Assembly (NCBI RefSeq): GCF_047555085.1
Contig: NZ_CP180230.1
Location: 1 to 32,000, forward strand
Length of the DNA: 32,000 nt
From: Candidatus Saccharimonadota bacterium
GTDB taxonomy: Archaea; Nanohalarchaeota; Nanosalinia; Nanosalinales; Nanosalinaceae
Direction of reading: 5' to 3'
The notes beneath the pieces were generated by a model. The model was not told the DNA's origin and did no database searches. It was given only the letters and a program-made list of their open reading frames with translations. The first letter of the stretch is position 1, and every line of letters begins with the position of its first letter. Both the position numbers and the translations under genes were made by a program. Positions 1-32,000 of the stretch are shown here, piece after piece.

Positions 1-22
1 GATCTGGAGTGGTGGTTTTGAC

Positions 23-49
23 CTACCACCCCCTGATTTCACGTGGAAC
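23..49 (-). promoter_or_regulatory. ORB-like origin recognition box (reverse orientation)
   Basis: The reverse complement reads GTTCCACGTGAAATCAGGGGGTGGTAG. It matches the box at 154-180 at 21 of 27 positions. The TTCCAC..GAAA dyad plus GGGGGTGG G-string resemble published archaeal ORB elements. Confidence 0.7.
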
Positions 50-73
50 AGAGTTTCTGAGCGGGAAATTCTG

Positions 74-130
74 ATTATAACAGTAGTATACTATTATTAC
101 AATATTATATTATAATAACAGTGTTATATC
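74..130. other. AT-rich candidate duplex unwinding element
   Basis: The sequence ATTATAACAGTAGTATACTATTATTACAATATTATATTATAATAACAGTGTTATATC is almost devoid of G/C runs and lies exactly between the inverted ORB-like boxes. Confidence 0.6.
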
Positions 131-152
131 TTTGTCTTTGGACTCTCGGACT

Positions 153-180
153 ATTTCCACTCGAAATAAGGGGGTGGGGG
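153..180 (+). promoter_or_regulatory. ORB-like origin recognition box (forward orientation)
   Basis: The sequence is ATTTCCACTCGAAATAAGGGGGTGGGGG. The dyad end faces the AT-rich region and the G-string is distal, mirroring box 23-49. Confidence 0.7.
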
Positions 181-332
181 TGTACCGGACCTTGATTTCA
201 GGTGAAAAAGGATTATAAACCTTGGTTTCGAGTAGAAGTTTACAGATGTCTTCGACTAAAAATAATTCCAGGTTTGAATCGGTCAGCGGGGAGCTGTCTG
301 GTTCGTTTCTGTTTCGGGGGGTGCTGTAGTTT

Positions 333-1541
333 ATGGCTCAGGGGGATCTGAAGTCGATGTTTTCGAACTACCTGGAACAGGATTCAGTCTTCAAAAACAA
401 GGATGCTCTTACTCCGCACTACAAGCCGGATGAGATACTGCACAGGGATCAACAGATCGATGATCTGGCTTCGATCCTGGCTCCGGCACTGAAGGGTAAC
501 GATCCAAGTAATGTTTTTCTGTACGGTTCTGTAGGAACAGGGAAATCGCTTATCGTAAAACATGTTACAGAAGAGTTGAAGACCGTAGCCACCAACGAAC
601 AGGTAGATCTGAATATACTGTATATTAACTGCAAGATGAAGAAAGTCGCCGATACAGAGTACCGCTTACTGGCAAAGCTTGCTGAACAGCTGGGAGAAGA
701 CGTTCCGAGCACAGGCCTTGCCACAGAAGAGATATACAACCGTTTCTTCGAGGCCCTGCAGGATATGACAGGCGTTGTCATCATCGCACTGGATGAGATA
801 GATGCGCTTGTCAAGAAAGTCGGAGACGAGTTCCTTTACAATCTTACAAGGATCAACGATGATCTAGAGGATACAAAAGTTTCTATACTTGGAATTTCGA
901 ACGATCTGAACTTTACAGAGTATATGGATTCGCGTGTCAAGTCCTCGCTTTCAGAGGAGGAGATTATCTTCCCGCCGTACAATGCTCTGGAGCTCAGAGA
1001 GATATTGAAGGCTAGAACAGATGAGGCCTTTGTGGAGGAGGCCTTGAAGGATGGTGTTATCTCGAAGTGTTCGGCATTGGCGGCTCACGAGCACGGGGAT
1101 GCCCGTAGAGCTCTGGATCTTCTGCGTGTTGCAGGAGAACTGGCTGAGAGAAGTGAGAAAGAGCTTGTGGCCAAGGAGCATGTGGATATGGCTCAGGACA
1201 AGATCGAGCGTGATCGTGTTGTCGAGACTGTGAAACAGCAGCCAAAGCAGTCGAAGATCGTGCTTTACACTATTCTTGATATGATCGAGGATACTGAGGA
1301 GGAGATCGCTACAGGAGATGTCTATTCGCGTTACAAAGAACTGTGCAGCGATCTGGATGTATCAGAGCTTACTCAGAGAAGGGTTTCAGGCCTTATCAGT
1401 GAGCTGGATATGCTTGGTGTTATCAACGCCAAGGTCATAAGCAAGGGTCGTTACGGCCGTACCAGACAGATAAGTGTTGACTTATCTCAAAATATCAGGG
1501 AGCAGATAGAACAGCTTGTTGAAGACAAGTTCTATCTGTAG
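333..1541 (+). CDS. orc1: Orc1/Cdc6 replication initiator (AAA+ ATPase with winged-helix C-terminus)
   Basis: 402-aa ORF. It has Walker A GSVGTGKS, Walker B IIALDEID and the N-terminal LTPHYKPDEILHRDQQ pattern typical of archaeal Orc1/Cdc6. It lies adjacent to the ORB/DUE region. Confidence 0.95.
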   Translation: MAQGDLKSMFSNYLEQDSVFKNKDALTPHYKPDEILHRDQQIDDLASILAPALKGNDPSNVFLYGSVGTGKSLIVKHVTEELKTVATNEQVDLNILYINCKMKKVADTEYRLLAKLAEQLGEDVPSTGLATEEIYNRFFEALQDMTGVVIIALDEIDALVKKVGDEFLYNLTRINDDLEDTKVSILGISNDLNFTEYMDSRVKSSLSEEEIIFPPYNALELREILKARTDEAFVEEALKDGVISKCSALAAHEHGDARRALDLLRVAGELAERSEKELVAKEHVDMAQDKIERDRVVETVKQQPKQSKIVLYTILDMIEDTEEEIATGDVYSRYKELCSDLDVSELTQRRVSGLISELDMLGVINAKVISKGRYGRTRQISVDLSQNIREQIEQLVEDKFYL

Positions 1542-1614
1542 TTTTTGTTTCAACAGGGGGTTGGATTTCAACAGTGAATAAAGGAAAGAGCAGCGATAAT
1601 AAGGGGGTATCAAG

Positions 1615-3402
1615 GTGAACGAAGAAGCAGTAAAGAAACTGACAAAGCAAGGATGCATGGTGGGTAAGGAAGCAGCTGAAAAGCTGACTATGGATGATGT
1701 AGAACGCATAGATCAGCTTGAAGCCACTCCAATGTATGTCTCAGGCCAGATGCTGGAAAATGTACGTCAGAAAACTTCTCAGAAAGTTATGGTATCCTCT
1801 TCAGGATCCAGCAGAGTAGAGACAGAAACAGATACTGAAAATTCTATAGAAAAATCTTCAGAGGCCTCCAGGACACCTATAGTGGAAGAAGATAAGCCTT
1901 CAGATGAGGAGGATGGTCCACAGCCGATGAAGGAGCTGGAAGACAATATCTCTGAAGACGAAGAAGATAGATCTTCTGTAAAGGAGAAAGATGATTCTGA
2001 AAACGCAGATGACGAGGAAGTAGAAGAGCATAATTCACAGGATGCTGAGGAAGCAGAGGCCCAGGAGATAGTAAAGGATGAAGGCGATTCAGAGGCCTCC
2101 GAGGATGTCGATGAAAGCATCTACGGCAGGAGATCATCGCACTTCCAGGGCGGGAAGACTGTACAGATAAGGGATGATAGAAGAAGGGATGAGCTTGATA
2201 CAAAAGTCGAGATAATGGATGATTACGAGGTCTCCCAGTCTGAGAAAGATGTCCCGGAGTTCCTGGGATACTACAATGATCGTTACGACAAGATGAAGAG
2301 GCTTCTGATGAGAAGAAGCGAGTTGAGGTCGGCAACAGCTATTCAGAGGCTTGAGAGAAGAAGTGAAGGTGATGAGGCTGCTACAGTAGGCCTAGTCAAG
2401 GATAAGTACTCCACTAACTCCGGGAAGTACATAGTTACGCTTGAGGACAAGACAGGTACTTTCAAGGCCCTTGTTGACGAAAGAGAGGGCGACAAGATCG
2501 TCCAGGATGAGATGATCGGTGTACACGGCAGTATGGGAGGCGATATAATCTATGCTAACTCTGTTGTGAGGGCGGATCTTCCGATTCCTGACGGCGTCAA
2601 GACTACGAAGGATGAGGTGAAGGCGGCCTATATCTCCGATCTGCATATCGGCTCGGAGGATACTCTTCACGACAGACTGGATCGTTTCGCGAAGTGGCTT
2701 GGTACTTCAGAGGCCTCCAAGATCGGTTATCTGGTCATGCCTGGGGATGTCGTCGAAGGTGTAGGAGTTTATCCCGGTCAGGAGGACGAGCTTGAAGTTC
2801 CTGATATCTACAAGCAGTACAACAGGTTCGAGGACTGGGTGGAAAAGATCCCGGAGGATATACAGGTTATAGTCGGTCCAGGGAACCACGATATCACACG
2901 TCTGGCGGAGCCTCAGCCGAAGATCGATAAAAGTGTGTTTGACAGGGTGACTGATTTCAACAACTTCCATCTGGTGAACAATCCACAGACCGTCAGGCTT
3001 CACGGAATCAGGAGTAAAGGCATCAAGAACTTGATGTACCACGGTTACAGCTTCGACGATCAGATCGACGCGATCAAGGAGCTGCGTGAAAACGCCTACG
3101 AGGAGCCTTACAGGGTCATGGTCGATCTTTTGAAGAGGAGACACTTGGCGCCAACATATGGCTCCAATCTTCTTTCACCGGAACAGGAGGATCACCTTGT
3201 GATAGATCAGAAACCGGATGTCTTCGTCGCAGGACACCTCCACTCCCACTCTAACTACAGTTACAAAGGAGTTAACGTCATCGCAGCAAGCACTTTCCAG
3301 GCCCAGACCGACTTCCAGAAACGTGTCGGCCACGAACCGGATCCCGGGAAAGTCACGATAATAAACTACAAGAACAGGAACACCGAGGTGAAACAGTTCT
3401 AG
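1615..3402 (+). CDS. polD1: DNA polymerase II (PolD) small subunit DP1
   Basis: 595-aa ORF with a GTG start (alternative ATG at 1657). It carries calcineurin-like phosphoesterase motifs DLHIGS, GDVVEG, GNHD and GHLH. A long acidic low-complexity linker (about aa 55-170) follows a DP1-like N-terminal helix domain. The synteny with orc1 and DP2 supports the call. Confidence 0.9.
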   Translation: MNEEAVKKLTKQGCMVGKEAAEKLTMDDVERIDQLEATPMYVSGQMLENVRQKTSQKVMVSSSGSSRVETETDTENSIEKSSEASRTPIVEEDKPSDEEDGPQPMKELEDNISEDEEDRSSVKEKDDSENADDEEVEEHNSQDAEEAEAQEIVKDEGDSEASEDVDESIYGRRSSHFQGGKTVQIRDDRRRDELDTKVEIMDDYEVSQSEKDVPEFLGYYNDRYDKMKRLLMRRSELRSATAIQRLERRSEGDEAATVGLVKDKYSTNSGKYIVTLEDKTGTFKALVDEREGDKIVQDEMIGVHGSMGGDIIYANSVVRADLPIPDGVKTTKDEVKAAYISDLHIGSEDTLHDRLDRFAKWLGTSEASKIGYLVMPGDVVEGVGVYPGQEDELEVPDIYKQYNRFEDWVEKIPEDIQVIVGPGNHDITRLAEPQPKIDKSVFDRVTDFNNFHLVNNPQTVRLHGIRSKGIKNLMYHGYSFDDQIDAIKELRENAYEEPYRVMVDLLKRRHLAPTYGSNLLSPEQEDHLVIDQKPDVFVAGHLHSHSNYSYKGVNVIAASTFQAQTDFQKRVGHEPDPGKVTIINYKNRNTEVKQF

Positions 3403-4085
3403 TGACGGAGTTAGTGGAATCATACCGGCAGATGAGCGACTACGAAAAAGTCGCCACCATCGATATGGGAGGAACACTTCTCTCAAGGCCTCAGGACTCA
3501 CCTTCGACACACGCCCGACTGAACGTGGCGCTAGGCCTTGCAGAACAGGAGGAAATGGATCTGTATGTAGAGTTCCAGGCCGGAAACGGAGAGATAAACG
3601 ATCACAGTGAACACGCCAGAAAGCAGACAGAACTGTTGAGAGGCCTTGAAGACGCAGATATAGAGACATACGCCAATACCGTACAGGAAATTTTACAGGA
3701 TACAGAGCTCATGCCGGCCGCACAGAGGTTCACGGACGAGCTCGATGAAATGGGATATACTACGGTAGCTGTCTCATCTGCGCCACCGGCCGTTACAATG
3801 CCTTACGCCGATGAGCTTGAGCTTGACGGTGTCTACAGGTGGAAAGACTATAATTTCACTGATTCCGGGCTTTTTGACAGAGTGTGGGTGAATCCGGAGG
3901 CTCAGAACGGAAAGCACGAAGTTGTTGAAGGCCTGCAGGATCAGGATACAGATGTGGCGCATTTCGGAAACGGAGATAATGATAAAGGAGCAGTCAAGGC
4001 TGCTGATGCCGGGAAGAGGCAGTGGTGGATGGCTAATCCGGATAAAGCTGTTGACTGGGCTTTGAAGGAGGCAGAGAAATTATGA
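3402..4085 (+). CDS. HAD-superfamily hydrolase, phosphoserine-phosphatase-like, with atypical motif I
   Basis: 227-aa ORF. Motif I is IDMGGTL (DxGxT instead of DxDxT), motif II VAVSSA, motif IV GNGDNDKGAVKAAD. The GTG start overlaps the DP1 stop (TAGTG), with an alternative ATG at 3432. The stop overlaps the DP2 start (ATGA). Confidence 0.7.
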   Translation: MTELVESYRQMSDYEKVATIDMGGTLLSRPQDSPSTHARLNVALGLAEQEEMDLYVEFQAGNGEINDHSEHARKQTELLRGLEDADIETYANTVQEILQDTELMPAAQRFTDELDEMGYTTVAVSSAPPAVTMPYADELELDGVYRWKDYNFTDSGLFDRVWVNPEAQNGKHEVVEGLQDQDTDVAHFGNGDNDKGAVKAADAGKRQWWMANPDKAVDWALKEAEKL

Positions 4086-7000
4086 AAACTGAAGAATACT
4101 TTGAAAGAATAGAAGATAAGACCGAAGAAGCATACGATGTGGCAGAAAAAGCTAGAGATCAGTCAAAGGATCCTGAGCAACGTGTTGATATTCCAGTTGC
4201 CAGAGATCTTCCTGAAAAGGCCTCAAGTCTTGTTATTGCGGCTATGTTTCCGCAGCTTGAGGATCAGGGTGTGCCTGAGAGAATCAGAGAGCTTGAAGAT
4301 GAGTACGGGAAAAACGATGAGCGTGTGGCTTTCTCTATTGCCAGAGAGATCGCTCAGGGTGATTTCCATGAGTTCGATGAACTTGAAAAGGCCTGTAATG
4401 CAGGTATCCGTGTAGGAGTATCTTACATGACAGGAGGGATTACTACAGCTCCTCTGGAAGGTATTGGAGATATCAAGATACGTGAAAATAATGATGGCTC
4501 CCAGTACATCGCGATGTACTACTCAGGGCCTATCAGATCCGCTGGAGGAACAGCATCTGCTATGAGTGTGCTGCTTGCTGATTACGTTCGTAAAGGTGTT
4601 GACCTGGATCCGTTCGATCCGTCGGAAACTGTGGTGAAGAGGTATGGTGCGGAGGTTGAAGACTACTACAACCGTGTGACGGCCAAGCAGTACAATCCAA
4701 CGCGCGAGGAGACAGAGATGATCGCAAGCAATGTTCCTGTCGAGGTCACGGGATCTCCTACAGAGTCCCTGGAGGTTTCCAACTACAAGGATCTGGATAG
4801 GGTTGATACCAATCAGATCCGTGGAGGAATGTGCCTCGTTTATCTTGACGGTCTGCCGTTGAAGGCCTCAAAGATCAAGAAGAGGATCGAGAAATGGGGT
4901 GAGGACTTCGGACTGGAGCACTGGGAATGGGTGGAAGAGTACCTTCAGCTCCAGAAAGATATCCACTCTGATGGAGGAGATGAGGACTCAGAGGAAGACG
5001 AGGACAAAGCGAAGCATACACCTAGCGACAAGTATCTTGGATCTCTTACCGCAGGAAGGCCTGTATTTGCACATCCGGGGAGAAAAGGAGGATTCAGGCT
5101 TAGATACGGTCACTCGAGGACTAACGGCCTTGCAGCAGTCTCATTCCATCCTGCAACGATGGAAATAACAGAGAGATTCATCTCTACAGGTACGCAGTTG
5201 AAGACGGAGTATCCCATGAAGGGAACTGTTGGAACTCCCTGCGACTCTATTCATCCGCCAGTAGTTCGTCTTGAGAGCGGCGAAGTAAGAAAAGTCGATA
5301 CTCGTGAAGAAGCCAAGGAGATCGAAGACGATGTAGATGAGATTCTTTTCCTCGGCGATATGCTTGTAGCTTTCGGAGAGTTCATAGAGAACGGTAAAAA
5401 ACTGATTCCATCACCGTACGTGTCAGAGTGGTGGGAGAAAGAGCTTGAGAAAGAGCTTGAAGAACAGGACGTCAAACTGGGCCGCGACTTTACAGACAGA
5501 GATCCAACGCCAGAAGAGGCCTTCAAGATCTCAGAGGTACTGGATATACCGCTGCATCCGAAATGGACGCATCACTGGAGAGAAACATCTCCGAAGAAAT
5601 TCAAGGCCCTTTACAGCGATCTCAGAGACGGAAAAGTGGAAAGCCCAAAGGCGAAGAAAGCGCTTGAAGATATACTTGCAGAGTACAGGATCGAAGATGG
5701 AGAGGCCAGAATAAAGGAAGAGCAGCTGAAGACGATTAAGGAGCTGCTTGACTTGGAGAACAATCACAGCGAAAAAGTAGATTCGATAGAGGCCTCTAAA
5801 GAAATACCTGAGTTTATAGAGAAGGTTTCAGGGATAGAGGTCAGGGATCAGGCACCGCACTACATCGGAGCGCGCATGGGACGGCCTGAAAAGGCCCAGA
5901 AGAGAACGCTTAATGGCAAGCCACAGCTTCTATTCCCCTGCGGCAAAGATGAAGGAGGCAGGATGAGAAATCTGTCAGAATCTTACAGGCATGAAACAGT
6001 CAACGAACAGATAGTACACAACAGATGCCCTGAATGCGGTGAGATAACACATTACTCGTTCTGCAGAAGCTGTGATGTTCCTGCCGAGCCACGCTGGTTC
6101 TGCACCAGCTGTGACGAAGAGTTCAAGGAGGCCACGGAAAAATGTGGTTCATGCGGTAATGAAAGGGTACAGAGATACAAGACCACGGATATCGATGTAG
6201 AATCGATGATGAATGATGCGCTGCAGAACGTGGATATGCCTGAGCCTCCAGAGCTACTGAAATCTTTCAGAGGTATGACATCCAAGCATAAGCACGTTGA
6301 GCCTATAGAGAAAGGCCTCTTGCGGCAGAAATACGATTTATATGTCAATAAAGATGCCACGGTAAGATACGATGCCACTGACATTCCTATGACACATTTC
6401 AAGCCTAAAGAAATCAGTGTCTCGGTTGAAAGACTGAAAGAGATCGGCTATACACACGACAAAGATGGAGAACCTCTTGAAGATGAGGATCAGGTTCTGG
6501 AGCTGAAACCACAGGACATCGTAATACCGGATTCAGAAAATACTCTTTCCGCAGCAGACTACATGATGCGTGTAGCGGACTACGTGGATGATTTGCTGGA
6601 GCAACTATATGGACTGGATTCTTTCTATGATATAGAGGATAAAGAAGATCTTGTCGGAGAGCTTGTTGTAGGCCTGGCACCTCATACATCAGGAGGGACT
6701 GTAGGCCGTATAATCGGCTTTACAAATGCGAAGGGAATCTATGCACATCCTTACTGGCATGCAGCAAAGAGAAGAAACGCTGACGGTGACGAAGATGCAA
6801 TCATGCTTATGATGGATGGGCTACTTAATTTTTCACGACAGTTCCTTCCTGATATGACAGGAGCAAGGACTATGGATGCTCCACTGATCCTTTCAACAGT
6901 ACTGAATGCAGACGAGGTTGACGATGAGGCCTGGGCTACTGAGACGGTCGACGAATATCCATTGAGTTTCTACGAGGAAACAATGGAGTACAAGAAGCCG

Positions 7001-7588
7001 TGGGAGATGGACACGGAGATAGAGATCGGTGAAGATATAGTTCACAGCGATGAACCGTTCCGACATGGATATACTCATGAGTCAGAGGATGTTGAGAACG
7101 GGCCTAACCAGTCGGAGTATGTCACGCTTGATGAGATGAGTGAGAAAACATCTGCACAGCTAGGCCTAGGCGAAAAGACCAAGGCTGTGGATGAAGATGC
7201 TGTAGCAGAGCTTCTGCTTGATAAACACTTCATACCGGATATCAAGGGAAATCTCAGAAGCTTTTCGTCTCAGAAGATGCGCTGCGTAGACTGTAACGCC
7301 AAGTTCCGGCGTGTACCGATGACAAATCAGACAATAGCACCATCAGGGAAAGAGACTGCAGAATGCCCAGAATGCGCTGCAAACCCTGATAAGACAGGAG
7401 CAGGCAAAGTTCTTCTGACCATTTCAGAAGGAACGATAAAGAAGTACATGCAGCCTTCAAAAGACATCATCGACAGTTATGAGATCTCGCCGTACAAGAG
7501 ACAGGAAGTACAGATCTTGAACAGGACGATCCAGAGTCTTTTCGGCAAATCAAACAGGCAGTCAGGCCTCAAGCAGTTTACGGGCTGA
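4082..7588 (+). CDS. polD2: DNA polymerase II (PolD) large subunit DP2
   Basis: 1168-aa ORF. Conserved DP2 blocks are present: SGPIRSAGGTA, GRPVFAHPGRKGGFRLRYGHSRTNG, GARMGRPEKA and GLAPHTSGG. There are internal Cys4 clusters (CPECG..C..C) and a C-terminal zinc module (CVDCNAKFRRVP...CPEC). No intein-like insertion is visible. Confidence 0.95.
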   Translation: MKTEEYFERIEDKTEEAYDVAEKARDQSKDPEQRVDIPVARDLPEKASSLVIAAMFPQLEDQGVPERIRELEDEYGKNDERVAFSIAREIAQGDFHEFDELEKACNAGIRVGVSYMTGGITTAPLEGIGDIKIRENNDGSQYIAMYYSGPIRSAGGTASAMSVLLADYVRKGVDLDPFDPSETVVKRYGAEVEDYYNRVTAKQYNPTREETEMIASNVPVEVTGSPTESLEVSNYKDLDRVDTNQIRGGMCLVYLDGLPLKASKIKKRIEKWGEDFGLEHWEWVEEYLQLQKDIHSDGGDEDSEEDEDKAKHTPSDKYLGSLTAGRPVFAHPGRKGGFRLRYGHSRTNGLAAVSFHPATMEITERFISTGTQLKTEYPMKGTVGTPCDSIHPPVVRLESGEVRKVDTREEAKEIEDDVDEILFLGDMLVAFGEFIENGKKLIPSPYVSEWWEKELEKELEEQDVKLGRDFTDRDPTPEEAFKISEVLDIPLHPKWTHHWRETSPKKFKALYSDLRDGKVESPKAKKALEDILAEYRIEDGEARIKEEQLKTIKELLDLENNHSEKVDSIEASKEIPEFIEKVSGIEVRDQAPHYIGARMGRPEKAQKRTLNGKPQLLFPCGKDEGGRMRNLSESYRHETVNEQIVHNRCPECGEITHYSFCRSCDVPAEPRWFCTSCDEEFKEATEKCGSCGNERVQRYKTTDIDVESMMNDALQNVDMPEPPELLKSFRGMTSKHKHVEPIEKGLLRQKYDLYVNKDATVRYDATDIPMTHFKPKEISVSVERLKEIGYTHDKDGEPLEDEDQVLELKPQDIVIPDSENTLSAADYMMRVADYVDDLLEQLYGLDSFYDIEDKEDLVGELVVGLAPHTSGGTVGRIIGFTNAKGIYAHPYWHAAKRRNADGDEDAIMLMMDGLLNFSRQFLPDMTGARTMDAPLILSTVLNADEVDDEAWATETVDEYPLSFYEETMEYKKPWEMDTEIEIGEDIVHSDEPFRHGYTHESEDVENGPNQSEYVTLDEMSEKTSAQLGLGEKTKAVDEDAVAELLLDKHFIPDIKGNLRSFSSQKMRCVDCNAKFRRVPMTNQTIAPSGKETAECPECAANPDKTGAGKVLLTISEGTIKKYMQPSKDIIDSYEISPYKRQEVQILNRTIQSLFGKSNRQSGLKQFTG

Positions 7589-8767
7589 ATCTCTTTCAAA
7601 GGCCTCTGAGATGCGTGGAATACGGGAGGCCTTATCAACTACTTCTCTATTCATTCTCTCCTCTATCTCACTTTCCTGTCTATAATCATCTATGCTGTAA
7701 TCTCTGTCGTCGAGCTTTGACTTGTGGCCGGATTCTGTTCTCTCCATTTCATTCAGCTCCTCCTCTAGATCTCTGAAGAACTCTTCTACTTTCTCAGGCC
7801 TGTAAACTTCTCTTCCAGGAGATGAAAAATCGATTTTGACGCCATAACGCTCCTGCATAAACTCTCTGAATTCTTCCAGCCTTTCCCTGTACTTTTCAGC
7901 TACAGGATAAGCGTCTTCTACAAGCATCTTTCTTGAGGCCTCGCTGTTCACATCTCTGGAGTGTTTCAGCTTCCTTGAAGCTTTCAGGCCTATTTTACGT
8001 AGATTATCAAGTTTCTCTCGAGTCTTGTCTAGGTCTCGCAACTCTTTCTCTATCTTTTTCCTCAGGTCATTCGGCACGATTCCTTCAGGCATCTTTTCAG
8101 GGTTTTCGGCTTTCATATGCCTGATGTATCTGTCCAGAGGCTCGAAGATAGGGCTTTTAGAGAAATTAGTGTCGTATACGCCCTTGATCCAGTTTTGCTG
8201 CAGATCTTCAGGCTTCCTTCTTGTTCCAAGAGGCACTTCTCTATCCACTTTAAACATCACATAATCGATCCTACTGCCGCCATCATTCACTTCCATGCTT
8301 TTACGGGAAATAAAACGCAAATCATCCGGAGAGCCGTAGATTTTTTCCAGGCCTTTATTGCTTTTTACTGCATACGTCTTCGGCTTCCCCGAAGGATTCC
8401 TGATCTCTTCTTCAGGCATTGCAACTACTTCCAGATGCTCTACAGGCACCTCAATCTTCAGTATTACATCGCGTGCGTAACTTTCCGCCGTCTCATAGTA
8501 TCCACAGAATACACCAGGCTCTGCTATAGCATGATCGCCAGAATTCACCTCGTCCTTTGTGTACTGATCTCTGTACCCGTTTTCAGCGGTGATATATCCT
8601 TTTTTCAGGACACTGATCTGTTCATGTCTTCTATCTGCTGTATACTCTTTATTGAAAAATATCTGCTCGCTGCACCCTCTGTAAATCACTGCTTTATCGT
8701 AACTGAAAGGATAATCACTTATCTCACCCTTGAGAAATTTTTCACAGTCCCAGACTCTTTCACTCAT
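7562..8767 (-). CDS. Hypothetical protein: globular N-terminal domain plus K/R/E-rich coiled-coil C-terminal half
   Basis: This 401-aa ORF is the longest in the interval. I recognise no family. The TATA-like AAGTTTATACAGG lies about 27 nt upstream of the ATG on the minus strand. The 3' end overlaps polD2 by 27 nt. Confidence 0.65.
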   Translation of the reverse strand: MSERVWDCEKFLKGEISDYPFSYDKAVIYRGCSEQIFFNKEYTADRRHEQISVLKKGYITAENGYRDQYTKDEVNSGDHAIAEPGVFCGYYETAESYARDVILKIEVPVEHLEVVAMPEEEIRNPSGKPKTYAVKSNKGLEKIYGSPDDLRFISRKSMEVNDGGSRIDYVMFKVDREVPLGTRRKPEDLQQNWIKGVYDTNFSKSPIFEPLDRYIRHMKAENPEKMPEGIVPNDLRKKIEKELRDLDKTREKLDNLRKIGLKASRKLKHSRDVNSEASRKMLVEDAYPVAEKYRERLEEFREFMQERYGVKIDFSSPGREVYRPEKVEEFFRDLEEELNEMERTESGHKSKLDDRDYSIDDYRQESEIEERMNREVVDKASRIPRISEAFERDSARKLLEA

Positions 8768-8854
8768 CTGTATACCAGTTCAACAGTATCCTGTATAAAC
8801 TTTTGGAAGGCCTTGGGCATAGCTTATTTAGGATTAGAACTGTAATTCTCTGGT

Positions 8855-9385
8855 ATGGAACAACAGGTTGAACTAAAGGAAGTCATGACTGAGGGAGTTA
8901 TAGCAGTAGATAAAGACGAAAACATTGTATCAGCCTCCAGAACACTTGAAGAGGAAAATATCAGAGGCCTCGTAGTAGTAGATAACGAAGAGGCCGTTGG
9001 CGTAGTCGTCTGCAGGGATATAGTGTATCAGGTAGTCGCTGAAGGCCGCGATCCAAGAGATACAACTGTAGAAGATATAATGAGCACAGATCTGATCGTC
9101 GCAGAAGAGGATGAACTACTTGACGACGTGGCAATGGCGATGAATCAGAACAAAGTCTCCAGAGTGCCGGTTGTACGTGGAGATATGCTGGTAGGAATCG
9201 TAACACAGTCCGACATCCTCCGTGCATGGCCTGGATTCGCAGAGATCATGAGCGAAGACATCGAGATGGAGGCAGAGGCCTCTGCAAGAAGTATTTCGCG
9301 TTCTGGAGTCTGTGAGGAGTGTGAGAACTACTCCGAGGAGCTTCAGCAGGTTAACGGAAGATGGCTCTGTGAGGAATGCCGTTAA
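8855..9385 (+). CDS. CBS-domain pair protein with C-terminal zinc ribbon
   Basis: 176 aa. There are two CBS-like modules (VMTEGVIAVDKDENIVSASRTLEEENIRGLVVVD and IMSTDLIVAEEDELLDDVAMAMNQNKVSRVPVV). The C-terminus reads CEECEN..(15)..CEEC. Confidence 0.8.
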   Translation: MEQQVELKEVMTEGVIAVDKDENIVSASRTLEEENIRGLVVVDNEEAVGVVVCRDIVYQVVAEGRDPRDTTVEDIMSTDLIVAEEDELLDDVAMAMNQNKVSRVPVVRGDMLVGIVTQSDILRAWPGFAEIMSEDIEMEAEASARSISRSGVCEECENYSEELQQVNGRWLCEECR

Positions 9386-9404
9386 AGCTTCCAGCTACAC
9401 ACCA

Positions 9405-9421
9405 TTTCTTTTTTGATTTTT
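9405..9421 (+). terminator. Oligo-T tract, candidate archaeal terminator after the CBS gene
   Basis: TTTCTTTTTTGATTTTT lies 20 nt downstream of the stop at 9385. Confidence 0.4.
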
Positions 9422-9480
9422 AATTTCTCCTGTATTCATGATAGATAGTTTTTTACAGAACTTTTGACAAGTCCATATAC

Positions 9481-9939
9481 ATGGAGATAATCGAGGAGAT
9501 TGCCCGCCGAAGACAGGAGATAGTAGTCGAGAATCCTGGCAGGGCCTACTCCGAGATCAGGGATCTACTGGAGAACAGGCTTTCGTTCGATGAAGTCTTC
9601 GAGGAGAAGTACTTCAACGACGTCGATGAAGGCCGAATCCGGACAAAAGTTATGCTTATAGAGGGCCAGGACAAGTTCACAGAGGAGATTATAGAACTTT
9701 ATCTGTCGATAGATAAAGAGACAGGAAAAGCAGAGATACAGATGAAAGGAAAGCTGGAGACAGAGTATCCGACTGAGAAAAACTACCAGCAGAGCCTGTG
9801 GTACTACGCATACCGTTCACTTTTTGACAAGTTCATCTACGGTGAAACACGTGGAGGATACGAGGAAGCTGTAGAACACGACCTGGATCACATTCTCAGA
9901 CTTGTAAGAGAGAACCTGGAGGAGGATTTCAATGGTTAA
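9481..9939 (+). CDS. Hypothetical protein, first of three tandem paralogs
   Basis: 152-aa ORF. It shares the blocks NPGRAYSEIRDLLEN and SLWYYAYRSLFDKFIYGE...HDLDHILRLVRENL with the next gene. It overlaps the next ORF by 8 nt. Confidence 0.7.
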   Translation: MEIIEEIARRRQEIVVENPGRAYSEIRDLLENRLSFDEVFEEKYFNDVDEGRIRTKVMLIEGQDKFTEEIIELYLSIDKETGKAEIQMKGKLETEYPTEKNYQQSLWYYAYRSLFDKFIYGETRGGYEEAVEHDLDHILRLVRENLEEDFNG

Positions 9940-10552
9940 GTTCGAGGAACCGCTTCAGAAGAGAAGCGACCACTTCTTTGTCAAGGAAGATCCTGTAAGA
10001 ATTTACAGAGGCCTCAGAGATATACTTGTAAACGAGTTCGATGTCGACAGGATCGAAAAAGGGAAAAACGAGTTCAATGTTTCAAAGCCGAAGGACAGGC
10101 TGCGTCTGCACGCTTTCAAGGAAAAATCAACGCACACAGTGATTCACTGGCGTCTTTCGTGGAAGGCAAAAGCACCTAAAGATATTTACAAGATGGACAG
10201 GCCTGACGATATCCTCAAGGCCCGTGTTCAGACAAGCGGGGAAGTTGTAACTGTTTATCCGGGAGCTAATTCGATGCCGGTAATCCCAAAAAAGAAGATG
10301 GAGTATCCTCAGTCCCGCATCGATAATTCAGGCCTTCAGGCCGAGGAGAAAACTGCTTTCCAGCGGTCAAAGCTTTACAAAATCATGGTAGGCATCTGGT
10401 ACAACAAGTTTTACTCAAAGGAGATCGAGAAGTACGAGGAGGAAGGAGATGAGACGATTATCCATCTTCACAACTTGATGCGTGAAAAATTCGGTGTGGA
10501 GCCGGGGATTGCCAAGACAGGGGCCTCGGAGTTCACACCGCCGTGGAGATGA
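9932..10552 (+). CDS. Hypothetical protein, second tandem paralog
   Basis: 206-aa ORF. The blocks DPVRIYRGLRDILVN and SKLYKIMVGIWYNKFYSKE...ETIIHLHNLMREKF align with the upstream gene. It is tightly coupled to both neighbours. Confidence 0.7.
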   Translation: MVKFEEPLQKRSDHFFVKEDPVRIYRGLRDILVNEFDVDRIEKGKNEFNVSKPKDRLRLHAFKEKSTHTVIHWRLSWKAKAPKDIYKMDRPDDILKARVQTSGEVVTVYPGANSMPVIPKKKMEYPQSRIDNSGLQAEEKTAFQRSKLYKIMVGIWYNKFYSKEIEKYEEEGDETIIHLHNLMREKFGVEPGIAKTGASEFTPPWR

Positions 10553-10558
10553 TGATTT

Positions 10559-11299
10559 ATGTCCGATGATGATTCAGCTGATACTGATTTCCTGAAAAAG
10601 ATAATGAATTTTGGCAGCGGTGATGACAGCGATGAGCCAGGTTTTCTGGGCAAGATGGCCTGCTGGTTCCATTTCCCGGGAACTACTACATCTGATTGGG
10701 AAGAGCATCATTTCCACGAGATTGATGATATCTGGCATCACGAAGAGATTTTCTCAGGAGACAAATTCCTGATTGAAAACGCAACTGAATGGTACGAGAG
10801 CCCGAACGTCCCTACCATCTACGCTGATCACAAGTACATATTCAACAACAACATGAACATCTCCAAGCCATTCGAGAAATACTACGAACAAAACGTCGAT
10901 ACCGGCGAATTTGCCTCTGTGATGGAGGCCTATGACGGTCTTCCAAGCGGGAGAGGAGAGCTTACTCTGGAGACGAACATAAGTACTAAGAGTCCACCCA
11001 GCGGTGAGAACGACTTTGCCATGGTGGATTACAGCGTAGAACTCTATGTTGAGTATGATTTACCGGGAGGCATAAGCTTTCTGCCCCGGATTCTTGCACA
11101 TCCTTTGAACAAGCTTTTCCGCCATTACTTCATCAAGTATATCGGCGAGGAAATGCTGGAGTACGATATCGAATACGCCCGGGAAAGAATGATAGAGTAC
11201 TACGACTACATCAGGAAGTACCACGGAGAGGAGCCTGTACAGACACGTACAAGGCGTGAAAGCTTCGAACCTATCGATGAGGAAACTTTCTTCGACTAG
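10559..11299 (+). CDS. Hypothetical protein, probable third and more divergent paralog
   Basis: 246-aa ORF starting 6 nt after the previous stop. Its C-terminal block LPRILAHPLNKLFRHYFIKYIGEE...ARERMIEYYDYIRKYH follows the same pattern as the two upstream genes. Confidence 0.65.
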   Translation: MSDDDSADTDFLKKIMNFGSGDDSDEPGFLGKMACWFHFPGTTTSDWEEHHFHEIDDIWHHEEIFSGDKFLIENATEWYESPNVPTIYADHKYIFNNNMNISKPFEKYYEQNVDTGEFASVMEAYDGLPSGRGELTLETNISTKSPPSGENDFAMVDYSVELYVEYDLPGGISFLPRILAHPLNKLFRHYFIKYIGEEMLEYDIEYARERMIEYYDYIRKYHGEEPVQTRTRRESFEPIDEETFFD

Positions 11300-11339
11300 A
11301 GGCCACCGTTTTAACTTTCGCCCTACAGTTACAGTACCA

Positions 11340-11417
11340 GGCTGCCCTCAAGTCAGCAGGCATGAATGAGGCCCTTCACCGGTAGCCTCTATGATTGCTC
11401 TGTGTTAAAGGGCAGCC
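11340..11417. ncRNA. Candidate structured RNA or regulatory hairpin (unclassified)
   Basis: A perfect 9-bp closing stem GGCTGCCCT (11340-11348) / AGGGCAGCC (11409-11417) encloses inner helices AGCAG/TTGCT and GAGGC/GCCTC. It sits in a 142-nt ORF-free gap. No family was recognised. Confidence 0.15.
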
Positions 11418-11441
11418 AAATACTACAGAGGCCATCTACAG

Positions 11442-11690
11442 ATGACAGAGATCTACGTAAAAGTCAGGCCTGATTCAGAAGAAATCAGTGTAGACACGTC
11501 TTCGGCGATAGTGCAGATCGACTTGACTGAGCCTGCTGAGAACGGCAGGGCGAACAGTCAACTCTTGCAGCTTATCCATGAAAGGACCGGTGAAGAGGCC
11601 GCTATAGTTTCAGGCCACAGATCCAGAAGGAAGAAGATCAAGTTCCAGATCAAAGAGGAAAGTTTCAGACAAAAGCTTCAAGGTGAATAA
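11442..11690 (+). CDS. DUF167 (YggU-like) family protein
   Basis: 82 aa. The pattern VKVRPDS...VQIDLTEPAENGRANSQLLQLI...AIVSGHRSRRKKIKF matches the conserved core of DUF167/UPF0235 proteins. Confidence 0.75.
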   Translation: MTEIYVKVRPDSEEISVDTSSAIVQIDLTEPAENGRANSQLLQLIHERTGEEAAIVSGHRSRRKKIKFQIKEESFRQKLQGE

Positions 11691-11696
11691 ATAAGA

Positions 11697-12818
11697 ATGG
11701 GAAAAGTATCACAGAACTCCGCGAACTACATGATAAAGGCAAAGCTGAACTCCAGCGGCATAATTGAAAAATCAGACGTTGTAGGAGCGGTATTCGGCCA
11801 GACTGAAGGCCTACTGGGGGAAGACCTTGATCTCAGAGAACTGAGAAACAAAGGGAAGGTAGGACGTATAGAAGTTGACCTGAAAAAGAACTCTGGATCG
11901 ACGGAGGGAACTATCGAGATCGCAACTTCTCTTGATGCCACTGATACATCTATTCTAGCGGCCTCTCTTGAGACTATCGAAAAGATCGGGCCTACACGGG
12001 CAGATATACGTGTAGAAGAAGTTTCCGATGTACGTTCTTCAAAGCGGGATTACATAATCAAGAGATCGAAGCAGATACTGAAGGATATCCGCAGCGAGAA
12101 TCCGGATATGAACAAGATAAAAGAGGAAGTCAAGCACGAAGTCCGTGAATCCGAAATAGTTAACTTCAGAGGCTTCCCGGCAGGCCCGGATATCTACTTC
12201 TCGGATGAAGTTATACTGGTAGAAGGCCAGGCCGACGTCAAAAATCTCGTCAAACACGGAGTCAAGAACGCACTCGCCCTCGGCGGCACATCAGTTCCGG
12301 ATAAGATACCAGAAGTAACGGAAGATAAGGAAGTAACAGCTTTCCTCGACGGCGACAGAGGAGGAGATCTGATCCTTGAAGAACTCAGAGACCGGATGGA
12401 AGTGGACTATGTTGTCAGAGCTCCTGAGGGAAAAGAAGTTGAAGAACTTGATGAAAGACAGACCTTCGAGGCCCTAAGAGATAAAGAAGACTCCCAGTAC
12501 GTAGAAGAGACAGAATCAGATGAGGAACAAGTTGCAGAAGAAGATCTAGAGGCCTTCAACGAGATTATGAATGAGCTTGTCGCTACAAGAGCACTCAACG
12601 TCGTAGATGAAGATTATGAAGTTACGGACAGGATGCCTGTTGATAAGAAGGATGGAGTCGATGCAGAACAGGCCTACGCAGTACTGGCAGATGATACAGT
12701 CGACAGCGATCTAGTGAATCTTGCCGAACAGCTTGAAGCCCAGTACGTCATCGGAAGAGACAAGACGGCTACAGTGAACTCTTCAGAAGTAAAGATAATT
12801 ACGGAAGAAGATATGTAG
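11697..12818 (+). CDS. dnaG: Archaeal DnaG (Toprim-domain primase/exosome-associated protein)
   Basis: 373 aa. It carries the N-terminal signature SDVVGAVFGQTEGLLGEDLDLRELRNKGKVGRIEV and the Toprim motifs LVEGQADV and DGDRGGDL. Confidence 0.9.
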   Translation: MGKVSQNSANYMIKAKLNSSGIIEKSDVVGAVFGQTEGLLGEDLDLRELRNKGKVGRIEVDLKKNSGSTEGTIEIATSLDATDTSILAASLETIEKIGPTRADIRVEEVSDVRSSKRDYIIKRSKQILKDIRSENPDMNKIKEEVKHEVRESEIVNFRGFPAGPDIYFSDEVILVEGQADVKNLVKHGVKNALALGGTSVPDKIPEVTEDKEVTAFLDGDRGGDLILEELRDRMEVDYVVRAPEGKEVEELDERQTFEALRDKEDSQYVEETESDEEQVAEEDLEAFNEIMNELVATRALNVVDEDYEVTDRMPVDKKDGVDAEQAYAVLADDTVDSDLVNLAEQLEAQYVIGRDKTATVNSSEVKIITEEDM

Positions 12819-12835
12819 AAAATTTTTCTGGAGAT

Positions 12836-13924
12836 CTACTCCTGATAAACTTTCTGTGAGATAGTAACTACGGCCTCAGAAAGTTCTTTCACATCTTTAC
12901 GCAGTTCCTTGACTTCATTATCAAGAGCTTTCCTGTGGATTTCTTCACTGGCGCTTATAGAGGCCTCTTCATCCTCAGAACTTGAGATCTGGGATTTGAT
13001 TTCTGAGATCTCGCTCTCCAGTTCCTCAAGTCTCTCGGCCGTGTCTATTCCTTCTACCTTGATTCCTTCCTCACTGCTGTCGGTTTCTATACGTGACTCA
13101 AGATCTTCAACTTTTTGCTCAACTTCCTCAAGCCTGTTATCTGCTTCCTCGGCAAGATCAAGCTGGCTACTCTCTATCTCGCTCAATCTACCGTCCAGAT
13201 CTTCAATATCGTCCTGTATATCTTCTTTGAATTCCTCAAAATCCTCTTCATCCATATCAAGGCCCAGATCCTCTGCATCAAAGTCGAGTTTATCTGCTAT
13301 CTCCTCGAATCTTTCCACTGCCTCATCCAGACTCTCATCCTCGAGCTCTTCATCTTCAGATTCTTCTTCAGTATCTCTTTCCTGCTCCACTTCATCTATC
13401 TCTCCTTTAATAGATCTTATATTCTCTTCAAGACTGTCTGAAAGCTCATCTCCAGATCTTTCGACATCATTATCATTAGAAGCTTCCCCTGTCTCTATCA
13501 GACGCCCTTTCTTTGCTTTAGCGTCGCCAAAATCCGGAGTTTGCCTGGATTCAGTATCTGTCTGTCCTGAAAAACTGTTGTCCGATATATTTTCGCCTTC
13601 TTCAGGATTTTCTCCGGACTCTCCTGAATCAAGGCCTAGATCATCTTCGCTGAGGCCTCTCTGAGTTCCTCCGGCATCCTGGCTTTCCTGTGATCCGAAT
13701 TCGTTTCCTTTTTCTACTTCTGTTGCCTTTCTCCATTCGCTGCTGGAGCCCGAGAACTTTTCGTCCTGTTCAAAAGCTTTTTTGGAGCGTGACTTGTGCA
13801 TCTCGGCGATATCCCTGTCTCCGTCTCCGGGCTGCGATCTATCGAGATTTGCCTTCCCCGCTATGTTGCTGAAATCATTCTCTTTATCTTTATCCGAACT
13901 GCCGAGAAACGGGATGTTAACCAT
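12836..13924 (-). CDS. Highly acidic coiled-coil protein, unknown function
   Basis: 362-aa ORF, extremely rich in E, D and S. The C-terminal half has heptad-like E/L/I periodicity. There is no TM segment or signal peptide. The Ser-rich ORF on the opposite strand is a mirror artefact. Confidence 0.7.
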   Translation of the reverse strand: MVNIPFLGSSDKDKENDFSNIAGKANLDRSQPGDGDRDIAEMHKSRSKKAFEQDEKFSGSSSEWRKATEVEKGNEFGSQESQDAGGTQRGLSEDDLGLDSGESGENPEEGENISDNSFSGQTDTESRQTPDFGDAKAKKGRLIETGEASNDNDVERSGDELSDSLEENIRSIKGEIDEVEQERDTEEESEDEELEDESLDEAVERFEEIADKLDFDAEDLGLDMDEEDFEEFKEDIQDDIEDLDGRLSEIESSQLDLAEEADNRLEEVEQKVEDLESRIETDSSEEGIKVEGIDTAERLEELESEISEIKSQISSSEDEEASISASEEIHRKALDNEVKELRKDVKELSEAVVTISQKVYQE

Positions 13925-14046
13925 TTGCCAAAGTCACCTGTAGAAAATATGGGGCAGACCTGAATAAAAATGTAGATGATGCGACCGGATGGAAACAGTA
14001 AAAATGCTTCAGCAGAAAATCCCTAATCAGAGGCCTCGAAAAACAG

Positions 14047-14901
14047 ATGAGCATCACAGGATTTCTCTGGAAATATGTAGCAGGTCCGATAGTAGCTGAC
14101 GCTCAGAACGTTGAATCGCTCACGTGGAACGGAGCAACAGCAGCCACAGGATATAACTCTGTAAACACGGTTCTGTACGCTCTAGTTGCCACAGCGATAA
14201 TATACGGAGTCTACAGAGGCTTCAGGAGGTACAACGTCGAATTCACGATGGAAAAAGTGCTTTACTCGCTTCCATTCATACTTCTTGGAGGCCTCATGAG
14301 ATTCGTTGAAGACACAGGAGTCATAGATTATCCGCTCTCTATAATACTCATAACTCCTATACTACACTTTGCTATACTGGGCCTCTACACGGCGACACTG
14401 GCTTCTGCAAGGAAGCTTGAAGGCCTGAAAAATCTGACTGAAAATCAGCTGATGCTTTACACAGGTTCAGCGATACTTCTCCCGGCTGTAATCTTCACAC
14501 TCAACTTTTTCAGCGGCATAGACTTCCGTATAGATCTGCTTCTGACAGCTTTCGCAATCCCGATAATCGTTACAGCAGTATACAGATTCTTGGTGGCTGA
14601 TACAGAACTTGACAACCCTGGATATCATCTTATTGTATTCAGTCAGCTTTTCGGCGGCGCTTCTAGCATGCTGGCAGTTACACAGGGATACGAACAGAAA
14701 CAGCTACTTACACAGGCCTTCACATCCATATTCGGTGTTTCGGGTATTCTGATCGCCAAGACGCTTCTTGCAGCCCTCGTAATATATGCTCTTCTCGATG
14801 TGGAAGAGGAAGAGTTCCAGGCCCTAGCCGTACTTGTTCTTGCCGTTGTAGGCCTCGCCACAGGAATCAGAGTTTTACTGAGGATGCTGGCAGGGATATA
14901 G
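14047..14901 (+). CDS. Polytopic membrane protein, DUF63-like
   Basis: 284 aa with about 7 hydrophobic segments. The N-terminal stretch WKYVAGPIV...GYNSVNTVLYALVATAIIYGVYR resembles the archaeal DUF63 family. The assignment is from memory. Confidence 0.55.
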   Translation: MSITGFLWKYVAGPIVADAQNVESLTWNGATAATGYNSVNTVLYALVATAIIYGVYRGFRRYNVEFTMEKVLYSLPFILLGGLMRFVEDTGVIDYPLSIILITPILHFAILGLYTATLASARKLEGLKNLTENQLMLYTGSAILLPAVIFTLNFFSGIDFRIDLLLTAFAIPIIVTAVYRFLVADTELDNPGYHLIVFSQLFGGASSMLAVTQGYEQKQLLTQAFTSIFGVSGILIAKTLLAALVIYALLDVEEEEFQALAVLVLAVVGLATGIRVLLRMLAGI

Positions 14902-14940
14902 GAAAATGTTCAAAAACAATGCCGTGTAATACAATGTATT

Positions 14941-15825
14941 ATGGCCTTTCTGTGCATAGATATAGGAGGAACAAATACGATAGTAGGAGTAGGAAACGGA
15001 GATTTTGAATCTGTAGCAAAGTACAGCACCGGCGAATTCGTCGAAAATGTCCGTGAAATGATAGATGAGGCCTTAAAGCCGTCACACATCCAGCAGGAAG
15101 ACATAGAACAGGTGGCTGTCGCAGCAGCAGGCCCTATCGACAGGGAGAAAATGGTTTTCTATCCTCCAAACGTTTCAGACAAGCAGGGCCTCGAAAAAAT
15201 CAATCTGGAAAAAGCACTGGCAGGCCTGGGCGAAATAACGATAATAAACGACTGTACATCAGCGGTACTTGGAGAGTACCACTATGGAGGGCATAAAACA
15301 GATAATCTTGTCTATGTAACTATTTCATCTGGCATAGGGGCAGGAGCGATCATTCAGGGACAGTTAATTGAAGGAAAAGACGGAAATTTTGCAGAAGTAG
15401 GGCATATGGAGATAAGCACAGAACTGGAATGCGGATGCGGAGGCCAGGGGCACTGGGAGGCCTATGCTTCAGGTGAAAATCTTCCAAAGATGGCAGATCA
15501 GCTTTTTGACCTGAAATACGATAACGCAGTCGAAATATTCGAACAGTACAACAGAGGAGACAGCCAGGCCCAGAAAGTCATCTCACAGATGCAGGAAGCC
15601 AATATACAGGGATTATCAAACGTTGCAACGCTCTACGATCCCGATAAAATAGTTCTGGGCGGAGCAGTAGCACTGAACCATCCCGAAACAGTAGTAGAGC
15701 CTCTTGAAGAAAGAGTTGAGGAAAGATCTGTTAACTCAACTCCTGAAGTAGATCTCTGCAGTCTCGGAGAAAAATCCGTTATACACGGCCTCAGAGCCGT
15801 ATGTAACGGAAAACACAGTAACTGA
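14941..15825 (+). CDS. ROK-family sugar kinase (glucokinase-like)
   Basis: 294 aa. It has the ATP-binding start CIDIGGTNT and the ROK zinc/signature region GHMEISTELECGCGGQGHWEAYASG. Confidence 0.85.
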   Translation: MAFLCIDIGGTNTIVGVGNGDFESVAKYSTGEFVENVREMIDEALKPSHIQQEDIEQVAVAAAGPIDREKMVFYPPNVSDKQGLEKINLEKALAGLGEITIINDCTSAVLGEYHYGGHKTDNLVYVTISSGIGAGAIIQGQLIEGKDGNFAEVGHMEISTELECGCGGQGHWEAYASGENLPKMADQLFDLKYDNAVEIFEQYNRGDSQAQKVISQMQEANIQGLSNVATLYDPDKIVLGGAVALNHPETVVEPLEERVEERSVNSTPEVDLCSLGEKSVIHGLRAVCNGKHSN

Positions 15826-15864
15826 AGTAAAAAAGTTGAGAGGCCTTTCTCGAGGCCTGAAAAT

Positions 15865-16317
15865 TTATTCTTTGACGTCTGCTACATCGCCCAGTGTGGC
15901 GCTTCTGTCGTCTCCGGAGTCCTGATCGACGTCGGATACTTCGGGATTGACATACAGATCGATGCCGAATTTCTTTCCGATCTTTGAGGCCAGAGATTTT
16001 TCTGGCTTCAGATCCTGGCTCTCGATTTTCTTGATCACGGACTCTTTTTCGTTCAGGCTGTCAGCGACTTCGCTGATTGAAAGTTTCTCTTTTTCACGGG
16101 CCTGCTTGATCTTTTCTCCGTAGTTGGAGTCAAGTACTTTTGTCTTCCGGCTGCTTGAACTGGTGCTTCGGCTTTTCTTCTTTTTACGCTTCTTGGAGGT
16201 TGTTTCAACTGTTTCCCCCATTTCAGCACATGAGTCACAGACGTTTAGTGTAGCTCCTTCGATTTTAGCTTTTTTGAGAGAATCCTGTTCTCTACCACAA
16301 AGTTCACAAGATGACAT
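15865..16317 (-). CDS. Archaeal MBF1-type transcription factor (zinc ribbon plus HTH)
   Basis: 150 aa. It has an N-terminal CELCG..(17)..CDSC zinc ribbon, a KKRKKKKSR basic linker and a C-terminal XRE-type HTH (IKQAREKEKLSISEVADSLNEKESVIKKIE). Confidence 0.85.
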   Translation of the reverse strand: MSSCELCGREQDSLKKAKIEGATLNVCDSCAEMGETVETTSKKRKKKKSRSTSSSSRKTKVLDSNYGEKIKQAREKEKLSISEVADSLNEKESVIKKIESQDLKPEKSLASKIGKKFGIDLYVNPEVSDVDQDSGDDRSATLGDVADVKE

Positions 16318-16443
16318 TTTCAGTTCACAAATCCTTTTTTGATTAAATTTCTGCTGTAGATCAAAATTTTTCTGTAGAAGACAATTGTACTCGAAACATT
16401 AAAATACCTCGCAAAACAGGCCTCTGAAAAATCCGCCAAGAAG

Positions 16444-16449
16444 TTTAAA
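16444..16449 (+). promoter_or_regulatory. TATA-box-like element for LamG gene 16475
   Basis: TTTAAA, within AAGTTTAAACAC, lies about 26 nt upstream of the ATG. Confidence 0.35.
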
Positions 16450-16474
16450 CACAGGCCTCCAAAACAGAAACAGG

Positions 16475-17743
16475 ATGACAGGACTGATTGGCTGGTGGCC
16501 TCTACACGAAAACTCAGGATCAACAGCTCATGATCTTTCAGGAAACGATAATCATGGATCTTCTAACGGTGTTAATCCTGGTGTAGCAGGGAAGGGAGGC
16601 CTTACAGGCTACAGCTTCGACGGAGCTGGCGATTATGTTGATCTTAATCGTTTCGGCACGACTTTTACTTCCCTCTCTATATCTGCCTGGGTGAACGTAT
16701 CCGATAAGTCTTCTACAGGACAGATTCTGAGAGATTATTCAGATAATAGCTTTACTTTACGTACCAACAGCGGTGAAATCGAGTTCGGTATGAATTCCGA
16801 CAGTTCGGCTTTCACATCAGTAACACACGCCATCAGCAATGATACGTGGTATCATGTCGTGGCCACATGGGATGGAAGCCAGATAGAACTGTATATTAAC
16901 GGAGAGAAGAAAGATACTGCTTCATGGAGTGATGCACATGCATGGGATACAAACAGAAATCCATCCATAGGCTACAAGCCCTACAACTCGTCCCAGTACT
17001 ACAACGGCAAGGCCTCCAGCATCAGACTGTATGATCGTGCCTTAACTCCTTCTGAGATCCAGGAACTGTATGAATGGGGATCCGGTGATTATGTGAGGCC
17101 TCCGGCTGAAAGTGATTCTGGAGTTTCTCGCTGGAGTTTTGACGGCGATGTAACTGATTCATGGGGATCAAGGGATGGAACAGATAATACAAGTGCAGGA
17201 TTCTCTTCAGATTCTGTGAGAGGCCAGTCAAAGTCATTTGACGGAAGCGATGACTTTGTGGATATAGGTAGTCTGGGTGTCAGCAGAGGCGATCCTGTAA
17301 CTGTCAATCTATGGATAAAGAAGAAGGGAGATATAACAACTTCAGAAGATCAGACTATTTTTGCATCTGAAAAAAGCAATCCCTCCAATGGAAGACTGTA
17401 TATAGAGGCCGACAACGATAGATACCAGTTCTACGTCAATAGCGGGATAATAAGATCAACCAGTTCTTTCAATTATTCCTGGAATATGCACACCTTTGTC
17501 TGCGATGGCAGCACAACCAGTTATTACATCAATAACGTATTTCAGGAAAGCATAGCTGATGATTTCTCTATACCTGATCTTGTTCTAGGCCAGGATAGTG
17601 ACACGAGATTTTTCGAAGGAAAAGTCGATGATCTAAGGATATACAGCCGAAATATTACGCGTCAAGAGATATCTGAGCTCTACAGGTACGGCACCAGAGG
17701 CCGCGATATGAGAAAATTTACAGTGAATAGCAGAGGCCTCTGA
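16475..17743 (+). CDS. Tandem LamG / concanavalin-A-like lectin domain protein (2 domains)
   Basis: 422 aa. There are two modules, each starting W(P/S)(L/F)...D.(S/W)G...G and FDG..D(Y/F)V and ending with IRLYDRALTPSEIQELY or LRIYSRNITRQEISELY, which are hallmarks of Laminin_G_3 domains. It is a paralog of 26096-27442. Confidence 0.85.
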   Translation: MTGLIGWWPLHENSGSTAHDLSGNDNHGSSNGVNPGVAGKGGLTGYSFDGAGDYVDLNRFGTTFTSLSISAWVNVSDKSSTGQILRDYSDNSFTLRTNSGEIEFGMNSDSSAFTSVTHAISNDTWYHVVATWDGSQIELYINGEKKDTASWSDAHAWDTNRNPSIGYKPYNSSQYYNGKASSIRLYDRALTPSEIQELYEWGSGDYVRPPAESDSGVSRWSFDGDVTDSWGSRDGTDNTSAGFSSDSVRGQSKSFDGSDDFVDIGSLGVSRGDPVTVNLWIKKKGDITTSEDQTIFASEKSNPSNGRLYIEADNDRYQFYVNSGIIRSTSSFNYSWNMHTFVCDGSTTSYYINNVFQESIADDFSIPDLVLGQDSDTRFFEGKVDDLRIYSRNITRQEISELYRYGTRGRDMRKFTVNSRGL

Positions 17744-17917
17744 ATTTTTCTGTAAAAAACTGTAAAATTTTCAGGCCGTGTAGAGGCCTTGAACACCGTT
17801 TTTACCACGGGTGTTGAACAAAACCTGTTTTAGAGGCCTGAATGGTACTGTTTTCTGCCTTTAACCCCCGTACCTATAAAAAAGAGGACTGACAATACCT
17901 TATTGGAGGATTTCACA

Positions 17918-18085
17918 ATGGTAGATGTACTTAAGAAGTCTGGCGTCCGTGACGCAGCTGATGGAGTCAACGTTGGCTCCGATTTCTACGATGCTCTAGA
18001 TGACGAGGTAAAGGATCTTGTCGAGAGAGCTGTAGAAAGAGCTCAGGAAAACGGACGAAAGACTGTAAAGGCAAGAGATGTATAA
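17918..18085 (+). CDS. Small histone-fold-like protein (DUF1931-like)
   Basis: 55 aa from the ATG at 17918; the ORF track starts at an upstream TTG (17903). GGAGG lies 8 nt upstream of the ATG. The stretch VGSDFYDALDDEVKDLVERAVERAQENGRKTVKARDV resembles DUF1931/histone-fold small archaeal proteins. Confidence 0.65.
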   Translation: MVDVLKKSGVRDAADGVNVGSDFYDALDDEVKDLVERAVERAQENGRKTVKARDV

Positions 18086-18116
18086 TCTCAGGTCTTTAAA
18101 CAGTCAAAACATACCT

Positions 18117-18135
18117 TAATTTTTTCTTTTTCTCC
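18117..18135 (+). terminator. Oligo-T tract after the histone-fold gene
   Basis: TAATTTTTTCTTTTTCTCC lies in the 57-nt gap between convergent genes. Confidence 0.35.
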
Positions 18136-18142
18136 TTCATTT

Positions 18143-19480
18143 TCACTCAAGATCTGCTATAAACTCTCTTACTTCAGAAATATTTTCCTCGCTTATATTT
18201 TCTCCTTCCAGAGTCACACGTATCAATTCTTCTGATCCGCTGGGCCTTAGAAGAGCCGTGAAGTCCTCGAAATCCAGTTTCAATGCGTTAAATTTTTCGT
18301 GGATTATCAGGCCTCTGGCATTGGCTTTCTCTCTGATTCTAAGCATTAAATCGTTCTTCTCTTCAACACTGGAGTTGAATTTTTCTGTGTCATACTTCTC
18401 CAGATCATGGATAATCTCCGAGAAGCTTTCATCTTTCTCTGATATCAGGCCTGATACAAGAAGTGCGAAAAGACTCCCTGAATCATACGGTACAAATTCC
18501 GAATCCATTAAATGGCCGTTGGGCTGTCCTCCAAAAGTTATATTTTCTTCAAGAGATTTGAGTGCTGTAAATACTGCTCCTACTGGAGCATAACTTATTT
18601 CTCCATCGTTGCTCTCTACAGTGTCTTTTACTGTTCGGCCTGCGTTGACTGAGGCGACTATCTTCTCGGAGACCTCCAGATACTTTTCTGACAGGAGGGC
18701 GAGCGATGTGTCGCCGTCCACAAAGTTTCCGTTCTCGTCTACAAACATGACACGATCAGCATCACCATCAAATATAACGCCGATATCAGCTTCTTCTTCC
18801 AGTACTTTTTCCTGCAACATTTCTGAAGATTTTTCTGAAGGCTCAGGAGAGTGAGCAGAGAAATCAGGATCAAAACTGTCGTTAATTACTTTAACTTCAG
18901 CTCCAAGCTCTCTCAGTGCGTCAGGTGCCGCCAGGCATCCAACGCTGTTGGAGCAGTCGACTATTACTTCAAGGCCTGAAAGATCTTTATCGAAAAGTTC
19001 CCTGTAACGTGAAACAAGACCTTCAATGTACTCTCCCAGAAGATTTTCCTCGCTGAGTTCTCCGTAGCTTTCGGCGGAGGCCTTTTCCCTCATGTAGATC
19101 TTTTTGATCTCCGCCATCTCGGCGTTACTGAGTATCCTTCCTTCAGAATTTATCGGCTTGAAGCCGCCGTAACTTGGAGGCATGTGAGATGCTGTTATTT
19201 GTACTGCGGCATCAAAATCTTTCCTCGCAAGATAAGCTGTCATATCTGTAGTTGCAAGGCCTGTAGCAGTGACATCACATCCCTGACTTAACAGGCCTGA
19301 TATCATGGCATTGTAGAAAGCAGGCGAGCTTTCTCTGATGTCTCTGCCGACTAGAATATTGCCTGAATCCCAGTAAAAGCCTAAAGCCTTTCCCAGCTGG
19401 AAAACTAGCTCTGAATCGATCTCTTCCGGAGCTTCTCCTCTTATATCGTATCTCTGAAAGACTTCAGGCCTTGCTCTCAT
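18143..19480 (-). CDS. Phosphoglucomutase/phosphomannomutase family phosphohexomutase
   Basis: 445 aa. It has the active-site serine loop TASHMPPSYGGFK, the metal loop GVIFDGDADR and a C-terminal RPSGSE phosphate-binding loop. Confidence 0.9.
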   Translation of the reverse strand: MRARPEVFQRYDIRGEAPEEIDSELVFQLGKALGFYWDSGNILVGRDIRESSPAFYNAMISGLLSQGCDVTATGLATTDMTAYLARKDFDAAVQITASHMPPSYGGFKPINSEGRILSNAEMAEIKKIYMREKASAESYGELSEENLLGEYIEGLVSRYRELFDKDLSGLEVIVDCSNSVGCLAAPDALRELGAEVKVINDSFDPDFSAHSPEPSEKSSEMLQEKVLEEEADIGVIFDGDADRVMFVDENGNFVDGDTSLALLSEKYLEVSEKIVASVNAGRTVKDTVESNDGEISYAPVGAVFTALKSLEENITFGGQPNGHLMDSEFVPYDSGSLFALLVSGLISEKDESFSEIIHDLEKYDTEKFNSSVEEKNDLMLRIREKANARGLIIHEKFNALKLDFEDFTALLRPSGSEELIRVTLEGENISEENISEVREFIADLE

Positions 19481-19490
19481 CTTTCTAGCT

Positions 19491-20699
19491 CTACTCTCTG
19501 CTTGAAAGCTCTCTGATCAGGTTTTTCTGGGCCTTGATGTAGCCATTCGGAAGATAATCTTCACGTCTATCCATCATTCTTTCAGCATGTGTGGTTGCTT
19601 TCTCCGGGATGTAGTCGTCTTCGCTGCCAGGATTCTGCCATGTGAAAGGATTCACGTTCGAAGTAACTTTTCCGGCGATCTTGGCTACAGGCCCGATCTG
19701 TTTGCCTGTGTAAATCCCGGTCTGTATATCAGTCTTTGTGTGATCTGCTATGCTGGCTCCTACTTTCAATCCAGCATCTGTGCTGCCTTCCACAGGGTGT
19801 TCGACTGTTACATCGCCGTAAGTATTCTTCAGATCGGAGTTTGTTGTCCCTGCTCCGAAGTTCACCCAGCTACCTACTACTGCATGTCCCAGGAATCCAT
19901 AGTGATACTTGTTCGTAAAGCTGCTCATTACAGCATCTTCGAACTCTCCGCCTGCTCTGGCGACGTCTCCGATATGAGTATTCTCGTGTATAACGGCGTT
20001 TTCGCCTGCCCCGACTTTTGTATCTATTCCAATATATACAGGGCCTTCAATACGGGAGTTAGGCCAGACGCGTGTGCCTGAGCCGATGTATACAGGGCCT
20101 TCAGAGGTATCGATAGTTGCATTGGCATCTATCTCTGCATCTTCTCCAATGTACAGGCCTCCATCTCCGATAATTTCTGCCTCCGGATTTATCTCGCCTT
20201 TAACCTCTTCTCCCGGGAAGCTATCTCTGATCAAATCTCCGTTGTGCTCGACTATATCCCAGGGATACTCAAGTATAACAGGCTCCTCATCGATTTCAGT
20301 CCTTTCGAACTCTTCCACAAACTCCTCGATATCTTCAAAATTGGGATATCTGTCTGTTACGCCAGCGATGAAAGTATCTTCGTAGTAGAGGCCTTCACCA
20401 CTCTCTAGATCTTCAACACCGCTCCTGATAACCTCATTTGGTACGACAGTGGAGTTATAGAGCAGAAATTCGCTTTCAGGTATAGAATTAACTTCTCTTT
20501 CCAGATCGTACAGCTCGGTGTTTCTCTCGGTGATTTCCTCAAGATACTCTGGTACCAGAACGCTTAGCTCGCTGGAGTTGAGGCCTCTTTCGATATGCTC
20601 AAATAATGTTGATCCTCCGACTTCAATATCGGTACTGCTTCTTGTATAAGTCAGAGGCTTCATCGAATCGTGCCCAAGATCGGCAATAACGGTTCTCAT
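19491..20699 (-). CDS. Sugar nucleotidyltransferase-like protein with left-handed beta-helix (non-canonical GlmU-like)
   Basis: 402 aa. The N-terminus MKPLTYTRSSTDIEVGGSTLFEHIE lacks the GxGTR signature. The C-terminal half is made of hexapeptide repeats (IGEDAEIDANATI, IGSGTRVWPNSRI, IGIDTKVGAGENAVI). Confidence 0.7.
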   Translation of the reverse strand: MRTVIADLGHDSMKPLTYTRSSTDIEVGGSTLFEHIERGLNSSELSVLVPEYLEEITERNTELYDLEREVNSIPESEFLLYNSTVVPNEVIRSGVEDLESGEGLYYEDTFIAGVTDRYPNFEDIEEFVEEFERTEIDEEPVILEYPWDIVEHNGDLIRDSFPGEEVKGEINPEAEIIGDGGLYIGEDAEIDANATIDTSEGPVYIGSGTRVWPNSRIEGPVYIGIDTKVGAGENAVIHENTHIGDVARAGGEFEDAVMSSFTNKYHYGFLGHAVVGSWVNFGAGTTNSDLKNTYGDVTVEHPVEGSTDAGLKVGASIADHTKTDIQTGIYTGKQIGPVAKIAGKVTSNVNPFTWQNPGSEDDYIPEKATTHAERMMDRREDYLPNGYIKAQKNLIRELSSRE

Positions 20700-20711
20700 A
20701 CGTCTTTCACT

Positions 20712-20969
20712 TCAGAATTCTTCTTTACGTCTTTCAGATTCCATGAAGAACTGTTCGGCCTCTTCAAGAGCCTCACGGAGCTGTTCAACAGTCTCCTGAT
20801 TCTCAATAGTTATACGCCCCAGATCATTGTCGTTGATCTCTATAACAATCTTCCCGTCATCTTCAGCTTTTGTAGTATACTTCAGGATCTCCTCAGGTCC
20901 TGTCTTGAATTCATGAAGTTTCTCCGACATACAAGAAAAATTCCCGCCTAGAGTTAAATTATCTTCCAC
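20712..20969 (-). CDS. Small hypothetical protein within the sugar operon
   Basis: 85-aa ORF with a GTG start abutting the upstream stop. An alternative ATG at 20930 would give 73 aa. No recognisable family. Confidence 0.45.
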   Translation of the reverse strand: MEDNLTLGGNFSCMSEKLHEFKTGPEEILKYTTKAEDDGKIVIEINDNDLGRITIENQETVEQLREALEEAEQFFMESERRKEEF

Positions 20970-21461
20970 TCAGGCCTCTCCGAACTCATTCTTTACAGCT
21001 TCGACCACGTAATCAAGACTTCTTTCCGATCGATCGAAGACAATACCAGGAACAGATACTCTTTCTATCTCCTCCTCTCTATCATCCACGAGAAAATCTA
21101 TGTCTATCTCATCCTTGTCTTCGTCTTCCACGATAAAGTATCCATCAACATGCTCAAGCGCTCCTGACTCCGCGATTTTTCTCTCCTGAAAATACGGATC
21201 ACCACGACTAACAATCATCAACTGGAAATCATCACGTAGCTCCTCCAAGGCCTCTATGTCATCGTACAGAAATCTATCGGCATGTTCCAGGGCCTGAAAG
21301 ATCTTTTTCACGCCTACTTCAAGATTATCAGCATGTAAATCCGGATCATAATTCCCTTCCTTCGGGTACTCCTCCAGAAAACCAGGTATCTCGCTGTCAA
21401 GAAAATCTTTGAACCGATCTGTCTCAAAGAGAACACGATCAAAATCCAGGCCTATAATCAT
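20970..21461 (-). CDS. HAD-like hydrolase (putative sugar-phosphate phosphatase)
   Basis: 163 aa. Motif I is GLDFDRVLF (DxDxV), motif II IVSRG, and an acidic motif IV FLVDDREEE is present. Its start codon directly abuts the stop of the upstream nucleotidyltransferase. Confidence 0.7.
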   Translation of the reverse strand: MIIGLDFDRVLFETDRFKDFLDSEIPGFLEEYPKEGNYDPDLHADNLEVGVKKIFQALEHADRFLYDDIEALEELRDDFQLMIVSRGDPYFQERKIAESGALEHVDGYFIVEDEDKDEIDIDFLVDDREEEIERVSVPGIVFDRSERSLDYVVEAVKNEFGEA

Positions 21462-22397
21462 CTACTCTTCACCTATTATCTCTGTCTCAGAGTTTCTGGA
21501 GGTCTTTTCAACTTTCCTGCCCTCTCTCAGAATAATGTTTTCCACATCAGCCTCTGCTTCACTGTTATTCATAATCACTGAATCCTTTACATCTCCCTGA
21601 ACTTTTGCGCCTTCCAGTACAGCAGAATCAGAGATCTTCGAGCCTTCTCCGATCTTTGCGTTATCTCCGACAAAGACATCTCCCTCAAGCTGTACGTCAT
21701 CGGCTACATCTGCAGTTTCAGCGACTTCAATACCATCAGTGACCTCCTGAGAGGCCTCGACAAGCTGGAAAGGATAGCTGCACGGCAGCCATTTATCCGC
21801 CTCAACGAACTCGACTTCGTGATCGATCAGGTACTCATTCACAGCATCAGTTATCTCGTACTCTCCTCGCTCCGATTTCTCCACGTTTTCCAGCAGATTG
21901 AAAAATTCTGGCTGCACCACGTAGAAACCGATGTTCACAAGATTTGAAGGCGGATTCTCCGGCTTCTCCACAAGGCCTGAAATTTTCCCATCTTCAAGCT
22001 CGAAGACACCGAATTTCTCTGGTTCATCAGCTCTCGATGCCAGTACCGCAGAGTCGTATCTCAAGGCATCTACAGCTTTCTCGCCGTAGATATCATCCCC
22101 GTTCATGACGACAGTTTTTCCATCGATGAACTCTTTCGCCTGTAAAGCTGCGTGTGCTGTTCCCAGGGCCTGTTCCTGTTCAACTATTTTTATATCCGAT
22201 CTATCGGAGAATTTTTTCTCTAACTCGTCGATCATGTATCCGCCGACGACTATTATCTCGTCGACTTCGTCCTTGATCAACTCGATGTTGTGTTCGATTA
22301 TAGTTTTCCCTGCGACAGGTAAAAGAGGCTTCGGGGTATCATCGGTAAGAGGCCTCATACGCGTGCCTTTTCCGGCGGCAAGAATCACTGCTTTCAT
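21462..22397 (-). CDS. Sugar-1-phosphate nucleotidyltransferase (canonical signature) with short beta-helix tail
   Basis: 311 aa. MKAVILAAGKGTRMRPLTDDTPKPLLPV is a textbook pyrophosphorylase G-x-G-T-R motif. A GTAHAL block and C-terminal hexapeptide-like repeats are also present. Confidence 0.9.
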   Translation of the reverse strand: MKAVILAAGKGTRMRPLTDDTPKPLLPVAGKTIIEHNIELIKDEVDEIIVVGGYMIDELEKKFSDRSDIKIVEQEQALGTAHAALQAKEFIDGKTVVMNGDDIYGEKAVDALRYDSAVLASRADEPEKFGVFELEDGKISGLVEKPENPPSNLVNIGFYVVQPEFFNLLENVEKSERGEYEITDAVNEYLIDHEVEFVEADKWLPCSYPFQLVEASQEVTDGIEVAETADVADDVQLEGDVFVGDNAKIGEGSKISDSAVLEGAKVQGDVKDSVIMNNSEAEADVENIILREGRKVEKTSRNSETEIIGEE

Positions 22398-22457
22398 AGT
22401 ACAGTTTTTTCAGGCGTTCAGTTTTATGTTTAATTTCTATCTCAGGCCTCTAAGTTT

Positions 22458-23561
22458 TTACTTGCTGATCTCGGAAAGATCTGTTCTTGCATCAGGCACG
22501 AACTTTACTCCACGAATCGAGTTATTCATCTCTATATAGCTGCGTGCTCCGATAAAAGACTCTCTTATCACGGATCCTGAGCGTAAATCACATTCCTCTG
22601 CAAATATACACGACTCTACAGATACACCGGAATCCATGATGCCATCCTCAAACACTATAGAATCTATAACTGAATCACAGGCCACAACATTATTCGCAGA
22701 TACTGAAGAATTTTTCACATGAGCATTTGGACCTACCCGAGCATTTTCACCTATATAGACGTCGCCCTCGAGGACTGCTCCAGGCTTCAACACTGCGCCT
22801 TCATCTATAATAGCGTTGCCGAGTACTGAGGCCTCTTCGTGGACATCAGCACCTTCACGTATTTCTACATCATTTATTTCGTACTCTCTTTTCACTTGAT
22901 CGGCCTTGAGAAGCTTTTTCGGGCCTCCGACATCGATCCAGTAATCTTCTATAAGCTCGAAAGTAGCCTCGTCCTCGTCTATAAACTCTCTGACTGCATC
23001 GGTCAAAGCTTTTTCCTCACCTTCAAGATTTTTCACAACATCCATTATTTCGGGCCTGAAAGCATAGATGCCGGTGTTAACGAGAACGTTGTCGGGATTC
23101 TCCGGCTTTTCCTCGAGTGAATTGACTTGGTCGTTTGTAATACTTAAAACGCCGAATTTCTCTGGGTTGTCCTCTCCAGCGGCCAGTACCGAGGCCTTTG
23201 AATCCGTCTGCTCAAATTTTTTCCTCAAATTTTCAAGATCTCGCTGTGAGACAGCTACATCTCCGTTGACAACGAAGAAATCTTCCTCTATGTCTCCACA
23301 GGCCTCTAGAGCTCCTGCGGTGCCGTTAAGTTCTTCCTGTACAACTACTTGCACGTCGTCGTCTTCTGCGTATTCTTCCTCGAAGTCTTCTTTCATGTGA
23401 TTCGCTACTATGAAGAATTCGTCGACGCCTATAGCTCTCAGATCCTCGACTATATGGCGTGTAAGAGGCTTTCCCATAACAGGCATGAGGCCTGTAGGCT
23501 TTGTCTCTGAGAAAGGGAACATCGAATCCTTTTTTACTGCACACGGTATAACGGCTTTCAT
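22458..23561 (-). CDS. Nucleotidyltransferase/beta-helix paralog with degenerate NTP-binding signature
   Basis: 367 aa. It has the same fold pattern as 21462-22397 (ETKPTGLMPVMGKPL, NGTAGALEA, EKPENP, hexapeptide repeats). The GxGTR loop, however, reads IPCAVKKDSMF. Confidence 0.75.
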   Translation of the reverse strand: MKAVIPCAVKKDSMFPFSETKPTGLMPVMGKPLTRHIVEDLRAIGVDEFFIVANHMKEDFEEEYAEDDDVQVVVQEELNGTAGALEACGDIEEDFFVVNGDVAVSQRDLENLRKKFEQTDSKASVLAAGEDNPEKFGVLSITNDQVNSLEEKPENPDNVLVNTGIYAFRPEIMDVVKNLEGEEKALTDAVREFIDEDEATFELIEDYWIDVGGPKKLLKADQVKREYEINDVEIREGADVHEEASVLGNAIIDEGAVLKPGAVLEGDVYIGENARVGPNAHVKNSSVSANNVVACDSVIDSIVFEDGIMDSGVSVESCIFAEECDLRSGSVIRESFIGARSYIEMNNSIRGVKFVPDARTDLSEISK

Positions 23562-24817
23562 CCTGCTATACGTTCACTTTCTTCATTTTCAAGTATCTTT
23601 CCATCACGAATCCTCAGTTTCTCAAGGCGCTCATTGCTTATTTCCAGCACCTCAGAGTAATTTTTCCCTTCAACTGCGGCATCCCGTACATCAAAAATCG
23701 CGTTCATAAACACGTCCGTCTCCTTTTCAGTAATTTCTCTTTCATGTATCCCGGCCGCTTCAAACACAGTATTTTCCAGCATCCTGTACAGTTGATCATG
23801 CATAAAATCTCTTGTGGCGATTTCTCCCCTGGAATCCAGATCATAAAGCTTTTTTTCCAGCATATCTCCGGCCAGATTCCTTGAGCCCTCCACAACAAAG
23901 AAACGGGCCTCTTCGTCTACAAAGGCCTCTCCATCGTCCTCTACATAATCTCTGTCGATGACATGTTCGCCTGTGATCTTTCTTATTCTTGAGGCCTCTT
24001 CTGCGGCTTTGTCGCTGATGCCCAGCCAGCTTGAATTTAACTCGATGGATACGTCCTCAAAGCTGAATTCTGCGTGTGTCATGCCTGTCGCTGCATCCTC
24101 GAGATCGTACGTGTAGCCGCCTTTGAGGCCTAGAAGCTTCTCTGATCCGAAATTTTTCGGAACGAAAAACTCTGCATCTACGTCTTCAATTTCAAGTCCA
24201 TAATCTCCTGTAGAGGCCTCCAGAAAGTCAAGAACGTACGCTTCGTGAATCATCTTATCCAGTATATCTCCGCCGAGTACCCCTATACGGTTTACAGGAT
24301 CTATTATTTTTTCCAGGCCCATACAGCTTTCTCTGAATACTTTAATCGAGTCTATATCTTCGTCTTTAACTATTTCAAGAGTTTTTTTGACTACGGGGCT
24401 TTCTCTCTCGATAAAATCGACTGAGAACGTAACATCTTCGTTTTCAGCCAGCTTTTTTTCTGAAATATGTTCCTCACGACTCATGGAACTCGGCTTCTCA
24501 GTCAGATGGTGGAAGCCGTGCCTCAGTGACTCGTAGATATTGTCCGGATGGATGTCCGAAGGCCCTGCATCGTAGACAAGGACGTTTTCTCCCGAGGCCT
24601 CTTCATACATTTCATCTTTGTCGGCGAATGTTTCAGTCTCGATTCTGTGCTGCCTGGCAAATTTCTCCGCGGCCTCTAATTTTTCCCGATCTGTATCACA
24701 GATGCCTCCGATCTCAACGTTAACTTCCTCCATGTGGTTCGCCATGTCAACAAATTTCTCGAATCCGTGGCGTCCGAAGTCTCCCAGCCCTATCTGATAA
24801 ATTTTTACAGTCTTCAC
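23558..24817 (-). CDS. Gfo/Idh/MocA-like NAD(P)-dependent oxidoreductase
   Basis: 419 aa with a GTG start. An N-terminal Rossmann-like stretch VKIYQIGLGDFGRHG is followed by an EKP-type motif (HLTEKP). It overlaps the downstream gene by 4 nt. Confidence 0.55.
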   Translation of the reverse strand: MKTVKIYQIGLGDFGRHGFEKFVDMANHMEEVNVEIGGICDTDREKLEAAEKFARQHRIETETFADKDEMYEEASGENVLVYDAGPSDIHPDNIYESLRHGFHHLTEKPSSMSREEHISEKKLAENEDVTFSVDFIERESPVVKKTLEIVKDEDIDSIKVFRESCMGLEKIIDPVNRIGVLGGDILDKMIHEAYVLDFLEASTGDYGLEIEDVDAEFFVPKNFGSEKLLGLKGGYTYDLEDAATGMTHAEFSFEDVSIELNSSWLGISDKAAEEASRIRKITGEHVIDRDYVEDDGEAFVDEEARFFVVEGSRNLAGDMLEKKLYDLDSRGEIATRDFMHDQLYRMLENTVFEAAGIHEREITEKETDVFMNAIFDVRDAAVEGKNYSEVLEISNERLEKLRIRDGKILENEESERIAG

Positions 24818-24842
24818 GTCTCAGAAATTTGTTCTGCTCCGG

Positions 24843-24878
24843 TTTAAAATCTCCCTTCGTCAGAGACAACAATAAAAA
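24843..24878. promoter_or_regulatory. Divergent promoter region (sugar operon on the minus strand, RHH gene on the plus strand)
   Basis: The reverse complement of GGTTTAAAAT gives ATTTTAAACC about 26 nt upstream of the GTG at 24817. AATAAAAA (24871-24878) lies about 30 nt upstream of the ATG at 24908. Confidence 0.4.
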
Positions 24879-24907
24879 GATTCTCAATTTACTATTTGTT
24901 GGTAACA

Positions 24908-25312
24908 ATGGCCGAGAAGAACAAGACGATATCTTTCAGAGTACAGGAACAACAGTTCGATGAAATGAAGGATATTGCTGAAGATCTCGATACCTCTGTC
25001 TCGAAGCTGATGAGAGATCACGTAGAAGGAATGGCGGACGATCCGCTGTACAGAGAAGTACATATGGAGTTCTACGACGATGACAGAGACTTCGAGGCCT
25101 TTGTGGATGATGAAGACTACTTCGATACCGAATGGGTAGATCAGACGGCTGTCGACTACGATAAAATGCTTGAAAAGTTCCATGAAGTCAAGTACAGGGC
25201 TGAAAGACAGGAAATGGATGAAGCCTACAGGATAATCGATGAAATGAAGGAAGAAGGATTCGAAAGAGAGGCATTCCTGCTTAACTCCATAACTGCCCAG
25301 TACAGAGAATAG
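24908..25312 (+). CDS. Ribbon-helix-helix (CopG/Arc-like) domain protein with acidic tail
   Basis: 134 aa from the ATG at 24908; the ORF track begins at TTG 24896. KTISFRVQEQQFDEMKDIAEDLDTSVSKLMRDHV fits a beta-alpha-alpha RHH. It is divergent from the sugar operon. Confidence 0.5.
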   Translation: MAEKNKTISFRVQEQQFDEMKDIAEDLDTSVSKLMRDHVEGMADDPLYREVHMEFYDDDRDFEAFVDDEDYFDTEWVDQTAVDYDKMLEKFHEVKYRAERQEMDEAYRIIDEMKEEGFEREAFLLNSITAQYRE

Positions 25313-25343
25313 ATTAAAGTATACACCTGTACAAAATTTCTTT

Positions 25344-26099
25344 ATGCCGAAAATTTCCTGGGATAATGATGATTTCCAGAAAAGTCAGGATTCTTCAGGA
25401 ACTACTACGGAAAATATTTCCGGTGGAGGCCTTGAGCAGGGATACTTTCACGGCTCTTTAACTAGGGGCCTTGTGGTGTATTATCCGCTTGATTCCGGTT
25501 CCGGTTCTACAGCTATCGATGAAGTCATGGGGAATGATGGAACTATCAATGGTGCTTCATGGGCTTCTGGTTCAAAAATAGGGGATTCCTGTCTTGATTT
25601 CAACGGCTCTAGTGATTATCTGGCGATGCCTGAAATAGCTTTAGAGGATTCTTTCACTGTTTCCCAGTGGGTAAATCTTGATCAGGATAAAGACTGGAAT
25701 AATTCTTTCGGCTCAGAGTCAATACTTTCTATGATCTCCTACGCTGATGGCAAAATACAGTGTTATATCGGCGATGGAAATAGCTGGCAGGCAGAGACAA
25801 ATACAGGTACAGGAAAAACAAATCCCGGAAACTGGCAACACTGGCTGATAACCTACGATGGATCAACACTAAGATTCTTCCTCAACGGCGTACTAGAAGA
25901 CAAAACATCCATCTCAGTAGCCCTGCCATCTACAGTTCACCACATCGGTGCAAGAAACAATCAAACCAGCGAATACTCTCTAGACGGTAGAATAGACTCC
26001 ACAAAAGTATACCGTAGGCCTCTATCAACGCCTGAAGTACAGGCCCTATATAATCTAACTAGGCCTTCAAAAGTTTCTCCAGGTGATACTGTAGTATGA
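25344..26099 (+). CDS. Single LamG / concanavalin-like domain protein
   Basis: 251 aa. It has YYPLDSGSGSTAIDEVMGNDGTINGASW...LDFNGSSDYLAMP at the start and KVYRRPLSTPEVQALY at the end. Its stop overlaps the next start (ATGA). Confidence 0.8.
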   Translation: MPKISWDNDDFQKSQDSSGTTTENISGGGLEQGYFHGSLTRGLVVYYPLDSGSGSTAIDEVMGNDGTINGASWASGSKIGDSCLDFNGSSDYLAMPEIALEDSFTVSQWVNLDQDKDWNNSFGSESILSMISYADGKIQCYIGDGNSWQAETNTGTGKTNPGNWQHWLITYDGSTLRFFLNGVLEDKTSISVALPSTVHHIGARNNQTSEYSLDGRIDSTKVYRRPLSTPEVQALYNLTRPSKVSPGDTVV

Positions 26100-27442
26100 C
26101 AGGCCTGATCGGCTGGTGGCCTCTTCACGAAAACTCTGGAAGTACTGCGTATGATCTCTCAGGAAATGGAAATCACGGGAGTTTGAGTGGCGGTGTTACG
26201 ACGGGTGTGGCCGGTAAAGGAGGCCTGACAGGATACAGTTTTGATGGGGGTAGTGGCTTCGTTAACTGGAGTGATGGAGGTCATGTCGAGAGCAAAGCGC
26301 CTCCGGTTTCGATCTCGCTTTGGGCATATTTTCCATCTGGTAGCCAAGGTCCTTACTCTCTTTTCAGCCAGCAGGATGATGGAGGGAATACTGTTCTCGT
26401 CATGTTGGGGGATAGGGCTGGCGAGGACAAGGTGAAGTTCTCGATTTACGATGATAATGATACGTGGGTAGATCTTCCAGGCGGAAATATCGAAGAAGGA
26501 TGGATGCATATTACAGCTGTCTGGAAGCCTGACCAGACAATGCAGATATTCGTGGACGGTAAGAAAAAAGGAGAGGCTTCAACTACCGCAGGAACAGTTG
26601 ATACTTCAGATCCTATCGGAGAGCAAGTCCTAGGTATTTACGATTACGGAGGATCAAATGAGGCCTATTTCAATGGCAAAATCTCTGATGTAAGAATTTA
26701 CAACCGCGTTCTCAGCTCGGTGGAAGTCCAGCAGTTGTATGAATGGGGCAACGGAGACTATGCGAGGCCTGTAGATAGTTCTGATTCTTCTGCTGTTTCT
26801 CGCTGGAGTTTTGATGGAGATACAACGGACTCATGGGGATCGAATGATGGAACTGACAATACTTCGGCAGGCTTTGTTTCTGGAGTTAGAGGCCAGGCGA
26901 AGGCCTTTGATGGAAGCGATGATTATGTGGTTTTGCAGAGTAGTTCGGGTGTGGATGGTAAAGGCGGTCATACTATCTCCTCTTGGGTTAACCTCAATTC
27001 GGTTGATGAGGAGGACATATTTGGCAAGTGGGGGAGCGACAGTAGTAACAAATCTTACCTTTTGATGGTTTATGATCCTGGTTCTGGGCCTAATGTGCGA
27101 GGGCATGTACATGATGGAGCGAATTCATACGTTGTTGATGCTGGAGACGCTGTAAAAACCAATGGGTGGTATCATGTAGCCCAAGTATGGGATGGAAAGA
27201 AGCTCTATGTGTACACGAACGGCAGGATGTCAAATAGTATCAGTGCGGATATCAGTCTCGCAAGTTCAAGTAAAGACCCTCACATAGGCCACAGAGGCTA
27301 TAATGCTTCATCTCATCTTGATGGATCAATTGATGAAATAAGATTTTACAACCGTGCGCTTTCACCTTCAGAAGTTTTTGAACTTTACAGATGGGGGACG
27401 GGAGGCCGCGATTTGAGAAAGTTTACTGTTAATTCGAGGTAG
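26096..27442 (+). CDS. Tandem LamG / concanavalin-like domain protein (2 domains), paralog of 16475-17743
   Basis: 448 aa. The first 18 aa (MTGLIGWWPLHENSGSTA) are identical to those of the 16475 protein. The interdomain linker and C-terminus (RKFTVNSR) are near-identical, while the domain cores are divergent. Confidence 0.85.
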   Translation: MTGLIGWWPLHENSGSTAYDLSGNGNHGSLSGGVTTGVAGKGGLTGYSFDGGSGFVNWSDGGHVESKAPPVSISLWAYFPSGSQGPYSLFSQQDDGGNTVLVMLGDRAGEDKVKFSIYDDNDTWVDLPGGNIEEGWMHITAVWKPDQTMQIFVDGKKKGEASTTAGTVDTSDPIGEQVLGIYDYGGSNEAYFNGKISDVRIYNRVLSSVEVQQLYEWGNGDYARPVDSSDSSAVSRWSFDGDTTDSWGSNDGTDNTSAGFVSGVRGQAKAFDGSDDYVVLQSSSGVDGKGGHTISSWVNLNSVDEEDIFGKWGSDSSNKSYLLMVYDPGSGPNVRGHVHDGANSYVVDAGDAVKTNGWYHVAQVWDGKKLYVYTNGRMSNSISADISLASSSKDPHIGHRGYNASSHLDGSIDEIRFYNRALSPSEVFELYRWGTGGRDLRKFTVNSR

Positions 27443-27509
27443 AGGCCTGTCTTTTTGTCGCACCCTATTTAAAATTTCGTCTTCAGTGTTTGTTTACGAG
27501 GTTTTCAAA

Positions 27510-28031
27510 ATGGGAGATCGACCTGCAAGCATTTACAGAGAGCAGCCTAATCAGCCTTACACGCGACAGGCTCAGAACAAAAGAGATAATTATGTCAGCG
27601 GTGCTCCGGCTCCAAGAGTAACTCAGTACGAGATGGGAGCACGAGATAAGGACTTCGAGAAAGAAGTCGTACTTATAGCTGAAGAGGACTGTTCGATCAG
27701 ATCAGAGGCTCTTGAGGCAGGACGAGTTGCAGCTAACTCTTTCCTTTCAAAGGAGTTCGATCCTGAAGAGGAGTACAAGCTGAAGATCAGACCTTACCCG
27801 CACCACATTCTACGATACCACCCTCTTGCTGGAATCGCTCAGGCAGACCGTTACTACGAAGGTATGCGTAAGCCTTTCGGACGACCGATCGGCCGAGCAG
27901 CTATCGTAGATGAAGGAGACGTTGTGTTCAAAGTCTCCGTTGGAGAAGGCGACACAGATGAGGCAAGGAAGGCTCTAGAGAGAGCTAACCACAAGATGCC
28001 TGTCACCTGCAGAGTCCGCATCCAGAAGTAA
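27510..28031 (+). CDS. rpl10e: Ribosomal protein uL16 (L10e)
   Basis: 173 aa from the ATG at 27510; the track ORF starts at GTG 27486. MGDRPASIYRE..PYTR...YVSGAP..RV and HHILRYHPLAGIAQADR are typical of L10e. GAGG lies about 9 nt upstream of the ATG. Confidence 0.9.
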   Translation: MGDRPASIYREQPNQPYTRQAQNKRDNYVSGAPAPRVTQYEMGARDKDFEKEVVLIAEEDCSIRSEALEAGRVAANSFLSKEFDPEEEYKLKIRPYPHHILRYHPLAGIAQADRYYEGMRKPFGRPIGRAAIVDEGDVVFKVSVGEGDTDEARKALERANHKMPVTCRVRIQK

Positions 28032-28102
28032 TTCTACATATTCCCTACTTTACTTTTCTACCAGGAAACTCTTCTCACATTTCCTACAGCCAAACATTTA
28101 AT

Positions 28103-28122
28103 TGTTACTATAGAATAACAAC
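28103..28122 (+). promoter_or_regulatory. Conserved palindromic promoter-proximal element, copy 1
   Basis: The sequence TGTTACTATAGAATAACAAC has inverted arms (T)TGTTA/TAACA(A). It is identical to 31214-31233 at 18 of 20 positions and lies between the TATA-like box and the ATG. Confidence 0.55.
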
Positions 28123-28124
28123 TC

Positions 28125-28499
28125 ATGAGTTTCGATGGGCCTTCTGGCAATCCACGAATCATAGATATGGATGAAGAGATGCCGGACTACGACACTATCT
28201 TGAAGGCCCAGAACACGTATGAAGAACTTCTTGAAGAACTGGAAAGATACTCTATGGCAAAGATTCAGGGCGGCGATGTACAGGAAGAGCTTGAACTTGT
28301 AAGAGACGACATAAGAGATACGAGAGCATACATCAAAGTCGAGATCGAGACTGTACAGCCTCAGGACTTTATAGTTGGAGATGATGCCGGCGAGTACGAT
28401 GAGAAGGCGGAAAGACTTTTCAGGCCTAAGGTAGATTTCCTGGAGGAACGCTTTGAATCGGCTGAAGAGTACAGAGAGCATCTTCTGGACAGGCTCTGA
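28125..28499 (+). CDS. Acidic hypothetical protein
   Basis: 124-aa ORF. A TATA-like ATTTAATT lies about 22 nt upstream, and a conserved 20-nt palindromic element directly precedes the ATG. No family recognised. Confidence 0.6.
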   Translation: MSFDGPSGNPRIIDMDEEMPDYDTILKAQNTYEELLEELERYSMAKIQGGDVQEELELVRDDIRDTRAYIKVEIETVQPQDFIVGDDAGEYDEKAERLFRPKVDFLEERFESAEEYREHLLDRL

Positions 28500-28522
28500 A
28501 TTTTCAGGGCCTGCAACCGAAG

Positions 28523-28530
28523 ATTTAATT
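28523..28530 (+). promoter_or_regulatory. TATA-box-like element for 28555 gene
   Basis: ATTTAATT lies 25 nt upstream of the ATG and is the same octamer as at 28096-28103. The spacing suggests a leaderless or near-leaderless transcript. Confidence 0.4.
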
Positions 28531-28554
28531 CACGGCTCTGAGAAATAACTGTGT

Positions 28555-30105
28555 ATGGTTGAATGGAAAGGCGATATCAGCGAGGAATCGGGTGTAAAAG
28601 CAGAGAGACTTGACAAGCTGGACGGATTTAACGTACCTAACTTCTTTGTGATAACGCCTGAAGACATCAGTGAACTTTTCAACGGAAACAAAGATTCTGA
28701 AAGAATACTTAACACTTCTATAGATCAAAGAGCTAGGGAAAACATCAAAGAGGCCTATGAAGATGTAGGCATGAGCTCGGAAGTCAGAAAGGCCTCAGGG
28801 AAAGCTAAAAGCCTTGTCGGAGGCCAGAGAAATAATCAACTTGTCTCGATCAGAGTTTCAGATTCTGGCAGAGAGAAGTATACTTACAAGCTGAATGTCG
28901 GCCTTTCAAACTTTTTCGACGCACTTAAGGAAGTCGTGTCGTCCTACTGCAGCAAGGAATCAGATTATCCGGCTATAATAGTTCAGAAAATGGTGGAGCC
29001 GGGATACACGGGAGCTCTGGAGAATCACGGCAGATTCTCTATAGTTGAAACAGTTCAGGGCCTTGGAATATCTCTTGAGGAAGGCCTTACGGAGCCATCG
29101 ACGTATGTGCTCTCTCAGGGAAGGATTGAAGATGTCTTCATGCCGGAGGAGCAGCTGGAGATCAGCAGAAATCCTGTTCATGGTGATAATCAGAGGAAAA
29201 AAGTTGAAGTCGATGAGAGGCCTTTCAAAAGCTCTGAGATCCAGTCTCTGGCGCGAAAAGCTTCACGGATGGGTGTTAATATCAAGTTTGTCTACAAGAG
29301 AGGGAGTTTCCATATCGTCGATGTCTACGAGCCTGTGAATGATGGCAGGCCTGTTATAACTGGAGAGGGCATCCGGGCCTCGAAGGGAGAGATCAAGGGG
29401 AGGGTAGGCAGGAACGTCTCCTTCAGTGATCAGACCTTGCCACCTGAAGATTTCCAGGATGCTCTTATAGCGGGGAAAGGAGGGTACACCTCTAGAGATG
29501 GATACCGGATCCGCCAGTCAGGCAAGCCAGCGATCTTCCAGTTTAATGGAGAGCTACAGCAGGGCACCAGCGTTGATGTCGGTGCAGAAGAAGTAAACAT
29601 AGAATCATCTTCTGCCTCCACTGAAAGGCCTCGTGGCAGATCTGAAGAAAGAGAAGTCAACCCGTTCAAACAGGACTCCGGCTCTGAGAAAGCTACTATT
29701 GCTTCAGAAGTCCTGCCAGTTGATCCCAGGATCGGCAAAGGGATATGCATAGACAGAAACTCCGATCAGGGATACGTGCTTACAGACAGGGAAACGTCCG
29801 CTACACGTATTCCCGAATCGGGATATGTCTCCTCCTATGAAGACTTCTTCACTTTTGAAGGCGATAGAGCGATAGTAGATACACGCTCGATCAGTGCTGA
29901 AGGCCTGGAGAGAGCTTTCGAGTACATGGAAGCCGAACTGAAAATACTTGTTATGGCGGAGCCCAGGCCTGAGATTGTAAGGCCTGCTGTACAGAACGGC
30001 TTCGAAGTTTTCGGTGTTGCCGAGGAGCATATAGAAGGCCTCTCTGAATTGCTGGCATCCGAGGAAAAAAAGTTTATCATGGATCGATTGCGGAATCTTG
30101 AGTAA
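28555..30105 (+). CDS. PEP/pyruvate-binding (ATP-grasp, PPDK_N-like) plus PEP-utilizer swivel-domain protein lacking the catalytic histidine
   Basis: 516 aa. The N-terminus GVKAERLDKLDGFNVPNFFVIT...LVSIRVS...AIIVQKMVEPGYTGAL resembles the PpsA/PPDK nucleotide-binding domain. The swivel motif reads GGYTSRDGYRIRQSGKPAIF, where canonical proteins have GGxTSHAA. No TIM-barrel PEP domain is present. Confidence 0.6.
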   Translation: MVEWKGDISEESGVKAERLDKLDGFNVPNFFVITPEDISELFNGNKDSERILNTSIDQRARENIKEAYEDVGMSSEVRKASGKAKSLVGGQRNNQLVSIRVSDSGREKYTYKLNVGLSNFFDALKEVVSSYCSKESDYPAIIVQKMVEPGYTGALENHGRFSIVETVQGLGISLEEGLTEPSTYVLSQGRIEDVFMPEEQLEISRNPVHGDNQRKKVEVDERPFKSSEIQSLARKASRMGVNIKFVYKRGSFHIVDVYEPVNDGRPVITGEGIRASKGEIKGRVGRNVSFSDQTLPPEDFQDALIAGKGGYTSRDGYRIRQSGKPAIFQFNGELQQGTSVDVGAEEVNIESSSASTERPRGRSEEREVNPFKQDSGSEKATIASEVLPVDPRIGKGICIDRNSDQGYVLTDRETSATRIPESGYVSSYEDFFTFEGDRAIVDTRSISAEGLERAFEYMEAELKILVMAEPRPEIVRPAVQNGFEVFGVAEEHIEGLSELLASEEKKFIMDRLRNLE

Positions 30106-30135
30106 CTAAAAAAGATTGCGTCTTGAGTATAGGAT

Positions 30136-31155
30136 ATGACACCAAAAAACAGCCGTGAAAAGAAAACTGAAGACCGCCAGAAATTCAACTATGAAGAGTT
30201 CGAGGAAGTTCTGGAAGAGATAAAGGAAGAAGACTATGACACGATAGGCCTTCAGGGTCCTGACGGCATAAAGCCTCAGTTGATAGATTATGCTGATCAG
30301 CTAGAGGAACATGGATTTGATACTGTTATCATCGGTGCTTCAACTTTCGGAGCCTGCGGTATCGCAGATGAAAAAGCTGAAAGAATGGGGGCAGATGCAC
30401 TGATCCATGTAGGCCATACAAGATTCCTTCATCCGGAAAGACAGGACATGGACGATCTAAACGTGTACTATCTTCCATACCGAGAAGATAGGGATCTCAT
30501 GGGAGTTCTCAGAGAGCATTACGAGGAGATTGATGCCGAAAAAGTAGGTCTTGTTGGAGTAACACAGTATATGGATAGAGCTGAAGAGGCCCGTGAATTC
30601 CTTGAAGACAAGGGATTCGAAGTTGTGGAAGGGAAGACAGGCCTCAGGACAACAGAGCCAGGACAGGTACTCGGATGCGACGCTGGAGCTGCACACAACA
30701 TTGCGCATAAAGTAGATGCCTTCGTCTTCCTCGGCAGCGGACACTTCCATCCTTCACAGGTCTCGGAGACAGGTAAGGATATCTATGTTGTAGATCCTTA
30801 TGAGGAGCACATTTGGGTAGAGCCAGCTAACTCTCTCGATGACGAGACTCGGGCCGAACACGCACGTGTAATCAAGCATAAAGACAAGAAGAAGTGGGGT
30901 ATCGTCACTTCATCCAAGAAAGGCCAGAACTATATGCAGGCGGTACAGATAGCAAAAGAAAAGCTGGAAAAACACGGCAAAGATGTATACGTTTTCGTTG
31001 AAGACAGGATTTTCGAGCCTGACTACAAAGGATTCGGTATAGATATCTACGTCAACTGTGCCTGTCCAAGAATGACAAAGGACTGGCAAGACATGGCTTT
31101 TGTCTCTCCTTCAGCTCTAGATGTTCTGAACGAAGTTGATATAGAGCACGAATAA
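30136..31155 (+). CDS. dph2: Diphthamide biosynthesis radical-SAM-type enzyme Dph2
   Basis: 339 aa. The blocks FGACGIADEKAERMGADALIHVGHT, GQVLGCD, FLGSGHFHP, WGIVTSSKKGQ and VNCACPRM correspond to conserved blocks, including the Cys ligands, of archaeal Dph2. Confidence 0.85.
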   Translation: MTPKNSREKKTEDRQKFNYEEFEEVLEEIKEEDYDTIGLQGPDGIKPQLIDYADQLEEHGFDTVIIGASTFGACGIADEKAERMGADALIHVGHTRFLHPERQDMDDLNVYYLPYREDRDLMGVLREHYEEIDAEKVGLVGVTQYMDRAEEAREFLEDKGFEVVEGKTGLRTTEPGQVLGCDAGAAHNIAHKVDAFVFLGSGHFHPSQVSETGKDIYVVDPYEEHIWVEPANSLDDETRAEHARVIKHKDKKKWGIVTSSKKGQNYMQAVQIAKEKLEKHGKDVYVFVEDRIFEPDYKGFGIDIYVNCACPRMTKDWQDMAFVSPSALDVLNEVDIEHE

Positions 31156-31213
31156 TTCTTGGTTTTCTCCAGTTTTTGGTTCAGTTATCTATCTGCCCTA
31201 ACATATAAAAAGC

Positions 31214-31233
31214 TGTTACTATGTAATAACAAC
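31214..31233 (+). promoter_or_regulatory. Conserved palindromic promoter-proximal element, copy 2
   Basis: The sequence TGTTACTATGTAATAACAAC directly abuts the ATG at 31234 and lies 3 nt downstream of the TATA-like ATATAAAA (31203-31210). Confidence 0.55.
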
Positions 31234-32000
31234 ATGACTTCTGGCGGTGTGACTCCGGAGAGCAAGAAGACGAAGTTCGGGAAGGTGCCGGATTATCATA
31301 AGGCGAGGAATGAGCTTTCTGGTGAGGATATCGGGGAGTTGGTCGATGATATTTCTGAGTATGAGGGTGATCTATATGGATCTGCTCAGGATGTTGCTAG
31401 AGCTTTCTACGAGGAAGATCCTGTCAAGTACAACAAGAATCAGATGACTGTTCGTGAGACGGCCAAGGAGAATGTTGATAAGCACAGTCAGCCAGGATGG
31501 GCCTGGGAGCTACTTTCTGTATATTCTGAAGACATGGGGAAGAAACTTCTTGATGTGCCAAGTGATGGATCTCATAAAGGCCTGCTTATAGATGAAGATT
31601 TCGAAAAAGTGTTTCTGTATGCGAAGGATGCGGATGGTATTCCTGCGGTAGAGCATGTTGACAGATGGTATGAGAACGGTATTAATGCGCAGTCTCTGGG
31701 ATATGAGCTTCCTGCGGATGAAATGGAGAGGACTGCTCTTGATATAGGCAGAAACGATGAGCTGGGAGAACCTGTTCTCATGATGAACTACAACGGCGAT
31801 ATGGTGCTTGACTCAAAAATTAACGAAATGCTGGAGGATGTCGAAGAGCAGATCCAGGACAGAAACGAATGGGTCAAAGACTCGCAGCCAGAACGCAGAC
31901 AGCACCTAGAAGGAAAAGATGTGGAAGATGTCGAGGCGTGGACAACAGGCCTCGAATTCCTGATTGAAAACGACTATATTGAAAACTGGGGTGTAGAAGA
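31234..32000 (+). CDS. Hypothetical protein, 5' part (ORF runs off the window)
   Basis: My own translation from the ATG at 31234 is open to the window end, about 255 codons (MTSGGVTPESKKTKFGKVPDYHKARNEL...). It is absent from the ORF track, presumably because there is no stop in the window. A TATA-like ATATAAAA lies 24 nt upstream, followed by the conserved 20-nt element. Confidence 0.6.
   Translation, partial: MTSGGVTPESKKTKFGKVPDYHKARNELSGEDIGELVDDISEYEGDLYGSAQDVARAFYEEDPVKYNKNQMTVRETAKENVDKHSQPGWAWELLSVYSEDMGKKLLDVPSDGSHKGLLIDEDFEKVFLYAKDADGIPAVEHVDRWYENGINAQSLGYELPADEMERTALDIGRNDELGEPVLMMNYNGDMVLDSKINEMLEDVEEQIQDRNEWVKDSQPERRQHLEGKDVEDVEAWTTGLEFLIENDYIENWGVE

Follow-up and report, generated by a model that had tools for sequence, protein, structure and literature searches.

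AGGCCT as a highly iterated palindrome of a nanohaloarchaeon, tentatively attributed to an acquired DNA enzyme system

The stretch of DNA analysed here (the window, 32,000 bases, GC 45.9%) raises the question of what has filled it with the palindrome AGGCCT, which occurs exactly 112 times. It belongs to Candidatus Nanosalina sp. VS9-1 (Nanohaloarchaeota), and AGGCCT is written into almost every protein-permitted position of this tiny salt-loving symbiotic archaeon. We tentatively read AGGCCT as a "highly iterated palindrome" of this organism, supplied by an acquired sequence-specific DNA enzyme system, and hold this reading with some reserve.

Abundance of AGGCCT and chance expectations

An earlier note on this DNA had counted about 112 copies by eye and expected 5-10 by composition; the exact count agrees, the zero-order expectation is 6.5, and all coordinates that it gave are indeed AGGCCT sites. 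One site is found per about 285 bases (3.5/kb), with a mean spacing of 281 bp, a maximum gap of 979 bp and 1-7 sites in each kb. AGGCCT ranks first among all hexamers in the window, and the runner-up palindrome, AGATCT, has 34 copies.

1..32000, no strand: dispersed array of 112 AGGCCT sites of 6 bases, starting at 713, 1024, 1039, 1388, 1862, 2093, 2388, 2711, 3486, 3533, 3641, 3929, 4218, 4389, 4863, 5057, 5517, 5790, 6313, 6670, 6927, 7162, 7564, 7600, 7627, 7796, 7936, 7986, 8349, 8808, 8965, 9276, 10009, 10199, 10330, 10926, 11466, 11807, 12550, 12670, 12961, 13632, 13653, 14031, 14289, 14421, 14714, 14850, 15068, 15222, 15458, 15841, 15853, 16418, 16453, 16597, 17010, 17096, 17734, 17784, 17834, 18309, 18447, 18972, 19078, 19257, 19293, 19466, 20155, 20389, 20581, 20972, 21248, 21448, 21752, 21973, 22350, 22444, 22829, 23192, 23300, 23488, 23923, 23992, 24126, 24214, 24595, 25095, 25427, 26016, 26061, 26101, 26221, 26661, 26765, 26901, 27443, 28422, 28751, 28790, 29082, 29218, 29347, 29626, 29901, 29965, 29980, 30036, 30246, 30639, 31578, 31947

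Shuffles that preserve dinucleotides (n=100) gave 7.28±2.65 copies, with a maximum of 14, versus the 112 observed. Synonymous-codon shuffles (n=1000), which hold protein sequences and codon usage constant, gave 14.7±3.6 (maximum 26) versus 101 observed in-gene sites. Further, an empirical null is provided by non-enriched nanohaloarchaeal relatives: in 322 kb from the same loci AGGCCT is present at 0.31/kb, versus 3.5/kb in the window.

The Markov expectation depends on the order of the model: it is 7.4 at order 1, 24 at order 2, 54 at order 3 and 110 at order 4, the maximal order. The earlier note had held that a Markov model predicting a similar count would speak against a real excess, and nominally the maximal-order model does predict one (110 vs 112). 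However, this model is circular, because about 70% of the AGGCC/GGCCT pentamers and half of the GGCC tetramers sit inside the motif; with all 112 sites masked it predicts 18, and chance is rejected by the codon-aware null as well as by the empirical one. The flanks of the sites show a weak bias only and the specification is limited to six bases, therefore the motif is not a mobile element.

Sites in genes and in spacers

In the genes of the window all three codon phases are used: 17 sites read AGG-CCT (Arg-Pro), 38 read xAG-GCC-Txx and 45 read xxA-GGC-CTx. Among the positions where the amino acids permit the motif about 69% hold it (17/24 Arg-Pro dipeptides, and 37/61 and 45/59 permissive tripeptides in the other two phases), while codon usage alone would fill about 10%. 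The three phase examples of the earlier note (713, 1024 and 5057) were correctly assigned, and its claim that the motif is not tied to one codon context holds for the window as a whole. A single favoured dipeptide or codon phase, which it had named as a possible explanation, is contradicted by this spread and by the codon shuffle. The sites at 31578 and 31947 are within an ORF that extends past the end of the window. The genic features discussed below are:

713..718, + strand: phase 2 example, xxA-GGC-CTx, Thr-Gly-Leu in Orc1/Cdc6
1024..1029, + strand: phase 1 example, xAG-GCC-Txx, Glu-Ala-Phe in Orc1/Cdc6
4389..4394, + strand: site in PolD made by a conservative Arg to Lys replacement at an otherwise conserved position (comparison with relatives)
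5057..5062, + strand: phase 0 example, AGG-CCT, Arg-Pro in the PolD large subunit
6670..6675, + strand: site in PolD with an accompanying Ile to Val replacement (comparison with relatives)
7562..8767, - strand: window-specific ORFan of 401 aa in a variable slot, with 7 AGGCCT sites (5.8/kb)

The ORFan is specific to the window and bears 7 sites, therefore lineage-specific DNA is saturated too. Noncoding DNA contains 10 sites in about 2.1 kb, i.e. about 4.7/kb, where the zero-order expectation is about 0.3 sites. All ten had been listed correctly in the earlier note:

8808..8813, no strand: non-coding site before the CBS-domain gene
14031..14036, no strand: non-coding site before the DUF63 membrane-protein gene
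15841..15858, no strand: two spacer copies (15841 and 15853), 6 nt apart, AGGCCTttctcgAGGCCT, between convergent genes
16418..16458, no strand: two non-coding copies (16418 and 16453) upstream of the LamG-domain gene
17784..17839, no strand: two non-coding copies (17784 and 17834) in the spacer of 399 nt that follows the LamG-domain gene
22444..22449, no strand: non-coding site between two nucleotidyl-transferase genes
27443..27448, no strand: non-coding site before the ribosomal protein L10e gene

Judged by inspection of the letters, the copies at 15841 and 15853 could form a 6-bp hairpin.

Comparison with nanohaloarchaeal relatives

A comparison with close relatives, as the earlier note had proposed, shows that the enrichment is lineage-specific. 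Two separate clades are enriched, with 1.3-3.5 AGGCCT/kb, and the close relatives interleaved with them have about 0.3/kb; some of these avoid GGCC altogether. Clade A consists of the window and L021, clade B of L033, L026, L024, L020 and L010, each with 100% bootstrap support. The monophyly of A and B has 0% support, and the tree places clade A among the non-enriched L001, L030 and L002. The same AGGCCT state is shared by two clades, with lineages between them that are without it. This heritable but patchy pattern fits the acquisition of a transferable gene.

In 8/8 enriched loci the codon-shuffle z-score of AGGCCT lies between 10 and 24, and all other palindromes score far lower. A second genomic region, from relatives of both enriched clades, shows the same split into enriched and non-enriched genomes. 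This and the even coverage of the 32 kb support the view that the enrichment is genome-wide.

In the relatives, orthologous positions hold synonymous near-cognates such as AGGTCT, AGGACT, AGACCT and AAGCTT. Thr-Gly-Leu at 713 is kept in 15/15 non-enriched relatives and coded AGGTTT, AGGTCT, AGGACT and similar; the conserved Arg-Pro at 5057 is AGACCT, AGACCG or CGGCCG. At 1024 most non-enriched relatives encode Lys-Gly-Phe or Lys-Ala-Phe and lack AGGCCT; in both enriched clades the peptide is x-Ala-Phe and AGGCCT is present. At 4389, 17/18 non-enriched relatives and all clade-B loci have Arg-Ala-Cys; Lys-Ala-Cys (AAG-GCC-TGx) is confined to the window and L021, its sister. In the same two genomes Val-Gly-Leu is found at 6670, where 15/18 non-enriched relatives have Ile-Gly-Leu. 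Permissive tripeptides are about 1.1-1.4x commoner than in the relatives.

At permissive positions shared with the window, clade B has an occupancy of 85-100% (L033 18/18, L026 16/17, L020 13/15), high whether the window has the site or not. This is deterministic saturation, and it implies a strong directional force at the DNA level rather than inheritance or codon bias. Enriched genomes share 47-73% of their sites, versus 17-21% for control hexamers. The maintenance at the DNA level suggested by the earlier note, as opposed to a codon or dipeptide effect, is thus strongly supported by the phases, the spacers, the occupancy, the site sharing and the close relatives without enrichment. A lineage-specific directional force on double-stranded DNA converts near-cognate hexamers to AGGCCT and retains the sites. 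It acts where the protein tolerates change, mostly synonymously, in spacers too, and occasionally by conservative replacements.

Sites in the window are more evenly spaced than random (CV 0.73, P about 0.0004); compared with random thinning of permissive sites the evenness is marginal (P=0.07), and it was not reproduced in seven other enriched loci (Stouffer z -0.78). The distance to an existing site is shorter for unoccupied permissive positions (87 bp) than for those that are occupied (136 bp; P=0.01).

Possible causes and known systems

The likeliest source of the force would be a hypothetical sequence-specific DNA enzyme system acquired by the enriched clades, and the leading candidate would be an AGGCCT-specific (StuI-type) cytosine methyltransferase, also hypothetical. 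Methylated sites would bias mismatch correction, by a putative nanohaloarchaeal pathway, or gene conversion towards the recognition sequence, and as a molecular drive this would keep adding AGGCCT until the permissive positions reach saturation; methylated AGGCCT may then also serve the cell as a mark. Such a methylase-linked bias has been proposed for the cyanobacterial HIP1 and alternate HIPs. For one nanohaloarchaeon in culture, Dcm-like methylases have been documented (PMC10266531). A search of the window and of about 250 kb of related loci turned up no methyltransferase, nuclease, Vsr-like or restriction gene.

The single-base variants bear on the type of repair. In clade A variants at the outer positions are enriched (GGGCCT/AGGCCC 5.8x), an excess that is strong in this clade only, and central variants are depleted (AGGTCT/AGACCT 0.43x). 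AGGGCT is depleted to the same degree, and in clade B AGGACT is the most depleted variant. The central depletion is therefore not specific to the product of C-to-T deamination, and a pure very-short-patch mechanism fails to explain the pattern. Copies of GGCC that lie outside AGGCCT show no enrichment. Both signatures match what Elhai reported for HIP1 and the methylase site within it, namely an excess of outer variants and an unenriched internal site (PMC4390886).

Selection for a function is a doubtful alternative, which we rate below the enzyme system. AGGCCT would be the site of a dimeric DNA-binding protein, its density kept high by natural selection. The protein might act in the nucleoid or in segregation, or AGGCCT might be a "self" tag, similar to Chi or to uptake sequences, by which symbiont DNA is told from host DNA in DNA import, nucleotide scavenging or recombination. 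The site sharing favours it, by the argument with which Xu et al. took the conservation of HIP1 sites as selection and not biased repair (PMC5861425); by analogy, the ambiguity between the two would apply to AGGCCT as well. However, the window and L020, of the other clade, share 11/23 sites, as high a fraction as within clade A (19/40), so the sharing comes from identical permissive positions having been saturated and not from conservation. Selection is further favoured by the conserved residues replaced with creation of a site, by the distances to existing sites and by the even spacing, although the latter is weakened by the seven other loci and the test against random thinning. Recent preprints tie HIP1 to transformation and DNA transfer. 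Sampled replicons of haloarchaea, the host group, have 0.04-0.44 AGGCCT/kb, 8-90-fold below the window, so the motif would discriminate symbiont from host DNA; this scarcity fits a self/non-self reading rather than proving it. Against selection, a 6-bp tag discriminates weakly, and several thousand such sites in a symbiont genome of roughly 1 Mb would demand an implausibly large total selective effort.

The other readings are less probable still. A drive by uptake or recombination, in which a postulated machine prefers AGGCCT fragments and motif alleles replace motif-less ones without benefit to the cell, is improbable. Drives of this type have been modelled for the Haemophilus USS and the Neisseria DUS, and nanohaloarchaea, as cell-contact symbionts, would have opportunities for DNA exchange. 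It would account for the occupied phases and spacers, the saturation, the modest reshaping of peptides and the inverted pair at 15841/15853 between convergent genes, as for DUS, but known uptake sequences have 9-12 bases and are non-palindromic, and a 6-mer gives little specificity. The genes seen in the window include none for competence or uptake. Very improbable is a function in RNA, with AGGCCU in transcripts selected as, e.g., a nuclease, modification or pairing site. Here 102/112 sites are in genes and, because the palindrome is self-complementary, AGGCCU is in every transcript regardless of gene strand; however, spacers are at least as dense as genes, no positional preference within genes is seen and no Rfam family matches. 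Further, exact palindromy is the hallmark of duplex DNA read by a symmetric dimer, while a single-stranded RNA signal needs no self-complementarity. Hardly any weight is left for a by-product of composition, of preferred codon pairs or dipeptides, or of a repeat element that spreads. The order-4 Markov expectation and acidic proteomes rich in Gly-Leu, Glu-Ala and Arg-Pro would favour it, but the former is circular, three phases and the spacers are occupied, relatives that have these proteins, codon habits and GC content in common with the window remain at about 0.3/kb, and a conserved flank beyond six bases is absent; the codon shuffle and the empirical null refute it.

Among known systems, Dcm/Vsr very-short-patch repair at CCWGG in enterobacteria joins a cytosine methylase to a T:G-to-C:G corrector, a combination that makes the methylated palindrome commoner and its deamination product rarer. 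In archaea the T/G glycosylase Mig.MthI is linked to the GGCC methylase M.MthTI. The depletion of AGGTCT/AGACCT in clade A is alike, but the effect in E. coli is modest while AGGCCT is enriched about 10-fold and reaches saturation, the depletion extends beyond the T-containing variant, and the available sequence yielded no gene for Vsr, Mig or a methylase. Restriction targets are normally avoided, not accumulated. StuI-type restriction-modification has the same recognition sequence: in Alcanivorax borkumensis SK2 an active system methylates essentially all 1674 AGGCCT sites (PMC12128166), so enzymes reading exactly this hexamer exist. The density there is about 0.5/kb, unlike here. Like AGGCCT, USS/DUS and Chi are over-represented oligomers found across genes in several frames; they are kept by a DNA-processing machine and mark "own" DNA. 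Unlike AGGCCT, they have 8-12 bases, are non-palindromic and orientation-dependent, occur about once per 1-5 kb, and their machinery is known, while that for AGGCCT is hypothetical.

The closest known phenomenon is HIP1 (GCGATCGC) of cyanobacteria, with the alternate HIPs of exceptional strains (GGCGCC, GCCGGC, GCSGC) (PMC4390886, PMC5861425). AGGCCT differs in having 6 bases rather than 8 and another sequence, and in its presence in DPANN archaea, while the abundance of HIP1 is stated to be confined to cyanobacteria; as far as we could find, no highly iterated palindrome has been reported from archaea before. The HIP-methylase link is defined by cognate methyltransferases, of which none was found for AGGCCT in the sequence searched. 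HIP1 has a periodicity of 10-90 kb, and the AGGCCT window spans 32 kb, with a short-range evenness that is not reproducible across other enriched loci. In the remaining features the two are alike: both palindromes are short and GC-rich, reach densities of up to about 1 per 300-350 nt, exceed expectation by a factor of 15 or more and lie in all reading frames and intergenic DNA. Both have sites common to related genomes, one-base variants that cluster at the two end positions, an internal shorter site that is unenriched alone, and sporadic, lineage-specific replacement or absence among relatives.

Abundance, reading frame and setting of AGGCCT in the window

AGGCCT has exactly 112 copies in the 32,000 bases of the window (45.9% GC), more than any other of the 4096 hexamers. 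The earlier note had arrived at about 112 copies by eye; the exact count agrees, and the motif is present at every position that it had named. The second palindromic hexamer, AGATCT, has 34 copies. From base composition alone 6.5 copies of AGGCCT are expected, corresponding to a 17-fold excess, and 100 dinucleotide-preserving shuffles gave 7.28±2.65 copies with a maximum of 14.

Markov models of order 1, 2 and 3 expect 7.4, 24 and 54 copies, and the maximal-order model (order 4) expects 110. Such an agreement with a maximal-order model had earlier been regarded as an argument against a genuine excess. Formally the agreement exists, but this null is circular, because the words AGGCC, GGCCT and GGCC lie largely inside AGGCCT itself (112 of 162, 112 of 152 and 112 of 223 copies, respectively); once the motif sites are masked, the same formula gives 18. 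In its place we used shuffles that preserve dinucleotides or permute synonymous codons, together with a comparison to relatives as an empirical null. The synonymous-codon shuffle leaves each protein and the overall codon usage unchanged. Across all genes it gave 14.7±3.6 copies (1000 shuffles, maximum 26), to be compared with 101 observed. A compositional artefact behind the abundance is ruled out by the codon-aware and empirical nulls.

Within the list of 30 genes, 17 sites are read as AGG-CCT (Arg-Pro), 38 as xAG-GCC-Txx and 45 as xxA-GGC-CTx. Ten further sites are located in spacers, and those at 31578 and 31947 are outside the gene list but within an open reading frame that runs past the end of the window. 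The motif is therefore not tied to a single codon context, as had been claimed: all three phases and the spacers hold it. Genes with intact reading frames contain 102 of the 112 sites in total. The density is 3.4 sites per kb in coding DNA and about 4.7 per kb in spacers; in the latter, at 41% GC, the zero-order expectation is about 0.3 sites.

A position is here called permissive if the encoded amino acids allow AGGCCT, and occupied if AGGCCT is actually there. Occupied are 17 of the 24 Arg-Pro positions, 37 of the 61 (Lys/Gln/Glu)-Ala-(Phe/Leu/Ser/Tyr/Cys/Trp) positions and 45 of the 59 x-Gly-Leu positions. Overall the occupancy is 69%, while codon usage would give about 10%. Across whole loci it is 0.33-0.80 in enriched loci and 0.01-0.22 in the other loci. 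Codon or dipeptide preference as the cause of the excess is rejected by the codon phases, the codon shuffle and the occupancy in relatives. Further, the six bases alone are specified, the flanks being only weakly biased (a preceding T and a following A are disfavoured). This weak bias and the predominance of sites in genes exclude a longer consensus, a mobile element or a dispersed repeat of the REP or MITE type.

At 15841-15858 two copies lie 6 nt apart between the convergent genes of a ROK kinase and an HTH regulator; judged from the sequence, this self-complementary pair could form a small hairpin. Other paired spacer copies are found at 16418/16453 and 17784/17834. The window contains no tRNA or Rfam features. 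Its genes are as follows.

Genes of the window
Encoded in the window: Orc1/Cdc6, both PolD subunits, a HAD hydrolase, a CBS protein, a Toprim protein, a ROK kinase
Also encoded in the window: phosphoglucomutase, several sugar-nucleotidyl transferases, ribosomal protein L10e
7562-8767 (minus strand): ORFan of 401 aa, no family match, less acidic than its neighbours
16475-17743, 25344-26099 and 26096-27442: three LamG/concanavalin-like (Laminin_G_3) proteins
30136-31155: Dph2

The ORFan fills a variable slot that has the PolD large-subunit gene on one side and the CBS-domain gene on the other. In the sister locus L021 the same slot holds an unrelated 309-aa gene on the opposite strand (10093-11022). 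Lineage-specific as it is, the ORFan still holds 7 AGGCCT sites. LamG-domain proteins are typical surface proteins of nanohaloarchaea, and the order and number of their genes differ between the window and its relatives L160 and L161. The close relatives of the PolD large subunit are all from Nanohaloarchaeota (70-87% identity). In L026 (4313-9268, 1651 aa), L007, L010, L013 and L020 the gene of this subunit is about 1.4-1.5 kb longer, with an insertion in the catalytic region that has LAGLIDADG-like, intein-like features; the PolD of the window is without it. The window is not from Ca. Nanohalococcus SVXNc, for which a methylome is published: it contains 30 GDGCHC sites, against 140 in the whole SVXNc genome.

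Distribution among nanohaloarchaeal relatives

The count of AGGCCT covers 37 polD loci, drawn from species-representative genomes as well as metagenomes, together with nine dph2 loci. The enriched loci are listed below. The remaining nanohaloarchaea, referred to as non-enriched, have 0-1.0 sites per kb, or 0.31 per kb when pooled over 322 kb, and a high density in spacers is restricted to the enriched loci.

Density of AGGCCT in the enriched loci (sites per kb)
Window (clade A): 3.5
L021 (clade A): 2.3
L033 (clade B): 3.45
L026 (clade B): 3.1
L024 (clade B): 2.2
L020 (clade B): 3.55
L010 (clade B): 1.3
L159: 3.0
L160: 2.1
L036: 1.8
L172: 2.75

After L021, the nearest relatives of the window are non-enriched, namely L001 (83% PolD identity), L030 (82%), L002 (80%) and L158 (93% Dph2 identity). 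In a neighbour-joining tree of Orc1 and PolD (200 bootstraps) clade A and clade B each have 100% support, but the two together have 0%. Clade A groups with the non-enriched L001 and L030 in 87% of the bootstraps, and with L001, L030 and L002 in 100%. The enrichment therefore arose at least twice, or once with at least three losses.

In all eight enriched loci tested, the codon-shuffle z-score of AGGCCT is 10-24. When all 64 palindromic hexamers were tested in every locus, no other one exceeded 6.6. This value belongs to AAGCTT in L013 (JACOQA010000002.1; 25 copies, 8.4 expected by codon shuffle), while TCCGGA in L002 (23 copies, 10 expected; L002/L022) has a z-score of 4.4. These two may be weak "alternate" iterated palindromes.

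How sites arise, are shared and vary

At orthologous positions the non-enriched relatives use AGGTCT, AGGACT, AGACCT, AAGCTT, CGGTCT and other near-cognate hexamers for the same amino acids. We classed the 28 sites in conserved genes of the window against the consensus peptide of the relatives. Seventeen of them agree with the consensus, so the change is purely synonymous there, and 9 are at variable residues. The other 2 override a conserved PolD residue (Arg to Lys at 4389-4394, Ile to Val at 6670-6675). Both replacements complete an AGGCCT and are common to the window and L021; mild purifying selection has apparently given way to the motif here. Permissive peptides are about 1.1-1.4 times commoner than in relatives. 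The proteome is nudged by AGGCCT, not rewritten.

Between enriched genomes, 47-73% of the aligned AGGCCT sites are shared, compared with 17-21% for any hexamer at about 75% nucleotide identity, and between enriched and non-enriched genomes 9-12%. Sharing across the clades (11 of 23, window and L020) is as high as inside clade A (19 of 40), and therefore it may reflect convergence. At positions permissive in both genomes the occupancy in clade B is 85-100% regardless of the state of the window (L033 18 of 18, L026 16 of 17, L020 13 of 15). A near-deterministic saturation of the same positions, and not inheritance, would thus account for the sharing.

The single-base variants were measured relative to their frequency in non-enriched relatives.

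Frequency of one-base variants of AGGCCT relative to non-enriched relatives (clade A; clade B)
Outer variant GGGCCT/AGGCCC: 5.8x; 1.4x
Other two outer variant pairs: 1.5-1.7x; 0.9-1.3x
Central variant AGGTCT/AGACCT: 0.43x; 0.80x
Central variant AGGGCT: 0.40x; 0.73x
Central variant AGGACT: 1.14x; 0.56x

The bias towards outer positions is thus 1.5-5.8x in clade A and weak, 0.9-1.4x, in clade B. GGCC without the AGG half-site is not enriched (0-2x, mostly below 1x). The excess of AGGCCC/GGGCCT in clade A suggests either decay by transitions at the outer positions or a half-site (AGGCC) component of the force. GGGCCC is absent from clade A despite this 5.8-fold excess.

GGCC itself is scarce in several non-enriched lineages: 6 copies in 21 kb of L170 (GCA_022729235.1, 1-20987), where about 64 are expected and AGGCCT is missing, 8 in 21 kb of L171 (JACOQA010000001.1), 7 in 21 kb of L029 and none in 6.7 kb of L032. 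L023 is another non-enriched nanohaloarchaeon with strong GGCC avoidance. Such avoidance is a classical signature of GGCC-specific restriction, the opposite of what is seen in the window. Sites containing GGCC appear to be under strong, opposed pressures in different lineages of Nanohaloarchaeota.

The sites of the window are spaced more evenly than chance would have it (CV 0.73, compared with 0.97±0.09 at random; P about 0.0004), with a largest gap of 979 bp. Unoccupied permissive positions are 87 bp from the nearest existing site and occupied ones 136 bp (P = 0.01). However, the permissive positions alone have a CV of 0.86, random thinning of them gives P = 0.07, and across the seven other enriched loci the effect is not consistent (Stouffer z -0.78). 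A regular spacing is unproven, and 32 kb is too short for a periodicity on the 10-90 kb scale.

Candidate mechanisms and comparison with known systems

A directional force that acts at the DNA level, is specific for the hexamer and is specific for the lineage saturates the genome with AGGCCT. The maintenance at the DNA level proposed in the earlier note is strongly supported, since neither chance nor codon bias accounts for the excess, and neither does a peptide motif or a repeat element.

Among the open reading frames of the window, no DNA methylase, restriction enzyme, nuclease, Vsr or defence family was found with Pfam, NCBIfam or PADLOC. A motif-regex scan and a C5-methylase HMM, applied to six-frame open reading frames of all loci, gave no match in any nanohaloarchaeal locus; an apparent PCQ/ENV match in L026 is a glycosyltransferase-like fragment. 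We also searched a protein database for a nanohaloarchaeal GGCC or AGGCCT methylase with M.HaeIII, whose sequence was checked against PDB; all of the 120 matches listed are close homologues from bacteria. AGGCCT-specific methylation systems do exist: nearly all of the 1674 AGGCCT sites of Alcanivorax borkumensis are methylated (PMC12128166), and Dcm-like methylases occur in one cultivated nanohaloarchaeon (PMC10266531, PMC11001535). The literature library searched gave no report of AGGCCT hyper-abundance in nanohaloarchaea or in any prokaryotic genome.

Haloarchaea are the group that hosts nanohaloarchaea. In 300 kb from replicons of five haloarchaea (L163-L168) the density is 0.04 sites per kb in Haloferax volcanii pHV4 (4 in 100 kb, about 32 expected), 0.10 in Halomicrobium pHmuk01, 0.12 in Haloarcula pNG700, 0.10 in Halobacterium pNRC200 and 0.44 in Halorubrum lacusprofundi pHLAC01. 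The window is 8-90-fold denser than these. In the first four replicons the motif is 3-8-fold under-represented, and in pHLAC01 it is about as frequent as expected. The gap between host and symbiont agrees with a discriminating mark, but GC-rich codon usage in the hosts may be enough to explain it. A scan of viral contigs for AGGCCT clusters gave mostly tandem repeats and chance matches, and no nanohaloarchaeal virus was recognised among them. Two related phage-like contigs, non-halophilic and with 36% GC, have dispersed AGGCCT, at 3.6 per kb in L038 (IMG/VR 3300029432_000018) and 1.6 per kb in L107 (3300045988_144701); the scan favours local clusters, and the sample is biased. AGGCCT hyper-abundance may exist in unrelated organisms too.

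What, then, is the force? Our tentative preference is for a molecular drive: an acquired DNA modification and repair activity specific for AGGCCT would act in the manner proposed for HIP sequences, the highly iterated palindromes of cyanobacteria. The main rival, possible though somewhat unlikely, is that selection acts directly to keep a mark, methylated or bound by a protein, which serves the nucleoid or segregation or is a Chi-like or uptake-like self tag. The two are compatible and not separable on these data. An uptake-type drive seems improbable; the DNA uptake sequences (USS/DUS) are 9-12 bases long, non-palindromic and oriented, unlike AGGCCT with its six bases and exact palindrome. 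We give very little credence to a role at the RNA level, and a compositional artefact is next to inconceivable.

A bolder reading, which we consider unlikely, makes AGGCCT the archaeal equivalent of HIP1, with two or more origins in Nanohaloarchaeota and the role of a dense "self" tag, probably a methylated one. By means of it the episymbiont would distinguish its own chromosome from host haloarchaeal DNA, and protect it, during DNA import, degradation or recombination via cell-cell contact. If true, DPANN archaea would have a novel type of genome-wide self-marking.

Hyper-abundant palindromes have so far been regarded as a cyanobacterial peculiarity, and 30 years on, biased repair and selection still compete as explanations of their cause. 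The nanohaloarchaea offer an independent DPANN system with a different motif, a tiny genome and at least two origins flanked by close relatives without the trait. They form a natural comparative experiment, in which gene content compared with motif density should point to the responsible enzyme. Further, AGGCCT distorts codon usage and some protein residues, and it offers a very strong k-mer signature to use in binning. Its degree of "amelioration" could also serve to date horizontally acquired DNA, and the motif could show how an obligate symbiont separates its own DNA from that of the host.

Compared with known systems, AGGCCT differs from a restriction-modification target in being 17-fold over-represented, not under-represented. 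As to the signature of Dcm/Vsr very-short-patch repair, the T-containing neighbour (AGGTCT/AGACCT) is depleted, but so are AGGGCT in both clades and AGGACT in clade B; simple repair of this type seems insufficient, because the depletion is not confined to the product of C-to-T deamination. As for HIP, the palindrome exceeds composition- and codon-aware nulls by an order of magnitude, occurs in every reading frame as well as between genes, and is aligned between related genomes above control motifs. In HIP1, which has the internal methylase site CGATCG, deviants cluster at the first and last positions and the inner core is not enriched alone (Elhai, PMC4390886). Likewise, one-base deviants of AGGCCT are at outer positions, weakly so in clade B, and the GGCC core alone is not enriched. 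Sequence, length and domain of life differ from HIP1 proper (GCGATCGC, cyanobacteria), the motif here being AGGCCT in a nanohaloarchaeon. The link that defines the HIP class is one to a cognate methyltransferase, and for AGGCCT no methylase gene was found in the window or in the related loci. AGGCCT behaves like a highly iterated palindrome and has most of the properties tested.

Follow-up and report, generated by a model that had tools for sequence, protein, structure and literature searches.

Two LamG genes of Ca. Nanosalina sp. VS9-1 (Nanohaloarchaeota) are probably best explained overall as members of a fixed-scaffold, domain-shuffled family of two-domain LamG proteins involved in modular host-surface recognition. 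Both lie in the window, the whole stretch of 32,000 nucleotides analysed here, whose source is a small, host-associated halophile, as the sequence-only reading had considered possible. LamG1 (P0013; 16475..17743, plus strand, 422 aa) and LamG2 (P0001; 26096..27442, plus strand, 448 aa) are assigned to the B class and contain two Laminin_G_3 domains each (146.5 and 148.8 bits, respectively, against a cut-off of 27.6; two PF13385 stretches in LamG1). The limits of both open reading frames (ORFs) are correct, and each begins at the first possible start codon past the upstream stop.

The two proteins share 183/454 identities (40%) in BLASTP (E = 2e-86), and the mosaic pattern proposed earlier was borne out. 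The N-terminal block (residues 1-57; 16475..16645 of the plus strand in LamG1) has an amino acid identity of 0.80 and opens with the same 18 residues, MTGLIGWWPLHENSGSTA, in both proteins, as had been claimed. The linker and the start of domain 2 (residues 190-280; 26663..26935, plus strand, in LamG2; 17000..17260, plus strand, together with the end of domain 1 in LamG1) have an identity of 0.66, which is the 99th percentile among family pairs. The last 43 residues reach 0.53, rising to ~0.7 over the final 25, and comprise the conserved strand, helix and basic tail (...ELYRYGTRGRDMRKFTVNSRGL) of LamG1 (17615..17743, plus strand) and residues 406-448 of LamG2 (27311..27442, plus strand). In contrast, core 1 and core 2 are 0.21 identical each. 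Identical positions thus number ~128/191 in the framework versus ~54/257 in the cores, a heterogeneity far above chance expectation. At the nucleotide level, the proposed direct repeats are limited: a repeat scan of positions 15800-28100 recovered just four blocks of 44-87 nt with 79-83% identity.

Synonymous divergence places the separation of the pair far back: dS and dN are 1.57 and 0.16 in the N block, 1.79 and 0.25 in the linker, and 1.41 and 0.38 in the C block, with dN/dS of about 0.1-0.27 in these conserved blocks and dN of about 1.0 in the cores. The conservation profile of 100 family members, whose N-terminal consensus is MTGLVGWWPLHE.SG.A.DLSGNGNHGTLNGGVTQGVAGKGGLTAYSFDG, matches the LamG1-LamG2 pattern. 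Thus, the blocky similarity of the two proteins is the constraint profile of the whole family, not the product of recent gene conversion between them. Within each domain, purifying selection maintains the ~55 N-terminal residues, the final strand, and the helix or tail after it, whereas the central ~130 residues fall into very many unrelated types. Since a generic LamG_3 signature common to about 5 x 10^5 proteins makes up much of the framework, part of its conservation may reflect fold constraint alone. The 1.05-Mb VS9-1 chromosome encodes at least eight paralogs of the LamG1/LamG2 type and hypersaline metagenomes contain hundreds; close relatives were found almost exclusively in Nanohaloarchaeota.

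Recombination on a conserved framework, which the sequence-only reading had suspected, is a property of the family as a whole; LamG1 and LamG2 themselves have not recombined with each other recently. When one core of a protein pair is at least 50% identical (50-100%), the other core is unrelated (14-28% identity) in 19 out of 19 cases, and the breakpoint falls inside the conserved linker in all six recombinant pairs examined. For instance, P0023 joins a P0005-type first domain (D1) to a P0065-type second domain (D2) and switches between them within the linker. Nucleotide identity in domain-sharing pairs is 84.8% over 856 nt for a D1 match and 92.2% over 798 nt for a D2 match. The dN/dS values within shared domains of recombinant pairs are 0.11-0.14, and each domain type, once formed, evolves under purifying selection. 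The 200 cores compared constitute 180 clusters at 45% identity, and no match at 50% identity or above was found among them between D1 and D2 positions. On the evidence of these comparisons, whole domains have been reassorted in register (D1 with D1, D2 with D2) by crossovers in the conserved linker.

The sugar-nucleotide operon between the two genes was confirmed on the minus strand (18143..24817). It encodes a GlmM-like PGM/PMM (18143-19480), an alternative GlmU (TIGR03991; 19491-20699), an 84-aa ORF (20712-20969), a HAD-like protein (20970-21461), two Arch_glmU/RmlA-long-like sugar-1-P nucleotidylyltransferases (21462-22397 and 22458-23561), and a GFO/IDH/MocA oxidoreductase (23558-24817). 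The divergent gene formerly called RHH is present as an ORF for a small acidic protein (24896..25312, plus strand, starting at TTG 24896 or ATG 24908); its RHH assignment is weak, with sub-threshold matches over residues 3-37 to an Arc-like PHROG (E = 0.002) and a NikA-like Pfam family (E = 0.014). The insertion site of LamG1, a gene that stands alone, is bounded on the left by an HVO_2718-like/HTH_3 regulator (15865..16317, minus strand; 77% amino acid identity in contig L002 and 69% in L010) and on the right by a 60-aa histone-fold-like protein (17903..18085, plus strand; weak DUF1931 and CBFD_NFYB_HMF matches; 100% identity in L002, 95% in L010, and 91% in L012), upstream of which ~125 nt are conserved at 86% in L002 and ~52 nt at 90% in L010. 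To the right of the other insertion, which holds LamG2 and the single-domain LamG3 gene described below, lies the gene for ribosomal protein L10e/L16 (27486..28031, plus strand; 91% amino acid identity in L002). In a related genome (L002-L009), the operon genes and the RHH-like gene are syntenic, the operon genes at 63-76% amino acid identity, like the neighboring housekeeping genes, whereas LamG genes at matching positions are only 37-43% identical. At the LamG2 position, L002 has just the remnant MMEVELFGLDLRKLTVNSR followed by a stop, and a different two-domain LamG gene (P0050) is located after the L10e gene instead of before it. Three more distant nanohaloarchaeal contigs (L010, L011, and L012) keep the operon and lack LamG genes at both of its boundaries; two of the three keep the RHH-like gene, and its homologs adjoin L10e in L010 and L011. 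Thus, the operon, made up of ordinary housekeeping genes, and the RHH-like gene belong to a conserved backbone, which is situated 15-27 kb away from an origin-like site located upstream of orc1/cdc6. The variable elements are the LamG genes, which have been inserted, replaced, and deleted at operon boundaries of this backbone in a lineage-specific manner.

The single-domain LamG gene noticed earlier on the plus strand was confirmed as LamG3 (25344..26099), an A-class protein with a 40-aa N-terminal extension (MPKISWDNDDFQKSQDSSGT...GLEQGY...), whose predicted structure is too poor for use. The LamG3 stop and the LamG2 start overlap by 4 bp, and the two genes form a conserved pair in this order. 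The same A-then-B order is found in contigs L173, L174, L175, and L001, and A-B(-C) operons with 4-bp overlaps occur at unrelated chromosomal sites. The order also recurs in one hafunavirus-like halovirus contig from IMG/VR (L094), where the pair is directly downstream of baseplate and tail-fiber genes and the viral N block is identical to that of the chromosomal protein P0065 at 43 of 50 positions.

The AF2 model of LamG2 (pLDDT 89.6, pTM 0.88) has two jelly rolls and C-terminal helices at residues 424-435 and 441-447. Foldseek matched laminin LG4-5, neurexin, botulinum toxin Hc, and the trans-sialidase lectin domain, all of them binding modules, and the domain searches gave no catalytic-domain match. 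The proteins are thus non-enzymatic modules of the lectin type, as the sequence-only reading had proposed. No signal peptide, Tat motif, or transmembrane segment was detected in any family member examined (maximum 19-residue hydropathy 0.61 in LamG1; hydropathy maximum 0.37 in LamG2), and the ORFs leave no room for an upstream extension; surface exposure is therefore putative.

Three other explanations were weighed. According to the sequence-only reading, the two LamG genes are direct repeats bounding a mobile or swappable nucleotide-sugar island, in which lectins and glycan synthesis form one recognition cassette. Their direct orientation ~8.35 kb apart around the operon and their short homologous blocks agree with this idea; however, blocks of at most 87 nt with near-saturated synonymous divergence are ill suited to the deletion or exchange of 8 kb. 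GC content is flat across the interval, no integrase, transposase, or tRNA was found there, and the operon is syntenic at background divergence in a related genome and is kept in more distant relatives that have no flanking LamG genes. Moreover, other A-B pairs adjoin unrelated genes, such as those for TauE, a P-type ATPase, and McrB, and the linkage of lectin and glycan modules is purely positional and lineage-specific. The island explanation is therefore already largely refuted, and we give it almost no credence. It is also quite improbable that the LamG proteins are cytoplasmic carbohydrate-binding or carbohydrate-processing proteins tied to the neighboring UDP-sugar metabolism. The missing export signal and the adjacent operon in VS9-1 would fit such a role, but this adjacency is not conserved, catalytic domains are absent from the matches, and extreme type diversity with reassortment is typical for a variable external partner rather than for metabolic proteins. 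In addition, the LamG proteins are less acidic (D+E 12-13.5%) than the cytoplasmic proteins of the window (about 16-30%) and richer in N-x-S/T sequons.

A viral origin, unlikely but of more weight, would make the LamG genes receptor-binding (tail-fiber) cassettes instead of cell-deployed adhesins. As such, they might derive from tailed viruses as remnants or morons, equip a resident provirus or tail-like particle with spare fibers, or serve as antiviral decoys. Virion proteins similarly have no signal peptides, the best PHROG matches are virion structural protein and baseplate/tail-fiber families, and LamG structural proteins of tailed phages account for many of the structural matches in BFVD. 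The A-B pair of the hafunavirus-like contig is accompanied by two small accessory genes with homologs in the LamG array of L001. However, the viral link consists of this single IMG/VR contig: a close relative of the virus has no LamG gene in the contig part at hand, none of the isolated haloviruses has a close LamG relative, and the baseplate J relatives of the virus in this contig are all haloarchaeal, with no nanohaloarchaeal one. On the chromosome, individual LamG genes or pairs of them are interspersed among housekeeping operons, and no other viral gene was found in the 32 kb of the window or in L002, L173, and L175. Their ORFs are intact, framework and domain types are under purifying selection, and the number of copies per genome suggests retention for a cellular function.

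Several known systems resemble the family in part. The cultivated nanohaloarchaea Ca. Nanohalobium constans LC1Nh, Ca. Nanohalococcus occultus SVXNc, and Ca. Nanohalovita BNXNv have strain-specific LamG/PKD surface proteins. These proteins, described as secreted or membrane-bound adhesin candidates for host attachment (PMC7443923, PMC10266531), come from the same phylum, share the ConA-like/LamG fold, and are likewise organism-specific, highly variable, and proposed to recognize glycans or glycoproteins of haloarchaeal hosts. Many of them are very large and carry as many as five LamG domains, whereas the family described here is compact (about 420-480 aa), has exactly two domains, fixed N- and C-terminal motifs, and A-B(-C) operons, and lacks signal peptides and transmembrane segments. 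The hypervariable host-range region of Hafunaviridae, haloarchaeal myoviruses, encodes a tail-fiber adhesin (PMC8651126) that similarly has no signal peptide, joins a conserved portion for attachment to a hypervariable portion for binding, and diversifies by recombination; in the one uncultured contig, the LamG pair has a corresponding position directly downstream of baseplate J and tail-fiber genes. The characterized adhesin is a glycine-rich gp38-like protein, not LamG (PMC8651126), and the family described here is chromosomal, multi-copy, and located among housekeeping genes. TafC, the tip adhesin of haloarchaeal Tat-fimbriae (NCBIfam NF052521; PMC11821415), carries a LamG domain as the adhesive tip of a surface filament and is the sole NCBIfam match for LamG1 and LamG2 (41 and 80 bits where the cut-off is 410, over the LamG domain only); its Tat signal and N-terminal pilin-like donor-strand domain are absent from both. 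Tandem LG/LNS pairs of laminin alpha LG4-5 and neurexin, which gave the best structural matches in the PDB (E = 1e-12 to 1e-14), are two consecutive LamG jelly rolls that bind glycans or proteins in eukaryotic extracellular matrix and synaptic proteins; they are 11-14% identical to the family and differ in inter-domain geometry (TM 0.24-0.40). The DGR-diversified C-type-lectin targets of DPANN archaea, mentioned for Ca. Nanohalobium (PMC7443923), also represent targeted diversification of putative host-interaction proteins in a symbiont. However, DGRs act by adenine-directed point mutagenesis, the LamG proteins vary by whole-domain replacement among discrete, deeply diverged types, and a Pfam scan of the window's ORFs gave no reverse transcriptase. 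The chimeric MAT-family fiber proteins of Bdellovibrio bacteriovorus recognize varied prey surfaces (PMC10769870) and also form a phage-fiber-like multigene family with a conserved base and varied, exchangeable tips for binding in a small cell living on others. They are bacterial trimeric coiled-coil/beta-helical fibers with experimentally shown surface exposure and binding (PMC10769870), in contrast to the archaeal tandem LamG jelly rolls, and the resemblance is one of logic, not homology.

Returning to the fixed-scaffold, domain-shuffled family, we propose that the conserved termini and linker would act as fold and assembly elements and the variable cores as binding surfaces for glycan or surface-protein ligands. 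The A protein (LamG3 type), the B protein (LamG1/LamG2 type), and elsewhere the C protein may assemble into a fiber-like or adhesin-like complex, as gene order and the conserved termini typical of each class suggest. This proposal agrees with the published view that nanohaloarchaea attach to their hosts by strain-specific LamG proteins (PMC7443923, PMC10266531), although no domain reassortment has been reported for those LamG/PKD proteins. The LamG repertoire would parallel the module that sets host range in tailed haloviruses, and the A-then-B pair is itself present in one such virus. Modular host-surface recognition is thus the likely role of these proteins, and their repertoire may allow nanohaloarchaea to recognize the surfaces of their haloarchaeal hosts.

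The window is chromosomal, coding for Orc1/Cdc6, both PolD subunits, a Toprim (DnaG-like) protein, a ROK kinase, L10e and diphthamide synthase, among others, and it carries three LamG genes on the plus strand. LamG1 (16475-17743, 422 aa) and LamG2 (26096-27442, 448 aa) each contain two Laminin_G_3 stretches (146.5 and 148.8 bits, respectively, with a cut-off of 27.6), while the single-domain LamG3 (25344-26099; 87.0 bits, same cut-off) overlaps LamG2 by 4 bp; no LamG remnants were found elsewhere in the window. Among the proteins of Candidatus Nanosalina sp. VS9-1 encoded on its 1,046,238-bp contig, LamG2 has a 100% identical match and LamG1 one that is identical in sequence. LamG1 and LamG2 are 40% identical to each other (E = 2e-86), and a codon-aware alignment reproduced the pattern described in the sequence-only reading, with the first 18 residues identical and the linker and C-tail conserved. 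Divergence along the two proteins is blocky rather than uniform: amino acid identity is 0.80 over residues 1-57, 0.21 in the core of the first domain, 0.66 over residues 190-280, 0.21 in the core of the second domain, and 0.53 over the last 43 residues (about 0.7 over the last 25).

Two short elements were observed around LamG1. The gene is flanked by an 18-nt imperfect direct repeat, AATTTTTCTGTAGAAGAC at 16365-16382 and AATTTTTCTGTAAAAAAC at 17743-17760, the second copy of which shares its first base with the end of the stop codon and is part of a hairpin plus T-run; this repeat could be an insertion scar, a T-rich terminator or a chance match. Since the empty site in L010, a contig from a more distant nanohaloarchaeon, has no clear target duplication, we favor a chance match or a T-rich terminator as possible readings. 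The LamG1 start is preceded, at a distance of about 20-30 nt, by the motif GTTTAAACA(C/G)AGGCCT (about 16443-16458). At about 9968-9983 of contig L002 from a related genome, the motif is kept upstream of P0037, the LamG protein at the corresponding position, even though the two proteins are only 38% identical; the motif probably serves as a TATA/BRE-type promoter from which a leaderless transcript starts.

The database search placed LamG1 and LamG2 in a large family: of the candidates scored, 224 were relatives, and almost all of these came from hypersaline metagenomes or nanohaloarchaeal MAGs. Multiple paralogs occur per genome; eight of the relatives come from VS9-1, so that this named genome holds at least eight on its 1,046,238-bp contig. 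An alignment of 100 two-domain members is conserved in the same blocks as the LamG1/LamG2 pair, with an N-terminal motif (MTGLVGWWPLHE.SG.A.DLSGNGNHGTLNGGVTQGVAGKGGLTAYSFDG), a linker motif (LYEWGSGDYARP...AVSRW.FDGDA.DSWGSNDGT.NG) and a C-terminal motif (IDDVRIY.RALSP.EVF.LYRWGTRGRDMRK.TVN), conservation in the cores being limited to the W..H, Y.NG and IG skeleton residues. The combination of a conserved framework with hypervariable regions thus extends across the family, with mean pairwise identities of 0.64 in the N block, 0.48 in the linker, 0.56 in the C block and 0.19-0.20 in the cores. Judged from sequence, the framework is largely a generic LamG_3 tandem signature common to about half a million proteins; the profile search of the whole library gave 523,849 matches, dominated by giant multi-LamG proteins. 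A scan of the GTDB genomes with the family profile returned five nanohaloarchaeal MAG loci, VS9-1 not being among them, and otherwise only generic LamG proteins of Patescibacteria, Micrarchaeota, cyanobacteria and Planctomycetes.

Within the conserved blocks of LamG1 and LamG2, synonymous divergence is near saturation (dS 1.57 and dN 0.16 in the N block, 1.79 and 0.25 in the linker, 1.41 and 0.38 in the C block), thus these blocks are old and have been maintained by selection on the protein. A recent gene conversion between the two genes is rejected on the same dS values of 1.4-1.8. The earlier proposal of a conserved framework that recombines stands for the family, where whole domains are reassorted, but not for the pair that inspired it: the LamG1/LamG2 mosaic is itself the family profile and not the outcome of a recent exchange.

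Segment-wise identities demonstrate that whole domains are reassorted in register. One core is 50-100% identical in 19 of 4,950 pairs, and in each of these 19 the remaining core matches no better than background (14-28%). A BLAST-based re-analysis of 200 cores, which fall into 180 clusters at 45% identity, gave nine matches between first domains and ten between second domains at an identity of at least 50%, and no cross matches between first and second domains. In the six core-sharing pairs that were aligned, near-identity passes abruptly into unrelatedness; the switch lies at the linker or the start of domain 2 in five of them and starts with the final strand of domain 1 in the pair P0023/P0065. 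For example, the family member P0005 equals P0023 as far as ...SDSGAVSRWKFDGD and is divergent beyond it, and the pattern between P0023 and P0065 is reversed. This mosaic of three proteins with a linker breakpoint was confirmed on the nucleotide level, the shared domains being 84.8% identical over 856 nt and 92.2% identical over 798 nt and the remainder of the genes unalignable. The dN/dS of the shared domains (0.11-0.14) argues for a combinatorial diversity of discrete types under purifying selection, and not for continuous hypermutation. The first-domain type of LamG1 recurs in P0020 (71% identity) beside a different second domain, the second domain of the VS9-1 paralog P0026 recurs in P0022 and P0017 (79-88% identity) with different first domains, and the cores of the eight VS9-1 paralogs are all different. 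Mosaic recombinants are thus demonstrated by family pairs other than LamG1/LamG2. Diversification of the DGR type was rejected, because the variation consists of whole-domain replacement and because Pfam gave no RT for those window ORFs that were scanned and a repeat scan of 15800-28100 gave no template-like repeat that matched.

The interval between LamG1 and LamG2 had been viewed as an 8-kb nucleotide-sugar cassette that the two genes, acting as direct repeats, could swap or delete. It contains a minus-strand operon (18143-24817) encoding a GlmM-like mutase, an alternative GlmU (TIGR03991, above cut-off), an 84-aa protein, a HAD-like protein, two sugar-1-phosphate nucleotidylyltransferases and a GFO/IDH/MocA oxidoreductase, and a divergent small gene on the plus strand (24896/24908-25312) with RHH-type matches, sub-threshold only, at its N-terminus. 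At the DNA level, the supposed repeats amount to four stretches of 44-87 nt with 79-83% identity, the longest (86-87 nt) being 79-81% identical. Neither an integrase nor a transposase nor a tRNA gene was found in the window, where the tRNA and Rfam scans were both empty and a tRNA-type integration site is therefore lacking; GC content is flat (0.41-0.51 over the window and 0.41-0.48 throughout the LamG-bracketed interval).

The related genome, represented by contigs L002-L009 from several samples, shares its gene order with the window from PolD through Dph2. Its housekeeping neighbors are 59-91% identical to those of the window, the seven operon proteins 63-76%, and a histone-fold protein 100%. 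Its LamG proteins at corresponding positions are 37-43% identical overall in L002, with 38% for P0037 at the LamG1 position and 43% for the LamG3 counterpart. At the LamG2 position (20174-20230 in L002) there is only a 19-codon remnant, MMEVELFGLDLRKLTVNSR and stop, that overlaps the stop codon of the upstream class A LamG gene and records an internal deletion joining the start of a two-domain LamG gene to its C-tail; a different two-domain LamG protein, P0050, is encoded after L10e. Contigs L010, L011 and L012 (the latter being NAR1_11, 675 kb) from more distant nanohaloarchaea keep whatever part each of them covers of the block ROK - HTH - histone-fold gene - operon - GFO - RHH-like gene - L10e - 516-aa gene - Dph2, and in all three both boundaries are free of LamG genes. 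The operon and the RHH-like gene are thus ancestral neighbors, and the LamG genes are lineage-specific insertions, replaced and deleted beside a stable backbone, at the boundaries of which they turn over rapidly. Since the operon belongs to the backbone and the LamG genes are variable, the idea of an island exchanged as a cassette is contradicted, as is that of a conserved lectin-glycan linkage: repeat blocks of at most 87 nt with 79-83% identity and a dS of 1.4-1.8 speak against swapping, the operon, for which no GC anomaly or mobility genes were found in the window, is syntenic in L002-L012, and it is kept without LamG genes in L010-L012. Comparison of the interval among relatives hence corrects the tempting reading of a sugar-nucleotide operon as a mobile glyco-island.

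Several other features of this chromosomal region were observed. Between the HTH regulator and P0037, L002 has an extra gene for a beta-class carbonic anhydrase (9236-9916) that is not in the window. The 524-bp gap after L10e (window 28032-28554) contains a strain-specific 124-aa acidic ORF (28125-28499, plus strand), unrelated to LamG, predicted to be helical and without any family match; the boundary between L10e and the 516-aa gene, where L004 has a 448-aa LamG gene and L011 just 86 bp, is another hot spot at which genes turn over. The 60-aa histone-fold/DUF1931-like protein (17903-18085, plus strand) keeps 100%, 95% and 91% identity across three nanohaloarchaeal contigs of increasing distance, and the region of about 85 nt upstream of its gene, with the TATA-like CTATAAAAAAG, is conserved at 86% over 125 nt in L002 and at 90% over 52 nt in L010; the conservation of this gene and its upstream region far exceeds that of the neighbors. 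At the window start (24-210), an inverted pair, CCACCCCCTGATTTCACGTGGAA / TTCCACTCGAAATAAGGGGGTGG, surrounds an AT-rich stretch (74-129), and a third similar copy follows (183-210), upstream of orc1/cdc6 (333-1541) and the subsequent genes for PolD DP1, a HAD protein and PolD DP2. This arrangement resembles ORB elements flanking a DNA-unwinding element, i.e., a putative replication origin.

Conserved termini distinguish three classes of LamG genes. Class A proteins, represented by LamG3, start with MPK.l.WDgdDF..QDSSGT...G.LqQGY.hGSLTRGLVAYYP and have one or two domains, their C-terminus not being defined. Class B proteins, represented by LamG1 and LamG2, start with MTGLIGWWPL..., have two domains and end with ...RKFTVNSR, their basic C-tail being RGRDMRKFTVNSR. 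Class C proteins, with no member in the window, start with MVLIGYWPLNE..., have one domain and end with ...LYNVSK.G.QV. Genes of classes A, B and C form tightly coupled operons at unrelated chromosomal sites in three other loci (L173, L174, and L175), the VS9-1 paralogs P0052, P0073, and P0099 are A/B hybrids, and no core types common to A, B and C proteins were found in the sample at an identity of at least 45%. In L175 (3137-4570), a two-domain class A gene adjoining a McrB-like GTPase gene appears split into two ORFs (241 and 201 aa), which may reflect a frameshift or a pseudogene. Contig L001 (ERZ1758345 QH_Go_Scaff1403539, 1-12728; GC 53%) has a dense same-strand array with A, B and C genes twice, interleaved with genes for fn3 proteins of 262, 339, and >1,438 aa and a 119-aa Cys/His-rich protein; the array may be a cellular adhesion locus or a viral/proviral fiber module.

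A viral counterpart of the A-B pair is encoded in a single IMG/VR contig, the hafunavirus-like IMGVR_UViG_3300003314_000006 (28.9 kb). Its gene order is baseplate genes, tail-fiber gene, two small genes, a class A LamG gene (462 aa) and a B-like multi-domain LamG gene. Its baseplate J protein is 56% identical to those of HSTV-2, HRTV-11, and HCTV-6, and the named relatives of this protein are all from haloarchaea or haloviruses. The N block of the B-like protein is identical to that of the chromosomal P0065 at 43 of 50 positions, and the two small genes (90 and 131 aa) have homologs within the LamG/fn3 array of L001. Host range in Hafunaviridae is determined by the hypervariable region that follows the baseplate genes (PMC8651126). 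The GC content of the contig (45.8%) is unusually low for a halovirus and would fit a Haloquadratum or nanohaloarchaeon host. The class A N-terminal motif was found in no other IMG/VR contig and close LamG relatives in no isolated phage or halovirus genome; a close relative of the viral contig has other genes after baseplate J, as far as its own contig reaches.

The AF2 model of LamG2 (pLDDT 89.6, pTM 0.88) has two all-beta jelly rolls, each followed by a helix, and a short C-terminal helix, and together with the Foldseek matches it identifies the domains as two-sheet jelly-roll beta sandwiches. Foldseek matched laminin LG4-5, neurexin LNS and BoNT Hc (E 1e-11 to 1e-14); the nearest solved structures, which include tandem LG/LNS pairs, botulinum/tetanus toxin Hc, a GH43 accessory domain and a trans-sialidase lectin domain, are all binding modules, and many viral structural LamG proteins also occur among the matches. 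Domain profile searches gave no catalytic family matches for LamG1 and LamG2. The structure of LamG3 was predicted from a 4-sequence alignment with a pLDDT of 45, at which its N-terminal extension is not interpretable. A hydropathy scan of the LamG proteins detected neither signal peptide nor membrane anchor (maximum 19-residue Kyte-Doolittle hydropathy 0.37-0.73); the LamG1 and LamG2 ORFs use the first start codon after a stop, allowing no upstream extension, and all 100 family members begin with MTGL(I/V)GWWPL or similar at the first beta strand. Compared with their cytoplasmic neighbors, the LamG proteins are less acidic and richer in S/T/N/G and N-glycosylation sequons, a composition that is suggestive as to their location, although not decisive.

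LamG proteins have been proposed to function in host recognition by nanohaloarchaea (PMC7443923, PMC10266531). The strain-specificity of those proteins is also seen here, in the poor conservation between genomes; however, the described attachment proteins are secreted or membrane-bound, whereas LamG1 and LamG2 have no signal peptide or anchor. Likewise, TafC (NF052521) has a Tat signal and an N-terminal pilin-like domain, whereas LamG1 and LamG2 lack an N-terminal extension and a twin-arginine motif; with 41 and 80 bits (cut-off 410), scored on the LamG part of the profile only, they were rejected as members of that family. The missing export signal keeps alive the chief rival explanation, in which the LamG genes have a virus-related or particle-associated role. 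Within the window no viral hallmark genes were found, and a position within a virus/provirus morphogenesis module is seen only for the homologs in the IMG/VR contig, not for the window genes. In the favored reading, we propose that the LamG cores would bind variable host-surface ligands, that the class-specific termini may serve as assembly interfaces of an A-B(-C) complex, that the repertoire would function in host recognition, in agreement with the published proposals, and that the same module may act in the host-range region of a halovirus. Tentatively, and with considerable doubt about the scheme as a whole, host-docking Nanohaloarchaeota and at least one haloarchaeal-type myovirus might share modular receptor-binding hardware: an A-B(-C) operon encoding LamG proteins that lack signal peptides, the conserved termini of which plug into a common scaffold and the whole lectin domains of which are exchanged through in-register recombination. 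Under this scheme, virus and symbiont would have passed the module between them, and the many copies in the symbiont would constitute a combinatorial host-range repertoire, exported by an unrecognized route.

Both LamG proteins as candidate DPANN adhesins and recombining families of adhesins and tail fibers are known already; new are the definition of a compact signal-peptide-less family, the clear-cut evidence that its domains are reassorted, the A-B(-C) operon and the single viral counterpart. For the choice of and attachment to hosts by DPANN symbionts, LamG proteins are often named as candidates without mechanistic detail. The nanohaloarchaeal two-LamG proteins constitute a compact and abundant multigene family in which a fixed, selectively maintained scaffold carries hundreds of discrete domain types with clear whole-domain reassortment; its genes are rapidly gained, lost and replaced at the boundaries of a stable backbone, and a homologous gene pair lies in the host-range region of a halovirus. 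Thus, the family provides testable targets for host specificity in cultivated nanohaloarchaeon-haloarchaeon pairs, namely the match of individual domains to S-layer glycans and the route to the surface without a signal peptide.
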